DNA from: Pseudomonadota bacterium
Lineage (GTDB): Bacteria > Pseudomonadota > Gammaproteobacteria > Burkholderiales > Burkholderiaceae_B
Assembly: GCA_023427085.1 (NCBI GenBank)
Contig: JAEZBO010000241.1
Location: forward strand, 256-64,255
Direction of reading: 5' to 3'
Length of the DNA: 64,000 nucleotides
Of the stretch, positions 1 through 64,000 are shown piece by piece. The notes below the pieces were generated by a model. The model made no database searches, had not been told where the DNA came from, and was given only the letters and a program-made list of their open reading frames with translations. Made by a program: the position numbers and the translations under genes. How positions within the stretch are numbered: the stretch's first letter is position 1; each line of letters begins with the position of its first letter.

Positions 1-612
1 CGCCAGCACGAACCGGCGCTGGCGGCGCTCAGGCAGGCCGTGCCCGCGCAGGCCTGCATCGGCTTGCCCGGGCGCTTGCTGGCCCAGCTCGAATCGGTCG
101 AGACCAGCCAGGGCGTGATGTTCGTCGTGCAGCCGGCCGCGCAGCCACTGCCGGTGCGCCTGGGCGACAACAGCGTGTGGCTGGACCGGGTACAGGATCC
201 CGGCAACGTCGGCACGCTGCTGCGCACCGCCGCGGCCGCCGGCATCCGTCAGGTCTTGCTGTCGAGCGGCTGCGCCGCCGCGTGGTCACCCAAGGTCCTG
301 CGCAGCGGCCAGGGCGCGCACTTCGCGCTGAGCCTGTACGAACAGGTCGACCTGCACGAGGCGCTGGCCCGGCTCGACATCCCGCTGGCCGTCACCACGC
401 TGGACAGCGCCGAGGATCTCTACCAGGCCGAGCTGCCGCGCGATTGCGCCTGGGTGTTCGGCCACGAAGGGCAGGGCGTCGAGGCGCGCCTGCTGGCGCA
501 CGCCGGACTGCGGCTGCGCATTCCGCACCAGTTCGACGCGGTCGAATCGCTCAATGTCGCGGCCGCCGCGGCAGTCTGCCTGTTCGAGCAGCGCCGCCGG
601 CTGCTGGCCTGA
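1..612 (+). CDS. TrmH/SpoU-family RNA 2'-O-methyltransferase, 5' end cut by window edge
   Basis: Frame 1 is open from nt 1. Translation carries SpoU-type motifs DRVQDPGNVGTLLRTAAAAG, VFGHEGQGV and ESLNVAAAAAVCLFE. Stop at 610-612. Confidence 0.8.
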   Translation, partial: RQHEPALAALRQAVPAQACIGLPGRLLAQLESVETSQGVMFVVQPAAQPLPVRLGDNSVWLDRVQDPGNVGTLLRTAAAAGIRQVLLSSGCAAAWSPKVLRSGQGAHFALSLYEQVDLHEALARLDIPLAVTTLDSAEDLYQAELPRDCAWVFGHEGQGVEARLLAHAGLRLRIPHQFDAVESLNVAAAAAVCLFEQRRRLLA

Positions 613-724
613 CGCGCCAGCGCCCCGCGGCGGCGCGACATCTGAACCCTGACGCAGCATACGTGCGGCCTTATCCCTGCGGCCGTGCCCCAGCGGCCGT
701 GCCGGCCCGACCCGACCGCCGGCT

Positions 725-766
725 GACACCCGCTTCGTGAAACCCGCTACACGAAACCCGCTTCAA
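725..766. repeat. Three tandem 14-bp units (GACACCCGCTTCGT / GAAACCCGCTACAC / GAAACCCGCTTCAA)
   Basis: Read directly in the convergent gap between the methyltransferase gene and ppsR. The last unit overlaps the ppsR stop. The unit resembles the array at 9137-9237. Confidence 0.6.
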
Positions 767-1596
767 TAAGAGCCGCGATCGAGCTTGACCTCTTGCAGCA
801 CCGTCGTCGAGATCTCCTCGATCGACTTGGTGGTGGTCGACAGCCACGCAATGCCTTCGCGGCGCATCATGCGCTCGGCCTCGGCCACTTCTTCGCGGCA
901 TTGCTTGAGCGAGGCATAGACGCTGCCCGGACGGCGCTCGTTGCGCACCTCGGACAGGCGTTCGGGCTGGATCGACAGGCCGAACAGCTTGGAGCGGTAG
1001 GGCGCCAGCGTGGCTGGCAGCGTGCCGCGCTCGAAATCGTCCGGGATCAGCGGGAAGTTGGCGGCCTTGATCGCGTACTGCATCGCCAGGTACAGGCTGG
1101 TCGGGGTCTTGCCGCAGCGCGACACGCCCACCAGGATGACGTCGGCCTGCGCCAGCCCGGTGACGAACTGGCCGTCGTCGTGCGCCAGGCTGAAGTTGAT
1201 CGCCTCGATGCGGTTGCGGTATTTCTCGGTGGTGGCGCCGGTGTGCGAGCGGCCGATCGAGTGGCTGGACTTGACGCCCAATGCCTGCTCGAGCGGCGCG
1301 ACGAAGGTCGCGAACAGGTCCAGCAGCACGCAGTTGGCCTGGCGCACCCGCATCAGGATCTCGGGATTGACCAGCGTCGTGAACACGATGGCCTGCTGCC
1401 CGGTGTCGAGGGCGACCTGGTCGATCCGCTCGGCGACCTGTCCCGCTTTTTCCAGCGAGTCGGTGAAGGGAATCCGTGTCTGCACGAATTCGACGGCCTC
1501 GAATTGCGACAGCACCGAGTGGCTGAAGGTCTCGGCGGTGATGCCGGTACCGTCCGAGACGATGAAGACAGTGCGTTTCTGAACAGGGGTATTCAT
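763..1596 (-). CDS. ppsR: PEP synthase regulatory protein (pyruvate, water dikinase kinase/pyrophosphorylase, DUF299)
   Basis: 277 aa with [17 protein letters not shown]-terminus and P-loop [12 protein letters not shown]. Divergent from ppsA, the conserved arrangement. Confidence 0.9.
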
Positions 1597-1757
1597 GTGT
1601 AAAAAAGCCCGGGTGTCGAGGAGGGACGGTACAATCTGAACCCGAAAGTCACCCCCCGGGTACCTGCAAGGCCGGTTCGGTCAGCACGGCGTCCATGCCC
1701 AAGCATAGACGGCGCCTGCTGACCAAACTCGCTTTCTCTCATTGTAAAGGTGACTTA

Positions 1758-4121
<2,364 letters not shown>

Positions 4122-4140
4122 GACCGCCTGCCCGCGGGCT

Positions 4141-4221
4141 GCGGTGCATCGTCCGGTGCACCGCGCGACGCCCCCACGCAACGCAGTCTGCCGTGCCGCG
4201 CCGGCCTTGTGACCGGCGCGG
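4141..4221. terminator. Two GC-rich hairpins between convergent ppsA and amidotransferase genes
   Basis: GCGGTGCA-N8-TGCACCGC (4141-4164) and CCGCGCCGG-N8-CCGGCGCGG (4196-4221). No U-tract, so the terminator role is tentative. Confidence 0.3.
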
Positions 4222-4257
4222 ACCTGGCAGGCCGCCTGCGGCGGGGGCGTTGTCGAT

Positions 4258-4998
4258 TCAGCCTTGTTGCGGCACGTCCGGCGCGTACAAGGACAGGAAG
4301 CGGCGCACCAGGCTGGCGGCCTCGGGCGTCGGCCGTATTTCTGCCTCAAGCGCGGCCACGTCCAGGCCTTCGGCGGCGTATTCATCACCCCGGCGGGCGA
4401 TGTCGGCGCGCGGCACGGCCTCGGGAAACTCGGGGTGGAACTGGGTCGAGATGATCCGCTCGCCCATCCGCACCAGCTGGTTCTCGTCCAGCGCGCTGCG
4501 CGCCAGCGATACCGCGCCGGGCGGCAGCCGGGTGATGGTCTGCATGTGCTGCAACTGGATCGGGAACTGCGCCGGCAGCCCCGCCAGCAGCGGGTCCTGG
4601 CGGCCCGCCGGCAAGACCTCGAGCTCGCCGGTGCCGGTTTCGCGGCCGGCCGGGTTGTAGTCGACCTCGCCGCCCAGCGCATGCGCCATCAGTTGATGGC
4701 CGTAGCAGACGCCGAACAGCGGCAGGCCCTGGTCAGCCGCCTCGCGCAGCCATTGGGCGGTGCGCTCGCCCCAGGCTTCATGGTCGGTGACGTTGGCCGG
4801 TGAGCCGGTCACCAGGGCGGCCGAATAGTCGGACGGTGAGCCCGGCCACTGGTCCTGGAACACCGGCACGATCTCGACGTCGCGCTCGGCCAGGCCGGCC
4901 GCGTGGCGCAGCATCTGGGCGTAATCGCCCACGGTTTCGACGATATCGGTATGCGGATCGCCGGTGTGGACGATGAGGACGGGGCGGTAGGCTGGCAT
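4258..4998 (-). CDS. Class I (type 1) glutamine amidotransferase-like protein
   Basis: 246 aa with nucleophile-elbow motif LFGVCYGHQLMAHALGG and downstream FHPEF, typical of GATase1/GuaA-like domains. Confidence 0.75.
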   Translation of the reverse strand: MPAYRPVLIVHTGDPHTDIVETVGDYAQMLRHAAGLAERDVEIVPVFQDQWPGSPSDYSAALVTGSPANVTDHEAWGERTAQWLREAADQGLPLFGVCYGHQLMAHALGGEVDYNPAGRETGTGELEVLPAGRQDPLLAGLPAQFPIQLQHMQTITRLPPGAVSLARSALDENQLVRMGERIISTQFHPEFPEAVPRADIARRGDEYAAEGLDVAALEAEIRPTPEAASLVRRFLSLYAPDVPQQG

Positions 4999-5082
4999 GG
5001 TGTGGCGCGTCAGAAGTGGCGCCGCGAAGCGCCAGGGTCAAAAACAGCCGATAATAAAGCACCTTGCTATGAGGAATCACTC

Positions 5083-5514
5083 ATGTGGATCTGGTTTGGT
5101 CTGTCTGCGTTGGCGCTGATCGGTGAGCTCGCCAGCGGGACCTTCTACCTGTTGCTGGTGGCGCTGGGCCTGGCCGCGGGCGGCCTGGCGGCCTGGGGCG
5201 GCCTGGCGCTGGGGGCCCAGCTGCTGGCCAGCGTGGTCGTGGCGATGCTGGGCTTGCTGCTGCTGCGCCGCACCCGTGTGCTCAAGAAACGCGAGGTCGA
5301 CGCCGCCGGCAACGCCGACGTCAACCTCGACGTCGGCCAGGCCGTCGAGGTCGAATCGTGGACGCCCGATGGCCGCAGCCGCGTGTGGTACCGCGGCGCG
5401 CATTGGGATGCCCAGCTGGCCGCCGGCCAGCCTGCGGCAGCCGGCAGCCACAGCATCACCGCCGTCCAGGGCACGCGCCTGATCCTGACGCCTCGCACCC
5501 GCCCGGCCGCCTGA
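5083..5514 (+). CDS. NfeD-family membrane protein
   Basis: ATG at 5083. Hydrophobic N-terminal half then OB-fold-like tail (VEVESWTPDGRSRVWYRGAHWDAQL). Immediately upstream of an SPFH gene, the classic NfeD-stomatin pair. Confidence 0.75.
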   Translation: MWIWFGLSALALIGELASGTFYLLLVALGLAAGGLAAWGGLALGAQLLASVVVAMLGLLLLRRTRVLKKREVDAAGNADVNLDVGQAVEVESWTPDGRSRVWYRGAHWDAQLAAGQPAAAGSHSITAVQGTRLILTPRTRPAA

Positions 5515-5583
5515 GCCGCCGCGACGCACCGCATTCCTGAAACGACGGCAGACCGCCGTCAACGCTCCAAAAGGGTAGACCTC

Positions 5584-6531
5584 ATGTTCCTAGACGCTTC
5601 GACCATCTTCCTGCTCGTGCTGGCCTTGCTGGCGCTGGTGATCGTGATCAAGGCCATTGCCATCGTGCCGCAGCAGCACGCCTGGGTGGTCGAGCGGCTC
5701 GGCAAGTTCGACCGGGTGCTGTCACCGGGCGCCGGTTTCGTGATCCCGTTCATCGAACGGGTCTCGTACAAGCATTCGCTCAAGGAAATCCCGCTGGACG
5801 TGCCCAGCCAGGTCTGCATCACGCGTGACAACACGCAGTTGCAGGTCGACGGCGTGCTGTACTTCCAGGTCACCGACCCGATGCGCGCCTCGTACGGCTC
5901 GTCCAACTACATCTCGGCCATCACGCAGCTGGCGCAGACCACGCTGCGTTCGGTGATCGGCAAGATGGAGCTGGACCGCACCTTCGAAGAGCGCGAGTTC
6001 ATCAACAGCACCATCGTCTCGGCGCTGGACGAGGCCGCGCTGAACTGGGGCGTCAAGGTGCTGCGTTACGAGATCAAGGACCTGACCCCGCCCAACGAGA
6101 TCCTGCGCGCGATGCAGGCGCAGATCACCGCCGAGCGCGAAAAGCGCGCGCTGATCGCGGCCTCCGAAGGCCGCCGGCAAGAGCAGATCAACATCGCCAC
6201 CGGCGAACGCGAAGCCTTCATCGCGCGCTCGGAAGGCGAAAAGCAGGCCCAGATCAACCAGGCCCAGGGCGAGGCCGCCGCGGTGCTGGCGATCGCCGAA
6301 GCCACCGCCACCGCCATCACCCAGGTCGGCGCCGCGGTGCGCGGCCCGGGCGGCATGGAAGCGGTCAACCTGCGCGTGGCCGAACAATACGTCGAAGCCT
6401 TCGGCAAGGTCGCCAAGGAAGGCAACACGCTGATCCTGCCGTCGAACATGGCCGACATGAGCAGCCTGGTCGCCTCGGCGATGACGGTGGTCAAGGGCGT
6501 GACGCCGCCGGGTACGCCGCCGCGCCTCTGA
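5584..6531 (+). CDS. SPFH/Band 7 (stomatin/paraslipin-like) protein
   Basis: 315 aa. N-terminal TM segment, SPFH core (IVPQQHAWVVERLGKF...QVDGVLYFQVTDP) and coiled-coil Ala/Glu-rich tail. Confidence 0.9.
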   Translation: MFLDASTIFLLVLALLALVIVIKAIAIVPQQHAWVVERLGKFDRVLSPGAGFVIPFIERVSYKHSLKEIPLDVPSQVCITRDNTQLQVDGVLYFQVTDPMRASYGSSNYISAITQLAQTTLRSVIGKMELDRTFEEREFINSTIVSALDEAALNWGVKVLRYEIKDLTPPNEILRAMQAQITAEREKRALIAASEGRRQEQINIATGEREAFIARSEGEKQAQINQAQGEAAAVLAIAEATATAITQVGAAVRGPGGMEAVNLRVAEQYVEAFGKVAKEGNTLILPSNMADMSSLVASAMTVVKGVTPPGTPPRL

Positions 6532-6630
6532 GCGGCCGCAGGCCTTACCGTCGAGCGCGCCACCGCGCGCTTGCCAGACTCCAGCCCCTACCATCGCGGG
6601 CCCCGGCCCTGAGCCGGCCGGCGGCCAGAC

Positions 6631-7785
6631 ATGATCGACAGTTCCAGCCTGATGTTGCTGACCGCCGTGGCCGCCTTGATGGTGGTCCTGGTGCTGGGTT
6701 CGCTGGCCCGCATCGCGATCGCCGGCATCCGCTACTGGCTCGCCGCCAACCTGCTGCTGATCGCCGCGGTCGGGCTGTTCTCGCTGCATGGGCGGATCCC
6801 GCCGACCATCAGCATCGTGCTGTCCAATGCCTGCCTGCTGGCCAGCACCACCGCGCTGCTGGTCGGCTACCGGCGGTTTTTCGGCGCGTCGGTGCCGGCC
6901 TGGCTGCTGGGCGCGCTGGCGGGCGGCGCGCTGGTGGCGATGACGCTGTTCTACGCAGCCTGGAACCTGCCCAACGCGCGCATCGCGGTCGGCTCGGCAT
7001 ACTCGGCGCTGATGTGCACGGCGATCGCGGTGACCGCCTGGCAGCACCGCCGGCGCACACGCTCGGCCTATACCTATCATTTCCTGCTCACGGTCGCCAC
7101 GCTGTGCGCGCTGGCCCATGCCGCGCGCGGGCTGATCTACGCCAGCGGCATGACCGACCTGACCGTGCTGGACGCCAGTGCCTGGAACCTGGCCTTCCTG
7201 ATCCTCGGCATCCTCGGCATGCCCAGCCTGACGCTGGGTGCGGTGCTGCTGATCCACGATCGCATGCTGACCGAGACCGAGCGGCTGTCCAGCCATGACT
7301 TCCTGACCGGGCTGTCGACCCGCCGGCCGTTCTTCGACGAAGCGCAGCGGGCCATGCGGCTGGCGCAGCGCCAGGGCACGCCGCTGACGATGATGATGCT
7401 GGACCTGGATCGTTTCAAGGAACTCAACGACCGCCACGGTCATGCCGCCGGCGACACCGCGCTGCGCGAGTTCGGCGAGGCGTTGCGCCGCTCGGTGCGG
7501 CCGAGCGACTGCGTGGCGCGGCTGGGCGGCGAAGAGTTCGCGGTGCTGTACGTGGACGCCACGCTCGAGCAGGCGAGGGCGTATGGCAATGGTCTGCGCC
7601 AGACGCTGACTGAACTGCCGCTGTCGATCCGCTTCACGTTCAGCGCCGGGCTGGCCAGCTGGCTGCCGCCCGAGTCGATCGACCGACTGCTGGCGCGCGC
7701 CGACAAGGCCCTGTACGCGGCCAAGCAGGGCGGCCGCGATCGCATCGAGATGGTGATCGAGCGGCGCGAACGGCGCCAGGCCTGA
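6631..7785 (+). CDS. Membrane-bound diguanylate cyclase (GGDEF domain)
   Basis: 384 aa. Multi-TM N-terminal half and a C-terminal GGDEF domain with RLGGEEF active site and DLDRFKELND motif. Confidence 0.85.
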   Translation: MIDSSSLMLLTAVAALMVVLVLGSLARIAIAGIRYWLAANLLLIAAVGLFSLHGRIPPTISIVLSNACLLASTTALLVGYRRFFGASVPAWLLGALAGGALVAMTLFYAAWNLPNARIAVGSAYSALMCTAIAVTAWQHRRRTRSAYTYHFLLTVATLCALAHAARGLIYASGMTDLTVLDASAWNLAFLILGILGMPSLTLGAVLLIHDRMLTETERLSSHDFLTGLSTRRPFFDEAQRAMRLAQRQGTPLTMMMLDLDRFKELNDRHGHAAGDTALREFGEALRRSVRPSDCVARLGGEEFAVLYVDATLEQARAYGNGLRQTLTELPLSIRFTFSAGLASWLPPESIDRLLARADKALYAAKQGGRDRIEMVIERRERRQA

Positions 7786-7821
7786 GCGCCGGCCGGCGGC
7801 AAGCGGCGCCGTGCCGTCGGC

Positions 7822-8280
7822 TCAGTCGCGGTTGCGGGTGTCGTGCTTCATGATGCGCGCGTGCTCGCGCTGCCAGTCCTTGTCGCGCTCGGTATCGCGC
7901 TTGTCGTGCAGCTTCTTGCCGCGCGCCAGCCCGAAATCGAGCTTCACCAGGCCGTTCTTGTAGTGCAGATTGATCGGGATCAGCGTGTAGCCGCGCTGCT
8001 CGACCTTGCCGATCAGCTTGGAGATCTCTTCGGCCTTGAGCAGCAGCTTGCGGGTGCGCACCGCATCCGGATGGATATGGGTGGAGGCGGTGGCCAGCGG
8101 GCTGATGTGCATGCCCATGATCCAGATCTCGCCATCGCGCACGATGACGTAGCTCTCTTTGAGCTGGACGCGCTTTTCGCGGATGGCCTTGACTTCCCAC
8201 CCTTGCAGCACGATGCCTGCCTCGTAGCGGTCTTCGATGAAGTAGTCGTGGAAGGCCTTGCGATTGTCGATAATGCTCAT
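7822..8280 (-). CDS. smpB: SsrA-binding protein
   Basis: 152 aa. [29 protein letters not shown]... is near-canonical SmpB. Confidence 0.95.
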
Positions 8281-8368
8281 GGATGATTTTTTCGTGTAAC
8301 GCGCGCTTGCAGCAGCCCGGCGGCGAGCCGGTAAAATCCGATCATTCTAGAGCCATTTGCCCTGATCG

Positions 8369-8803
8369 ATGCACAAAGTAGAGCGTTCCGTCCTCGTCCC
8401 TTACTCCGCCGCCCAGATGTTCGAGCTGGTCGCCGACGTCGAAAAGTACCCGGAATTCATGCCCTGGTGCGGCGGCGCCGAGGTCCAGTCGCGCACGCCC
8501 GAAGGCATGCAGGCCTCGATCGTGATCGCGTTCGCCGGCCTGCGCCAGCGCTTCACGACCCGCAACGTGCATCAATATCCGAACCGGATCGACCTGCACC
8601 TGGTCGACGGGCCGTTCTCCGAGCTGGTCGGCAACTGGGTCTTCAACCCCCTGGCCGAGGACGCCTGCAAGGTCGAATTCACGCTGAACTACGCGTTTTC
8701 GAGCCGCACGCTCGAGGCGCTGGTGGGGCCGGTGTTCAGCCGCATCGCCGGCAGCTTCATCGACTCGTTCACCAAACGCGCCGATGCCGTCTATGGGGCT
8801 TGA
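8369..8803 (+). CDS. ratA: SRPBCC-fold RatA/YfjG-type protein (ribosome-association toxin / CoQ-binding family)
   Basis: 144 aa polyketide-cyclase/SRPBCC-like sequence. Conserved position divergent from smpB and upstream of rnfH. Confidence 0.8.
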   Translation: MHKVERSVLVPYSAAQMFELVADVEKYPEFMPWCGGAEVQSRTPEGMQASIVIAFAGLRQRFTTRNVHQYPNRIDLHLVDGPFSELVGNWVFNPLAEDACKVEFTLNYAFSSRTLEALVGPVFSRIAGSFIDSFTKRADAVYGA

Positions 8804-9110
8804 GGCCGCGGCGCTGCGGATCAGTGTCGTCCACGCCTTGCCCGACCGGGTCTGGGATCGTGAACTGAGCCTGCCGGCCGGCGCGACCGTCGCGCAGGCG
8901 CTGGCCGCCAGCGGCTTCGCCCAGGACTTCGCATCGCTCGACCCCTGGGCGGGCGGCGTCGGCCTGTTCGGCAAGGCCTGCCAGCCGGATACGCTGCTGC
9001 ACGACGGCGACCGCATCGAGATCTACCGGCCGCTCGACTTCGATCCGATGGAATCGCGCCGGCGCAGGGCGGCGCACCGGCCCTTGCCGTTCGGCAGCCG
9101 GCGGCACTAG
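8784..9110 (+). CDS. rnfH: RnfH-family ubiquitin-like protein
   Basis: 108 aa with C-terminal DGDRIEIYRPL..DP motif. Overlaps the ratA end. Alternative ATG at 8793. Confidence 0.8.
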   Translation: MPSMGLEAAALRISVVHALPDRVWDRELSLPAGATVAQALAASGFAQDFASLDPWAGGVGLFGKACQPDTLLHDGDRIEIYRPLDFDPMESRRRRAAHRPLPFGSRRH

Positions 9111-9136
9111 GCTGCTGCTGTATCAAGCCGCGGCAA

Positions 9137-9237
9137 GAAACCGCTGCACAAACCGCTGCACAAACCGCTGCACAGAAGCGCTACACGAAACCGCTGCACT
9201 AAGCCGCCGCACCGAGCCGCCGCACTAAGCCGCCGCA
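9137..9237. repeat. Tandem array of about 8 units of 12-13 bp (GAAACCGCTGCAC, degenerating to TAAGCCGCCGCAC)
   Basis: Read directly. Intergenic, downstream of rnfH and about 200-300 bp upstream of the acyl-CoA dehydrogenase start. Confidence 0.7.
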
Positions 9238-9442
9238 AAACCAAGCGCCGCCGTCGCGGCACAAACGCTGCCCGTGCCGCGAGACGAACCGCGGATGTGC
9301 GCCGCGACCGGCCTCGCCGACCCGTCGCATGCGCGCCAGGCAAGGGTAAGCGATCAGCGCCAGGCCAGTGCCACCGGTTTACGTTTACGTCAACGTCATG
9401 CAAAATCCGGAGAAAAACCGCCGGACAGGACGAGGAGACGAC

Positions 9443-10597
9443 GTGGATCTGGAACTGAGCGACGAACAGCAGGCCTTCGTGCAGGCGGCCCGCGATTTCG
9501 CCAGCGGCGAGCTGGCGCCGCACGCGGCGCGCTGGGACGCCGAAAGCATCTTCCCCAAAGAGACCTTCGCCAGCGCCGGCAAGCTGGGCTTCTGCGCGCT
9601 CTACGCCAGCGAGGAGATCGGCGGGCTGGGATTGCCGCGGCTGGACGCCACGCTGGTGTTCGAGGAACTGGCGGCGGTCGATCCGTCCACCGCGGCGTTC
9701 CTGACCATTCACAACATGGCGACCTGGATGGTCGGCAAGTGGGGCACGGCGGCGGTGCGCGAGCATTGGGGCCCGCAACTGGCCAGCGGCGACAAGCTGG
9801 CCTCGTACTGCCTGACCGAGCCGGGCGCCGGCTCGGATGCCGCGTCGCTGGCGACCCGTGCGATACGGCGCGGCGATCACTACGTGATCAGCGGCGCCAA
9901 GGCCTTCATCTCGGGCGGCGGTGACACCGACCTGCTGGTCTTGATGGCGCGCACCGGCGGCGACGGCGCGGGCGGCATCTCGGCCTTCGCGGTGCCGGCC
10001 GACAGCCCGGGCATCACCTACGGCCGCAAGGAAGAGAAGATGGGCTGGAACAGCCAGTCGACCCGGCCGATCATGTTCGAGAACGTCGAGGTGCCGGCCG
10101 ACCACCTGCTGGGCGCGGAAGGCGAGGGCTTCCGGATCGCCATGAAGGGCCTGGACGGCGGGCGCATCAACATCGGCACCTGCTCGGTCGGCGCGGCGCA
10201 GGGCGCGCTGGACGCGGCCCGGGCCTATATGGGCGAGCGCCGCCAGTTCGGCCGCGAGCTGTCGGCCTTCCAGGCCCTGCAGTTCAAGCTCGCCGACATG
10301 GCCACCCACGTGGTCGCGGCGCGCCAGATGGTGCGGCTGGCGGCCTGCAAGCTCGATGGCGGATCGCCCGATGCGTCGACCTACTGTGCGATGGCCAAGC
10401 GGCTGGCGACCGACCTGGGCTTTCAGGTTTGCCTGGACGCCCAGCAGATCCATGGCGGTTACGGTTATCTTAAGGACTATCCGCTGGAAAGGCTGGTACG
10501 CGACACCCGTGTGCACCAGATCCTCGAAGGCACCAATGAGATCATGCGCGTGATCATCGCGCGCCAATTGCTGGAAAAAGGAGCCGATCTGCGATGA
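9443..10597 (+). CDS. Acyl-CoA dehydrogenase (isobutyryl-CoA dehydrogenase-like)
   Basis: GTG at 9443 preceded by GAGGAG (9432-9437). About 384 aa with an ACAD-typical start DLELSDEQQAF and C-terminal IHGGYGY...ILEGTNEIMR. Context is a valine-catabolic cluster. Confidence 0.85.
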   Translation: MDLELSDEQQAFVQAARDFASGELAPHAARWDAESIFPKETFASAGKLGFCALYASEEIGGLGLPRLDATLVFEELAAVDPSTAAFLTIHNMATWMVGKWGTAAVREHWGPQLASGDKLASYCLTEPGAGSDAASLATRAIRRGDHYVISGAKAFISGGGDTDLLVLMARTGGDGAGGISAFAVPADSPGITYGRKEEKMGWNSQSTRPIMFENVEVPADHLLGAEGEGFRIAMKGLDGGRINIGTCSVGAAQGALDAARAYMGERRQFGRELSAFQALQFKLADMATHVVAARQMVRLAACKLDGGSPDASTYCAMAKRLATDLGFQVCLDAQQIHGGYGYLKDYPLERLVRDTRVHQILEGTNEIMRVIIARQLLEKGADLR

Positions 10598-11778
10598 ATG
10601 CGCCGGTGCAGTTCGAAGAGTTGCCGTGCGAGAACGGCATGCGGCTGGGTCTGGCCACGCTCGATTCGCCCAGGACGCTCAATGGCCTGTCGCTCGAGAT
10701 GTGCGAGCTGCTGACCGAGCGCCTGCAGGCCTGGGCCGACGACCCGGCGGTGGCGCTGGTGATCCTGGCAGGCGCCGGCGGCAAGGCCTTCTGCGCCGGC
10801 GGCGACCTGCAGGCGCTCTACAAGAGCATGCGCGCCAACACCAGCGGCGAGCCGCTGGGCAATCCGCAGGCCCAGGCCTTCTTCGATTGCGAGTATCGAC
10901 TCGACTACGCCATCCACTCGTACCCCAAGCCCATCCTGTGCTGGGGCCATGGCATCGTCATGGGTGGCGGGCTGGGGCTGATGGCCGGCGCCAGCCATCG
11001 GGTCGTCACCGAGACTTCGCGGCTGGCGATGCCCGAGATCGTCATCGGCCTGTTCCCTGACGTAGGCGGCAGCTGGATCCTGAACCACATGCCAGGGCGC
11101 AGCGGGCTGTTCATGGCGCTGACCGGCGCCCAGCTCGAGGCCGGCGACGCGATCTTTGCGGGCCTGGCCGACTACCAGATCGCCTCGGCCAGCTGGCCGG
11201 CGCTGCTGGACCAATTGCGCCAGCAGCCCTGGACCGGCAACGGCGATTATTCGGTCGCCGCGCGCGGCACCAACGACGGCCTGCTCGAGCGCGTGCTGCG
11301 CGGCCTTGCGCCCGAGACCGGCGCGGCGGGCGGCGAGGCCGCGGCCGGGCCGCTGCGCCAGCACCTGATGTTGATCAACACGCTGTGCAACGGCAACGAC
11401 CTGCATGAGATCTGCGCCGAGATCGCCACGTTGCGCGATCACGCCGACCCCTGGCTGGCGCGCGCCGCCGCGACGCTGGCGGCCGGCGCGCCCGGCTCGG
11501 CCAGGCTGGCCTTCGAACTGCAGCAGCGCGCGCCGCTGATGTCGCTGGCCGAGGTGTTCCGGCTCGAATTCTGGACCGCGCTGATGTGCGCCTCGCAGGG
11601 TGACTTCGCCGAAGGCATCCGCGCCTTGCTGATCGACAAGGACAAACAACCGCGCTGGCGGCCGGCCACGCTGGCCGAGGCCGACGACGCCTGGGCGCGG
11701 CCGTTCCTGACGCCGCCCTGGGAGGCCGAGGACCACCCGCTGGCCGATCTTGAACAAGGGCGCCGCGCCGTCAGCTGA
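10594..11778 (+). CDS. Enoyl-CoA hydratase/isomerase family, 3-hydroxyisobutyryl-CoA hydrolase-like
   Basis: 394 aa. Crotonase motif GKAFCAGGDL and long C-terminal extension typical of HIBYL-CoA hydrolases. ATGA overlap with the upstream gene. Confidence 0.8.
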   Translation: MNAPVQFEELPCENGMRLGLATLDSPRTLNGLSLEMCELLTERLQAWADDPAVALVILAGAGGKAFCAGGDLQALYKSMRANTSGEPLGNPQAQAFFDCEYRLDYAIHSYPKPILCWGHGIVMGGGLGLMAGASHRVVTETSRLAMPEIVIGLFPDVGGSWILNHMPGRSGLFMALTGAQLEAGDAIFAGLADYQIASASWPALLDQLRQQPWTGNGDYSVAARGTNDGLLERVLRGLAPETGAAGGEAAAGPLRQHLMLINTLCNGNDLHEICAEIATLRDHADPWLARAAATLAAGAPGSARLAFELQQRAPLMSLAEVFRLEFWTALMCASQGDFAEGIRALLIDKDKQPRWRPATLAEADDAWARPFLTPPWEAEDHPLADLEQGRRAVS

Positions 11779-11862
11779 CCATCCGGCCGCGGCGAACGGG
11801 CGCAGACCCCCGGGCAACGTACCCGGCACGCTTATCTGGCACACACTGAGGAGACAACACGC

Positions 11863-12747
11863 ATGGACACCATCGCATTCATCGGCCTGGGCAACATGGG
11901 AGCGCCGATGGCGCGCAACCTGGTGCGCGCCGGCTACCCGCTGCGCGTCTACGACCTGGCGCAGGCGACCCTGCAGGCGCTGGCCGCCGATGGCGCGCGG
12001 GCCTGCGCTTCGGCCCACGAGGCGGTCGACGGCGCGCAGATCGTCATCACGATGCTGCCGGCCAGCCGTCATGTCGAGAAGCTCTACATCGAGGACGACC
12101 TGATGGGCCACGTCGCGGCCGGCGCGCTGGTGATCGAGTGCAGCACCATCGCGCCGCTGTCGGCGCGCCGCGTGGCGCAGGCCGGCCAGCAGCGCGGCCT
12201 GACGGTGCTGGACGCACCGGTATCGGGCGGTACCAACGGCGCCGCCGCCGGCACGCTGACCTTCATCGTCGGCGGCGACGCGCAAGGCCTGGCCCGGGCC
12301 CGGCCGATCCTCGAAAAAATGGGCAAGAACATTTTCCATGCCGGCGACGCCGGGGCTGGCCAGGTCGCCAAGATCTGCAACAACATGCTGCTGGGCATCC
12401 TGATGGCCGGCACCAGCGAGGCGCTGGCGCTGGGCGTGGCCAACGGCCTGGATGCCAAGGTGCTGTCCGACATTATCGCCAAGAGCTCGGGCCGCAACTG
12501 GACCACCGAGGTTTACAACCCGTGGCCGGGCGTGATGGACAACGTGCCCGCGTCCAAGGGCTATGCCGGCGGCTTCGGCGTCGACCTGATGCTCAAGGAC
12601 CTGGGCCTGGCGGCCGAGGCGGCGATGGCCAGCGGCTCGGTGACGCCGCTGGGCGAGCTGGCGCGCAACCTGTACGCGCTGCACAGCGCGCAGGGCCACG
12701 GCGGCGAGGACTTCTCGGGCATCGTGCAGATGCTGCGCCGTGGCTGA
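11863..12747 (+). CDS. mmsB: 3-hydroxyisobutyrate dehydrogenase
   Basis: 294 aa. IAFIGLGNMGAPMA Rossmann start, DAPVSGG, and beta-hydroxyacid dehydrogenase signature. Follows the acd and ech genes. Confidence 0.85.
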   Translation: MDTIAFIGLGNMGAPMARNLVRAGYPLRVYDLAQATLQALAADGARACASAHEAVDGAQIVITMLPASRHVEKLYIEDDLMGHVAAGALVIECSTIAPLSARRVAQAGQQRGLTVLDAPVSGGTNGAAAGTLTFIVGGDAQGLARARPILEKMGKNIFHAGDAGAGQVAKICNNMLLGILMAGTSEALALGVANGLDAKVLSDIIAKSSGRNWTTEVYNPWPGVMDNVPASKGYAGGFGVDLMLKDLGLAAEAAMASGSVTPLGELARNLYALHSAQGHGGEDFSGIVQMLRRG

Positions 12748-13207
12748 CGCGCCGGCGGCGCCGCTCGAGGCCGCCGCGGCCCGCGAGGCGCGGGTGCGCG
12801 AGAGCTTCGGGCGCCAGCGCATCATGGACCTGTTCGGCGCGGCGCTGACCGGCGTGGGCGAGGGCAGCGTCGAGATCACGCTGCCGTTTCGCGCCGACCT
12901 GTGCCAGCACAACGGCTATGTGCACGCCGGCGTGTCGACCACCATCGCCGACAGCGCTGGCGGCTACGCGGCCTACAGCCTGTGCGCGCCCGGCGAGGAC
13001 GTGCTGACCAGCGAATTCAAGATGAATTTCCTGGCGCCGGCCGCTGGCGACGCCTTGCTGGCGCGCGGCCGCGTGCTCAAGGCCGGCTCGCGGCTGTTCG
13101 TCTGCCAGGTCGAGGTGCTGGCGCGCCAGGGCGAACGCGAGATCGCCTGCGTCGCCGGCCTGATGACGGTGGTGCGGATCGTGCCGCGGCCGGCGGCGGG
13201 CACCTGA
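12740..13207 (+). CDS. PaaI-family hotdog-fold thioesterase
   Basis: 155 aa with HNGYVHAGVSTTIADSAGGYAA motif. 8-nt overlap with mmsB. Confidence 0.75.
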   Translation: MADAPAAPLEAAAAREARVRESFGRQRIMDLFGAALTGVGEGSVEITLPFRADLCQHNGYVHAGVSTTIADSAGGYAAYSLCAPGEDVLTSEFKMNFLAPAAGDALLARGRVLKAGSRLFVCQVEVLARQGEREIACVAGLMTVVRIVPRPAAGT

Positions 13208-13217
13208 GCCTGCGCGC

Positions 13218-14195
13218 TCAGGACGGCTTGACCAGCGGGTAGGGCAGGGGTCCGACCGTGATCGACGGGCCGTCGGCGGCGCCAGCCCGCAGGTCGCGGC
13301 CTTCTAGCGCATCGAGCGGGGCTTCGAACAGCAGCGCGTTGCCGGCCAGATCGATGATGCGTCCGCAAGGCTCGTCGGGGCGCGCGCTGTCGTAGACATC
13401 GGCGCCCGCGGCCGGTTGCGGCGCGTCGCTGGCGACGTGGCCGTAGGCCATGCGGCGCTTGACGGTGCCGCGGTAGTGGCTGCGCGCGACGATTTCCTGG
13501 CCGGGGTAGCAGCCCTTGCCAAAACTGACACCGTCGATCAGGTCGAGGTTGACGGTCTGCGGGATGAACAGGTCCTGCGTTGCCGTGGCGATCCACGGCA
13601 GGCCGGCGGCCAGGTCGCCGCGCTGCCAGCCGGCCGGGTCCGACTGCGGCAGGCCCAGCGCGGCCCCCGCAGCCTGCTCGGCGGCCTGCACCTGCCCGGC
13701 GCTGGCGATCCACCACCAGCGGGCGACGCCGCTCGGACCGGCCGGCGCGGCGATCCAGGTGCCGCTGGGCAGCTCGCTGCGCTGCCACGGCAGCACGCCG
13801 AGCTCGCCGCCCAGCGGCTGCTGCAGGGCCTGGCGGGCGGCGGCGTCGGCCTGCACGCCGTGCACCGCCAGATCGCTCAGCGCCAGCGTGACCTTGGCCC
13901 GCAGCACGAACATGCGCAGGCGCCGGATCAGCGCTTCGGCCAGGTCGCGGCGCACCAGCAGGCAGACCGTGCCGTCGGCCGGCTGGGCATGCCACATGAC
14001 CAGCGTGGCCAGCAGCCGGCCCTTGGCGGTGCAATAACCGGCCAGCCGCGCGGCGCCCGGCCCCAGGCCGGTGACGTCGTGGGTCAGTTGGCCGTGCAGG
14101 AAGCTGGCGGCGTCGGCGCCGCTGACGCTGATCACCGCGTAGTCGGGCAAGGGCGCGAACAGGCTGGAGGAAATGTCGGAAACGGTGGTGGTCAT
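13218..14195 (-). CDS. ygfZ: Folate-binding tRNA-modification/Fe-S repair protein YgfZ
   Basis: ATG at 14195 (the ORF-track ORF extends to 14279). Aminomethyltransferase-like fold with the signature KGCYPGQEIVAR. Confidence 0.8.
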   Translation of the reverse strand: MTTTVSDISSSLFAPLPDYAVISVSGADAASFLHGQLTHDVTGLGPGAARLAGYCTAKGRLLATLVMWHAQPADGTVCLLVRRDLAEALIRRLRMFVLRAKVTLALSDLAVHGVQADAAARQALQQPLGGELGVLPWQRSELPSGTWIAAPAGPSGVARWWWIASAGQVQAAEQAAGAALGLPQSDPAGWQRGDLAAGLPWIATATQDLFIPQTVNLDLIDGVSFGKGCYPGQEIVARSHYRGTVKRRMAYGHVASDAPQPAAGADVYDSARPDEPCGRIIDLAGNALLFEAPLDALEGRDLRAGAADGPSITVGPLPYPLVKPS

Positions 14196-14299
14196 CGGCT
14201 TGCGGATATCGGGGGGCGCACAGGGACGCCGGGTTCCTGCATGATAACGCCGCCGGCGCCGCACCCCGCTCGCCATCATCCATTAAACTTGCGCCTCCT

Positions 14300-15310
14300 A
14301 TGAAGACACTGCGCATCCTCTTTCTGGCCGTCGTACTGCCGCTGGTGCTGGTGGCGGGCGGACTGACCGCCGCCGCCTGGTGGTGGGTCGAACGCCCGCT
14401 GGACCTGCCGGCCGAACGGGTCGACTTCGTCGTCGACCCCGGCAGCGGCCCCTATGCGGTCGCCCGCACGCTCAACCAGGCCGGCATCGCGGTCCATCCG
14501 CGCGCCTTCGCATGGCTGGCGCGGCTGAGCGAACGCGATACCTTGCTCAAGGCCGGCGGCTACGAAGCGCGCCAGGGCGACAGCGCCTGGACGCTGCTCG
14601 ACCGCATCGCCCGCGGCGAGATGAGCCAGCGCCAGCTGACGCTGGTCGAGGGCTGGTCGTATCGCCAGATCCGCGCGGCGCTGCGGGCCCATCCCGACGT
14701 CAAGCAGACGCTCGACGGGGTGTCCGACGCCGCGCTGCTCGAGCGCCTGTCGGTGCAGGCGCTCAATCCCGAAGGGCTGTTCTTTCCGGACACCTATGTG
14801 TTCACGCCCGGCACCAGCGACTACGAGCTGCTGCGCCAGGCCTACGCGGCCCAGCAGCGCGAGCTCGAGCAGGCCTGGGCCCAGCGCGACCCGGATCTGC
14901 CGCTGGCCACGCCCTACGAGGCGCTGATCCTGGCCTCGATCATCGAAAAAGAGACCGGCCACGGGCCCGAGCGCACGCGCGTGGGCGGCGTCTTCATCAA
15001 CCGGCTGCGCGTCGGCATGCTGCTGCAGACCGACCCGACCGTGATCTACGGCATGGGCGAGGCCTACCAGGGCCGGATCCGCAAGCGCGACCTGCAGACC
15101 GACACGCCCTGGAACACCTACACCCGTGCCGGCCTGCCGCCCACGCCGATCGCCAGCCCCGGCCGCGCCGCGCTGGTGGCGGCGGTACAGCCCGAAACGC
15201 ACAAGTTCTTCTATTTCGTCTCGCGCGGCGACGGCACCAGCCAGTTCTCCAACAACCTGGCCGAACACAATCGCGCCGTGGCGCGCTACATCCTCGGACG
15301 CAATCCATGA
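14300..15310 (+). CDS. mltG: Endolytic murein transglycosylase MltG (YceG family)
   Basis: 336 aa. N-terminal TM anchor and YceG motifs ([18 protein letters not shown]). Precedes tmk as in many proteobacteria. Confidence 0.9.
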
Positions 15311-15933
15311 GCCGTGGCCTGTTCCTGACCCTCGAGGGCGTCGACGGCGCCGGCAAAAGCACCCATGTGCCGTGGATCGCCGAGCGGCTGCGCCAGGCCG
15401 GCCGCGACGTGCTGGTCACGCGCGAACCGGGCGGCACCGCGCTGGGCGAGCGCTTGCGCGACTGCCTGCTGGCCGAGCCGATGTCGCTGCGCACCGAGAC
15501 GCTGTTGATGTTCGCGGCACGCTGCGAGCACATCGAGCAGGTCATCGAGCCGGCGCTGGCGGCCGGGCGCTGGGTCCTGTGCGACCGCTACACCGATGCG
15601 ACCTACGCCTACCAGGGCGGCGGGCGTGAACTGGGCGAGGCGCCGATCGCCGTGCTCGAGCAGTGGGTCCATGCCGGCCTGCAGCCCGACCGTACCTGGC
15701 TGTTCGACGTGCCCCTGCAGGTCGCGCAGGCGCGCCGTTCGTCGGCGCGCGAGCCGGACCGCTTCGAGCGCGAGGCCGACGCCTTCTTCGAGCGCACCCG
15801 CGCGATGTACCGGCGGCGCGCCGAGCGCGAGCCGCGGCGGGTCATGGTGGTCGACGCCACGCATGACATCGAGACCATCCGCGTAGCGCTGGCCGGTGAC
15901 ATCCAGGCCTTGCTCGACGGAGCGCCCGCTTGA
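15307..15933 (+). CDS. tmk: Thymidylate kinase
   Basis: ATG at 15307 overlapping the mltG stop (ATGA). [15 protein letters not shown]-loop and [12 protein letters not shown]. Confidence 0.95.
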
Positions 15934-17003
15934 GCGATACCGCCATCGCCATGCCGGCCTTCCTGCCGTGGCAGCGCCAGATCGCCCAACAGTGGCTCGG
16001 TCAGCGCGAACGGTTCGCGCACGCCTGGCTGCTGCATGGCATGGCCGGCATCGGCAAGGTCGATTTTGCCAATGCCGCGGCCGCCAGCCTGCTGTGCGAG
16101 CAGCCGGCACACGGCCTGGCCTGCGGCGCCTGCCCGGCCTGCCTGTGGTTCGCGCGCGGCAACCATCCCGACCTGCGCCGCATCCGGCCCGAGACCGTGG
16201 CGCTCGAGGAGGGCGCCGAGGCGGCCGCCGATGGCGACGAGGCGCCGGCCGCCGACAGCGCGTCGGCATCGACCGCCAAGCGCGCGCCGTCGAAGGAAAT
16301 CCGCATCGACCAGGTACGTGCGCTGGAGTCGTGGTTCAACACCGGCACGCACCGGGGCGGCTGGCGCGTCGCGCTGGTCTATCCGGCCCATGCGCTGAAC
16401 GTGGTGTCGGCCAACGCACTGCTCAAGGTGCTCGAAGAGCCGCCGGCGCACACGGTTTTCCTGCTGGTCACCGACGCGCCCGACCGCTTGCTGCCGACCC
16501 TGGTGTCGCGCTGCCGCCGGCTGCCCTTGCCGGCGCCGCCGGCCGAGCAGGCGCTGGACTGGCTGACGCAACAGGAGATCGCCGATGCGCCGGCCTGGCT
16601 GGCCGCCGCCGGTGGCGCGCCGCTGGCGGCGCAACGCCTGTCGCAACAGCGCGAGTCGGCCTGTCCCGACTGGCTGCAGGCGACCTGGCGGCAACTGGCC
16701 CAGGGCCAGTCGCCCGACCTGGGCCAACTGGTCGAGACGCTGGAGAAGGTGCCGGCCGGCCCCTGGCTGGATCTGCTGCAGCGCGCGATGACCGACCTGA
16801 TGTTCATCGGCGCCGGCGCCGCCCCGCGTTATTTCCCGCAACTGGCCCAGGCCGGCGGCAAGATCGTCGCGCGCGCCCGCCGCGAGCAGATCTCCGACAC
16901 GGGGCGCTGGCTGGCGCAGCAGCAACGGCTGGCCACGCACCCGCTCAACGCCAAGCTGTTCGTGCACGCCAGCCTGCAGCGGGTGGTGCTATCCTGCCTT
17001 TGA
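15930..17003 (+). CDS. holB: DNA polymerase III delta-prime subunit
   Basis: TTG at 15930 with GGAG 7 nt upstream, overlapping the tmk stop (alternative ATG at 15951). [12 protein letters not shown], the zinc-module CGACPAC, and LKVLEEPP. Confidence 0.85.
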
Positions 17004-17113
17004 GGCCGCGCGCCCGCCCGTAGCGCTCCGCCCGCGGGCGCCGCTGCCGCCGTTTCATCCATTTTCGCCCGGGCCCGTCCGCACGTGTCCGGGCCTCGTG
17101 CTTCCCGCCTGTC

Positions 17114-17896
17114 ATGTACGTCGATTCACACTGCCACATCAATTTCCCCGAACTGGCCGCCAACGTGCCGGATATCTTTGCCCGCATGGACGCCAACGCA
17201 GTCACGCAGGCGCTCTGCGTCAGCGTCAACCTCGACGACTGGCCCGGCCTGATCGCGCTGGTCGAGCGCCACGAGCGCCTGTGGGGCTCGGTCGGCGTGC
17301 ACCCCGACTACGAGGACACGCCGGAACCCACCGTCGAGCGCCTGGTCGAACTGTCGGCACATCCCAAGGTCGTGGCGATCGGCGAGACCGGCCTGGACTA
17401 TTACCGGCTCGAAGGCGATCTCGACTGGCAGCGCGAACGCTTCCGCACCCACATCCGTGCCGCGCGTGCCACCGGCTTGCCGCTGATCATCCATACCCGG
17501 TCAGCCGCCGACGACACCTTGCGCCTGATGCAGGAAGAAGGCGCCGGCCAGGCGGGCGGCGTGATGCACTGTTTCACCGAGTCCTGGGACGTCGCGCAGG
17601 CGGCGATGGAGCAGGGCTTCTATATCTCGCTGTCCGGCATCGTGACGTTCAAGAACGCCACCCAGCTGCACGAGGTGGCCAGCCGCATGCCGCTCGAGCG
17701 TCTGCTGATCGAGACCGACTCGCCGTACCTGGCGCCGGTGCCGTATCGCGGCAAGCTGAACGATCCGTCCAAGGTGGTGCACGTGGCCGAGAAGATCGCC
17801 GAACTCAAAGGTGTGCCGCTGGCCACCGTCGCGGCCGCGACGACGGATAATTTCTTCAATTTATTCAATAAGATAAAACGTAAAGTTGAGGATTAA
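17114..17896 (+). CDS. tatD: TatD-family metal-dependent hydrolase
   Basis: 260 aa. DSHCH start, AIGETGLDYY, IHTR, and ETDSPYL motifs. Confidence 0.9.
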   Translation: MYVDSHCHINFPELAANVPDIFARMDANAVTQALCVSVNLDDWPGLIALVERHERLWGSVGVHPDYEDTPEPTVERLVELSAHPKVVAIGETGLDYYRLEGDLDWQRERFRTHIRAARATGLPLIIHTRSAADDTLRLMQEEGAGQAGGVMHCFTESWDVAQAAMEQGFYISLSGIVTFKNATQLHEVASRMPLERLLIETDSPYLAPVPYRGKLNDPSKVVHVAEKIAELKGVPLATVAAATTDNFFNLFNKIKRKVED

Positions 17897-18558
17897 TGTT
17901 TAAAGTAAATTATTTAAAGTATTTTCTCGCTGGAATGCTGCTGCTGCAGGCCGGCGCCGCCCTGGCCGCCGACCGCGACTGGTGGCTGGACATCCGCAAC
18001 GACCGCGCCGCCGCGGTCGAGCGGGGCCTGCGCGACGGCATCGACCCGAATTCGCGCAATGAGACCGGCGAGCCGGCGCTGATGCAAGCGGTGCGAGAAG
18101 ACTCCTGGAAGGCCTTCGACGTGCTGCTCGCCGATCGCCGCACCGACGTCAACATCCTCAACGGCATGCAGGAAACGCCGTTGATGTACACGGCGCTGCA
18201 AGGCCAGCTCGAGCGCAGCAAGGCGCTGGTCGCCCGCGGCGCGCAGATCAACAAGCTGGGCTGGGCTCCGCTGCACTATGCCGCCGCCAAGGGCCAGACC
18301 GAGGTCGCCGCGTGGCTGGTGCAGCAGGGCGCCATCGTCAACGCGCCGGCGCCGGACGGCACTTCGCCGCTGATGATGGCAATGCGCGCCAACAGCAGCT
18401 CGGTGGCCCAGCTGCTGATCGAAGCGGGCGGCGACCCCAGCCAGCGCAACCTGAATGGCGATGACGCGATCTCGATGGCGCGGGCCTATGGCAATACCCG
18501 GCTGGCAGCGGCACTCGAGCAGGTGGTGCGCGAGCGCCGCCAAGCAGGGCCCAGATAA
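17896..18558 (+). CDS. Exported ankyrin-repeat protein
   Basis: 220 aa. Signal peptide (LLLQAGAALA) followed by ankyrin repeats (TPLMYTALQG, WAPLHYAAAKGQTEVAAWLVQQGA, TSPLMMAM). The start shares one nt with the tatD stop (TAATG). Confidence 0.8.
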   Translation: MFKVNYLKYFLAGMLLLQAGAALAADRDWWLDIRNDRAAAVERGLRDGIDPNSRNETGEPALMQAVREDSWKAFDVLLADRRTDVNILNGMQETPLMYTALQGQLERSKALVARGAQINKLGWAPLHYAAAKGQTEVAAWLVQQGAIVNAPAPDGTSPLMMAMRANSSSVAQLLIEAGGDPSQRNLNGDDAISMARAYGNTRLAAALEQVVRERRQAGPR

Positions 18559-18658
18559 TGTGTCCCTATTAATTTAATATACGAAAAAATGGGGACGCGT
18601 CTGGGAAAACAGTGACACCCGATCCTACAATGGTGAATCGCAACCGAATGGAGTCCTC

Positions 18659-19948
<1,290 letters not shown>

Positions 19949-19968
19949 GCCGTACCGGGCGCGGCCGA

Positions 19969-20808
19969 TCAGGCCGCGTCGAGGAAGTCCAGCACGGCGG
20001 TGTTGAAGGCGCGCGGGTGCGCCAGATTCATGCCGTGGCTGGCACCCGCGATCTCGACCACCCGCGCTTGCGGCAAGGCGCGGCCCAGCGCATCGACAGT
20101 GCGCTGGAACCGCAGCCGGCTGCGCTGGCCCTTGACCAGCAGTGCCGGCAGGTCCAGCGCCGCGAGCTGCTCGAGGTCGTAGCCGGGCAGCGGGTCGTCC
20201 AATTGCCCCGGCAGCGTCTGCGCATTGTCCAGCGCCATGCGGCGAAAATCGGCCGGGCTCTGGGCCCACGACCCCGGCCGGCTGACCGCGTCGACGAACT
20301 CGCCCACCGCCTGGTCCAGCTCGCCGACCGCGACCCGTTCGCACAGCTGCGTCTTCCAGACCTGCAGTTTGGCCTGGGCGGCCGGATCGGCGCCCGGGCC
20401 GTCGCCGACCTCGCCGCCGGGTTCGGCCAGGATCAAGCGCCGCACCCGCCGCGGCGCCGCCAGCGCAAGCTGGTACGCGATCGCGCCGCCGCGCGAATGC
20501 CCCATCAGGTCGACCGGTGCGTCCGGGCTGAGGTGGTCGATCAGCGCCAGCATGTCGCGCACGTCGCGGCGCCAGTCCAGCGGGCCGAGTACTGGCAGGG
20601 GATGGTAGTGCCGCAGGCTGGGCGCACAGACCTCGCGCACCGCCGCCAGCGCGCGCATTTGCGGTTGCCAGTAGCGCGCGTCGCACAGCGAGCCATGGAT
20701 CATCAACAGCAGGCGGCCCTGGCCGCGCCGCAGCAGCGCCAGTTCGGTGTCGTCGGGCAGGCGCAGGCGTTCGAAGCCGTCTGCGCTGGCGGGATCAGGG
20801 GTGCTCAC
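19969..20808 (-). CDS. Alpha/beta-fold hydrolase
   Basis: 279 aa. HGSLCDARYW and nucleophile elbow MGHSRGG. Confidence 0.7.
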   Translation of the reverse strand: MSTPDPASADGFERLRLPDDTELALLRRGQGRLLLMIHGSLCDARYWQPQMRALAAVREVCAPSLRHYHPLPVLGPLDWRRDVRDMLALIDHLSPDAPVDLMGHSRGGAIAYQLALAAPRRVRRLILAEPGGEVGDGPGADPAAQAKLQVWKTQLCERVAVGELDQAVGEFVDAVSRPGSWAQSPADFRRMALDNAQTLPGQLDDPLPGYDLEQLAALDLPALLVKGQRSRLRFQRTVDALGRALPQARVVEIAGASHGMNLAHPRAFNTAVLDFLDAA

Positions 20809-20828
20809 GTGGGTGTCCCGGTGTCAGG

Positions 20829-21632
20829 CTAGGAAGCCGGCAGGTAAGCCGGGCGCAGGATGCCGCGCAACTGCGCGTACGGGATGGTCAGTTCGGGCTG
20901 CCCATGTGAATACGGCGCGATCACATAGACGTCGTACTTGACGATCAGGCCGTCGGGGCCCAGTGCGACGTTGTCGGTGGGGGCGAACGGCCACATCTTG
21001 GCGTAGGCGGCCGGGTCACGCCGGGCGTCGGCGTTGCCTTCGAGCCAGGCCGCATGGGCGCGCGTCAGCGCCTCGACGAATTGGGGCTGGCGGCCGGGTT
21101 CGAGCAGGTCGCCCAGCGTCAGCACCCGGCCGGCCTGGCGATCCCAGTTCAGGTAGCGCGTGGCCGGAATGCCGTGCGCGCCACCGGTATAGACGCCGCT
21201 GATCAGCTCGACCACCGCCAGCGACGGCGTCTGCCGCGTCACCCGCGCGCGCAGCACGGTGTTCTCGCCGCTGCGGGCGGTGCGCCAGTAATACTGTTCG
21301 AACTCCTCCAGCGTGCGGTAGGGATGCACGATGTTGGTGTCGAGCCCGGTCATCGCCGCCAGCGACTCGTCGACCAGCGCCGTCAGGCGCCGCTCGTCCG
21401 GGAACGCGACGCTGTCCAGGTCGATGTAGGGGCACTCTGCACCGCGGCAACCAGGCTGCGTGCGTTTGTACTGGATGCGCTGGGTGCGCAGATCGCTCGC
21501 TTGCGCCGGTGCATTGGCGGCGGCGCCCGGGCCGGGCAAGGTGATGTTGGCGGGCGGCGAACTGCCGCAGCCGGCCAGCGCCAGCAGCAGGGCGGCGCAG
21601 GGCAGGGCGGCCGCGCGATTGAAGCGAGTCAT
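20829..21632 (-). CDS. Lipoprotein with DUF3298/DUF4163-like (RsiV-type) domains
   Basis: 267 aa. Lipobox LALAGCGS and SGVYTGGAHGI motif characteristic of DUF3298. Confidence 0.6.
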   Translation of the reverse strand: MTRFNRAAALPCAALLLALAGCGSSPPANITLPGPGAAANAPAQASDLRTQRIQYKRTQPGCRGAECPYIDLDSVAFPDERRLTALVDESLAAMTGLDTNIVHPYRTLEEFEQYYWRTARSGENTVLRARVTRQTPSLAVVELISGVYTGGAHGIPATRYLNWDRQAGRVLTLGDLLEPGRQPQFVEALTRAHAAWLEGNADARRDPAAYAKMWPFAPTDNVALGPDGLIVKYDVYVIAPYSHGQPELTIPYAQLRGILRPAYLPAS

Positions 21633-21662
21633 GGATATCCTTGGCTGAGGGCGGCGTGCCGT

Positions 21663-22493
21663 TTACGGCACCTGCGCGGTCCATTCGGCCGTCGCGAACT
21701 TCTCGTCGGCCTGGACCCGCGCCAGCGCGCGCTCGTGGTCGGTGATGCGGCCGGGCGTCAGGCCGTGCTCTTGCTCGAACACCGCTAGCATGTGTTCGAT
21801 GATCCGGGCGCGCGGCATGCCGGTCTGGCTGCGCAGCGGATCGACGCGTTTCTTGGCGCTGGCGATGCCTTTGTCCGACAGTTTTTCCTTGCCGATGCGC
21901 AGTACCTCGGTCATCTTGTCGGCGTCGATGTCGTAGGACAGCGTGGCATGGTGCAACACCGCCTTGCCACGGCGGGCCTGCGCCGCACCGCCGATCTTGC
22001 CGCTCTCCGAGGCGATGTCATTGAGAGGCTGATACCAGGCCCGCAGCCCCAGCCCGGCCAGCGCCTTGATGACCCAGGCATCCAGATAGGCATAGGACTC
22101 GGCAAAGGACATGCCCTGCACCAGCGACTGGGGCGCGCACAGCGAGTAGGTGATGGTGTTGCCTGGCTCGACGAACATCGCACCGCCGCCACTGACGCGC
22201 CGCACCACCGTCACGCCGTGGCGCTGCGCGCCCAGCGGGTCGACCTCGTTGCGCAGTGACTGGAAGCGGCCGATGATGACCGCCGGCGCGGCCCATTCCC
22301 AGATCCGCAGCGAGGCCGGCCGGCGGCCCGCGCCGACCTCGTCGGCCAGCACGGCGTCCAGCGCCATGTGCATGCTGGGCACTTCGGGGCCTTCGTTGAG
22401 CAGTTGCCAGTCATGGTCGCGCCACTGGCTGCGGCCAGGGACCGCCGCGGTATCGGTCGCGGCGACGGCGGGCGAGGGTGGCGCCGCGCTCAT
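21663..22493 (-). CDS. lplA: Lipoate-protein ligase catalytic (BPL/LPL) domain protein
   Basis: 276 aa. VVRRVSGGGAMFVEPGN and catalytic-lysine region SGKIGGAAQ. Lacks the LplA C-terminal accessory domain. Confidence 0.8.
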   Translation of the reverse strand: MSAAPPSPAVAATDTAAVPGRSQWRDHDWQLLNEGPEVPSMHMALDAVLADEVGAGRRPASLRIWEWAAPAVIIGRFQSLRNEVDPLGAQRHGVTVVRRVSGGGAMFVEPGNTITYSLCAPQSLVQGMSFAESYAYLDAWVIKALAGLGLRAWYQPLNDIASESGKIGGAAQARRGKAVLHHATLSYDIDADKMTEVLRIGKEKLSDKGIASAKKRVDPLRSQTGMPRARIIEHMLAVFEQEHGLTPGRITDHERALARVQADEKFATAEWTAQVP

Positions 22494-22765
22494 GCCAGCG
22501 CCCTGCGGATCGCGACCGCGACGGCCTCGGCCGAGAAGCCGAACATCTCGACGTCCTTGGGCAGGGCCAGCTGGATCGCCAGCGCGATCTCGGTCTCACT
22601 GGCATCGGCCGCCAGGCCTTCGAGCGCGGCGTCGATCTGCGCCAGCGCCTCGGGCGGCTCGAGGAAAAAGTCGCCGCTGATCTGGACGCGCGTCAGCTTG
22701 CCGTCGTCGACCTCGAGGTCGGCGACCACCAGCTTGCCGCCGGGTACCTTGAATTCACCGTGCAT
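22490..22765 (-). CDS. Stand-alone lipoate-protein ligase accessory (LplA C-terminal-type) domain protein, LplB-like
   Basis: 91 aa from ATG at 22765 (the ORF-track ORF extends to 23242). KVPGGKLVVADLEVDDGKLTRVQISGDFFLEP resembles the LplA C-terminal domain. 4-nt ATGA overlap with the catalytic gene. Confidence 0.65.
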   Translation of the reverse strand: MHGEFKVPGGKLVVADLEVDDGKLTRVQISGDFFLEPPEALAQIDAALEGLAADASETEIALAIQLALPKDVEMFGFSAEAVAVAIRRALA

Positions 22766-22836
22766 GTCGTTGTCTGCCTGCTGCTGTCTGGAGGATGGGC
22801 CGGGGCGGGTATGCCCCGGGCGGGTCCGGGTCGGGC

Positions 22837-23538
22837 TCAGCGCCGCTGGGTCTGGGCCGATTGGCCGAACAGGATGCGGCGCGACTCGTCGTCGCTGACC
22901 GACGGCTGCTGGTTGATCTCGTCGGCGCGGGCGTAGGCACGCTGCGTGGCCGGCCGCGCGGCGATCGCCTCGAACCAGCGCTTCAGGTGCGGGAAGTCGG
23001 CGAGGTCCTGCAACTGCCGCTCGTGCGGCACGATCCACGGATAGCACGCCATGTCGGCGATCGAATAATCGCCGGTGATGAACTCGCGATCGGCCAGCCG
23101 GCGGTCGAGCACGCCGTAGAGCCGACCGGTCTCGCGCACGTAGCGGTCGATGGCGTAGGGGATCTTTTCCTGCGCGTAGGTCTGGAAATGGTGGTTCTGG
23201 CCGGCCATCGGCCCCAGGCCGCCCATCTGCCAGAACAGCCACTGCAGCGTGTCGGCGCGGCCGCGCGGATCGCTCGGAATGAACTGGTGGGTCTTGTCGG
23301 CCAGGTACAGCAGGATCGCACCCGACTCGAACAGCGGGATCGGCGCCTGGCCATCGCCTGGCTCGTGATCGACGATGGCCGGGATGCGGTTGTTCGGCGC
23401 GACCGCCAGGAACTCGGGGGCGAACTGCTCGCCGCGGCCGATGTTGATCGGCAGCAGCCGGTAGGGCAGGCCGGTCTCTTCGAGAAACAGCGTGATCTTG
23501 TGGCCGTTGGGGGTGGTCCAGTAATACAGGTCGATCAT
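22837..23538 (-). CDS. yfcG: Nu-class glutathione S-transferase / GSH-dependent disulfide reductase (YfcG-like)
   Basis: 233 aa. MIDLYYWTTPNGHKITLFLEE... and LQWLFWQMGGLGPMAGQNHHF closely track my recollection of E. coli YfcG. Confidence 0.8.
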   Translation of the reverse strand: MIDLYYWTTPNGHKITLFLEETGLPYRLLPINIGRGEQFAPEFLAVAPNNRIPAIVDHEPGDGQAPIPLFESGAILLYLADKTHQFIPSDPRGRADTLQWLFWQMGGLGPMAGQNHHFQTYAQEKIPYAIDRYVRETGRLYGVLDRRLADREFITGDYSIADMACYPWIVPHERQLQDLADFPHLKRWFEAIAARPATQRAYARADEINQQPSVSDDESRRILFGQSAQTQRR

Positions 23539-23589
23539 CGTGGCAGCCTCGCGGGATGGAAGAAGAATGGCACCGGTCGCTCGGGCCGA

Positions 23590-24090
23590 TCAGGCCGCGC
23601 CGGCGGGCGCGCGCAGCGCGGCCTCGATGTCGGCGCGCAGCGATGCCGGTGTGTCGGTCGGCGCGTAGCGCCTGGCGACCTGGCCGTCACGGCCGACCAG
23701 GAACTTGGTGAAGTTCCATTTGATCGCCTCGGTGCCCAGCAGGCCGGGCTTTTCGTTTTTCAGCCAGCGGTACAGCGGATCGGCGTGTTCGCCGTTGACC
23801 TCGATCTTGGCGAACAGCGGGAAGGTCACGCCAAAACGCGCGGTGCAGAACTCGCGGATCTCGGCTTCGTCGCCGGGCTCTTGCCGGCCGAACTGGTCGC
23901 AAGGAAAGCCCAGCACCACCAGGCCTTGCGGGCCGTATTCGCGGTACAGCGCCTCGAGCCCTTCGTATTGCGGCGTGAAGCCGCAGCGCGAGGCCACGTT
24001 GACGACCAGCAGCACCTTGCCGCCGAACTCGGCCAGCGCGCGCGGCTCGCCGTGGATGTCTCTGACGGTGTAGTCTACGATTGAAGTCAT
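23590..24090 (-). CDS. Glutathione peroxidase
   Basis: ATG at 24090. LVVNVASRCGFTPQY with peroxidatic Cys, and the WNFTKFLV motif. Confidence 0.9.
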   Translation of the reverse strand: MTSIVDYTVRDIHGEPRALAEFGGKVLLVVNVASRCGFTPQYEGLEALYREYGPQGLVVLGFPCDQFGRQEPGDEAEIREFCTARFGVTFPLFAKIEVNGEHADPLYRWLKNEKPGLLGTEAIKWNFTKFLVGRDGQVARRYAPTDTPASLRADIEAALRAPAGAA

Positions 24091-24191
24091 GAGGCGCGGG
24101 GCTCCGTGCTGGATGTCTCGAAAACCCACGTGGCGCGCGGGCCGTTGTCAGCCTGCGCCGTCCGCGGCGGTGCCAACCAGTTTATCAATCT

Positions 24192-24515
24192 ATGCCATCC
24201 TTGATCGACCGTCTGCAGGCTATGTACGAACAGGGCCACGACAATCTGCTGCTGCGCTTTTCGCTCGGCAAGGGCTACGCCGAGCAGGACCGACCAGAAC
24301 TCGCTCGCCAGCATCTCGAAGCGGCGGTGGTCTTCGACCCTGATCATTCGGCGGCCTGGAAATGGCTGGGCCGCGCGTGCCTGGCGCTCGACGACCCGGC
24401 GGCCGCACGGCAGGCCTGGACCGCCGGCCTGGCCGCGGCCGAGCGGCGCGGCGACGCCCAGTCGGCCAAGGAAATCCAGATCTTCATCAAGCGGCTGGAC
24501 AAGGCCGGCCACTGA
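24192..24515 (+). CDS. Small tetratricopeptide-repeat protein
   Basis: 107 aa with TPR-like helices (LGKGYAEQDRPELARQHLEAAVVFDPDHSAAWKWLGRA). Confidence 0.6.
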   Translation: MPSLIDRLQAMYEQGHDNLLLRFSLGKGYAEQDRPELARQHLEAAVVFDPDHSAAWKWLGRACLALDDPAAARQAWTAGLAAAERRGDAQSAKEIQIFIKRLDKAGH

Positions 24516-24558
24516 GGCCGGGTGCACGGCCGCGCCGCGCTTGCGGCGCCGACTGGCC

Positions 24559-25971
24559 TCACTTGAGTCCGCTGAACGCATCGATGGCACGCTGGCGGCT
24601 CGATTTCAGGTCGACCCGCGCGGCGGGGTAATCGCAGGCCCGGCGCTGCGCGGCACTGGGTTCGTGGATGCTCTTGTCGTCGAGCTCGGCCAGCTCGGGC
24701 AGCCAGCGGCGCAGGAAATGCCCGCGCGGATCGAAGCGCTGGGACTGCGACACCGGATTGAAGACCCTGAAATACGGCGCCGCGTCGGCCCCGGTCGACG
24801 CCGACCATTGCCAGCCGCCGTTGTTCGAGGCCAGGTCACCGTCGACCAGATGCTGCATGAACCAGGCCTCGCCCAGCCGCCAGTCGATCAGCAGGTTCTT
24901 GGACAGGAACATCGCACTGACCATGCGCAGCCGGTTGTGCATCCAGCCAGTCTCGAGCAACTGCCGCATCGCCGCGTCGACGATCGGCACGCCGGTGCGG
25001 CCCTGTTGCCAGGCCTGCAGATCGTCGGGGGCATCGCGCCAGCGCACCTGCGCGGTCTCGGGCCGCATCGGCTGGTGCATCGACAGTTGTGGAAAGCCGG
25101 CTAGCAGGTGCAGATAGAAGTCGCGCCACAACAATTCGGTGATCCAGGTCTGGATGCCGGCATTGCCGCTGTCGAGTTCGCCGTGGTTGGCCGCCAGCGC
25201 CGCGCGCAGGCACTGGCCGGGCGACAGCACGCCGGCGGCCAGGTACGGCGACAGGCGGCTGGTGCCGTCACGCGCGGGAATGTCGCGCGCCTGTTGGTAG
25301 TCGTCGATGGCCGAGCCGACGAAGTTGGCCAGCGCCGCGTCGGCGGCCTCTTCGCCCTCGGGCCAGCGCTGCTGCAGGGCCGGGGACGGCGCCTGGTAAC
25401 CGTCCAGTTTCGCCGGAAAGCGCCCGGCGCTGGCCGGCTGCGATGACAGGGGAGGCGCCGCGATCGGCTGCAGCGGCGCCTCGCGCAGCAGGCTGCGGCA
25501 GCGTTTGGCGAACGGCGTGAAGACCTTGTAGTAGTCGCCCGCGCCGGTCTGCACCGAACCAGGCGGCAGCAAGGTGGCGCCGTGATAACCGAGGAATCCG
25601 ATGCCGTCCTGCTGCAGCCGCTGGCCGACCGCCCGGTCGCGCTTGCGTTCGTTGACCGCGTATTCGATGTTGCAATGCACCGTCTCGACGCCCAGCTTGC
25701 GGCACAGATCTGCGATCAGGTCGGGGGCCTGCGACCAGGTGTCGGCCTGCAGCACGTGCATCGCGATGCCGCGTTCGGCCAGCGCCTTGGCCTGCGCGCG
25801 GGCATTGCGCAACCAGAAATCGACCTTGACCGGCGCATCGCCGTGCCGCAACCACTGGCCTGGCGCGACCAGGTAGACGGCATGGGTCGGGCCGTCCTGG
25901 GCGGCGTTGTACAGAGCGGGGTTATCGAACACGCGCAGGTCGGTGCGGGCCCAGTAAAGACTAGCCATCAA
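24559..25971 (-). CDS. phrB: Deoxyribodipyrimidine photolyase
   Basis: 470 aa. WARTDLRVFDNPAL N-terminus and FAD-binding region WREFY-type (LLWRDFY), MHNRLRM, and GGWQW. Confidence 0.9.
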   Translation of the reverse strand: MMASLYWARTDLRVFDNPALYNAAQDGPTHAVYLVAPGQWLRHGDAPVKVDFWLRNARAQAKALAERGIAMHVLQADTWSQAPDLIADLCRKLGVETVHCNIEYAVNERKRDRAVGQRLQQDGIGFLGYHGATLLPPGSVQTGAGDYYKVFTPFAKRCRSLLREAPLQPIAAPPLSSQPASAGRFPAKLDGYQAPSPALQQRWPEGEEAADAALANFVGSAIDDYQQARDIPARDGTSRLSPYLAAGVLSPGQCLRAALAANHGELDSGNAGIQTWITELLWRDFYLHLLAGFPQLSMHQPMRPETAQVRWRDAPDDLQAWQQGRTGVPIVDAAMRQLLETGWMHNRLRMVSAMFLSKNLLIDWRLGEAWFMQHLVDGDLASNNGGWQWSASTGADAAPYFRVFNPVSQSQRFDPRGHFLRRWLPELAELDDKSIHEPSAAQRRACDYPAARVDLKSSRQRAIDAFSGLK

Positions 25972-25992
25972 AAAATCCTGGAATGCAGAAGA

Positions 25993-26556
25993 TCAGCGGG
26001 CCGCCTGGCCCTGCCTGGCGCGCCAGTCGCGCACGGCCTGCAAGGTGTTGCTGACGTGCTGGTGCGGGTTGCCGCTGGCGTATTCGTAGACGATCCGGCC
26101 CTCGGGCGAGATCACGTACGAGACCCGGTTGGCCACACCGGGCAGCACGGCGTGCGCCACGTCGTAGTCCTTCATGATGCGATGGTCGCTGTCGGACGCG
26201 ACCGCGAACTTGCCGCCGCAGGCGCTGACGGAAAACTTGCCGAGGGTCTGGATGTCGTCGCCCGAGACGCCGACCACGGTGGCGCCTTCGGCCTGGTAGT
26301 CGCCGATGGCCTGCGCGAAGCTGTTGGCCTCGATGGTGCAACCCTGCGTAAAGGCAGCCGGATAGAAATAGAGCACGACCGGTCCCTTTTTCAGCGCCTC
26401 GGCCAGCTTGAACTCGAAGGGTTGGCCGGCCAGCGCGGCCTGCGCGGTGAAATCGGGCGCTTGCGCGCCGACCTCGAGCGCGGCGTGGGCGGGCAGGGTG
26501 GCCAGCGGCAGCACCAGGGCCAGGGCGAAGGCGTAACGGCGCGGCAGCAGGGACAT
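25993..26556 (-). CDS. Exported peroxiredoxin (AhpC/TSA-Bcp family)
   Basis: 187 aa. Signal peptide, APDFTA, and YFYPAAFTQGCT peroxidatic-Cys motif. Confidence 0.8.
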   Translation of the reverse strand: MSLLPRRYAFALALVLPLATLPAHAALEVGAQAPDFTAQAALAGQPFEFKLAEALKKGPVVLYFYPAAFTQGCTIEANSFAQAIGDYQAEGATVVGVSGDDIQTLGKFSVSACGGKFAVASDSDHRIMKDYDVAHAVLPGVANRVSYVISPEGRIVYEYASGNPHQHVSNTLQAVRDWRARQGQAAR

Positions 26557-26715
26557 GGTGGCTCTCCGAAAAAGATAGCCGCATCATGCCACGGGCGCGC
26601 GGCGTGCCGCCAGACGGGCTGCATTCGCTTACGTATGACACTTGACGCCCGTGGCCGCCGGCGCGAGGCTTGGACCAGGTGCCGCCACTGGCGCCGCTAC
26701 TTGCCAAAGGTTCCG

Positions 26716-27297
26716 ATGAAAGCCGTGTACACGATCACGCTGTTCTGCCTGGCCGCCGCGTTGCCGACGGCCCAGTCGGCGCGCGCGCAACCGGCCCCGT
26801 ACCACGCCGATCAGGCCGACCCGGTGTTGCGCACCTTGCCGGTCACGCCGGCGCCGGCGCAGTCGCCATTTCTGTATCGTCCACGGGCCGAGGCGCCGCG
26901 CGCCGTGCCGGCGCCGGTTTACGAAGGGCCGGTGGCGCAGGTGTTCCCGGCCCATCCCGGCCCGGTGTCGCGGCCCGGCCAGGGGTATCCGAGCCGGCCG
27001 TCGCCGTATTCGTCGATCACGCCGCCGGGCTCGGTGGCAGCGCCGGCCAATCCGGCCTCGCCCAGCGTGCCCCGCGCGCCGTCGGTCGGCACCCGGCCCT
27101 CGGTCAACCCGGGCGCGGTGCCCGACAAGGTCTACCGCACGCCGGGCAATGCGCCGCCACGCAACCGGCCGGCCTATTCGGCGCCCGGTCACATCCACGT
27201 CCAGCCGGTGGTGCCGATGCAGCCGCAGCGGCCGCATCGGCCCGGCCAGAACTATCCCTACCGGCCGTTGCCGCCACCGAGATATCCCGGCCGCTAG
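26716..27297 (+). CDS. Secreted proline-rich low-complexity protein (hypothetical)
   Basis: ATG at 26716 within the artefactual 571-aa ORF. Signal peptide MKAVYTITLFCLAAALPTAQSARA. The mature part is about one quarter Pro (my count 45 of about 169). G/C-rich third positions. Followed by a strong terminator. Confidence 0.55.
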   Translation: MKAVYTITLFCLAAALPTAQSARAQPAPYHADQADPVLRTLPVTPAPAQSPFLYRPRAEAPRAVPAPVYEGPVAQVFPAHPGPVSRPGQGYPSRPSPYSSITPPGSVAAPANPASPSVPRAPSVGTRPSVNPGAVPDKVYRTPGNAPPRNRPAYSAPGHIHVQPVVPMQPQRPHRPGQNYPYRPLPPPRYPGR

Positions 27298-27369
27298 CGC
27301 CAGGCGTCACGCGCACGCTGCCAGCCGGTCAGCCTCGCGCCGCCCGACGCCGCAGCCGTCTGGTCGAAA

Positions 27370-27416
27370 TAAAAAAAGGGTCATGTGCCGCCGTGAGCGG
27401 CCTATGACCCTTTTGG
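27370..27416. terminator. Bidirectional rho-independent terminator
   Basis: A7-GGGTCAT-gt-GCCGC-cgtga-GCGGC-ct-ATGACCC-TTTTGG between the convergent proline-rich and DoxX genes. Confidence 0.75.
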
Positions 27417-27466
27417 TTTGCCAGGCTCGGGCCGGCGCGGGGCGCTGGCCCGGCCGCGCGGCCGGC

Positions 27467-27856
27467 TCAGCGGCGGCTCAGGCCGTAACGGCCGCCACCC
27501 ATCAGCGCGATCGCGATCGAACCGAACAGGAACAGGCCCTGCAGCTCGAGGCGCCAGCCGCCGGTGTTGGTGAACTGGCCCAGGTGGCTCATGTGCGCCA
27601 GCAGGATCGCGACCAGCATGTTGATGGCGATGATCAGCGCGGCGGGGCGCGTGAACAGGCCGATGATCAGCAGGATCGGGGCGATCAGCTCGCCGACGTA
27701 GACACCGTAGGCAAAAAAGGCCGGCAGGCCGGCGCCGGTCACCATGCCTTCGATGCCGCCGATGCCATTGGCGAGCTTGTAGAGGCCGTGGAATAGCATC
27801 AGGATGCCGATGCTCAGTCGCAGTACCAGTTTGCCCGCGTCGTCATGGGTGGACAT
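27467..27856 (-). CDS. DoxX-family membrane protein
   Basis: 129 aa, four hydrophobic segments. LRLSIGILMLFHGLYKL is typical of DoxX. Confidence 0.75.
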   Translation of the reverse strand: MSTHDDAGKLVLRLSIGILMLFHGLYKLANGIGGIEGMVTGAGLPAFFAYGVYVGELIAPILLIIGLFTRPAALIIAINMLVAILLAHMSHLGQFTNTGGWRLELQGLFLFGSIAIALMGGGRYGLSRR

Positions 27857-27927
27857 ATTGTTATTCCTCAGTCGTATGCGTAGGGAAAAGAAATGAATGG
27901 AACAGAAACCTGCGCGAAGTTAGCAGG

Positions 27928-29337
27928 TCAACGTGACCCCTGCAATATCGACCTTGCATCCATCAGGCGCATCCGGAACGCCTTGCCCTTGATCGAGCCG
28001 GCCGCCAGCCGCGCGCGCGCCTGCTCGGCGACCTGCCGATCGAGCGCCACGTAGGACACGTTTTCGCCGACGCTGATCTTGCCGACCTGCTCCTTGCTCA
28101 GGCCCGCATCGCCGGTCAGCGCGCCCAGCAGGTCGCCGGGACGCAGCTTCTGTTTCTTGCCGCCCTGGATGCACAGCGTCACCCGCGGCGCGCGCATCGG
28201 CCCGCCGCCCTTGGGTGCCAGCGCGCCGATATCGGCCCACTTGAGCGGCGTGCCCAGCATCTTTTCGACCAGCGTGGCCCAGCGCATCTCGTTGGGCGCG
28301 CACAGGTTCAGCGCCAGGCCGGGCTTGTCGCCACGGCCGGTGCGGCCGATGCGGTGCACGTGGACCTCGGTGTCCTTGGTGACGTCGACGTTGATGACGG
28401 TGTCCAGCCCGGTGATATCCAGGCCGCGCGCCGCCACGTCGGTCGCCACCAGGATCGCGCAACTCTGGTTGGCGAACTGCACCAGGATCTCGTCGCGGTC
28501 GCGCTGCTCGAGCTCGCCATGCAAGGGCAGGGCGCTGTAACCGGCCTGGTCCAGGAACAGCGCCAGCTCGTCGCAGGCCGCGCGGGTGTTGCAGAAAGCC
28601 AGCGTCGATTCGGGCCGGTAGTGCGCCAGCAGCTTGAGCACGCTGTCGTAGCGCGCCTCGCGCGGGATCTCGAAAAAGATCTGCTCGATGCGGCTGTCGT
28701 CGTGCAGCGCCTCGACCTTGACCTCGATCGGCCGGTTCAGGAAACGCAGGCCGATGCCGCGCGCCGGACCGGCATAGGTCGCCGAGAACAGCAGGGTCTG
28801 GCGCGGTGTCGGGCAATGGCTGGCGATGATCTCGATCTGTTCGCCGAAACCCATGTCGAGCATGCGGTCGGCCTCGTCCAGCACCAGCATGCGCAAGGCA
28901 CCGAGCTCGAGGCTGCCGCGCGACAGATGGTCGGCCAGCCGGCCCGGCGTGCCGACCACGATGTGCGCGCCGTGCGCCAGCGACTCGGCCTGCGGCCGCA
29001 GCGGCGTGCCGCCGCACAGGCTGACGATCTTTATGTTGCCGCTGGCCCGTGCCAGCCGGCGCAGCTCGGCGGCGACCTGGTCGGCCAGTTCGCGGGTCGG
29101 GCACAGCACCAGGCCCTGCGGGTCGAAATTGCGGGCGTCCAGGCCGGCCAGCAAGCCGAGCCCGAACGCGGCGGTCTTGCCGCTGCCGGTCTTGGCCTGG
29201 GCCATCACGTCGCGGCCGGCCAGGATGTGCGGCAGGCTTTCGGCCTGGATCGGCGTCATGGCGGTAAAGCCCAGCGTGCTCAGGTTGTCGAGCAGCACGG
29301 GGGGCAGGGGCAGGCGGGAGAAGGCGTTGTCGGTCAC
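27928..29337 (-). CDS. dbpA: ATP-dependent DEAD-box RNA helicase DbpA
   Basis: GTG at 29337 gives an N-terminus (VTDNAFSRLPLPPVLLDNLSTLGFTAMTPIQ) colinear with E. coli DbpA. AKTGSGKT, DEAD, SAT, and HRIGRTGR motifs. C-terminal DbpA RNA-binding domain. No obvious SD. Confidence 0.85.
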   Translation of the reverse strand: MTDNAFSRLPLPPVLLDNLSTLGFTAMTPIQAESLPHILAGRDVMAQAKTGSGKTAAFGLGLLAGLDARNFDPQGLVLCPTRELADQVAAELRRLARASGNIKIVSLCGGTPLRPQAESLAHGAHIVVGTPGRLADHLSRGSLELGALRMLVLDEADRMLDMGFGEQIEIIASHCPTPRQTLLFSATYAGPARGIGLRFLNRPIEVKVEALHDDSRIEQIFFEIPREARYDSVLKLLAHYRPESTLAFCNTRAACDELALFLDQAGYSALPLHGELEQRDRDEILVQFANQSCAILVATDVAARGLDITGLDTVINVDVTKDTEVHVHRIGRTGRGDKPGLALNLCAPNEMRWATLVEKMLGTPLKWADIGALAPKGGGPMRAPRVTLCIQGGKKQKLRPGDLLGALTGDAGLSKEQVGKISVGENVSYVALDRQVAEQARARLAAGSIKGKAFRMRLMDARSILQGSR

Positions 29338-29531
29338 GGCGGGGGGATTCAAAAGAAAAGCAAGGTATCGGCAGGTACCGACATTCTGCCCGATCCGGGC
29401 GCCGCCGGTGCGGCGCGCTGGCGCGGCCCTCACCGGCGGACACGCCGATTCCATCCGGATACCTGGCAGCGCGCCGTGCGAAGCGCTACGATCGACACAT
29501 CCTCAACCCCGAACGCGTCCAGGAGTCGACC

Positions 29532-29732
29532 ATGACGGACCCCGCAGGATCGCGCGACGCGCGTATCGAATTGCAGGTCACCGAGCCCGACGCGGGCCAG
29601 TGGGAATGGCGCATCGTCCGGCTCAAGGACGATGGCACGCCGGGAGAACTGCTGGGCTCCGAACTGGGCTACGGCAGCCAGCTCGAGGCGCAGCACGCCG
29701 GCAAGGTCGCGCTGGATCTGCTGGCGGCCTGA
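29532..29732 (+). CDS. Small hypothetical protein (66 aa)
   Basis: AGGAG 8 nt upstream of the ATG and G/C-rich third positions. No domain recognised with confidence. Confidence 0.45.
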   Translation: MTDPAGSRDARIELQVTEPDAGQWEWRIVRLKDDGTPGELLGSELGYGSQLEAQHAGKVALDLLAA

Positions 29733-29882
29733 GCCGCGCGTCGTCGCCAGCCCGCGCCCGGCGCCGGCGCCGGGCCGGATTCCCTGCACGCCGCGACACA
29801 GACTGCCCGCCATGCCCGGCGCCCCCCGGGCGCGCCGGCCAGGGTTAAGATTCGCTTCATTTCCGTTGGCTATACCTGCCGC

Positions 29883-30539
29883 ATGCGTATATTGCTGGCC
29901 GAAGACGATCTGTCGCTGGGCGACACCCTCAAATCCTGGCTGAGCCTGGACGGCCACGCGGTCGACTGGGTCCAGCGCGGCGACCAGGCCGACACGGCGC
30001 TGCGCAGCCACGACTACGACTGCGTGCTGCTGGACCGCGGCTTGCCCGGCCTCGAGGGCGACGCGCTGCTGGCGGCGCTGCGGGCGCGGCGCGACGGCAC
30101 GCCGGTGCTGCTGATCACCGCCCGCGACGGCGTCAGCGACCGCGTGCAGGGCCTGGACCTGGGCGCCGACGACTATCTGGTCAAACCCTTCGATCTCGAC
30201 GAACTATCGGCGCGCATCCGCGCCGCCACGCGCCGCCATGACGGCCAGACCAGCGTCGTGCTCAGCCACGGCGAGCTGGCGCTGGACCCGGCCGCCAAAC
30301 GGGTCACCCGCGCCGGTGCCGACGTCACCTTGACCGCGCGCGAGTTCGCCGTGCTGCACGCGCTGATCCGCCGGCCCGGCCACGTGGTCTCGCGCGAGCA
30401 GATCGAACAGGCGCTGTACGGCTGGGGCGACGAGGTCGAAAGCAACGCCATCGAAGTGCACATCTACAACCTGCGCAAGAAGCTCGGCAGCCAAGCCATC
30501 GCGACGATCCGTCGCCAGGGCTATCGGCTGGAAGCCTGA
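29883..30539 (+). CDS. OmpR/QseB-type two-component response regulator
   Basis: 218 aa. Receiver domain (ILLAEDD...DCVLLDRGLPGLEG) plus winged-helix output (LTAREFAVLHAL...IEVHIYNLRKKL). Confidence 0.9.
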   Translation: MRILLAEDDLSLGDTLKSWLSLDGHAVDWVQRGDQADTALRSHDYDCVLLDRGLPGLEGDALLAALRARRDGTPVLLITARDGVSDRVQGLDLGADDYLVKPFDLDELSARIRAATRRHDGQTSVVLSHGELALDPAAKRVTRAGADVTLTAREFAVLHALIRRPGHVVSREQIEQALYGWGDEVESNAIEVHIYNLRKKLGSQAIATIRRQGYRLEA

Positions 30540-31966
30540 TGGCGGCCCGCCCCGACGCCGCGTCGCCCGGCCCGCGCGCCTACTCGCTGCGGCGCCGGCT
30601 GACGCTGGCCACGCTGGGATCGAGCATCCTGTGCGCGCTGGTCAGCCTGGCGATCGTGGTCTGGGTGGCCTGGGACGAGACCAGCGAAGTCTTCGACGAT
30701 GCGCTCGAAGAGGGCGCGCGGCTGACGCTGGCGCTGGGCGCCTCGATGGCGCAGGAAGGCCTGCTGGACGACGCGCCGTCGGTCGACGAACCGCGCAAGC
30801 GCGTGCGTCTCTATTACCAGTTGATCTCGGATCGCGGCGAGGTCGTGCGCCGCGCCGAGGGCGCGCCGTCGCGGCCCTTCGTCGATCCCGACAAACGCGA
30901 CGATCGTTACTACAACGTCTGGGAAGACGGCGAGCTGTGGCGCGTCTACGTGCTCGAGCACGAGGATCCGGACTTTTCGGTGCAGGTCGGCCAGCGCTGG
31001 GAAGCGCGCAACGAGCTGCTGGTCGAAACCATCGAAGCGCTGGTCTGGCCGGCGCTGGCGATCTGGCTGCTGCTGGGCCTGTTCAACTGGTGGGCGATCC
31101 GGCGCCTGCTGCGGCCGCTCGAACAGGTCGCGCGCGGCATCGCCACCAAGTCGCCGCAAGACCTCGGCCCGGTGCCCGACAGCGGCCGCGTCAAGGAGCT
31201 GCGGCCGGTGGTGCAGGCGCTGAACCAGTTGCTGGCGCGGCTCTCGGGCGCGCTCGAGGCCGAACGGCGCTTCACCGCCGATGCCGCCCACGAGCTGCGC
31301 ACGCCGCTGGCCGCGCTGGGCTCGAAGATCCAGCTGATGCAGCGCAGCCACGCCGGCGCGGTGCCGGCACTGGACGGCGACCTGGCCGCGCTGCGCAAGG
31401 ACGTGGCGCGCAGCACCGCGCTGGTCGAGAACCTCTTGGTGCTGGCGCGGCTCGATGCGCACGACGCGCCGCAGGGCAGTGCCGGCTATACGCCACAGCC
31501 GGTCAAGCTGCCCGAGCTGCTGCGCGAAGCCGTGTTGGCCTGCCAGGCGCAGGCCGACGACCGCGGCGTGCGCCTGCAGGTGCAGTGCGACGCGATGACG
31601 GTGCCGGGCCAGCATCCCTTGCTGTTCACGGCGCTGCGCAACCTGATCGACAACGCGGTGCGCTACGGCAGGCAGGGCGGCCAGGTGCGCGTGTCGGCAC
31701 GGCGAGAGCAGGGCGGCCATCGGCACGGCAGGGTGGTGCTCGAGGTCTGCGACGACGGCCCCGGCGTGGCGCCGGCCGAGCTGGAACGGTTGACGCAACG
31801 TTTCTATCGGGTGCTGGGCAACCAGGCCAGCGGCAGCGGACTGGGCCTGTCCATCGTCGCGCGCATCGCCGCGCTGCACGGCGCCGAGCTGTCCTTGGGC
31901 GCCGGGCGGGACGGGCAGGGACTGTGCGCGCGGCTGGTATTCGAACCGGACGCGCCGGCTCGCTAA
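30539..31966 (+). CDS. Two-component sensor histidine kinase
   Basis: 475 aa. Two TM segments, H-box FTADAAHELRTPL, N-box LIDNAVRYG, and G-box GSGLGLSIV. The start overlaps the regulator stop. Confidence 0.9.
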   Translation: MAARPDAASPGPRAYSLRRRLTLATLGSSILCALVSLAIVVWVAWDETSEVFDDALEEGARLTLALGASMAQEGLLDDAPSVDEPRKRVRLYYQLISDRGEVVRRAEGAPSRPFVDPDKRDDRYYNVWEDGELWRVYVLEHEDPDFSVQVGQRWEARNELLVETIEALVWPALAIWLLLGLFNWWAIRRLLRPLEQVARGIATKSPQDLGPVPDSGRVKELRPVVQALNQLLARLSGALEAERRFTADAAHELRTPLAALGSKIQLMQRSHAGAVPALDGDLAALRKDVARSTALVENLLVLARLDAHDAPQGSAGYTPQPVKLPELLREAVLACQAQADDRGVRLQVQCDAMTVPGQHPLLFTALRNLIDNAVRYGRQGGQVRVSARREQGGHRHGRVVLEVCDDGPGVAPAELERLTQRFYRVLGNQASGSGLGLSIVARIAALHGAELSLGAGRDGQGLCARLVFEPDAPAR

Positions 31967-32031
31967 GATTCAGTTCATCTTGGCGCGGTGAAATACAGGC
32001 TCTGGTTCCAACACACCTAGGAGTTATCACC

Positions 32032-32382
32032 ATGAAGAACACGATCCGCGCCGCCACCTTCGCCATGATGATGGCCGCTTCGACCGTCACGATGGCGCAA
32101 TACACCGGCCCGTCGTCGATCAGCCAGACCACCGTCAAGGAACTGCTGGCCAACGGCGTGGACGACCAGAAGGCCATCCTGGTCGGCCGCATCGTCTCGC
32201 ACGACGGCGACAACGACTACACCTTCGACGACGGCACCGGCCGCATCAAGGTCGAGATCTCCGAGCGCCGCTTTCCGGCCGGCAAGCCGATCGACGATCA
32301 GCAGAAGGTCGAACTGACCGGTGAACTGGACAAGGACCGTCACGGCGTCGAGTTCGACGTGGACCAGTTGCGCGTCATGTAA
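32032..32382 (+). CDS. ygiW: YgiW/YdeI-family periplasmic OB-fold (BOF) stress protein
   Basis: 116 aa from ATG at 32032. Signal peptide, then GRIVSHDGDNDYTFDDGTGRIKVEI, typical of the family. Sits next to a QseBC-like pair, as in enterobacteria. Confidence 0.8.
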   Translation: MKNTIRAATFAMMMAASTVTMAQYTGPSSISQTTVKELLANGVDDQKAILVGRIVSHDGDNDYTFDDGTGRIKVEISERRFPAGKPIDDQQKVELTGELDKDRHGVEFDVDQLRVM

Positions 32383-32415
32383 ACGGCGCGGCAGGGCGCG
32401 GCTGAACGGCCGCGC

Positions 32416-33348
32416 TCAGCGGTCGGCCGGCTTGCCGGCAGGCAGGTCGATCCCCGGAAAGATCTTGATCACGGCCGCGTCATCCTCGCGGCCGTGGCCA
32501 GCCGCCGACGCCTGCATGAACATCTGATGGGCCGTCGAACACAGCGGCAACGGAAACTTCTGCTCGAAGGCCGTGCCCAGCACCAGGCCCAGGTCCTTGA
32601 CGAAGATGTCGACGGCCGACAAGGGCGTGTAGTCGCCGGCCAGCACGTGCGGCATGCGGTTCTCGAACATCCAGCTGTTGCCGGCGCTGGCGGTGATCAC
32701 CTCGAACAACTGCTCGGGGTCGACACCGGCGCGCAGGCCTAGCGCCATCGCCTCGGCCGCCGCGGCGATATGCACGCCGGCCAGCAACTGGTTGATGATC
32801 TTGACCTTGCTGCCGTTGCCGGCCCGCTCGCCCAGCCGGAACACCTTGGCCGCCATCGCGTCGAGCGCGCCACCGGCCTTGTCGTAGGCGGCGGCGCTGC
32901 CGGCCGTCATCATCGTTATCTGGCCGCTGGCGGCCTTGGCGGCGCCACCGCTGATTGGCGCGTCCAGATACAGCAATTGCAGCGCGTTCAGGCGCCGTTC
33001 GAGCTCGATCGAAAACGAGGGATCGACGGTCGAACACATCACGAACAGGCTGCCGGGCGCCATGGCCGCCGCCGCGCCGTCCTGGCCGAACAGCACCGCC
33101 TCGGTCTGCTCGGCGTTGACCACCACGCTGATGACGATCTCGCAGCGCGCGGCCAGCTGGGCCGGCGAGTCGCAGGCCTGGCCACCGTCGGCGACGAAGG
33201 ACTCGGCCGCGACACGCCGGACGTCGTAGACATGGAGGTCGTAGCCATTGCGGCGCAAGGAGGCGGCGATGCCGCGGCCCATGGCGCCCAGGCCGATGAC
33301 ACCGATGGCTGGGGAAGATGGCTGGGTGTGGCTGGCACTGGCTGACAT
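32416..33348 (-). CDS. ltnD: Beta-hydroxyacid dehydrogenase, L-threonate dehydrogenase (LtnD/YgbJ)-like
   Basis: 310 aa. IGVIGLGAMGRG, DAPISGG. Long stretches (KIINQLLAGVHIAAAAEAMAL, AGNSWMFENRMPHVLAGDYTPLSAVDIFVKDLGLV, EDDAAVIKIF) match my recollection of E. coli YgbJ/LtnD. Confidence 0.6.
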   Translation of the reverse strand: MSASASHTQPSSPAIGVIGLGAMGRGIAASLRRNGYDLHVYDVRRVAAESFVADGGQACDSPAQLAARCEIVISVVVNAEQTEAVLFGQDGAAAAMAPGSLFVMCSTVDPSFSIELERRLNALQLLYLDAPISGGAAKAASGQITMMTAGSAAAYDKAGGALDAMAAKVFRLGERAGNGSKVKIINQLLAGVHIAAAAEAMALGLRAGVDPEQLFEVITASAGNSWMFENRMPHVLAGDYTPLSAVDIFVKDLGLVLGTAFEQKFPLPLCSTAHQMFMQASAAGHGREDDAAVIKIFPGIDLPAGKPADR

Positions 33349-33454
33349 GGGCTCGGGTCCTTGTTGGTCTGGCTCCGCGCGGGAACCTCGATGGCAGATC
33401 CCGGCGCGGGCATGTCTGGAGCCGAGAGTATGCCTCGGTCAAGAACCCTCAGCT

Positions 33455-33482
33455 AATACGCATAATGTATATTATGAGAAGT
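33455..33482 (+). other. dif: Candidate dif site (XerC arm AATACGCATAA, core TGTATA, XerD arm TTATGAGAAGT)
   Basis: 18 consecutive bp (CGCATAA-TGTATA-TTATG) are identical to E. coli dif GGTGCGCATAATGTATATTATGTTAAAT. Intergenic and AT-rich. Lies between the last + strand GGGCAGGG (31913) and the first CCCTGCCC (35437) of a complete KOPS-like polarity switch. Confidence 0.75.
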
Positions 33483-33489
33483 CGCGTAT

Positions 33490-34008
33490 TTATCTGGCGC
33501 CATGGACCCGCTCCCATTCGATATGGACCGGCGTGCCTTCAGGCCGCGTGAATCGTTCGGTCATGCGGTCGCCGTCGACGACGAACCGCAGCGTCTGCCT
33601 GTCGCGGGTACTGCCGACCCAGTTGGGAAATGTCGAGCCCAGCACCCGGTTGCCACTGAACTCGCCTTGCGCGTCGACGCGGTAGCTGCCGAAAAAACCG
33701 ATGCTGCCGGCCATCGCGGCCCGATTCTCGGCGTCGGTGCCCTGGCCTCGTGCCGCCGCCGCGAACTTCGGTATCGAGGCATCGGTCAGCACCTCGACAA
33801 AGTGCATGTCGGCCGTGAACACCAGCATGCCTTGCGGCTGGGCCCCATAGGCGGGACGGCGCTGGCCGTCCTGCTCGATCTCGGCCGTCACCATGCGCCA
33901 GGTGCCCAGCACCTGATTGGGCGGCTGGGTCGTGGCCTGGGCGCCGGCAGCGGCGGTCAGCGCGGCCGCCAACAGCACGGGAATCAACTTGCGGGTCGGG
34001 GATAGCAT
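33490..34008 (-). CDS. Exported lipocalin-like domain protein
   Basis: 172 aa. Signal peptide, then GTWRMVTAEIEQDGQRRP...GMLVFTADMHF pattern typical of bacterial lipocalin-like domains. Confidence 0.55.
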   Translation of the reverse strand: MLSPTRKLIPVLLAAALTAAAGAQATTQPPNQVLGTWRMVTAEIEQDGQRRPAYGAQPQGMLVFTADMHFVEVLTDASIPKFAAAARGQGTDAENRAAMAGSIGFFGSYRVDAQGEFSGNRVLGSTFPNWVGSTRDRQTLRFVVDGDRMTERFTRPEGTPVHIEWERVHGAR

Positions 34009-34110
34009 GGTCGAGCTCCTTTGTGCTTGTGAGGTGTTCCCATCGTAGAAGCCTCACATTGGTTCGTGAACCCTCTTTTCCTTGCATGAATTGGTCAATA
34101 GAATCGACCA

Positions 34111-35061
34111 ATGAAACTGCCCGCCCTGTCCGATCTGAACGCCTTCGTGGCCGTCGCGACGCATCGCAATTTCCGCCGCGCCGCCGATACCCTGGGGGTC
34201 TCCCATTCGAGCCTGAGTCACGCGATCCGTAACCTGGAGAGTCAGCTCGGCATCCGGCTGTTCAACCGCACGACCCGCAGCGTGGCGCCGACGCCCGAGG
34301 CCGAACGCCTGCTGCAACGGCTCGAACCCCTATTGGGCGACCTGGGTGAGGCGCTGGGCGCCGCGGCGGCCAGCGGTGGACAGGTCAGCGGCGTGCTGCG
34401 GATCAGCGGCAGCCTGGGCGCGATCCGTCATCTGCTCGATCAGGTCGTGCCGGTGCTGCAGTCACGCCATCCGCGCATCGAACTGGATCTGTCGGTGGAT
34501 GGCCATCTGGTCGACATCGTGAAACAGGGCTTCGACGCCGGCATCCGTTTGGGCGAGGCGGTGCCGCAGGACATGGTGGCCGTTTCGCTGGGCGCGCCGA
34601 TGCGTTTTCTGCCGGTGGCGGCGCCCTCTTACCTGCGACGGCATGCGCCGCCCGCCACGCCTGGCGATCTGCTGGATCACCACTGCATCCGTCAGCGGCT
34701 GCCCAGCGGCAGGCGCTATCGCTGGGAGTTCAGTCTGGACAACCAGCAGCAGGCCATCGACGTGCCCGGCACGCTGACGCTGGACAACAACGCCTTGCAG
34801 GTCGAGGCGGCCGCAGCGGGCCTGGGCATCGCCTACGTACCCGAAACGTATGCCGCGCCGTGGCTGGCCGACGGTCGGCTGGTCGCCCTGCTGGAAACCT
34901 GGTGTCCGCCAGCGCCCGGATTTCACCTGTACTTTCCCGCCAACCGCCACCCGCCCGCGGCGCTGCGCGCGTTGATCGACGTGATCAAGGAACAGGCGTC
35001 ATCGACACAGCGCCTGCGACATGAGACTGCCACTGCAGGGATCGGCCGCCGGTCCCCGTGA
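34111..35061 (+). CDS. LysR-family transcriptional regulator
   Basis: 316 aa. N-terminal HTH LNAFVAVATHRNFRRAADTLGVSHSSLSHAIRNLE and LysR substrate-binding domain. Confidence 0.9.
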   Translation: MKLPALSDLNAFVAVATHRNFRRAADTLGVSHSSLSHAIRNLESQLGIRLFNRTTRSVAPTPEAERLLQRLEPLLGDLGEALGAAAASGGQVSGVLRISGSLGAIRHLLDQVVPVLQSRHPRIELDLSVDGHLVDIVKQGFDAGIRLGEAVPQDMVAVSLGAPMRFLPVAAPSYLRRHAPPATPGDLLDHHCIRQRLPSGRRYRWEFSLDNQQQAIDVPGTLTLDNNALQVEAAAAGLGIAYVPETYAAPWLADGRLVALLETWCPPAPGFHLYFPANRHPPAALRALIDVIKEQASSTQRLRHETATAGIGRRSP

Positions 35062-35099
35062 TCGGCTATCGACTGCCGTGGCGACCGCGCGCCGGGCGA

Positions 35100-36146
35100 T
35101 CATCCAGGCGCCCCGCCCTGCTTCACCGGCCATGTATCCGCCAGCCGGTAACCCGCCGGCCAGGGATCGGCCGGATCGAGCAGATGTTGATGAATGCCGG
35201 TCACCCAGGCGCGGCCGCTGATCTGCGGGCGGATCGCCGCGATGCCGCCGATCGCCGTGGTGCCCAGGATCCGCCCATGGAATTCGGAGTCGATGATGGA
35301 CACGCCGGTATAGCGGTCGCCGACCGCCATCAGGCCGCGGTGATGCAGCAGCGCCATGCTGGCGCAGACCGCCGTGCCGGTCGGCGACCGATCCAGCTTG
35401 CCGGGCTGGATCGAGACCACCGATTTGGCCCGCAGGCCCTGCCCGTCGCGATACAGCGGACCGGCGAACAGGCAGAACGAGTGATGCTGCCAATCCGCGC
35501 GCTCGGGATGATGAAACACCAGTTGCTGGTTGGCCGCGTTCGTGATTCGGACGCCCAGCTCGGCCAGTTGCCTGGCGTGGCGGGCCTCCAGCTGCAGGCC
35601 CAGCGCCTGCGCGTCGACCACCACGAAACTGTCGCCGCCGTAGGCGGTGTCGACGACGATCGGACCCAGACCGGGCACGTCCAGCGAGACGTCGAGCTGC
35701 CCGGCGAACGACGCGACGTTCTCGACGGTGATGCGTTCGGCCTTGCCGGCGGCTCAATCGGCGCGCACGCGCACCAGTCCGCCGGGCGCCTCGAGCACCA
35801 TCTCGGTGACGGGCTCTTGCATGGCGACGATGCCTGTGTCGAGCAGGACCGTGGCGACGCAGATCGCATTCGATCCCGACATCGGCGGCGTGTCCTCCGG
35901 CTCCATGATGATCCACGCGGCGTGTGCGTCGGGATGCCGGGGCGGCACCAGCAGGTTGACGTGCCGGAACACGCCGCCGCGCGGTTCGTTGAGCACGAAG
36001 TGTCGCAGTGTCTGGTCGTGGGCGATCCAGCTGCGCTGTTCCCACAGCGTGTCGCCGGGCGGCGCGGCGACGCCGCCCACGATGACGTCACCGACCTCGC
36101 CTTCCGCGTGGCAGGACACGACATGGATCACTTTGGTGGACCGCAT
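35100..36146 (-). pseudogene. Proline racemase/hydroxyproline epimerase-superfamily gene interrupted by one in-frame TGA (35754-35756)
   Basis: ORFs 35754-36146 (N-terminal part) and 35100-35678 (C-terminal part) are in the same frame. The 25 codons between them are open (AAGKAERITVENVASFAGQLDVSLD). Joined length of about 348 codons fits the family. Confidence 0.7.
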
Positions 36147-36213
36147 CCTGACCTCCTGTCAGCAGAGAAAAAGCCGGGCCAGGCCACCGCATGGCCGGAC
36201 GCGCCGGCGACGC

Positions 36214-37041
36214 CTAGCCGGCGATGGCCTCGACCTTGAACGCCCGCTTCATCCGGTAGATCGTCGACGGCCCCAGCCACTTGTCGAAGATCGCGCCGAT
36301 GGCACCGGAGCGGTCGAGTTCGGCCAACGCCTGGTTGACCGCCGCCAGCAAGGCCGGCTGGTTCTTGCGCACGCCGACGCCCCAGACTTCGCGGCCGATG
36401 GCGGGCTGCAGCACCCGGTAGTCGTCCGCGCGATCGCCCAGTTTGTTGATGAGCTTGCGCAACACCTCCTCGGATTGGGTGATCGCCTCGACGCGCCGTT
36501 GCGCCAGCGCCGTAAACGCGGTCGGCGCGTCGTCGTAGCCGACCGGCCTGGCGCTAGGCAGCACGGCGGCGACGTAGTCGGCGCTGATGCTGCCCTTGAC
36601 GTCGCTGATGCGCTGGCCGGCCAGATCGGCGACCGTCTGGTAGGCGCTGTCGCGGCGGCTCACCAGCACGTTCTCGCTGACGTAATACGCCAAGGAGTAG
36701 TCGACCTGCTCGGCACGCTGCGCAGTATGGGCCAGCCCGGCCGCCAGCACGTCCATGTGTCCTTGCTGCAAGGCAGGAATCCGCGCCTCGATCGACACGG
36801 GCTTGAGTTCGACCCGGACGCCCAGCCGCTGGCCCAGCGCCTTGCAGATGTCGACGTCGTAGCCGACCACCGCGCGCTCGGCGGGATCGACGAAGCCGAA
36901 GGGTTCGAAGATGTCGATGACACCGCACACCAGTACTCCCTTGGTCTTGATGTCGGCGAGCTGGTCGGCGCGCGCGCCGCCGGCCAGGCACAGCGTGGCC
37001 AGCCCGGCCGATAGAACGATCTTCATCCAGTCATGCTTCAT
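36214..37041 (-). CDS. Polar amino-acid ABC transporter substrate-binding protein (family 3)
   Basis: ATG at 37041. Signal peptide, then LADIKTKGVLVCGV...GYDVDICKAL, typical of SBP_bac_3. Confidence 0.85.
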   Translation of the reverse strand: MKHDWMKIVLSAGLATLCLAGGARADQLADIKTKGVLVCGVIDIFEPFGFVDPAERAVVGYDVDICKALGQRLGVRVELKPVSIEARIPALQQGHMDVLAAGLAHTAQRAEQVDYSLAYYVSENVLVSRRDSAYQTVADLAGQRISDVKGSISADYVAAVLPSARPVGYDDAPTAFTALAQRRVEAITQSEEVLRKLINKLGDRADDYRVLQPAIGREVWGVGVRKNQPALLAAVNQALAELDRSGAIGAIFDKWLGPSTIYRMKRAFKVEAIAG

Positions 37042-37150
37042 CGACGTCTCCAGTTGACGCAGTGGTTCACTGCCTGAAAGCCGCGGTGCGAGCCGCGTCG
37101 CGGCCTGTCGCGTGCAGCGCTGCCGGCGTGAGTCATTCGCGCCGGGCCGG

Positions 37151-37921
37151 CTATCTGCGCAGGTCCGACAGGAAAGCCTGGGCACGCGGATGCGCCGGTG
37201 CGTCGAAGAAGGTCTGCGGGTCGGCACGCTCAAGTATTTCTCCGTGATCCATGAACCAGACCTGGTCCGCGACGTCGCGCGCGAACTTCATCTCGTGCGT
37301 GACGCACACCATCGTCATGCCGTCGCGCGCCAGCGCCTTCATGACGGCCAGCACTTCGCCGACCATCTCCGGATCGAGCGCGCTGGTCGGTTCGTCGAAC
37401 AGCATCACCGGCGGATTCATGGCCAAGGCGCGCGCGATCGCCACCCGTTGCTGCTGACCGCCCGAAAGCTGGTTGGGGTATGCATGCGCCTTGTGTTCGA
37501 GGCCGACCTTGGAGAGCAGCGCCAGCGCGGTGTCGCGAGCGCCGGCCCGCGACACCTTGCCGACCCAGATCGGACCGCTGCAGACGTTCTCCAGTACCGA
37601 CAGATGAGGAAACAGGTTGAACGACTGGAAGACAAAACCGATACGGCTGCGCACCCGGTTGATGTCGGTCTGTTTGCCTTGCACGTCGTGGCCGTCGACA
37701 TGGATGCTGCCGGCGTCGATGACCTCGAGCCGGTTCATGGCGCGGATCAGCGTGGACTTGCCGGAGCCGGAGGGACCGCACAGCACGACCACCCGGCCGC
37801 GCTCGACCACGGCATCGATGCGTTTCAGGGCGTGGTAGTCGCCGTACCATTTTTCTACCGCCACCAGCTGGATCATCGGCGCCGGAACGGTGGACAAACT
37901 ATCGGATGCGCGAGGGTTCAT
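37151..37921 (-). CDS. Amino-acid ABC transporter ATP-binding protein
   Basis: 256 aa. Walker [10 protein letters not shown], signature [15 protein letters not shown], and Walker [12 protein letters not shown]. Alternative start at 37876. Confidence 0.9.
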
Positions 37922-37923
37922 GG

Positions 37924-38655
37924 TCAGCGGGCCGCGGCGGCGGTGGTCGGCGAGGATGGGCGGACGAGCGGTCGCTGCTGCCGGCGGGCGAGACGCCGTT
38001 CGAGCACGCCGGCCAGTTGCGTCAGCGCGAAGCAGATGACGAAGTAGATCAGCGACAGCAGCAGGAAGACCTCGAACGGACGCGTCAGCACGCTGCTGTT
38101 GACCTGGTTGGCGGCATAGGTCAGTTCGTGCACGCCGATCACATAGCCCAGCGAGGTGTCCTTGATGGTCGTGACGAACTGCCCGACCGTGCTGGGCAGC
38201 ATGTTCGCCAGCGCCTGCGGCAGGATGATCCGACGCAGTCGCACGGGATAGGCCATGCCCAGCGCGGCGGCGGCCTCGGCCTGCCCGGCCGGCAGGCCCT
38301 GGATGCCGGCGCGCACGATCTCGGCCAGATAGGCCGCCTGGAACACCACCAGCGTGATCGCCATGGTCGTGAAGCCGGCCAGCGGGCGCCCGAGCATCAA
38401 CGGCACGACGAAGTAGACGCCGAAGATCAGCATCACCAGCGGAATGCTGCGCAGCAGCCAGCCCAGCATGGTCGCGGGCAGGCGTAGCACCCGGCGCGCG
38501 CTGAGCTGTGCGAGCGCCATCAGCACGCCCAGCGGAAAGGCCAGGCCGATGCCGATCAGCGACAGCAGCAAGGTCGCGGCCACGCCGCCGAGCGGGCCAT
38601 TGGGATAGACGCCGATGGCGAACAGCAAGCCATACTGCGTGAGGATCTCGAGCAT
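37924..38655 (-). CDS. Amino-acid ABC transporter permease
   Basis: 243 aa, His/Glu/Gln/Arg-type permease with EAAAALG and [16 protein letters not shown] motifs. Confidence 0.85.
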
Positions 38656-38658
38656 GAG

Positions 38659-39342
38659 CTAGCGTCCCGGGATGCGGCTCAGCCTGGCGGCCCAGGCACC
38701 GGCGGCCAGCAAGGCCAGTGCGACCAGCACGTACATCGCGGTGCTGAGTCCGTAGGATTCGAAGATCCTGAAACTCTTGTTGGCGGCATCCTTGCTGGCG
38801 TAGGTCAGCTCCATCACGCCGGTGACCATGGCCAGTCCGGTGGTCTTGACCAGCATGACCGCGCCGCTGGTCAGCGGCGGAATCGACACCCGCAGCGCCT
38901 GCGGCAGGACCACGCGCCGCAGCGCACCGAACTGGCCCAGGCCCAGTGCGCGGGCAGCCTCCAGCTGACCGGACGCCACGCTGCGCAGGCCGCTGCGCAG
39001 ATCCTCGGACAGGTAGGCGCCGTAATACAGGCCGATCGCGATGGCGGCGAACCAGAATTCGCCGTGGTTGTCATTGAGCCAGCTCTGCGGACCGGCCGGC
39101 AGCATGTTGGCCACGCCGAAGTACCACAGGAAGATGTGGACCAGCGGCGGCACGTTGCGCTGGTACTCGATGAAAGCCACCACCAGCCAGGCGCCCACCC
39201 GCGAGCCCGTGACCCGCAGCAGGGTCAGGCCGATGCCCAGCGCGAAGGCCAGCAGCCAGCTGAGCGCCGACAGCAGCAGGGTCAGTTGCAGGCCGGCCCA
39301 GAACAGCGGACCGTATTCGGCGAGAAAACGCATCGTGGGCAT
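38659..39342 (-). CDS. Amino-acid ABC transporter permease
   Basis: ATG at 39342 or 39333 (the ORF-track ORF extends to 39684). EAARALG and [16 protein letters not shown] motifs. Confidence 0.85.
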
Positions 39343-39658
39343 CCCGGTGGCGAGAAGACGTGGTTCGATGGCGCTGCGCCGCGCGGCAGCGCGAGACGGC
39401 TCAGGCCGGGCCAGCAAGCTGGGCGTCCCGGCGGCGCGGCTGCAACCGGAACAGGTCGATATCCGATCCAGTTGGCGGCGAAGCTGGTGCACAGTACGCC
39501 CATTCGGCCGGCGTTCGCCCTGGGGTTTGCCCGAGTTTTGACTATCTGTGGTAATTTGAACTAACCAATTTGGCGGACGCTTTCGGAATGCCACCACGGC
39601 AGTGGTCCGGTGACGGCCGTGCCGCCATACCCTCGCGTCAGCGCGACTTTCGATCCCG

Positions 39659-40390
39659 ATGATGGACAGCAGATTCAGGCCCAAACAGATTTACGAGCAG
39701 GTCGCCGACCAGATCCGCGCGGCGATCGGCAGCGGCGCCTATCCAGCGGGCTCGCGCCTGCCTTCCGAGCGCGATCTGGCGCAGCGCCTGAATGTCAGCC
39801 GGCCCGCGGTACGCGAAGCGATAGGCTCGCTGCAGAATGCCGGCCTGGTCATCACCCGCCATGGCTCGGGCACGTACGTGACCGGCGCTCGCGACGCGCC
39901 GGCCGACGCCGCCCGCCCGATCCCCGCGGCTGCCCGTCCGGTGCCCGCGGCCGACATCAGCCCCATCAGCATCCTGCGCGCGCGCCTGATCATCGAGCCG
40001 GCGGTCGCGCGGCTGGCGGCGCAACGCGGCCAGCGCGATGCGCAGGCCGAACACCATCTGGAAAGCATGGCGCAGGTCCAGGACATCACCGACCCCCATC
40101 AGCAGCAGCTATGGAGTGAAAGCGACCGGCTGTTTCATCGGCAGATCGCGGTGATGACCGGCGATCCGCTGCTGATCAGCATCGCCGACGAGCTGGCCGA
40201 CAGCATGAACCAGCCGCTGTGGCATCGGCTGCGCGACGATGGCATCTACGACGCGGCGCGCATCCGGCTGTATGTGGCCGAACATCAATTGATCTACGAG
40301 GCCATCGTCTCGGGCGACGCGGACGCCGCGGCGTTCTATGTCGAGGGACATCTGCGGCGCGTGGAGCGCGACATCGCCACGCGCGAGTGA
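39659..40390 (+). CDS. GntR/FadR-family transcriptional regulator
   Basis: 243 aa. Winged HTH (LPSERDLAQRLNVSRPAVREAIGSLQNAGLVITRHGSGTYV) plus an FCD-type C-terminal domain. Confidence 0.9.
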   Translation: MMDSRFRPKQIYEQVADQIRAAIGSGAYPAGSRLPSERDLAQRLNVSRPAVREAIGSLQNAGLVITRHGSGTYVTGARDAPADAARPIPAAARPVPAADISPISILRARLIIEPAVARLAAQRGQRDAQAEHHLESMAQVQDITDPHQQQLWSESDRLFHRQIAVMTGDPLLISIADELADSMNQPLWHRLRDDGIYDAARIRLYVAEHQLIYEAIVSGDADAAAFYVEGHLRRVERDIATRE

Positions 40391-40480
40391 CATCGCCACG
40401 GTCGAGTGACGCCGTCACGCGTGAGTCACATCGTCACGCGCGACTGACATCGCCGCGCGAGTGACGCCGCCACGGCGGCG
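40371..40480. repeat. About 5.5 tandem copies of a 19-bp unit (ACATCGCCACGCGCGAGTG)
   Basis: Unit 1 is the last 19 nt of the GntR CDS up to its TGA. Degenerate copies follow at 40390, 40409, 40428, 40447 and 40464. Confidence 0.7.
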
Positions 40481-40491
40481 CCCTGCCCGCC

Positions 40492-41298
40492 TCAATAGCG
40501 CAGCTTGTCGTCGCGCCCGGCCGCTGCCGCCTGGACCAATGCCCGGGTGATGATGCTGGTCGAGACGTTGGCGAAGTAGCGCGCGCCCCAGGCGCCGTAC
40601 TTTTTTTCGTCCTCGGGCGTCAGCGCGATGATGCCAGGGCACTTGCCGGCCGCCGCGATGGCCTTGAGGCCGCGTTCGATGGCGGCCTGCACCGGCGCGG
40701 CGTTCCAGTCGCTGCCATGGCCCATCGCGTGGGCCAGGTCGTTGGGGCCGATGAAGCCGACGTCCACGCCATCGACCGCGGCGATTTCGCCAGCCACCTC
40801 GATGGCTTCCGGTGTCTCGATCATGACGACCAGCGCCACGCCGTCGTTGCTGCGCTGCGTATGCGCGGCACCGCCGAACGCGCCGTAACCGGCCGCGCGG
40901 GTGCTGAACGCGCAGCCACGCCGGCCGATCGGCGGATAGCGCACCAGGTCGGCCAGCCGGCGCGCCTGCGCGGCGCTGTCGACCATCGGGATCTGCACCG
41001 CGCTGGCGCCCATGTCGAGGATGCGCGGCAGGTCGTGCTCGAAGCAGCGCACGATCGGCGCGATGCCGGCGGCGCGCGCGGCCCGCAACATGTGCTCGGT
41101 GGCGCCGAAGTCGGCGCTGCCGTGCTCATTGTCGAGGATGATGAAATCGAAGCCGGCATAGCCGCACATCTCAACCAGCGCCGGGCTGGGGATGCCGTTG
41201 AACAGGCCGCGCAGCGGCTGGCCGCCGCGCAGCGCGGCTGGCAGGCTGCCATCGAAGGGATGATGGGGTGGGTTCATCGAAGCTCCTGGTTCGGTCAT
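40492..41298 (-). CDS. HpcH/HpaI-family aldolase
   Basis: Start at 41298 or 41277. TIM-barrel aldolase pattern (FDFIILDNEHG, VRCFEHD, IETPEAI, FIGPNDLA). Confidence 0.8.
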   Translation of the reverse strand: MTEPGASMNPPHHPFDGSLPAALRGGQPLRGLFNGIPSPALVEMCGYAGFDFIILDNEHGSADFGATEHMLRAARAAGIAPIVRCFEHDLPRILDMGASAVQIPMVDSAAQARRLADLVRYPPIGRRGCAFSTRAAGYGAFGGAAHTQRSNDGVALVVMIETPEAIEVAGEIAAVDGVDVGFIGPNDLAHAMGHGSDWNAAPVQAAIERGLKAIAAAGKCPGIIALTPEDEKKYGAWGARYFANVSTSIITRALVQAAAAGRDDKLRY

Positions 41299-41305
41299 GG
41301 CGCAA

Positions 41306-42295
41306 TCAGTCGGCCTGGATGCCGGCATCCTCGATGACCTTGCGCCATTTGTCCATTTCGCTGCGCTGAAACGCACTGAACTCGGCCGGGCCGCGGCCGT
41401 CGGGCGCGACGCCCAGCGACAGCAGCTTGGCCTGCACCGCCGGATCCTTCAGCGACGCGGCGATCTCGCGCGCCAGCCGTTCGACCACCGGTGCCGGCGT
41501 GCCGGCCGGCGCAAAGATGCCCTGCCACGACTGCATCGCAAAACCGGGCAGGCCCAGCTCGGCCAGCGGCTTGACGCCCGGCAGGTCGGCCAGCGGTTCG
41601 GCCGACGTGACCCCCAGCACCTTGACGCGCTTGGCGTCGATCATCGGCCGGGCCGCCGCGACGGTGTCGAACACCATGTCGATCTGGCCGCCGATCAGGT
41701 CGACCATCGATTGCGAGCCGCCCTTGTAGACGATCTGGCGCAGCTTGGTATCCGAGATCGACTGGAACAGCTGGCCCGACAGATGCTGCGAGGTGCCGGC
41801 GCCGGCGGTGCCGTAGGTCAGCGCTTCCGGTTTGGCGCGGGCCTCGTCGATGACCTGCTGGACCGTGTCGAAGCGGCTGTCGGCCCGCACCACCAACGCG
41901 TTGCTGACCATGCCCACCAGCGCGACCGGCGCGAAGTCCTTGACCGGGTCGTAGGACAGCGACTTGATGAAGAAAGGGTTGACCGCGTGGGTGGTGATGG
42001 TGCCGCCGACGATGGTGTAGCCGTCGGCGGGCGAGCGCGCCACCTGCTGGGTGCCGACCACGCCGGACACGCCGGGCTTGTTCTCGATGATGACCGACTG
42101 CCCCAGCCGGGCGGTGAGCTGCTCGGCCATCAACCGCGCCACGCCGTCGGACACGCCGCCCGGCGAGAACGGCACGATGTAGCGCACCGGCTTGGTCGGC
42201 CAGTCCGACGCGCTGCCCTGGGCCTGCGCCGGCGCCATGGCCAGCGTCAACAGGCTGGCGGCGGTCCACGAAAACAGCTTTGAGGTGCTACGCAT
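41306..42295 (-). CDS. Bug-family (TctC-like) tripartite tricarboxylate transporter substrate-binding protein
   Basis: 329 aa. Signal peptide, then WPTKPVRYIVPFSPGGVSD and YGTAGAGTSQHL, typical of the Bordetella uptake gene family. Confidence 0.9.
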   Translation of the reverse strand: MRSTSKLFSWTAASLLTLAMAPAQAQGSASDWPTKPVRYIVPFSPGGVSDGVARLMAEQLTARLGQSVIIENKPGVSGVVGTQQVARSPADGYTIVGGTITTHAVNPFFIKSLSYDPVKDFAPVALVGMVSNALVVRADSRFDTVQQVIDEARAKPEALTYGTAGAGTSQHLSGQLFQSISDTKLRQIVYKGGSQSMVDLIGGQIDMVFDTVAAARPMIDAKRVKVLGVTSAEPLADLPGVKPLAELGLPGFAMQSWQGIFAPAGTPAPVVERLAREIAASLKDPAVQAKLLSLGVAPDGRGPAEFSAFQRSEMDKWRKVIEDAGIQAD

Positions 42296-42353
42296 GAAAA
42301 TGTCTCCTGGTTTTTTGTCTGGGCGGCGTCGGGCCGCCCGGGGTTCTTGATGC

Positions 42354-43373
42354 TTAATGCGGACTGGCGGCGCGGACGGTGCCGCGCTCGATCAATTCGA
42401 TGGGCACGACGATGTCGCGCGGGCGCAGCTCGGCATGCATCTGTTCGCACAGCAGCGCGACGGTGGCCTCGACCATGGGCTCGACGCACTGGCGCACCGT
42501 GCTCAGGTCGTAGGCGGCCCACGCGGCCTGCGGCACGTCGTCGAAACCGACCACCGCGACGTCCTGCGGCACGCGCTGGCCCAGTTCCTGGCGCAGCACG
42601 TCCAGGCAGGCGATCGCCATGTGGTCGTTGGCGACGAACAGCGCATCCGGCGCATCGTGCGCGAACATCTCGCGGGTGGCCTGCTTGGCGCGTTCGAAGT
42701 CGTAGTGGCCGGCGGCGCGACTGTGCAGCGTGTGGCCCAACGCGGCCAGCGCATCGCAGAAGCCGCGTTCGCGCTCCAGGCTGGTCGACGAATCCTCGAG
42801 CCCGGCCAGAAAGCCGAAGCGCCGGTAGCCGCGCGCGGCCAGCAGATGCGCCACGGCCTGTCCGCCGGCGTGGTTGTCGGAGGTGACCGAGCTGCTGGCG
42901 TGCAAGGCCAGGCCGCCCAGCGACGAGGTGCGGTTGAACTGCAGCACCGGCACGCCGACCTCGGCGCAGTTGCGCGCCAGTTCGGGCGACAGCATCGCCG
43001 AAGCCATGACGATGCCGTCGACCTGGTATTCGAGGATCTCGGCCAGCACGTCGTCGCCGGCGTCCTCGAGCTCGGCGATGAACATCAGCACGTGATAGCC
43101 CTCTTTCTGCAGCCGCTGCGAAAGCCGCTGCATGACCAGCGGGTAGAACTGGTTCTCGAGGTAGGTCATGACCAGCGCGACGATGCGGCTGCGCCGCGTG
43201 ATCAGGCTGCGCGCCAGCGCATTGGGCCGGTAGCCGAGCTTTTGCGCGGCCGCCAGCACTTTGCGGCGGGTCTGCTCCGAGACGCTGGCGCCGGGCGTGA
43301 AGGTGCGGCTGACGGCCGACTGCGACACCTGGGCCAGGTCGGCCACGTCCTGGGCGCGCGGCGCGGTCTTCAT
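42354..43373 (-). CDS. LacI-family transcriptional regulator
   Basis: 339 aa from ATG at 43373 (the ORF-track ORF runs on to 43946 out of context). HTH DVADLAQVSQSAVSRTF and periplasmic-binding-fold core. Confidence 0.9.
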   Translation of the reverse strand: MKTAPRAQDVADLAQVSQSAVSRTFTPGASVSEQTRRKVLAAAQKLGYRPNALARSLITRRSRIVALVMTYLENQFYPLVMQRLSQRLQKEGYHVLMFIAELEDAGDDVLAEILEYQVDGIVMASAMLSPELARNCAEVGVPVLQFNRTSSLGGLALHASSSVTSDNHAGGQAVAHLLAARGYRRFGFLAGLEDSSTSLERERGFCDALAALGHTLHSRAAGHYDFERAKQATREMFAHDAPDALFVANDHMAIACLDVLRQELGQRVPQDVAVVGFDDVPQAAWAAYDLSTVRQCVEPMVEATVALLCEQMHAELRPRDIVVPIELIERGTVRAASPH

Positions 43374-44137
43374 GCGGCGGTCCAGCCGGCGTCGAGCATC
43401 AGCGCGCTGCCGGTGACCAGGCTGGATGCATCGCCGGCCAGGAACACCACGGCGCCCATGACCTCGTGCAGCTGGCCGACACGGCCCAGCGCGTTGCGCG
43501 CGCAGACCCAGTCGTGAAAGCCCGGCTGCGCCAGCATCGGCGCGGTCATCGGGGTTTCGATGAAGGTCGGGCAGATCGTGTTGACGCGGATACCCGACGG
43601 GCCGAGCTCCCAGGCCAGCGCCTTGGTGAAGCCTTCGATCGCGTGTTTGCTGGCGCAATACAGCGTGCGGCGCGGACTGCCGACATGGCCCATCTGCGAG
43701 GACACGTTGATCAGCGAGCCGGACCGCTGCTCGGCCAGCAGGCGGCGCGCCACCGCGCGGCTGACCGTGAAGCTGGCCTTGACGTTGAGGTCGAACACCG
43801 CGTCGAAGTCCGGCTCGGGCTGGTCGACCATCAGCTGCGGCCGGTTCATGCCGGCGTTGTTGACGAGGATGTCGAAGACCCTGCCCTGCCCCAGCTCGCG
43901 GTCCACCGCGGCGCTGTCGGTCACGTCCAGCACCCGCCATTCGCAATCGATGGCCTCGGCGCGCAGCGCCTCGCAGACCGCGACCAATTCGGCTTCGCGC
44001 CGCGCCGCCACCGTCACGTGCGCGCCGGCGCGGCCCAGCGCCGCGGCGGCCGCCAGGCCGATGCCGCCACTGCCGCCGGTGACCAGCGCGCTGCGCCCGT
44101 CGAGCCGAAAGCTCGGGCCTTGGGGCAACGGCATCAT
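43370..44137 (-). CDS. Short-chain dehydrogenase/reductase (SDR)
   Basis: 255 aa from ATG at 44137. [12 protein letters not shown], and YCASK catalytic motif. ATGA overlaps with both neighbours. Confidence 0.85.
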
Positions 44138-45453
44138 GCCTGGGCCTCGACCGGCTGGTACCAGGGCAGGTCGGGCCGCTGGCCGTAACGGCGCACGCGG
44201 ATGTTGGCCTGCTCGCCGTGGCCGGCGAAATTTTCCATATGGCACAGGCGCGAGCAGTACTCGCCCATGGTGGCGCTGGCCTCGTCGGTCAGCACGCGCT
44301 GGTAGGTGCAGGTCTTGAGGAACTTGCCGACCCACAACCCGCCGGTGTAGCGCGCCGCGCGGTTGGTCGGCAGCGTGTGGTTGGTGCCGATGACCTTGTC
44401 GCCGAAGCTGACGTTGGTGCGCGGGCCCAGGAACAGCGCGCCGTAGTTGCTCATGTTCTCGAGGAAGAACTCGGGATCGCGCGTCATCACCTGCACGTGC
44501 TCGAAGGCCAGTTCGTCGGCGACCTGCAGCATCTCTTCTTCGCTGTCGCAGACGATCACCTCGCCGCAATCGGCCCAGGCCTGCGCGGCGATCCCGGCGG
44601 TCGGCAGGATCGTCAGTTGATGCTCGATCTGCGCCAGCGTGTCGCGCGCCAGCTGTTCGCTATTGGTCAGCAGCACGGCCGGCGAGGTCGGCCCGTGTTC
44701 GGCCTGCCCCAGCAGATCGACCGCGCACAGTTCGCCGTCGACGCTGTCGTCGGCGATCACCAGCGTCTCGGTCGGCCCGGCGAACAGATCGATGCCGACC
44801 CGGCCATACAGCTGGCGCTTGGCTTCGGCGACGAACATATTGCCCGGGCCGACCAGCATGTCGACCGGCGCCAGCGTCGGCGTGCCGACCGCCATCGCGA
44901 CGATGGCCTGCACGCCGCCCAGCACCAGGATCTCGTCGGCGCCAGCCATGTCCATCGCGGTGACGATGGCCGGGTGCGGCTTGCCCTGGTAAGGCGGCGC
45001 GGTCGAGACGATGCGTTCGACGCCGGCCACCTTGGCCGTCAGCACGCTCATGTGCGCCGACGCCAGCAAGGGGTACTTGCCGCCGGGGATGTAGCAGCCC
45101 ACCGCGTTCATCGGCACGTGCCGGTGGCCCAGCACCACGCCCGGAAAGGTCTCGACCTCGACGTCGCGCATCGAGTCGCGCTGGATCTGCGCGAAGTTGC
45201 GCACCTGCTTCTGCGCAAACGCGATGTCGTCGATCTCGCGCTGCGTCAGCTGCTTGCGGGCCGCCTCGATCTCGGCGCGCGTCAGCCGGAAGTCGCTCGG
45301 ATCCCAGTTGTCGAACTTGCGGCTGTACTCGCGCACGGCCTGGTCGCCGCGGCTTTCGATGTCGCGGATGATGTCTTCGACGGTGGCGCGCACCTTGGCG
45401 TCGGCATCGGTCTTGACGGCGGCGGTACGGCCGCGTTTGAGGTATCGGATCAT
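44134..45453 (-). CDS. Histidinol dehydrogenase-family paralogue (HisD/HpsN-like four-electron alcohol dehydrogenase)
   Basis: About 439 aa from ATG at 45453. HisD signatures [18 protein letters not shown], and GTNHTLPT. Not in a his operon. Confidence 0.75.
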
Positions 45454-45500
45454 GCGCAGGTCCTGGTCGGCGAAGTGAAGATGGCGCCACTTTCCGATCC

Positions 45501-45516
45501 TTGCATACGTATGCAA
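45501..45516. promoter_or_regulatory. Candidate LacI-type operator, perfect palindrome TTGCATACGTATGCAA
   Basis: 16-bp perfect palindrome with the central CG typical of LacI-family operators. Lies 48-63 nt upstream of the hisD-like start. A LacI gene closes that operon. Confidence 0.5.
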
Positions 45517-45578
45517 ATTAGGATTAACCCTAAGTTTTGTCAGTAGAAACGCCCTAGGGCTATTCCTAATTTTGCTTA

Positions 45579-45600
45579 CATCATACGAATATGTATGATG
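45579..45600. promoter_or_regulatory. Candidate GntR/FadR-type operator CATCATAC-GAATAT-GTATGATG
   Basis: Perfect 8-bp inverted arms about 34 nt upstream of the otnK ATG. A GntR gene closes the otn/TRAP operon. Confidence 0.4.
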
Positions 45601-45633
45601 ATTTCCCGATACCAAAAACCACGCTGGGGAGAC

Positions 45634-46920
45634 ATGAAACTAGCCTGCATCGCCGACGATTTCACCGGTGCGACCGACGTCGCCAACAATCTGGTGCGCG
45701 CCGGCATGCGCGTCGTGCAGACCATCGGCCTGCCGCGCGACCGCAGCCCGATCGACGCCGATGCCGTGGTGGTGGCACTCAAGAGCCGCACCACCCCGGC
45801 CGCCGACGCGGTGGCCGAGTCGGTGGCTGCCTGCGAGTGGCTGCGCGCCTTGTCGCCCGAGGCGCCGCCGCAGATCTATTTCAAGTACTGCTCGACCTTC
45901 GACAGCACCGCGCAAGGCAATATCGGGCCGGTCACCGAAGCGCTGATGGCCGCCACCGGCGCGCCGTTCACGGTCGCCACGCCGGCGTTTCCCGACAACG
46001 GCCGCTCGGTCTTCAAGGGCCACCTGTTCGTCGGCGACGCGCTGCTGTCCGACTCAAGCATGCGCGACCATCCGCTCACGCCGATGACCGACGCCAACCT
46101 GGTGCGCGTGCTGCAGGCGCAATGCGCCACGCAGAAGGTCGGCCTGGTCGAGCATCGGGTCGTCAGCGCCGGCGCCGCCGCGGTGCGCGAGCGTTTCGCC
46201 CAGCTGCAACAGCAAGGCGTGGGCATCGCCATCCTCGATGCGGTCGACAATGACGCGCTGATCACGCTGGGCCAAGCCTGCGCCGACCTGCCGCTGGTCA
46301 CCGCCGGCTCGGGCCTGGCGATCGGCCTGCCCGGCCAGTGGGGCTTCGCGGCCAACCGCGAGGCCGGCCGCCTGCCCGCCGCGCACGGCAAGCGCGCCAT
46401 CCTGGCCGGCAGCTGCTCCAGCGCCACGCAACGCCAGATCGCCGACTACCAGCAGCAAGGCGGCGCGGCCTACGCGCTCGACCCGCTGCGCATCGCGCAG
46501 GGCGAAGACGTCGCCGGCGCCGCGCTGCAGTGGGCCGCCGGCCTGCTCGAGCAGGACCGCAGCGTGCTGATCTATTCGACCGCCGACGCGGCGACCGTCA
46601 AGGCCATCCAGGCCCGCCTGGGCACCCACGAAGCCGGCGCGATGGTCGAGCGCACGCTGGCCACGATCGCGCGCGGCCTGATGGACCTACAGGTCCGGCA
46701 ACTGATCGTCGCCGGCGGCGAGACCTCGGGCGCCTGCGTGCAGGCGCTGGGCATCGAACGCCTGCTGATCGGTCCGCAGATCGATCCCGGCGTGCCTTGG
46801 TGCCACGCGCGCAGCGATGCCATCGGCGCCGACGAAGGCCTGCACCTGACCCTCAAGTCCGGCAATTTTGGCGCGGACGATTTTTTCACCAAGGCCTTCC
46901 AGGCGCTGCAAGCGGCCTGA
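45634..46920 (+). CDS. otnK: DUF1537 four-carbon acid-sugar kinase (3-oxo-tetronate kinase-like)
   Basis: ATG at 45634. N-terminal [17 protein letters not shown] signature of DUF1537 kinases. Followed by class II aldolase-type and isomerase-type genes. Confidence 0.8.
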
Positions 46921-46933
46921 GTCTCGACCCGCC

Positions 46934-47587
46934 ATGAACGAAACCCAGCTCAGAGAAGAAATCTGCGTCGTCGGACAATCGCTGTTCGCGCGCGGCTACG
47001 TGCACGCGACCGCCGGCAACATCAGCTGCCGGCTCGACGACGACAGCATCCTGATCACGCCGACCGACGCCTGCCTCGGCCGCCTGCAACCGCAGGACCT
47101 GGTGCGCGTCGATGCGCAGGGCCAGGCGCCGGCCGGCGCGCGGCCCAGCAAGACCATCGTGCTGCACCGGCGCATCTACGGCGCCGATCCGTCGGCACGC
47201 TGCGTCATCCACACGCACAGCACCCATCTGGTCGCGCTGACGCTCAAGGGCGTCTGGCGCGACAGCGACATCGTGCCACCGATCACGCCCTATTACGTGA
47301 TGAAGGTCGGCCACGTGCCGCTGATTCCGTATCACCGGCCCGGCGCGGCCGAGGTCGGCGAACTCGTCGCGCAGGCGATCACGCGGGCCCGCCAGGCCGA
47401 TGCGCCGCTGCGCGCGGTGATGCTCGACCGGCTCGGCCCCAATGTCTGGCACGACTCGCCGATGGCCGCGATGGCGGTGCTCGAAGAGCTCGAGGAAACC
47501 GCCCGGCTATGGCTGCTGACCGACGCGGCACCGCTCGACGCGGCGCAGATCGACGAACTTCGCCAGACCTTCGGCGCGCGCTGGTAA
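46934..47587 (+). CDS. otnC: Class II aldolase/adducin-family protein (3-oxo-tetronate 4-phosphate decarboxylase-like)
   Basis: ATG at 46934. GYVHATAGNISCRL and VIHTHSTHLVALT motifs. Gene context. Confidence 0.75.
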   Translation: MNETQLREEICVVGQSLFARGYVHATAGNISCRLDDDSILITPTDACLGRLQPQDLVRVDAQGQAPAGARPSKTIVLHRRIYGADPSARCVIHTHSTHLVALTLKGVWRDSDIVPPITPYYVMKVGHVPLIPYHRPGAAEVGELVAQAITRARQADAPLRAVMLDRLGPNVWHDSPMAAMAVLEELEETARLWLLTDAAPLDAAQIDELRQTFGARW

Positions 47588-47636
47588 GCCGCGCCCTCTC
47601 CTTTCAACCGCCCTCTTGCCGACCCCTCGCGACGCC

Positions 47637-48425
47637 ATGCTGAAATTCTCGGCCAACCTGTCCATCCTGTTCACCGAATTGCCGTTCGCCGAACGCTTCG
47701 CCGCCGCCCGCCAGGCGGGTTTCAGCGCGGTCGAATGCTGGTTTCCGTACGAACACGCCAACGCCGAACAGACCGTCAGACTGCTGGCCGACAACGGCCT
47801 GACCATGGTCGGCATCAATTCGCCGTGGGGCGCCGACGGCCAGTGGGGCCTGGCCGCCCTGCCCGGCAGCGAAGCCGCCTTCGAACAGTCGCTGCGCCAG
47901 ACGCTCGACTATGCACAGGCGATCGGCCGCCCGGCGGTGCACGTGATGGCCGGCCTGGCCGGCCACATCCCGCGCCACGAGGCGCAGCGCTGCTACGTCG
48001 CCAACCTGCGCCGCGCGGTGCAACTGGCGCAGGGCAGCGGCATCACGCTGGTGATCGAGCCGCTCAACAGCCGCGACCGGCCGGGTTATTTCCTGAACAG
48101 CGTCGAACAGGCCGCCGCCTTGATCGAACACGAGGGCCTGGACAGCCTGCGCATCATGTTCGACTGCTATCACACGCAGGTCCAGGAAGGCGACCTGATC
48201 ACCCGGCTGCGCCGCCATTACGACAAGATCGGCCACGTGCAGATCGCCGGCGTGCCGGCCCGCGGCGAACCCGACCGCGGTGAACTCAATTACGCCGAAG
48301 TGTTGCGCGAGCTGAGCCGGCTGGGCTGGCAGGGCCACGTCGGCGCCGAATACAAACCCACCGGCGCCTCGGCCGACAGCTTCGGCTGGTTGCGCGCGTG
48401 GCGGGACGACGGTATCGCCGCCTAG
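47637..48425 (+). CDS. otnI: Hydroxypyruvate isomerase-family protein (2-oxo-tetronate isomerase-like)
   Basis: ATG at 47637. MLKFSANLSILFTELPF start and TIM-barrel xylose-isomerase-like pattern (IEPLN, HVQIAG). Confidence 0.75.
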   Translation: MLKFSANLSILFTELPFAERFAAARQAGFSAVECWFPYEHANAEQTVRLLADNGLTMVGINSPWGADGQWGLAALPGSEAAFEQSLRQTLDYAQAIGRPAVHVMAGLAGHIPRHEAQRCYVANLRRAVQLAQGSGITLVIEPLNSRDRPGYFLNSVEQAAALIEHEGLDSLRIMFDCYHTQVQEGDLITRLRRHYDKIGHVQIAGVPARGEPDRGELNYAEVLRELSRLGWQGHVGAEYKPTGASADSFGWLRAWRDDGIAA

Positions 48426-48492
48426 GCCCGCCGGGCCTGTCAGCGGTTTTTTGCAGAAGCATCTTTCATATTTAAAACAAGGGAGACCTACG

Positions 48493-49524
48493 ATGACCTT
48501 CAAGACCTTCAACCCCTGGATCGGCCGCCTGGCCGCCGGCGCAATCGCCGTCTGCCTGGCCGCCGGCGCCTCGGCCGCCGAGTTCCAGTCGCGCACCTTC
48601 AAGCTCGGCCACGTGATCGCCGACGATCACCCGGCCGCGCTGGGCGCCAAGCGCTGGGCCGAGCTGCTCGACAAGGGCAGCGACGGCAAGTTCAAGGTGC
48701 GCGTGCACGGCAACGGCAGCATCGGCGGCGACGTGCAGATGACCTCGGCCGTGCAGGGCGGCGTGCAGGAGCTCGGCATCATCACGTCCTCGCCGATGGC
48801 CAGCGTGGTGCGCGAGATCGGCCTGCTCGACCTGCCCTTCACGTTCCAGACCGCGCAGGAAGTCGACGCGGTGCTGGCCGGCAAGGTCGGCGAGTCGATC
48901 GCCGCCAAGATGGAAGAAAAAGGCATCGTGCTGCTGGGCTGGATGGAGAACGGCTTTCGCAGCATCACCAACAGCCGCCGCGCCATCACCAAGTTCGAGG
49001 ACATGCAGGGTCTGAAGATCCGCGTGCTGCAGAACCCGGTCTACATCGAGACCTTCAACACGCTGGGCGCCAACGCCGTGCCGATGCCCTTCCCCGAGGT
49101 CTACACGGCGCTCGAATCGCGCGCGGTGGACGGCCAGGAGAACCCGCTGGGCACCATCAACACCTCCAAGTTCAATGAAGTGCAGAAGTACCTGAGCGTG
49201 ACGCGCCACACCTACACGCCCTACGTGGCGGTGATCAGCAAGCGCGTCTGGGACCGCCTGTCGCCGGACGAGCAGAAGCTGATGCGTGAAAGCGCCGCCG
49301 AAGCCTCGGCCTACCAGCGCCAGGTGGCTCGCGACAGCGAAGCCAAGTTCCTGGCCGAGCTCAAGGAGCGCGGCATGGAAGTCAACGAACTGTCGGCCGA
49401 CGAAGCTGCCCGCATGCGCGACAAGCTCAAGCCGGTGATCGACAAGTTCTCGTCCGATCTGGGCGGCCCGCTGGGCGCCGAGATGCTGGCCGAGATCGAG
49501 AAGGTCCGCGGCGCGGCCAAGTAA
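48493..49524 (+). CDS. dctP: TRAP transporter substrate-binding protein (DctP family)
   Basis: ATG at 48493. Signal peptide and DctP-family pattern (FKLGHVIADDHPA, ENGFRSITNS). Confidence 0.85.
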   Translation: MTFKTFNPWIGRLAAGAIAVCLAAGASAAEFQSRTFKLGHVIADDHPAALGAKRWAELLDKGSDGKFKVRVHGNGSIGGDVQMTSAVQGGVQELGIITSSPMASVVREIGLLDLPFTFQTAQEVDAVLAGKVGESIAAKMEEKGIVLLGWMENGFRSITNSRRAITKFEDMQGLKIRVLQNPVYIETFNTLGANAVPMPFPEVYTALESRAVDGQENPLGTINTSKFNEVQKYLSVTRHTYTPYVAVISKRVWDRLSPDEQKLMRESAAEASAYQRQVARDSEAKFLAELKERGMEVNELSADEAARMRDKLKPVIDKFSSDLGGPLGAEMLAEIEKVRGAAK

Positions 49525-49548
49525 GCACAAGCAACAAGAGAACAGACC

Positions 49549-50499
49549 ATGCAGATCACCATCACCGGCGGCGCCGGCTTCCTGGCTTCCATGCTCGTCA
49601 CGCGCCTGCTCGAGACCGGCGTGGCCGGCCGTGCCGTCACGCGTATCGTCAGCGTCGATCTGGCGCCGTGCCCGGTCCAGGACCCGCGTGTGGAAAGCCT
49701 GGTGGCCGACGTCCACGACGCCGACACGCTGGCGCGCGCGATCGGCCCGGACACCGATGCCATCGTGCATCTGGCCGCGGTCGTCAGCGGCCAGGCCGAG
49801 GCCGACTTCGACCTGGGCATGCGCGTGAACGTCGACGCGACCCGGCTGCTGCTCGAGCGCGCCCGCGCGCTCGGCACCCGCCCGCGCGTGGTGTTCACCA
49901 GCTCGGTGGCGGCTTTCGGCGGCACGCTGCCGGACAAGCTGCCCGACGACACCCGTGCGTTGCCGCAAAGCTCGTACGGCGTGCAAAAGGTGATCGGTGA
50001 ACTGCTGGTCGGCGATTACACCCGCAAGGGTTTCATCGACGGTATCACCTTGCGCGTGCCCACCATCTCGGTGCGGCCGGGCAAGCCCAACAAGGCCGCC
50101 TCGAGCTTTGCCAGCGGCATCATCCGCGAGCCGCTGGCCGGCGTCGAGGCGGTCTGCCCGGTCTCGACCGGCATGCGCATGTGGCTGCAGTCGCCCGACC
50201 GCGCGATCGACAACCTGGCGCTGGCGCTGGCGCTGGACGGCGAGCTGCTGGGCAATGACCGCACCGTCAACCTGCCCGGCCTGTCGGTCGCGGTCGGCGA
50301 CATGATCGAAGCGATGCGCGAGGCCGCTGGCGACGAGGCGGTGGCCCGTATCCGTCACGAGATCGACCCCGCCATCGAACGCATCGTCGCGTCGTGGCCG
50401 AACGATTTCACCGCCACGCGTGCCCTGAAGCTGGGCTTCGTGGCCGACAAGGACTATCTGTCCATCGTCCGCGCCCACCAGGCGCGCATGGGTGGCTGA
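49549..50499 (+). CDS. denD: NAD-dependent epimerase/dehydratase-family protein (D-erythronate dehydrogenase-like)
   Basis: 316 aa. ITITGGAGFLAS Rossmann start and extended-SDR YGVQK motif. Context is the otnK/C/I genes. Confidence 0.65.
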   Translation: MQITITGGAGFLASMLVTRLLETGVAGRAVTRIVSVDLAPCPVQDPRVESLVADVHDADTLARAIGPDTDAIVHLAAVVSGQAEADFDLGMRVNVDATRLLLERARALGTRPRVVFTSSVAAFGGTLPDKLPDDTRALPQSSYGVQKVIGELLVGDYTRKGFIDGITLRVPTISVRPGKPNKAASSFASGIIREPLAGVEAVCPVSTGMRMWLQSPDRAIDNLALALALDGELLGNDRTVNLPGLSVAVGDMIEAMREAAGDEAVARIRHEIDPAIERIVASWPNDFTATRALKLGFVADKDYLSIVRAHQARMGG

Positions 50500-51064
50500 C
50501 ATGAAAAAACTGATCGACGGCTACTTCAAGATGCTCGGCGTCCTGATGGTGCTGTGCCTGGTCGGCATGGTGGTGCTGGTGTTCAGCAACGTCGTGCTGC
50601 GTTACGCCTTCAACTCCGGCATCACCTCGTCCGAGGAAGTGTCGCGCTGGCTGTTCGTCTGGCTGGTGTTCCTGGGCGGCATCATCGCGCTGCGCGAACG
50701 CCAGCACCTGGGCGTCGAGATCGTGGTGCGCCGCCTGTCGGTGCGCGGCCGCAAGATCGCGCTGGTGATCAGCCAGCTGCTGATCCTGGCGACGCTGTGG
50801 CTGTTCCTGTCGGGCAGCTGGGCGCAGACGCTGATCAACCTGAACGTCGAGGCGCCGGCCACCGGCCTGTCGATGTCGATCGTCTACGTGGTCGGCATCG
50901 TGTTCAGCCTGTCGGCGGGCGCACTGGTGTTCTGGGACCTGCTGCGCGTGCTGACCGGCCGCATCGACGACGAGGAGCTGGTGATGGTGACCGAGTCCGA
51001 AGAAAAGGCCGAGCTCGATTCGCTCAAGCGCGAGCTGGCCGCCGCCGAAGGAAAACAACCATGA
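50492..51064 (+). CDS. dctQ: TRAP transporter small permease (DctQ)
   Basis: 190 aa, four TM segments. 8-nt overlap with denD and 4-nt overlap with dctM. Confidence 0.85.
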   Translation: MADMKKLIDGYFKMLGVLMVLCLVGMVVLVFSNVVLRYAFNSGITSSEEVSRWLFVWLVFLGGIIALRERQHLGVEIVVRRLSVRGRKIALVISQLLILATLWLFLSGSWAQTLINLNVEAPATGLSMSIVYVVGIVFSLSAGALVFWDLLRVLTGRIDDEELVMVTESEEKAELDSLKRELAAAEGKQP

Positions 51065-52341
51065 CCGTGCTGATATTTGCTGGCGCCCTGCTCGGCTCGA
51101 TGGCGCTGGGCATGCCGATCGCGTTCGCGCTGCTGGTCTCGTCGATGGCGCTGATGCTGCACCTGGACATCTTCGATGCCCAGATCATCGCGCAGAACTT
51201 CATCGCCGGTGCCGACAACTTCCCGCTGCTGGCGATCCCCTTCTTCATGCTGGCCGGCGAGATCATGAACGTCGGCGGGCTGTCGCGCCGCATCGTCGAC
51301 GTGGCGCTGGCCGTGGTCGGCCACGTGCGCGGCGGGCTGGGCTACGTGACCATCGTCGCCGCCTGCATCCTGTCGGCGCTGTCGGGTTCGGCGGTCGCCG
51401 ATGCCGCGGCGCTGTCGGCGCTGCTGGTGCCGATGATGATCAAGGCCGGCCACTCCAAGACCCGCGCCGGCGGGCTGGTGGCCGCGTCCAGCGTGATCGG
51501 GCCGGTGATCCCGCCCAGCATCGGCTTCGTGATCTTCGGCGTGGCCGCCAACGTGTCGATCACCAAGCTGTTCCTGGCCGGCATCATGCCCGGCATCTAC
51601 ATCGGTATCGCGCTGGCCGCGACCTGGTGGATCCTGGTGCGCAAGGAGAATCTGCAGACGCCGCCGCGCAAGAGCTCGCGCGAAATGTGGGGCGCGATCG
51701 CCAACGCCAGCTGGGCGCTGCTGCTGCCGGTGATCATCATCGTCGGCCTGCGCATGGGTGTGTTCACGCCGACCGAGGCCGCCGTGGTGGCCGCGGTCTA
51801 CGCGCTGTTCGTCTCGACCGTGATCTACCGCGAGCTGAAACTCGCGCAGCTGTATGCGGTGTTCATGACCGCCGCGCGCACCACCGCGGTGGTGATGATG
51901 CTGGTGGCCGCGGCCTCGATCGCCGGCTGGCTGATCACCGTCGCCGACCTGCCGGGCGCGATCACCGACATGATGGAGCCGTTCCTCGACAACCAGACGC
52001 TGCTGCTGCTGGCGCTGATGCTGCTGGTGATCCTGGTGGGCACCGCGATGGACATGACGCCGACCATCCTGATCCTGACGCCGGTGCTGATGCCGATCGT
52101 CAAGGCGGCCGGTATCGATCCCGTATACTTCGGCGTGCTGTTCATCATCAACATGTCGATCAGCCTCATCACGCCGCCGGTGGGCACCGTGCTGAGCGTC
52201 GTGGCCGGGGTCACGCGCCAGCCGATGGAGAACGTCATGAAGGGCGTCTGGCCCTTCCTGATCGCCGAGCTGATCGTGCTGTTCCTGCTCGTGTTCTTCC
52301 CGGTGCTGGTGATGGGCCCGGCCCGCTGGTTCAGCGGCTGA
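51061..52341 (+). CDS. dctM: TRAP transporter large permease (DctM)
   Basis: 426 aa from ATG at 51061. Highly hydrophobic, with DctM-typical FFMLAGEIMN and SGSAVADAAA motifs. Confidence 0.9.
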   Translation: MTVLIFAGALLGSMALGMPIAFALLVSSMALMLHLDIFDAQIIAQNFIAGADNFPLLAIPFFMLAGEIMNVGGLSRRIVDVALAVVGHVRGGLGYVTIVAACILSALSGSAVADAAALSALLVPMMIKAGHSKTRAGGLVAASSVIGPVIPPSIGFVIFGVAANVSITKLFLAGIMPGIYIGIALAATWWILVRKENLQTPPRKSSREMWGAIANASWALLLPVIIIVGLRMGVFTPTEAAVVAAVYALFVSTVIYRELKLAQLYAVFMTAARTTAVVMMLVAAASIAGWLITVADLPGAITDMMEPFLDNQTLLLLALMLLVILVGTAMDMTPTILILTPVLMPIVKAAGIDPVYFGVLFIINMSISLITPPVGTVLSVVAGVTRQPMENVMKGVWPFLIAELIVLFLLVFFPVLVMGPARWFSG

Positions 52342-52355
52342 TCCAGGAGACTGCC

Positions 52356-53102
52356 ATGGCCGTGCGCGCCGCCGGATCCACCGCAACACAAGGTTCGGGC
52401 ACGCTCGCCGACCAGGTCACCGCCTCGCTGATCGAGCAGGTGCGCAGCGGCTCGTATCCGGTCAACGCGCGCCTGCCGACCGAACCGCAGCTGGCCGAGC
52501 AGTTCGGCGTCAGCCGCACCGTCATCCGCGAAGCGATCTCGCGCCTGAAGTTCGAAGGCCTGGTCGAATCGCGCCAGGGCAGCGGCACCGTGGTGCTCAG
52601 CCCGCAGGGCTACAACACCTTCCGGATCGATGCGCTGGGCGGCCAGCTCGAGGTGCGCGCGGTACAGGAGGTGCGTTCGGGGCTCGAAAGCGAGATGGCG
52701 GCGCTGGCCGCCAGCCGCCGCAGCGAAGCGCAGAACGACAAGATCCAGCGGGCCTTGCGCCGCATCGACGACGCGGTGGCCGATGGCGGCGACGGTGTCA
52801 TCGAGGACATCGCCTTTCATATCGCCATCGCGCAGGCAGCCAACAATCCGCTGATGACCTCGCTGCTCGAGTTCATCGGCCGGGCGCTGCAAGAGGCCAT
52901 CCAGGTGACCCGCGCCAACGAGGCGCGGCGCCAGGATTTCTTCCGGCAGGTCGAGATCGAGCACGCCGCCATCGCCGCCGCGATCGACCGGCGCGACGCG
53001 CCGGCCGCGCGCGAGGCGGCGCTGCATCACATGCGTGCGTCGATCGAGCGCATCACCATCGCCGAAGCCGACGCGGCCAGCCTGGCCGCGGCGTCGGACT
53101 GA
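52356..53102 (+). CDS. GntR/FadR-family transcriptional regulator
   Basis: ATG at 52356. HTH LPTEPQLAEQFGVSRTVIREAISRLKFEGLVESRQGSGTVV plus an FCD domain. Confidence 0.9.
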   Translation: MAVRAAGSTATQGSGTLADQVTASLIEQVRSGSYPVNARLPTEPQLAEQFGVSRTVIREAISRLKFEGLVESRQGSGTVVLSPQGYNTFRIDALGGQLEVRAVQEVRSGLESEMAALAASRRSEAQNDKIQRALRRIDDAVADGGDGVIEDIAFHIAIAQAANNPLMTSLLEFIGRALQEAIQVTRANEARRQDFFRQVEIEHAAIAAAIDRRDAPAAREAALHHMRASIERITIAEADAASLAAASD

Positions 53103-53127
53103 GCGGACCACGGCTGCCGCCGTCGAT

Positions 53128-53146
53128 GGGCCGCGGGACGCGGCCC
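53128..53146. terminator. GC hairpin GGGCCGCG-gga-CGCGGCCC between convergent genes
   Basis: Read directly. No U-tract. Confidence 0.3.
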
Positions 53147-53154
53147 GCCTGCGA

Positions 53155-54279
<1,125 letters not shown>

Positions 54280-54285
54280 TCAAGC

Positions 54286-54422
54286 ATACTATAGGGGAGT
54301 ATTGTACGGCATACTAGGGTCCAGTATCCAGCGCCTGCCGTCCGCCAGGCCGCGACGGCGCGCCACGACAGCGTACCGTGCCATGTTAAAGGCAGCGGGA
54401 TTGATATACTGGCTCCCAGTAT
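54286..54422. promoter_or_regulatory. Three ATACT-N7-AGTAT boxes (54286-54302, 54311-54327, 54406-54422), candidate FrmR/RcnR-type operators
   Basis: ATACTATAGGGGAGTAT, ATACTAGGGTCCAGTAT, ATACTGGCTCCCAGTAT. G/C-tract spacers flanked by TACT/AGTA, as described for RcnR/FrmR-class repressors. Located between divergent frmA and frmR. Confidence 0.55.
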
Positions 54423-54442
54423 CCACCCTCGAGCCGGCCGCC

Positions 54443-54730
54443 ATGCCCCATTCCGCAGAAGACAAAAAACGCGCCGTGACCCGCCTGCGCCGCATCCGCG
54501 GCCAGGCCGAGGCGCTCGAGCGCGCGGTCGAGGACGGCGTCGACTGCAAGGCGCTGCTGCAACAGATCGCCGCCTTGCGCGGCGCCGCCAACGGCCTAAT
54601 GGCCGAAGTGCTGCACAGCCATCTGCAGGAGCTGTTCGGCTCGGCGCGTCCCGCTGCCCAGCCCGCAGGCGCCGATGCCGACGCCGAGATCGATACCTTG
54701 ATGAAGACGCTGCGCACCTACCTGACTTGA
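54443..54730 (+). CDS. frmR: FrmR/RcnR (CsoR-family) formaldehyde/metal-responsive repressor
   Basis: 95 aa from ATG at 54443. [50 protein letters not shown] is the canonical DUF156 helix pattern with the sensory Cys. Confidence 0.85.
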
Positions 54731-54835
54731 CCTGACCTGAGCGCCGAAGCCGGGTAAGATGGCGGCCGCGGGCCGCATCGCTGCCCGCCCTTCGAGGACG
54801 GCCCAGAAGGTTGTGCGCACCGGGGACGGCCCCGC

Positions 54836-56152
54836 ATGATCTGGATGGATGCGATGGCTCCCCGTTCCCTGCCCTCCTCGACCCCCCCTGGCCCGCAAGC
54901 GGGCAACACCACTTCCGTCATTCCCTGGCCGACCTGGCTGCGGCTGGCCTGGGCCTGGCTGGCCGTCGCCGCCTTCGGCCTGTGGGGCCACGCGTGGCTG
55001 GCCGCGCCGCTGGCGCCGACCACCGCGATCGTGTGTTTCGCGGTGCTGTTCGTGACCATCGTGGCGGCCTCGTTCGGCGTCGTCAAAGAGGCCGATCTGC
55101 TCGCCCATCGGCTCGGCGAGCCGTACGGCACGCTGATCCTGACGCTGTCGATCGTGCTGATCGAGGTGATCCTGATCGCCTCGGTGCTGCTGGGCCCCGG
55201 CGAGTTTCCGACCATCGGCCGCGACTCGATCTTCGCGGTCATGATGATCATCGTCAACCTGGTGATGGGCCTGTGCCTGGTCGTCGGCGGCCTTCGCCAC
55301 GGTGAACAGGAATACAACGCCCAGGGCACCAGCGCCTATCTGTCGATGATCATGTTGCTGACCGCGCTGGCGCTGGTGCTGCCCAACCAGCTGAGCGGCG
55401 CGGGCCAGTTCAGCGGCACGCAGAGCTGGGCCATCGCCGGCGTGACGGCGCTGCTGTACGCGGTGTTTCTGGCTTTGCAGATGGGCAGCCAGCGGCGCCT
55501 GTTCATCCAGCCCGCGCCAGGCTCGATGTGGGTGCCGGCGCGGCCCGGCGGCGTGGTAGGCGCTGCCGTCGCTGCCCCGGCGGCGCCTGCTGCCTCGGTT
55601 GCGCCGGTCGCTCAAGCTGCGCCGGTTGGTCATGCCGCGCCGGTTGCCCCAGTCACCTCGGTTGCTCCCCTTGCCGCGGTTGCCCCGGCCGCCAGCCGCG
55701 CCGGCCTCTGGCTCAGCACGATCCTGCTGCTGGCGATGATCGTGCCGATCGTGCTGCTGGCCCACCACCTGGCCATCGTCATCGACTATGGCGTGATGAC
55801 CGCGGGCGCGCCGGTCGCGCTCAGCGGGCTGCTGATCGCCATCATCGTCTTCACGCCCGAATCCATCACGGCGGTCAAGGCCGCCCGCAACGACGAAATG
55901 CAGCGCGCGATCAACCTGTGCCTGGGCGCCTTCGTGTCGACGGTCGGCCTGACGGTGCCCGCCGTACTGATCATCGGCCAGGTCACCGGCAAGACCGTGA
56001 CGATGGGCATTTCGGGGCTGGAGACCGTGCTGCTGGTCGCCACCGTGCTCCTGTCGCTGTTGTCGTTCAAGGGGCAGCGCACCTCGGTGCTGCAGGGTTA
56101 CATGCATCTGGTGCTGTTCCTGGTGTATGGCTTCCTGCTGTTCAGCCACTGA
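54836..56152 (+). CDS. chaA: Ca2+/H+ antiporter (CaCA/ChaA family) with an Ala/Pro/Val-rich central insert
   Basis: 438 aa. Alpha-repeat motifs (GEPYGTLILTLSIVLIEV... and TPESITAVKAARNDEMQRAINL) in two hydrophobic halves. Confidence 0.75.
   Translation: MIWMDAMAPRSLPSSTPPGPQAGNTTSVIPWPTWLRLAWAWLAVAAFGLWGHAWLAAPLAPTTAIVCFAVLFVTIVAASFGVVKEADLLAHRLGEPYGTLILTLSIVLIEVILIASVLLGPGEFPTIGRDSIFAVMMIIVNLVMGLCLVVGGLRHGEQEYNAQGTSAYLSMIMLLTALALVLPNQLSGAGQFSGTQSWAIAGVTALLYAVFLALQMGSQRRLFIQPAPGSMWVPARPGGVVGAAVAAPAAPAASVAPVAQAAPVGHAAPVAPVTSVAPLAAVAPAASRAGLWLSTILLLAMIVPIVLLAHHLAIVIDYGVMTAGAPVALSGLLIAIIVFTPESITAVKAARNDEMQRAINLCLGAFVSTVGLTVPAVLIIGQVTGKTVTMGISGLETVLLVATVLLSLLSFKGQRTSVLQGYMHLVLFLVYGFLLFSH
55598..55687 (+). 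repeat. Five in-frame 18-bp tandem units inside chaA (VAPVAQ/AAPVGH/AAPVAP/VTSVAP/LAAVAP)
   Basis: Units read directly at 55598, 55616, 55634, 55652 and 55670. In frame with the chaA start (offset 762 nt). Confidence 0.7.
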
Positions 56153-56416
56153 AGCGATTGCCGCCGCCGTAACGGTTTCCGGCAACGCAGCAATGTCCGT
56201 CGACACGGCGGCTTCCGTTACTGAAGAACGATCCTTGCCAGCCAGCCGCGACCGGTAAGTTTTACCGGTCGTCGGTCGGCTTTACCGGCTCACGCCCTCC
56301 ATGCTGGCCGGATGCCCGCCCCTCACCGGGCGTGGGACAGAGTTTGCCGAATATCGGCACGGTTCTTGCATGATCTTTCGGTAGCGCGGGCGCCCCGCCC
56401 GCCACGGGAGCAGCGC

Positions 56417-57958
56417 ATGGCAGGCAGAATCTTGATCGTCGCGGCGGAAGCCTATCCGCTGGCCAAGACCGGCGGGCTGGCCGATGCGATCAGCGGGCTA
56501 TATCACGCGCTGGCACAGGCCGGGCAAGAGCTGCGGCTGCTGATGCCGGCCTACCCGGGCGTGCTGTCGCAGGTCCGGCCCATGGCGCAATGGCAGATGG
56601 GCGGCCTGCCGGGCGGGCCGGCGCGGCTGATCGATGCCCATTGCAAACGGACCGGCATGGGCTGCCTGTTGCTGGACAACCCTGAACTGTTCGACCGGAC
56701 CGGCCTGTATGTCGACGACGAAGGCGAACCCTACCCCGACAATGCCCAGCGCTTTGCCGCGCTGGCGCACGCGGCGGCCGCGGTGGCACAAGGCCTGTCA
56801 GGGCTGGAGCGGCCCGACGTGGTCCATGCGCATGACTGGCATGCCGCCCTGGTGCCGCTGCTGGTCAAGGTGGCCACCGGCGGACGCGTCAAGACGGTGT
56901 TGACCATCCATAACCTGGCCTTCCAGGGCGTCTTCGACGTCGCCCAGCTCAACAGCCTGCAACTGCCCGCCCATGCCTACCAGGCACGTGGCCTGGTCGC
57001 GCAGGACCGCATCAACTTCATGCTGGCCGGCATCACCCATGCGGACAGGGTCACCACGGTCAGCGAGCAGTATGCGCGTGAGATCCTGACGCCCGAACGC
57101 GGCTGCGGATTGCACGAAGCCTTGCAGGCACGCGGCGATGCATTCGGCGCGATCGCCAACGGTATCGACACCTCCATCTGGTCGCCGATGAAGGACACGC
57201 ACCTGGGCCGCCACGGCTTCAACGCCGAGCACATGGTCAACAAGGCGCACTGGAAGATGCGCTTGCAGAAGGATCACGGCCTGCCGGTCGACCCCGATGC
57301 ACTGCTGGTGACGTCATGCTGCCGGCTGACCGGCCAGAAGATGGTCGACCTGACCATCGCCGGGCTGCCGGCCGCGCTGCAAGACCACCCGACCTTGCAG
57401 TTCGTCGCGCTGGGCCGTGGCGAGCGACGCTACGAACGGGCGCTGCTGGCGCTGGCTGCCGCGCATCCGCGCCGCGTCGCGGTACAGATCGGCTATGACG
57501 AAGCCTCGGCGCATCGCCTGCTGGCTGGCGCCGATGTGTTGTGGCATCCCAGCCGCTTCGAGCCCTACGGCCTGAGCCCGCGTTACGCGATGCGTTATGG
57601 CACGCTGCCGGTCGCCACGGCGGTCGGCGGGCTAGTCGATGCCATCGAGGACCCGGGCCTGCTGGCGCGCGGCCAGGCCACCCAGCGCGCCAACGGTCTG
57701 CTGTTCGACGCATCGGCCCCCGAGGCGATGAGCGCCGCACTCGGCCGGGCACTGCGTCTCTACGAAGATACGCAGACCTGGGACACGATGCGGCGCAATG
57801 CGATGGCGCAGGACCACAGCTGGACGGGAGCGGTCGAGGCTTATCTGCAGTTATTCGCGGCGCTGTGCGGCCGCGTCTATCAGCGTCATCCAAACACCGC
57901 GCTGGCGCCCGGCCGGCCCCCGGCCAGAGAGCCGGCCTTGCAGGCCGCGGTGCTGTGA
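56417..57958 (+). CDS. glgA: Glycogen (starch) synthase
   Basis: ATG at 56417. ILIVAAEAYPLAKTGGLADA N-terminus (KTGGL motif) and GT5/GT1 C-terminal pattern (PSRFEPYGLS). Confidence 0.85.
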   Translation: MAGRILIVAAEAYPLAKTGGLADAISGLYHALAQAGQELRLLMPAYPGVLSQVRPMAQWQMGGLPGGPARLIDAHCKRTGMGCLLLDNPELFDRTGLYVDDEGEPYPDNAQRFAALAHAAAAVAQGLSGLERPDVVHAHDWHAALVPLLVKVATGGRVKTVLTIHNLAFQGVFDVAQLNSLQLPAHAYQARGLVAQDRINFMLAGITHADRVTTVSEQYAREILTPERGCGLHEALQARGDAFGAIANGIDTSIWSPMKDTHLGRHGFNAEHMVNKAHWKMRLQKDHGLPVDPDALLVTSCCRLTGQKMVDLTIAGLPAALQDHPTLQFVALGRGERRYERALLALAAAHPRRVAVQIGYDEASAHRLLAGADVLWHPSRFEPYGLSPRYAMRYGTLPVATAVGGLVDAIEDPGLLARGQATQRANGLLFDASAPEAMSAALGRALRLYEDTQTWDTMRRNAMAQDHSWTGAVEAYLQLFAALCGRVYQRHPNTALAPGRPPAREPALQAAVL

Positions 57959-57993
57959 CGATGATGCAGCATGGCGGTGCCAAGGCACCGGGA

Positions 57994-59028
<1,035 letters not shown>

Positions 59029-59381
59029 TTTGAACAACCTTTGCTTACATTCAGCGCTTGCAGGTCGGCCGTCGGCTGCTTGACGGCTTTCCCAGAGAAT
59101 TCAAGCCACTATGCACGATGACCGGGCGGTCACTGATACTTCCGGACATTGATTTCCCTTTATTGCATTTGTTCGTAATTGCCGGAATTTAAAGAACTGT
59201 CAAGGCGCCGACATGGGTCCGCCGCGCGCAGACCGGCCGCCTGACGGCAGAACGCCGACCAGGCCGGCGCGTCACTAGTCACTAGTCAGCGCAAAACTGT
59301 CGGTACACGCAGTAACCGCCAATGCTGGCATGGTGTCCACAGGCCGCATCCTGCGGTCGTCGTACAGACAGGAGACGCGTC

Positions 59382-60359
59382 ATGACCGATCACCCCAGCA
59401 AGGACCAGACCGCCGAGCGCCAGCAGCGCCTGCAACGGCAGCAGGACCAGCGCGACCAGCAGTCGTCGTCGAAACCGGCCGATGGCCCCGCGCAGTCCGG
59501 CAGCCGCAAACATCCCGAGCCACCGCTGCCCAAGCAGAAACAGGCCAAGCCCGGCAGCGAGCGCGACCTGGATCCGGCGCCGCAATACCAGGCGCCGGAC
59601 TATCGGGGCAGCGGCAAGCTCGACGGCAAGGTCGCGCTGATCACCGGCGCCGACTCGGGCATCGGCCGTGCCGTCGCGGTGCTGTATGCGCGCGAAGGCG
59701 CCGACGTGGCGATCCTGTACCTGAACGAGCACGAGGACGCCAAACAGACCCTGGCGGCCGTCGAGGCCGAGGGCCGGCGCGGGCTGTTGATCGCCGGCGA
59801 CGTGCGCGATTCGGCCTTTTGCCGTGACAGCGTGCAACGCTGCCAGCGCGAGCTGGGCGGCGTCGACATCCTGGTCAACAACGCGGCCTTCCAGGAACAC
59901 GCCGAGTCGCTGACCGATCTGTCGGACGAACGGCTGGACGAAACCCTGCGCACCAACATCTACGGCTACTTCTACATGGCCCGCGCGGCGCTCGAGGTGA
60001 TGCCGGACGACGGCTGCATCGTCAACAGCGGCTCGGTGACCGGCCTGCGCGGCAGCGGCCAGCTGCTGGATTATTCGGCCACCAAGGGCGCCATCCACGC
60101 ATTCACCCGCTCGCTGGCCGCCAACCTGGCCGGCCGCGGCATCCGCGTCAACGCGGTGGCGCCGGGCCCGGTGTGGACGCCGCTCAATCCGGCCGACCGG
60201 CCCGCCGAGCAGATCCCCGAGTTCGGCAAGAAGACCGACCTCGGCCGTCCGGCCCAGCCCGAGGAGATCGCACCGGCGTATGTGTTCCTGGCGGCGCCTT
60301 GCTGCAGCAGCTACATCACCGGCATCGTGCTGCCGATCACCGGCAGCGCCGGCGACTGA
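59382..60359 (+). CDS. SDR-family oxidoreductase with a long disordered N-terminus (YhxC/YghA general-stress type)
   Basis: ATG at 59382. About 75 Gln/Pro/Lys-rich residues, then ALITGADSGIGRA, NNAA, and YSATKGA motifs. Confidence 0.8.
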   Translation: MTDHPSKDQTAERQQRLQRQQDQRDQQSSSKPADGPAQSGSRKHPEPPLPKQKQAKPGSERDLDPAPQYQAPDYRGSGKLDGKVALITGADSGIGRAVAVLYAREGADVAILYLNEHEDAKQTLAAVEAEGRRGLLIAGDVRDSAFCRDSVQRCQRELGGVDILVNNAAFQEHAESLTDLSDERLDETLRTNIYGYFYMARAALEVMPDDGCIVNSGSVTGLRGSGQLLDYSATKGAIHAFTRSLAANLAGRGIRVNAVAPGPVWTPLNPADRPAEQIPEFGKKTDLGRPAQPEEIAPAYVFLAAPCCSSYITGIVLPITGSAGD

Positions 60360-60452
60360 CGCGCCAACCTTTCGATACCCACTGACAAGCGCCGTTTACG
60401 CGGCTTCAGGCAAGGTGGGAACTTGTTATTGCGTGGACCCAGGAGGCCCGAC

Positions 60453-60773
60453 ATGTTCAATCTACTCAGCCAGCACCACATCCTTCGCGCGCCTATCCAT
60501 GAAGGCCGGGCCGGCCCCGGCGTGGGTCCGAGCGATTCGACCGACTCGGCCAGCGACCTGCCGGCGGGGCAAGCGGATACCGATAGCGACGCCTCGGGCA
60601 CCGGCGAACGGGAATCGGTCGATCCCTTCGACCATATCGCCGAGGACGCCGAGCTGGGTCCCGATGCGATCGTCGACGAGGAGCAGGCCGGCATCTCGCA
60701 TGACCGGCCGAACCCCGAACGCAACGGCGCGGTCGACCCGCGCGACGGCGGCGACCAGCCTGACAAGGCCTGA
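60453..60773 (+). CDS. Acidic, low-complexity hypothetical protein (106 aa)
   Basis: AGGAGG 7 nt upstream of the ATG. GPSDSTDSASDL and SGTGERESVDP motifs. Predicted disordered. No domain recognised. Confidence 0.5.
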   Translation: MFNLLSQHHILRAPIHEGRAGPGVGPSDSTDSASDLPAGQADTDSDASGTGERESVDPFDHIAEDAELGPDAIVDEEQAGISHDRPNPERNGAVDPRDGGDQPDKA

Positions 60774-60845
60774 CAAGGCTGCAACCCCGCGCGGTATCTG
60801 GGCAGGCCGCGCGGGGGACACCGCAGTCACGGCACGCGCGGGGCC

Positions 60846-61787
60846 TCAGCCGCCGCGCGGGTGATGCTGCGCATGCAGCGTCTTGAGCCGTTCGCGCGCC
60901 ACGTGGGTATAGATCTGCGTGGTCGAGATGTCGGCATGGCCCAGCAGCAACTGCACCACGCGCAGGTCGGCACCGTGATTGACCAGATGGGTGGCGAAGG
61001 CATGCCGCAGCACGTGCGGCGAGATCGGCGCCTGGATCTGCGCCAGCTTCGCGTATTTTTCGACGATCAGCCAGAAATTGCGACGATGCATGCCCTCGCC
61101 GCGCACCGTCACGAAGAGTGCATCGCTGACCTTGCCGGCCAGCAGCAGCGGCCGCGACTCTTTCAGGTAGCGGTCGATCCAGTGCGCCGCTTCGGCACCC
61201 AGCGGCACCAGCCTGTCCTTGCCGCCCTTGCCGGCCACCACCCGCAGCACCCCTTCGTTCAGGCTGACGTGCAATAAGCCCAGGCCGACCAGTTCGGACA
61301 CCCGCAGGCCGGTCGCGTACAGCGTCTCGAGCATGGCGCGGTCGCGCAGCCCCAGTTCGGTCAGCACCTGCGGCGCGGCCAGCAAGGCGTCGACCTGCGC
61401 CTCGGACAAGGTGTGCGGCAGGCGGCGCGGCTGCTTGGCCGCGCGCACCGTCAGGCAGGGGTCGTGCTCGACCCGATGGCCGCGCAAGGCCCACTGGAAA
61501 TAGCGGCGCAGCGCCGACAGGCGCCGATTGGCGGTGGCCGGGCGGGTCTGCGCGTGCATGGCAGCGAACCAGCGCGAGATGTCGGCCGCGTCGGCCTGCG
61601 GCAGGCAACGGCCGCCGGCCTGCTGGCGCAGCCAGACGTCGAAGCCGGCCAGGTCGTTGCGGTAGGAGTCGAGCGTGTTGCGCGACAGGCCGTCCTCGAG
61701 CCACAGCGCGTCGAGAAACTCGGCGATGGAAGGGTCGACGTCGTTACGGCTGTTCAGCGACGGCGCGCGGTGAGAAGTATCGGGCAC
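60846..61787 (-). CDS. xerD: Site-specific tyrosine recombinase XerD
   Basis: 313 aa, colinear with E. coli XerD as I recall it: FLDALWLE, LYATGLRVSELVGL, HVLRHAFATHLVNHGADLRVVQLLLGHADISTTQIYTHV. Confidence 0.9.
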   Translation of the reverse strand: MPDTSHRAPSLNSRNDVDPSIAEFLDALWLEDGLSRNTLDSYRNDLAGFDVWLRQQAGGRCLPQADAADISRWFAAMHAQTRPATANRRLSALRRYFQWALRGHRVEHDPCLTVRAAKQPRRLPHTLSEAQVDALLAAPQVLTELGLRDRAMLETLYATGLRVSELVGLGLLHVSLNEGVLRVVAGKGGKDRLVPLGAEAAHWIDRYLKESRPLLLAGKVSDALFVTVRGEGMHRRNFWLIVEKYAKLAQIQAPISPHVLRHAFATHLVNHGADLRVVQLLLGHADISTTQIYTHVARERLKTLHAQHHPRGG

Positions 61788-61860
61788 GGGTCCGGCGGGT
61801 GGTCAGCGTTGCGGCCAGTTTACCCAGCCCGGTCCGGATCCGGCACCGGCGGGACGGCAA

Positions 61861-61899
61861 TCGGCCCGTCGGCGCATGCATGGCGCGCCGACGGGCCGA
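61861..61899. terminator. 15-bp perfect-stem hairpin downstream of the DJ-1/PfpI gene
   Basis: TCGGCCCGTCGGCGC-atgcatggc-GCGCCGACGGGCCGA. No U-tract, so it could also be a protein-binding palindrome. Confidence 0.4.
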
Positions 61900-61930
61900 C
61901 TTGCCGGAGCGCCTTGGCGCCGCCGCCGGC

Positions 61931-62485
61931 TTACTGGGCGTCTGGCGTGGCGCCCAGCAGTTCGATGAAGGCCTTGTTGAAGGCCGGCAGGTCGTCGGGC
62001 TTGCGGCTGCTGATCCAGTTGCCGTCGCGCGCGACTTCCTGATCCACCCAGTTGGCGCCGGCGTTGCGCAGATCGTCCTTGAGCGAGGGCCAGCTGGTCA
62101 GCGTGCGGCCATTGACCAATTCGGCCGACACCAGCAGCCAGGCACCGTGGCAGATCACCGCCAGCGGCTTGCCGCTTTTTTCGATGCTGCGCACGAAGGC
62201 CTGGGCCCGCGTGTCCATGCGCAGTTCGTCCGAATTGACCACGCCGCCGGGCAGCAGCACGGCCGTGAAGTCGGCCGGGTCGGCCTGCGCCCAGGTCAGG
62301 TCCACGTCGAAGGTATCGCCCTTCTTGTCATGATTCATGCCCTGGATGGGCTTTTTCTCCGCTGACACGATGGCGGTGCGCGCGCCGGCCTTGTGCAGCG
62401 CGTCGCGAGGCGACTCCAGCTCGGCCTGCTCGAAGCCATCGAGCGCCAGAATGGCGATGTGGTGATCCTTCAGGGAAAGTGCCAT
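61931..62485 (-). CDS. DJ-1/PfpI-family protein (type 1 glutamine amidotransferase-like)
   Basis: ATG at 62485. HIAILALDGFEQAEL and the nucleophile-elbow AVICHGAWLL. Confidence 0.85.
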   Translation of the reverse strand: MALSLKDHHIAILALDGFEQAELESPRDALHKAGARTAIVSAEKKPIQGMNHDKKGDTFDVDLTWAQADPADFTAVLLPGGVVNSDELRMDTRAQAFVRSIEKSGKPLAVICHGAWLLVSAELVNGRTLTSWPSLKDDLRNAGANWVDQEVARDGNWISSRKPDDLPAFNKAFIELLGATPDAQ

Positions 62486-62609
62486 GGTGAAAAGACTCCT
62501 GGTGATGTAGGACAGCCCGATCCGACCGGCTGTCTGCACCACGAAGTTTGTCCGCCCACCCTGCCCCATGCCTTCAGCATCGGCAAGCAAGCGTAAAGCG
62601 ATATTTCGC

Positions 62610-63992
62610 TCAGCGCTCGTTGCGGACCCGGCGCACCTGAGGAAGGGTCACCGGCCCGGCTTGATTGTCCCAACTGTTACGGATGTAGGTCACCACGGCC
62701 GCCACGTCGGCATCGTCGAGCACGTGCGCGAACGGCGGCATGCCGTGCGGGCGCGGCTGGTGCACGGTGGCCGGCGCAAAGCCGCCCGCCAGCACCACGC
62801 GGATCGCATTGACCGGTTCGATGGCGGTCACGGTCGGATTGCCGGCCAGCGGCGGCCAGGCCTGCGCCACGCCCTGCCCATCGGCCTGGTGGCAGGCAGC
62901 GCAGAACTGCGCGTAGTGCTTGCGGCCCAGCGCCATGACGCCCGGGTCGGGCGCCGCGGCAGCGGCACGATCCAGTCCGGCCGGCGGCAGGCTTTTCAGG
63001 TAGCGCGCCATCGCCTGCGCGTCCTCGGCGCTGGCCCACTGCAGGCCGTTGCGCACCGACTCGGCCATCGGCCCCAGCGCATACGAATGCCGCGCCATGC
63101 CGCTGCGCAGCAGGTCGGCGATGTCCTGTTCGCTCCAGCGGCCCAGGCCGACGCCGTCGTCGCCGGTCAGCGGCGGCGCGTACCAGTTCTGCGCCGGAAT
63201 CACGCCGCCCTGCAGCGGTTTGCCGCCTTGCAGCGCACCCAGGCGGCCGCGCGCGGTATGGCATTCGGCGCAATGCGCCACGCCTTCGACCAGGTAGCGC
63301 CCGCGCAGCCATTGCGGATCGTCGGCCGCGCCGGCGACGCCTTGCGGAAGAGCAGCGGCGGCGTCGAAATACAGCGCCCGCCACAACGCGATCAGCGGCC
63401 GCTGGTTGTACGGGAACGCCAGGCCGTGTGGCGTGCTGGGCTGCTTGACCGCCGGCAGGCTGCGCAGATAGGCAAAGATGGCATCGGCGTCGTCACGGCT
63501 GAGGTGGCGATAGCTGGTGTACGGGAACGCCGGATACAACAAGGCCCCGTCGGGACGTTTGCCATGCCGCAGCGCGCGCCAGAAATCGTCGGCGCTCCAG
63601 TTGCCCAGGCCGTACTCCGGATCGGGTGTCAGGTTGGGGCCGAAGAAGTCGCCGAACGGCGTCGGGATCGCGCGGCCGCCGGCATAGGCCTGACCAGCGG
63701 GCGCGGTGTGGCAACCCATACAATTGCCCACCGCGGCCAGGTAGCGGCCGCGCTCGATCCGCTCGGCGCTGCCGCCGGCGGGCGGTGGCTTGGCGGTCGT
63801 CGGTGACGCGTTGGTGGTTGATGCGGCGGTGGTGGTTGATGCGGCGGTCGCGGCGGTCGCGGCTGACGCGGCTGACGCGGCGGCGTCGGTCGGCGGGCCA
63901 CCGAGCGTGGGCAGCGCCGGCAGCGCGGCGTGAGCGGCCGCCGGCGCCGCCGCCGGCATCGTAGCGGGCTCGCGCGTGCCGAGCCAGAACAT
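62610..63992 (-). CDS. Tri-haem cytochrome c subunit (dehydrogenase-associated type); 5' end close to the window edge
   Basis: Three CXXCH motifs (CMGCH, CAECH, CAACH) with spacing typical of alcohol/gluconate dehydrogenase cytochrome subunits. The true start may lie beyond nt 64000. Confidence 0.75.
   Translation of the reverse strand: MFWLGTREPATMPAAAPAAAHAALPALPTLGGPPTDAAASAASAATAATAASTTTAASTTNASPTTAKPPPAGGSAERIERGRYLAAVGNCMGCHTAPAGQAYAGGRAIPTPFGDFFGPNLTPDPEYGLGNWSADDFWRALRHGKRPDGALLYPAFPYTSYRHLSRDDADAIFAYLRSLPAVKQPSTPHGLAFPYNQRPLIALWRALYFDAAAALPQGVAGAADDPQWLRGRYLVEGVAHCAECHTARGRLGALQGGKPLQGGVIPAQNWYAPPLTGDDGVGLGRWSEQDIADLLRSGMARHSYALGPMAESVRNGLQWASAEDAQAMARYLKSLPPAGLDRAAAAAPDPGVMALGRKHYAQFCAACHQADGQGVAQAWPPLAGNPTVTAIEPVNAIRVVLAGGFAPATVHQPRPHGMPPFAHVLDDADVAAVVTYIRNSWDNQAGPVTLPQVRRVRNER
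63813..63884 (-). repeat. In-frame tandem repeats in the cytochrome c N-terminal linker (2 x 18 bp, then 9-bp units)
   Basis: GGTGGTTGATGCGGCGGT twice (63813, 63831), then CGCGGCNGN units. Encodes AASAASAATAATAASTTTAASTT. Confidence 0.65.
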
Positions 63993-64000
63993 CGCCGCCA

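Follow-up and report, generated by a model that had tools for sequence, protein, structure and literature searches.

The 64-kb window analyzed here, the whole stretch of DNA under study, was read from a 64,185-bp metagenome contig and has a GC content of 68.6%. Its source is an uncultured relative of Orrella within the Alcaligenaceae (Betaproteobacteria), and the closest genome to the window comes from that genus. Its left arm carries the chromosomal housekeeping genes smpB, mltG, tmk, holB and ppsA, all of them at most 33 kb from the dif site described below, and searches of the window for tRNA genes and Rfam families returned none. Coding sequence is divided between plus and minus strands as 16.8/12.3 kb on the left arm and 11.7/14.7 kb on the right, a mild gene-strand bias.

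The two arms meet at an intergenic 28-mer on the forward strand (AATACGCATAATGTATATTATGAGAAGT, positions 33455..33482) that is, as judged from its letters, a canonical dif. It is non-coding, flanked by genes at 32416-33348 and 33490-34008, and consists of a XerC arm (AATACGCATAA), a TGTATA spacer and a XerD arm (TTATGAGAAGT), matching the proteobacterial consensus, in which a 6-bp spacer separates two partly dyad-symmetric arms of 11 bp. No other site in the window lies within nine mismatches of four reference dif sequences. Nothing points to a dif-integrating element (IMEX), since the 64-kb window contains neither a further dif nor a pseudo-dif and the site has no integrase beside it. The 28-mer shares 25 of its 28 positions with the dif of Bordetella pertussis and 22 with that of Escherichia coli. 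Of the three differences from the B. pertussis sequence, one (position 4) falls close to the outer edge of the XerC arm, and the other two (positions 23 and 24) are at sites that vary according to Carnoy & Roten (PMC2731167); the conserved A25 is retained. The AG found here at these two positions is uncommon, occurring in none of 67 metagenome matches to a degenerate dif pattern. Among the species-representative genomes scanned, only four matched the 23-bp core including AG, and only one of these four, Orrella sp. JC864, carried the identical 28-mer. A 313-aa tyrosine recombinase (Pfam Phage_integrase and Phage_int_SAM_1) is encoded on the minus strand at 60846..61787, 27.4 kb from dif. Its score of 368.1 bits against the TIGR02225 XerD model (cutoff 329.6) identifies it as an XerD equivalog, with the XerC model yielding 303.9, under its cutoff of 335.15; no xerC gene was found in the 64-kb window.

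Exact search of both strands returned 19 matches to GGGNAGGG, the consensus of the KOPS (FtsK-orienting polar sequences) of E. coli, Vibrio cholerae and Pseudomonas aeruginosa (PMC3384302). Of these, 16 read GGGCAGGG, which in most Proteobacteria is skewed as an architecture imparting sequence (AIMS; PMC3384302). All nine matches left of 33.4 kb are on the plus strand, pointing right, and all ten to the right are on the minus strand, with no opposite-orientation copy on either side anywhere in the 64-kb window (two-sided binomial p ~4e-6). Every one of the 19 coordinates given by an earlier, sequence-only reading of this DNA was thus recovered exactly, and its 9:0 versus 0:10 split stands with no missed copies. 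On the left arm, the outermost octamer (GGGCAGGG, 469..476) points right, to dif, and occupies the sense strand of a plus-strand gene. It is followed by two overlapping copies, GGGTAGGGCAGGG (13237..13249, starts 13237 and 13242), and by GGGCAGGG at 21600..21607, 22559..22566, 26491..26498, 28525..28532 (in a dbpA-like helicase gene) and 29302..29309, all antisense to minus-strand genes. The last octamer of the arm, at 31913..31920, lies 1,535 bp from dif on the sense strand of a plus-strand histidine-kinase gene. The right arm opens with GGGCAGGG at 35437..35444, 1,955 bp from dif on the sense strand of a minus-strand gene, and continues with GGGCAGGG in an intergenic region at 40481..40488 and with two overlapping copies reading GGGCAGGGCAGGG on the minus strand (43879..43891, starts 43879 and 43884). 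Four octamers antisense to plus-strand genes follow, GGGCAGGG at 47857..47864, GGGAAGGG at 49087..49094, GGGCAGGG at 54867..54874 and GGGTAGGG at 56729..56736, and two final copies of GGGCAGGG, at 62559..62566 and 62872..62879, sit on the sense strand of minus-strand genes. The gap between the two arrays (31920-35437, ~3.5 kb) contains dif, which bears out the earlier suggestion that the motifs converge on a dif candidate.

The octamers are about twofold commoner in the window than expected. Dinucleotide shuffles predict 9.84 +/- 2.97 copies of GGGNAGGG over the two strands, and a count as high as the 19 observed came up in just 1 of 100 shuffles, so that the sequence-only reading erred in holding their number to be what base composition predicts. 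It had also placed the strong signal in the absence of the opposite orientation. That absence is real, but Markov models of order 2-4 predict ~2 copies of GGGCAGGG toward dif, where 16 are observed, and ~1.1-1.3 on the other strand, where there are none; the signal is therefore owed at least as much to enrichment on the permissive strand. A count of all octamers across the window ranks GGGCAGGG first in polarity around dif (16:0) among 3,026 testable words. Taken alone, this unbiased ranking is modest after Bonferroni correction (3e-5 x 3,026 = ~0.09), and the case owes its strength instead to a hypothesis set in advance, to the coinciding position of dif and to the recurrence of the pattern in relatives. 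In combination, these results support the assignment of the GGGNAGGG octamers as putative KOPS whose polarity flips at dif.

Polarity of this kind might instead be a by-product of compositional skew, of codon usage combined with gene orientation, or of chance. G-rich octamers in general do lean toward dif (382:225, 63%), and 11 of the 16 octamers within genes are antisense, where CCCTGCCC reads as Leu-Pro codons. Yet the polarity of the full motif, at 100%, is not shared by these G-rich words or by its one-mismatch variants (71:49 toward:away, 59%), the Fisher p against 19:0 being 3e-4 and 1.6e-4, respectively; the polarity is thus motif-specific and goes beyond a general compositional skew. 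It is likewise independent of coding strand, with 5 octamers in sense orientation, 11 antisense and 3 outside called genes. Orientation tracks the arm and not the gene, because CCCTNCCC is absent both from the plus-strand genes of the left arm (16.8 kb) and from the minus-strand genes of the right arm. The pattern also recurs beyond this contig. Around dif, the motif runs 10:1 toward:away in the four genomes sharing the dif core, Orrella sp. JC864 included, and 89:6 in 67 metagenome loci with the same dif family. De-duplication to 33 contig clusters leaves 43 copies toward dif and 4 away, with 17 of 18 informative clusters agreeing on polarity, and GGGCAGGG is the top polar octamer in relatives too (36:2). 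Repetition across 33 unrelated clusters adds to the evidence against a by-product or chance origin, a reading that was tested and rejected and to which we assign a negligible probability.

Equally negligible is the chance that the switch marks an inversion breakpoint or an assembly chimera joining oppositely oriented segments. The source is a metagenome contig, which lends itself to such a reading, but a canonical dif lies exactly inside the switch gap, the 100%-identical sequence of an independent run (Logan SRR13358354) covers positions 30137-35970, across the switch, and the same ~64.19-kb contig is present in a second ENA assembly.

Independent evidence for the junction comes from two other polar words detected with KOPS masked, AGGGCG (56:17) and GAGGGCG (14:1), whose orientation switches in gaps bracketing dif. 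GAGGGCG is independent of coding strand in the window (6 sense, 6 antisense), and in relatives the counts are 67:15 for GAGGGCG, 18:0 for AGAGGGCG and 32:5 for GAGGGCGG. It is nonetheless doubtful that words centered on GAGGGCG constitute a functional, selected signal of Burkholderiales-type genomes as opposed to a compositional echo; if they did, the family could be an undefined Chi-like site of RecBCD or a second FtsK guide motif. Several other signals were discarded as evidence on the junction. GTGCTGG and GCTGGTGG, both Chi-like, are polar, but they follow gene direction, with 23 copies in sense and 3 in antisense, and four of six matS-like matches are copies of a 19-bp tandem repeat and do not form a MatP-type array. 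A strand classifier based on log-odds of all 6-mers and all 7-mers was trained on KOPS-masked sequence flanking dif in relatives. Its score, which peaked at 19.7 kb and was positive over the plus-strand gene blocks of 1-20 kb and 48-52 kb, tracked coding strand and is therefore uninformative on the replichore junction.

Secondary replicons can carry the same features, and a chromid or secondary chromosome with KOPS polarity around a dif of its own could in principle be the source of the contig. Vibrio and Burkholderia secondary replicons reportedly have dif and KOPS (PMC2533119), and chromosome 2 of Burkholderia mallei carries dif (PMC2731167); some genes of the window, moreover, match Variovorax and Cupriavidus chromids at 75-80% at the nucleotide level. 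Against this origin, smpB, tmk, holB, mltG and ppsA all lie within 33 kb of dif, xerD is present, no rep/par genes were seen in the window, at most 14% of the central 23 kb is covered by any one plasmid record, and the closest genome is an Orrella. Alcaligenaceae, in turn, are generally single-chromosome organisms. A chromid thus appears improbable, and a plasmid origin is unsupported, as no plasmid holds the region.

The sequence-only reading had proposed that the window spans the replication terminus. What is observed directly is the junction of KOPS and dif, which is the dimer-resolution and segregation terminus; by analogy with other genomes, it is likely that the replication forks also normally meet in or near the window. 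GC skew within the window has the expected sign (+0.006 left, -0.008 right) but is not significant (block-permutation p ~0.24; Wilcoxon p 0.28 in 4-kb bins), and its cumulative maximum falls at 43877, ~10 kb off dif. GC3 skew by gene strand shows the expected difference on the left arm only. These weak signals leave some room for a KOPS/dif junction on a chromosome whose forks meet elsewhere, for instance one with unequal arms. In P. aeruginosa PAO1-UW, dif maps to 2.4 Mbp and the marker-frequency minimum to 3.2 Mbp, replication ending opposite oriC, ~0.8 Mb from dif (PMC6199493). Such asymmetric chromosomes are a minority, however. Across genomes, GC skew switches near dif (PMC6199493), in B. 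pertussis dif and the GC-skew maximum are 1,345 bp apart (PMC2731167), and in pooled relatives the strand running toward dif is G-rich (skew +0.022, 59 of 73 arms positive, p=3e-8, with loci not de-duplicated). We accordingly regard a distant fork meeting as unlikely, if the least improbable of the alternatives considered. As for Tus/Ter-type fork traps, the Ter core pattern had 2 matches at two mismatches in the window versus 6.5 expected; traps of the enterobacterial type are not expected in this clade, so their lack is no argument against a terminus.

The window very probably represents the part of the main chromosome around dif in an Orrella-related Alcaligenaceae bacterium, where GGGNAGGG would act as KOPS read by FtsK and converging on dif. 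The gamma domain of FtsK, a septal DNA translocase, would read these octamers, loading in one orientation, and the protein would pump DNA toward the point of polarity flip, where dif sits. There it would stop and activate the XerD encoded 27 kb away in the window. Within each arm, selection would retain KOPS on the permissive strand and purge them from the opposite one, giving rise to the 9:0 and 0:10 counts. KOPS reading and XerD activation are extrapolated here from what has been established in E. coli, V. cholerae and P. aeruginosa; recognition by the host FtsK, whose gene is absent from the window, is a prediction. The arrangement is the known FtsK/KOPS-XerCD/dif architecture of proteobacterial chromosomes, of which it provides a clean but ordinary textbook example, neither opening nor settling a biological question. 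Its value is practical: the contig can be assigned to the dif/terminus region of an Alcaligenaceae chromosome with both replichores oriented, which is of use for binning, scaffolding and coverage-based growth-rate estimates, and one further lineage is added to those with a conserved E. coli-type KOPS word and dif core.

A close reference is the FtsK/KOPS-XerCD/dif system of E. coli, reportedly described in 2005 by Bigot and by Levy. The window shares with it the octamer consensus GGGNAGGG, mostly as GGGCAGGG, a 28-bp dif whose central 18 bp (CGCATAATGTATATTATG) are the same, and an encoded XerD equivalog, which matches E. coli XerD (PDB 1a0p) with E=1e-86. Polarity near dif is complete in both, the skew of the E. 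coli dif region being 1.0 (PMC3384302 Table 1). The window differs from E. coli in the six of 28 dif mismatches, located in the outer arms, in lacking Tus-type Ter sites, a real matS array, ftsK and xerC, and in KOPS density, at 1 per 3.4 kb versus 1 per 12.6 kb in E. coli, a higher value that is expected from a GC content of 68.6%. P. aeruginosa is likewise a high-GC proteobacterium with GGGNAGGG KOPS converging on dif. A co-crystal of its FtsK-gamma domain with KOPS has reportedly been obtained. Its KOPS skew of ~82% (153:34, 271:57; PMC6199493) is genome-wide, whereas the value reported here covers only 64 kb around dif, and strain PAO1-UW has unequal chromosome arms and a replication end ~0.8 Mb from dif (PMC6199493). 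B. pertussis Tohama I (PMC2731167) belongs to the same family, Alcaligenaceae, and its dif, AATTCGCATAATGTATATTATGTAAAGT, shares 25 of 28 positions with AATACGCATAATGTATATTATGAGAAGT, diverging at positions 4, 23 and 24.

Beyond these species, the octamers resemble AIMS (Hendrickson & Lawrence 2006; PMC5993296) in being skewed and co-oriented with replication, and the G-rich polar words GAGGGCG and AGGGCG fit that concept as well; unlike KOPS, AIMS are a statistical class without a single reader protein, and their density rises toward the terminus. Polar guide motifs also converge on dif in the SRS/SpoIIIE system of Bacillus subtilis and the KOPS/FtsK system of Lactococcus lactis, where the same layout is achieved with different motifs (GAGAAGGG and GAAGAAG, respectively).

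An exact search of both strands of the window returns 19 matches to the degenerate KOPS octamer GGGNAGGG (FtsK-orienting polar sequence), 16 of which have its commonest form, GGGCAGGG. Nine matches lie on the + strand, from 469 to 31913, and ten on the - strand, from 35437 to 62872, and across the whole window GGGNAGGG in the opposite orientation is absent from either side of the switch; all 19 coordinates of an earlier sequence-only reading, with its 9:0 and 0:10 splits, are thereby reproduced. Counted as copies pointing toward and away from dif, the XerCD dimer-resolution site, the 19:0 split has a two-sided binomial p of ~4e-6. The same reading held that the number of copies was about what base composition predicts, which proves incorrect: dinucleotide shuffles yield 9.84 ± 2.97 matches on both strands, and 19 was reached in 1 of 100 shuffles. 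Under Markov models of order 2-4, GGGCAGGG occurs 16 times on the toward-dif strand versus ~2 expected, and 0 times on the other strand versus ~1.1-1.3 expected. The excess over shuffles and Markov models thus indicates that enrichment on the permissive strand contributes at least as much signal as absence from the other; the opposite-orientation absence previously singled out as the strong signal is real, but it does not outweigh this enrichment. Each arm also carries one overlapping KOPS pair, at 13237-13249 (+, GGGTAGGGCAGGG) and 43879-43891 (-, GGGCAGGGCAGGG), ~20 kb (left) and ~10 kb (right) from dif. In experiments with E. coli, overlapping KOPS load FtsK strongly.

The last + strand KOPS ends at 31920 and the first - strand KOPS starts at 35437. 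This gap contains a 28-bp dif at 33455-33482 (AATACGCATAATGTATATTATGAGAAGT), bearing out the proposed convergence of the motifs on a dif candidate. No other site in the window comes within nine mismatches of one of the four dif sequences used as references. The site has 11-bp arms for XerC and XerD, separated by the 6-bp spacer TGTATA. It is intergenic, flanked by genes for a NAD-binding dehydrogenase (32416-33348, -) and a lipocalin-like protein (33490-34008, -). It shares 25 of its 28 bases with the dif of B. pertussis Tohama I (AATTCGCATAATGTATATTATGTAAAGT; Carnoy & Roten, PMC2731167). The mismatches are at position 4, close to the outer edge of the XerC arm, and at positions 23 and 24, which have been termed variable (PMC2731167); A25, which is conserved, is kept. 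The XerD arm, TTATGAGAAGT, has AG at positions 23-24 (window 33477-33478), whereas all 67 metagenome matches to a pattern permitting W and R there have TA. Among species-representative genomes, the 23-bp dif core used as query is common to four, Orrella sp. JC864 (Alcaligenaceae, Burkholderiales) and three alphaproteobacterial MAGs, and the identical 28-bp site is found only in the former.

The polarity is specific to the motif. With the + strand of the left arm and the - strand of the right arm taken as pointing toward dif, GGGCAGGG ranks first in polarity (16:0) among 3,026 testable octamers. Single-base variants of GGGNAGGG, leaving out the N position, split 71:49, and octamers containing six or more G split 382:225; both differ significantly from 19:0 (Fisher p=1.6e-4 and p=3e-4, respectively), which argues that the polarity belongs to the full motif. 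Gene orientation was assessed with genes called by third-position GC, a dependable guide at 68.6% GC. Coding sequence amounts to 16.8 kb on the + strand and 12.3 kb on the - strand to the left of dif, and to 11.7 kb and 14.7 kb to the right, so the bias per arm is only mild. Relative to genes, five of the 19 KOPS are sense, 11 are antisense and three fall outside called genes; on each arm, KOPS orientation tracks the arm rather than the gene.

A second polar word family, independent of KOPS, was observed. With KOPS masked, AGGGCG splits 56:17 and switches orientation in the gap 32622-34122, while GAGGGCG splits 14:1 and switches in the gap 30857-34622, both gaps bracketing dif. The toward-dif GAGGGCG copies (six sense, six antisense among the 14) are at 1408, 7575, 15334, 16209, 21647, 30054, 30710 and 30857 (+) and at 34622, 47592, 47609, 53703, 54042 and 56293 (-). 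In the dif flanks of relatives, AGGGCG (223:113) is again the most polar 6-mer and GAGGGCG (67:15) the most polar 7-mer, and AGAGGGCG splits 18:0. These words may be AIMS (architecture imparting sequences), a degenerate form of KOPS or a Chi-like site.

A Pfam scan of the right arm identified a 313-aa tyrosine recombinase gene at 60846-61787 (-). Its product scores 368.1 bits with NCBI's equivalog model for XerD, above the cutoff of 329.6, but only 303.9 with the one for XerC, where 335.15 is required; among solved structures, E. coli XerD is its closest relative (1a0p, E=1e-86). It is thus XerD, the recombinase predicted to be activated by FtsK, and is encoded 27.4 kb from dif. No ftsK or xerC gene, enterobacterial Ter site or real matS array was found in the 64-kb window. 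Two tandem arrays were noted. At 40370-40474, a 19-bp repeat, GACATCGCCACGCGCGAGT (5.6 copies, 76% matches), occupies the gap between convergent genes and adjoins the KOPS at 40481; one of its copies fits the enterobacterial matS consensus GTGACRNYGTCAC by chance. At 9125-9237, an intergenic 13/26-bp array, AAGCCGCCGCACT (~8.8 copies), lies upstream of acyl-CoA dehydrogenase and enoyl-CoA hydratase genes.

The window covers nearly all of a 64,185-bp metagenome contig (ENA ERZ27269073), which recurs at 64,194 bp in a second assembly (ERZ28593428). The nearly equal lengths of these independently assembled versions indicate breaks at the same two places, pointing to repeats or strain variation at each contig end. 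An assembly chimera at the switch is ruled out by a 5.8-kb Logan contig from an independent run (SRR13358354), which spans the junction (30137-35970) at 100% identity. The source replicon is likely the main chromosome, since core chromosomal genes (ppsA, smpB, mltG/yceG, tmk, holB, tatD and gdh) lie on the left arm and any one plasmid record accounts for at most 14% of the central 23 kb. A proline-racemase-family gene (PF05544; 35100-36158, -) with active-site motifs of the Ser/Thr type (MSGSN, DRSPTGT) contains an in-frame TGA at codon 134 (35754-35756; ...VRVRAD*AAGKAERITV...). The TGA-bearing contig is present in three assemblies, its Logan version being 100% identical to the window, and the ENA and Logan gene calls split the gene into two ORFs (130 and 192 aa). 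The gene is a probable pseudogene.

The KOPS pattern recurs in other genomes. Across the four genome loci having the dif core, GGGNAGGG splits 10:1, including 4:0 over 7.9 kb at the Orrella locus, patches of which are 82-85% identical to the window at the nucleotide level. Searching metagenomes for dif sites of the B. pertussis type yielded 67 loci with an 89:6 split. Many of these loci overlap, and they were clustered into 33 groups sharing no 25-mers with each other or with the window; the split is then 43:4 (p=3e-9), with 17 of 18 informative clusters agreeing on polarity and none disagreeing. In relatives with at least 60% GC, GGGCAGGG is likewise the top polarized octamer (36:2).

The window had also been read as spanning the replication terminus. 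The KOPS/dif junction is observed directly, whereas the meeting of replication forks in or near the window is the probable normal situation. GC skew in the window (+0.006 left, -0.008 right) changes sign as expected, but the values are small and not significant (block permutation p ~0.24; 4-kb bins p=0.28), and the cumulative maximum is at 43877, away from dif. In the pooled dif flanks of relatives (loci not de-duplicated), the toward-dif strand is G-rich, with a skew of +0.022 and 59 of 73 arms positive, ~3x the toward-dif skew of the window (+0.007). The weaker skew may be noise, or may reflect recent acquisition or rearrangement of DNA close to the terminus. The G-rich toward-dif strand in relatives and the switch of AGGGCG and GAGGGCG at dif lend weight to forks meeting here. 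In B. pertussis, 1,345 bp separate dif from the GC-skew maximum (PMC2731167). In P. aeruginosa PAO1-UW, however, replication ends opposite oriC, ~0.8 Mb from dif, and KOPS and GC skew nonetheless switch at dif (PMC6199493), which argues against firmly equating replication and segregation termini.

The observation is therefore confirmed and its KOPS/dif interpretation supported, with the distinction between replication and segregation termini as a caveat. GGGNAGGG was defined experimentally as KOPS in E. coli and is also recognized by the FtsK of V. cholerae and P. aeruginosa, and GGGCAGGG has AIMS properties in most Proteobacteria (PMC3384302); AIMS of Betaproteobacteria have also been catalogued (PMC5993296). 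Only the uncommon AG at dif positions 23-24, which Orrella has too, the presence of xerD at 27 kb from dif and GAGGGCG as a replicated secondary polar word are mildly new. KOPS density in the window, 1 per 3.4 kb, exceeds the 1 per 12.6 kb of E. coli, as expected at 68.6% GC, and the complete KOPS skew equals that published for the dif region of E. coli (1.0). The anatomy of the window shows no departure from the known KOPS/dif system, and provides a clean example of an already known architecture.

Follow-up and report, generated by a model that had tools for sequence, protein, structure and literature searches.

The analysed DNA (hereafter the window, meaning the whole stretch of 64 kb, with a GC content of about 68%) carries a gene for an LtnD-like protein and, beside it, a gene for a protein of the Lipocalin_5 family (PF13924). 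The LtnD-like product is about 80% identical to proteins named L-threonate dehydrogenase. The two genes are separated by an intergenic gap of 141 bp, which runs from the start of the LtnD-like gene to the stop codon of the lipocalin-like gene, and the 28 bases AATACGCATAATGTATATTATGAGAAGT are read within this gap at 33455–33482. They divide into AATACGCATAA-TGTATA-TTATGAGAAGT, an 11-6-11 layout with inner dyad symmetry between CATAA and TTATG (Table 1). The open reading frames that overlap these bases are spurious frames, most of which also overlap the two real flanking genes. An earlier note on this DNA had described the 28-mer as having the architecture of dif, sharing 18 consecutive bases with the dif of Escherichia coli and lying in a 141-bp ltnD/lipocalin gap in one of the few AT-rich spots of the window. 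The sequence at 33455–33482 has this architecture, the shared run is present, the gap agrees with the ORF coordinates (32416–33348 and 33490–34008), and 14 AT-rich spots were counted in the window, the site being one of them.

Table 1. Features of the dif-like site and its surroundings, with positions in the window.
Feature	Position	Strand	Remarks
Predicted XerC-binding arm, AATACGCATAA	33455..33465	+	Same 11 bases in the dif-like sites of Achromobacter pulmonis (L031) and Bordetella petrii (L062), among others
Central region of 6 bp, TGTATA, place of strand exchange	33466..33471	+	Identical in the dif of E. coli, Bordetella and Orrella
Predicted XerD-binding arm, TTATGAGAAGT, variant A23 and G24	33472..33482	+	Differs from the Alcaligenaceae arm TTATGTAAAGT at positions 23-24 only
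LtnD-like gene, XerC side, 310 aa	32416..33348	-	Start codon 107 bp from the site
Lipocalin_5 (PF13924) gene, XerD side, 172 aa	33490..34008	-	7 bases between the site and the stop codon
Left replichore end, 9 GGGNAGGG motifs	469..31920	+	All directed at the site; at 469, 13237, 13242, 21600, 22559, 26491, 28525, 29302, 31913
Right replichore end, 10 GGGNAGGG motifs	35437..62879	-	All directed at the site; at 35437, 40481, 43879, 43884, 47857, 49087, 54867, 56729, 62559, 62872

Two further observations concern the composition of the DNA at and away from the site. A 7-bp inverted repeat (AATACGC ... GCGTATT, at 33455–33461 and 33484–33490) brackets the site, and because it is missing at the locus of Orrella and at other loci with the same variant arm, it is probably coincidental. 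The most AT-rich spot of the window is a coding one at 17838–17940, where 27 of 30 bases are A or T; it covers the end of a TatD-like ORF (17114–17896), whose C-terminus is rich in Lys and Asn, and the part of an ankyrin-repeat ORF (17896–18558) that encodes the signal peptide.

The site is identical to E. coli dif at 22 of 28 positions, 18 of which form an unbroken run (CGCATAA-TGTATA-TTATG). The identity is 25/28 with AATTCGCATAATGTATATTATGTAAAGT, the dif predicted for Bordetella bronchiseptica and Bordetella pertussis, and also 25/28 with AATACGCATAATGAATATTATGTAAAGT, predicted for Bordetella avium, both as given in the PMC3025954 supplement and in PMC2731167. It reaches 26/28 with AATACGCATAATGTATATTATGTAAAGT, found in A. 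pulmonis, B. petrii and others. The inner CGCATAA of the XerC arm is kept in all relatives, and the outer four bases differ among them, a variability that is usual for dif (PMC2731167). As a chance baseline, the best identity was recorded in each of 200 dinucleotide-preserving shuffles of the window; the shuffles gave 15–19 identical positions with the dif of E. coli or B. pertussis, against the observed 22 and 25. The runner-up match to E. coli dif in the window has 16/28 and the reverse strand of the site itself 18/28. No second CATAA-N6-TTATG core was found elsewhere on either strand of the 64-kb window, even with one mismatch allowed, and the related contigs likewise hold one dif-like match each. 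A weak dif-like 28-mer at 17893–17920 was considered and rejected, as its 16/28 identity to E. coli dif falls in the chance range, it is coding, and no KOPS switch occurs there.

The strand distribution of the KOPS-like motif GGGNAGGG gives further evidence. It occurs 19 times in the window against 9.8 ± 3.0 expected, an over-representation of about two-fold, and all 19 copies converge on the site with zero exceptions (p ~4.5e-5 under random strand assignment). With nine copies on the forward strand to the left and ten on the reverse strand to the right, the polarity must switch within the 3.5-kb interval that holds the site, just as the earlier note had proposed. When 4083 octamers were ranked without bias, GGGCAGGG was the sole fully convergent one (8/0/0/8) among the top-ranked skewed octamers. 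Moreover, GGGNAGGG motifs around at least 120 dif-bearing genome loci divide into 184 convergent vs 24 divergent, which shows that KOPS can serve as a criterion in these taxa.

The earlier note had gone further and taken the site to define where the replication terminus lies, and this is too strong. The GC skew of the window is +0.006 left of the site and −0.008 right of it, which is the expected sign at a level that is not significant (z = 1.45). Within the 64 kb, the cumulative G−C curve forms a plateau from about 32 to 44 kb with its maximum at 43.9 kb rather than at the site, and the gene-strand bias is in the expected direction, weak and not significant. Replication termination need not coincide exactly with dif (PMC3025954; PMC6199493). 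Since the skew of the window is not significant, the site is better described as the point of dimer resolution and KOPS convergence than as the exact end of replication.

The window makes up almost the whole of a metagenome contig of 64,185 bp (ENA ERZ27269073, k141_609657), and the affiliation of the host can be judged from the proteins encoded nearby. DbpA, encoded 4 kb from the site, is 68–70% identical to proteins of Alcaligenaceae, with Bordetella, Achromobacter, Castellaniella and Pigmentiphaga as the named best matches, and no database protein exceeds 70% identity to it. For the lipocalin-like protein, the identity to proteins from Orrella dioscoreae and from several Bordetella species is 71–77%. 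Together with the presence of TctC-family genes, these similarities point to an uncultured lineage in or near Alcaligenaceae. The genes xerC, xerD and ftsK were absent from the annotated 21 kb around the site.

Two other genes in the surroundings deserve mention in their own right. The LtnD-like gene (32416–33348) is about 12 kb from the OtnK gene for 3-oxo-tetronate kinase (45547–46920), with the dif site between them, and in the one homologue context examined (L124) the OtnK gene adjoins ltnD. A gene of the proline racemase family on the reverse strand (35100–36158), whose best PDB matches are 4k8l, 1tm0 and 4k7g (E ~1e-148), is broken by a single in-frame TGA at 35754–35756 that aligns with a Cys of the solved homologues, and the gene is split likewise in the gene calls of two assemblies (L001, L002). 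As the RNA following the TGA folds no better than shuffled sequences (z = +0.95), a nonsense mutation, and thus a pseudogene, is likelier than selenocysteine.

A scan with CGCATAATGTATATTATGNNAAGT, taking one genome per species, gave at least 120 loci, many of them in Alcaligenaceae. In seven of the relatives (L090, L046 of Zwartia panacis, L033, L029, L074, L040 and L112), the canonical dif adjoins a block of genes for glutathione peroxidase, photolyase, AhpC/redoxin and DoxX, the proteins of which are 55–64% identical to those encoded at 23590–27919 of the window. The XerC arm is toward this block in all seven relatives and likewise in the window, where dbpA, a two-component system, a BOF-domain gene and ltnD intervene between doxX and the site. 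This arrangement characterizes part of the family only. Around dbpA of B. avium, B. bronchiseptica and Achromobacter denitrificans, a dif-like site is missing within 10 kb and the locus is away from the middle of the chromosome, with the dbpA-doxX-ahpC-photolyase block lying far from it in A. denitrificans and B. avium; terminus synteny is accordingly not shared by these genera. Similarly, dif is missing within 10 kb of the LysR-SDR-lipocalin modules in Bordetella ansorpii, in Bordetella genomosp. 13 and on a 613-kb metagenome contig, and KOPS polarity is uniform around them. The homologues of LtnD were tried as synteny markers and set aside as uninformative, being about 80% identical, widespread in Comamonadaceae-like bacteria and found in unrelated contexts. 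One of the loci examined (L059, 6558–6581 of JABIJM010000002.1) has a dif of the proteobacterial type, ACGGCGCATAATGTATATTATGCGAAGT, in a contig labelled 'Candidatus Woesearchaeota archaeon', which may be a mis-binned bacterial contig.

The sole departure of the site from the family pattern is AG in place of TA or TT at positions 23–24 of the XerD arm. Among the matches listed from the sample of at least 120 genome loci, none has AG at these positions, and for this reason a decayed or element-derived copy was considered. A scan of metagenomes for GCATAATGTATATTATGAGAAG, however, revealed the variant arm in nine contigs with a GC content of 56–68%, three of which are Orrella-like and 0.83–1.15 Mb long, with L132 being 98.8% identical to Orrella dioscoreae. 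The KOPS around the sites of these nine contigs are 16 convergent and 2 divergent. Compared with the window, the 28-mers of the variant-arm contigs are 82–93% identical, whereas the 30-bp flanks are only 13–37% identical. The record of Orrella dioscoreae (LT907988.1), reached via the homologue of the lipocalin, has the unannotated sequence TATTCGCATAATGTATATTATGAGAAGT at 2,490,347–2,490,374. This is 51.4% of the 4,848,101-bp record, which is mid-chromosome if the record starts near oriC, and 10 of the 11 nearby KOPS are convergent there. Positions 23 and 24 belong to the more variable part of the XerD arm in Proteobacteria, in which A25 is highly conserved (PMC2731167, Carnoy & Roten), and the site of the window retains A25. 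The recurrence of the variant arm between unconserved flanks, at variable positions and with A25 retained, argues for a conserved lineage-specific form of dif and against decay. Judged by these sequence comparisons, the arm TTATGAGAAGT is a conserved lineage-specific variant at tolerated positions. A more far-reaching proposal is that TTATGAGAAGT has become fixed in a clade comprising the Orrella lineage and several uncultured Burkholderiales-like contigs, where a changed DNA-recognition surface of XerD may match it or where the binding of XerD may be weakened and the control by FtsK altered. This is speculative and rather unlikely; if an altered XerD surface or a weakened binding were true, it would be a natural case of coevolution between a recombinase and its site.

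From this evidence, we conclude with a probability of about 0.93 that the bases 33455–33482 are the chromosomal dif of a betaproteobacterium that is uncultured, resembles Alcaligenaceae and has Orrella, Bordetella and Achromobacter among its relatives. The conclusion is based on the observed sequence and its uniqueness in the window, the convergence of KOPS, a position that matches the dif of relatives, and the clade-wide conservation of the variant arm. By analogy, the site would be bound by XerC and XerD, would act in dependence on FtsK and would lie opposite oriC. Following the E. coli paradigm, XerC would bind AATACGCATAA and XerD would bind TTATGAGAAGT. A chromosome dimer formed after replication would contain two copies of dif, and FtsK at the septum would read GGGCAGGG from both sides and pump the DNA until the two copies meet. 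XerD, activated by FtsK, would then perform the first strand exchange across TGTATA and XerC would finish the reaction, so that the dimer is resolved.

A multimer-resolution site of a secondary replicon, either the dif of a chromid or megaplasmid or a plasmid site of the cer/psi type, is a highly improbable reading of the same bases. It draws on the fact that many Burkholderiales have two to three replicons with a dif of their own on each (PMC3025954 supplement), that a contig of 64 kb cannot give the size of its replicon, and that some genes of the window have fragmentary matches on the chromids of Variovorax and Cupriavidus. Against this, the canonical spacer TGTATA is that of chromosome I in Cupriavidus taiwanensis and Ralstonia eutropha H16 and the spacer of chromosome II differs, a contrast which, among the entries of the PMC3025954 supplement that were compared, does not hold for every secondary replicon. 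A near-match search of a plasmid collection with the 23 kb around the site gave gene fragments only, the coverage of this DNA by any plasmid or chromid record being 14% at most. In addition, the window contains the core metabolism genes ppsA, gdhA, glgA, a hisD-like gene and dbpA, and positions 5–28 of the site are identical on the 4.85-Mb record of Orrella, with the Orrella-like carriers being 0.83–1.15 Mb long. A site on a secondary replicon would still be a dif.

Integrative mobile elements exploiting Xer (IMEX), for example CTX-phi and the gonococcal genetic island, yield divergent second copies of dif when they integrate. The changes in the XerD arm could accordingly mark a hybrid or pseudo-dif at the border of such an element, that is, a non-functional element-derived copy, the real dif being elsewhere. 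The difference at two positions from all of the at least 120 sampled genome loci would fit such an origin, as would the lipocalin-LysR module, which is on the opposite side of dif in Orrella and so suggests a local rearrangement. However, a second dif-like site is absent for 33 kb leftward and 30 kb rightward, and the neighbouring 21 kb (±10 kb) hold genes for metabolism and regulation but none for phage functions, an integrase or type IV secretion. The variant arm is unmatched in 2.9 million viral contigs, and the 64 kb show no pair of dif-like sites of the kind that brackets phage or conjugation genes in IMEX. The polarity of KOPS switches at the site with no disrupted stretch, and the same arm is located at the mid-chromosome KOPS convergence of Orrella and is conserved in contigs of 56–68% GC. 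An element-derived copy is thus highly improbable as well. One last reading takes the site as a chance AT-rich palindrome with a role in transcription, be it at the start of the ltnD-like gene (promoter, operator) or at the end of the lipocalin-like gene (terminator). Its place 107 bp upstream of one start codon and 7 bases past the other gene's stop codon and the resemblance of the core hexamers to a −10 promoter element would suit this role. However, scanning 33200–33700 for consensus elements of sigma-70-type promoters and intrinsic terminators gave none, the shuffles never came near 22–25/28, KOPS converge at the site, and the conservation of the same 24–28 bases beside entirely different genes in other genomes effectively refutes this reading.

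The chromosomal dif recognized here is an ordinary feature of a well-understood kind, a previously unannotated example with a minor variant of the XerD arm common to Orrella, and the understanding of dif, XerCD and FtsK is unchanged by it. The site marks where dimers are resolved and where the two replichores meet in the genome of an uncultured Alcaligenaceae-like bacterium, which is of modest practical value for orienting and scaffolding the metagenome-assembled genome and for reading its strand asymmetries. It also documents the dif variant A23, G24, which is common to the culturable plant symbiont Orrella dioscoreae.

Among the known systems, the attachment sites of IMEX and the plasmid sites cer and psi have the same architecture of a recombinase-binding core. 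In contrast to these, the site of the window has the canonical TGTATA spacer and lies at a convergence of KOPS, and it is free of accessory sequences, mobile-element genes and a second site. The dif of E. coli, GGTGCGCATAATGTATATTATGTTAAAT, is the same in its 11-6-11 layout, in the run of 18 bases within 22/28 identical positions and in its location where the polarity of GGGNAGGG converges; it differs at positions 1, 2 and 4 of the XerC arm and by T23A, T24G and A27G in the XerD arm. Closer still is the predicted dif of Bordetella and Achromobacter, AAT[TA]CGCATAATGTATATTATGTAAAGT (Carnoy & Roten 2009, PMC2731167; Kono et al. 2011, PMC3025954; L031, L062), with 25–26 of 28 identical positions, the same AAT start and AAGT end that typify the family, and a family-level lineage shared according to the similarity of DbpA and the lipocalin. 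The difference is TA at positions 23–24, where the window has AG, and the dbpA-doxX-ahpC-photolyase block, which adjoins dif in the window, lies far from the middle of the chromosome in both A. denitrificans and B. avium. The site of Orrella dioscoreae (LT907988.1) is identical to that of the window at positions 5–28, including TTATGAGAAGT, the KOPS converge at both, and the BOF-domain and ChaA-like genes keep their sides, whereas the outer four bases of the XerC arm differ and the flanking DNA is unrelated. In Orrella, the lipocalin-LysR module (8163–10519 of L139) is found 3.4 kb from dif on the XerC side, as opposed to the XerD side in the window (33490–35061). As this module switches sides and the BOF-domain and ChaA-like genes do not, a single inversion spanning dif does not account for the difference, which suggests small-scale movement of genes across the terminus.
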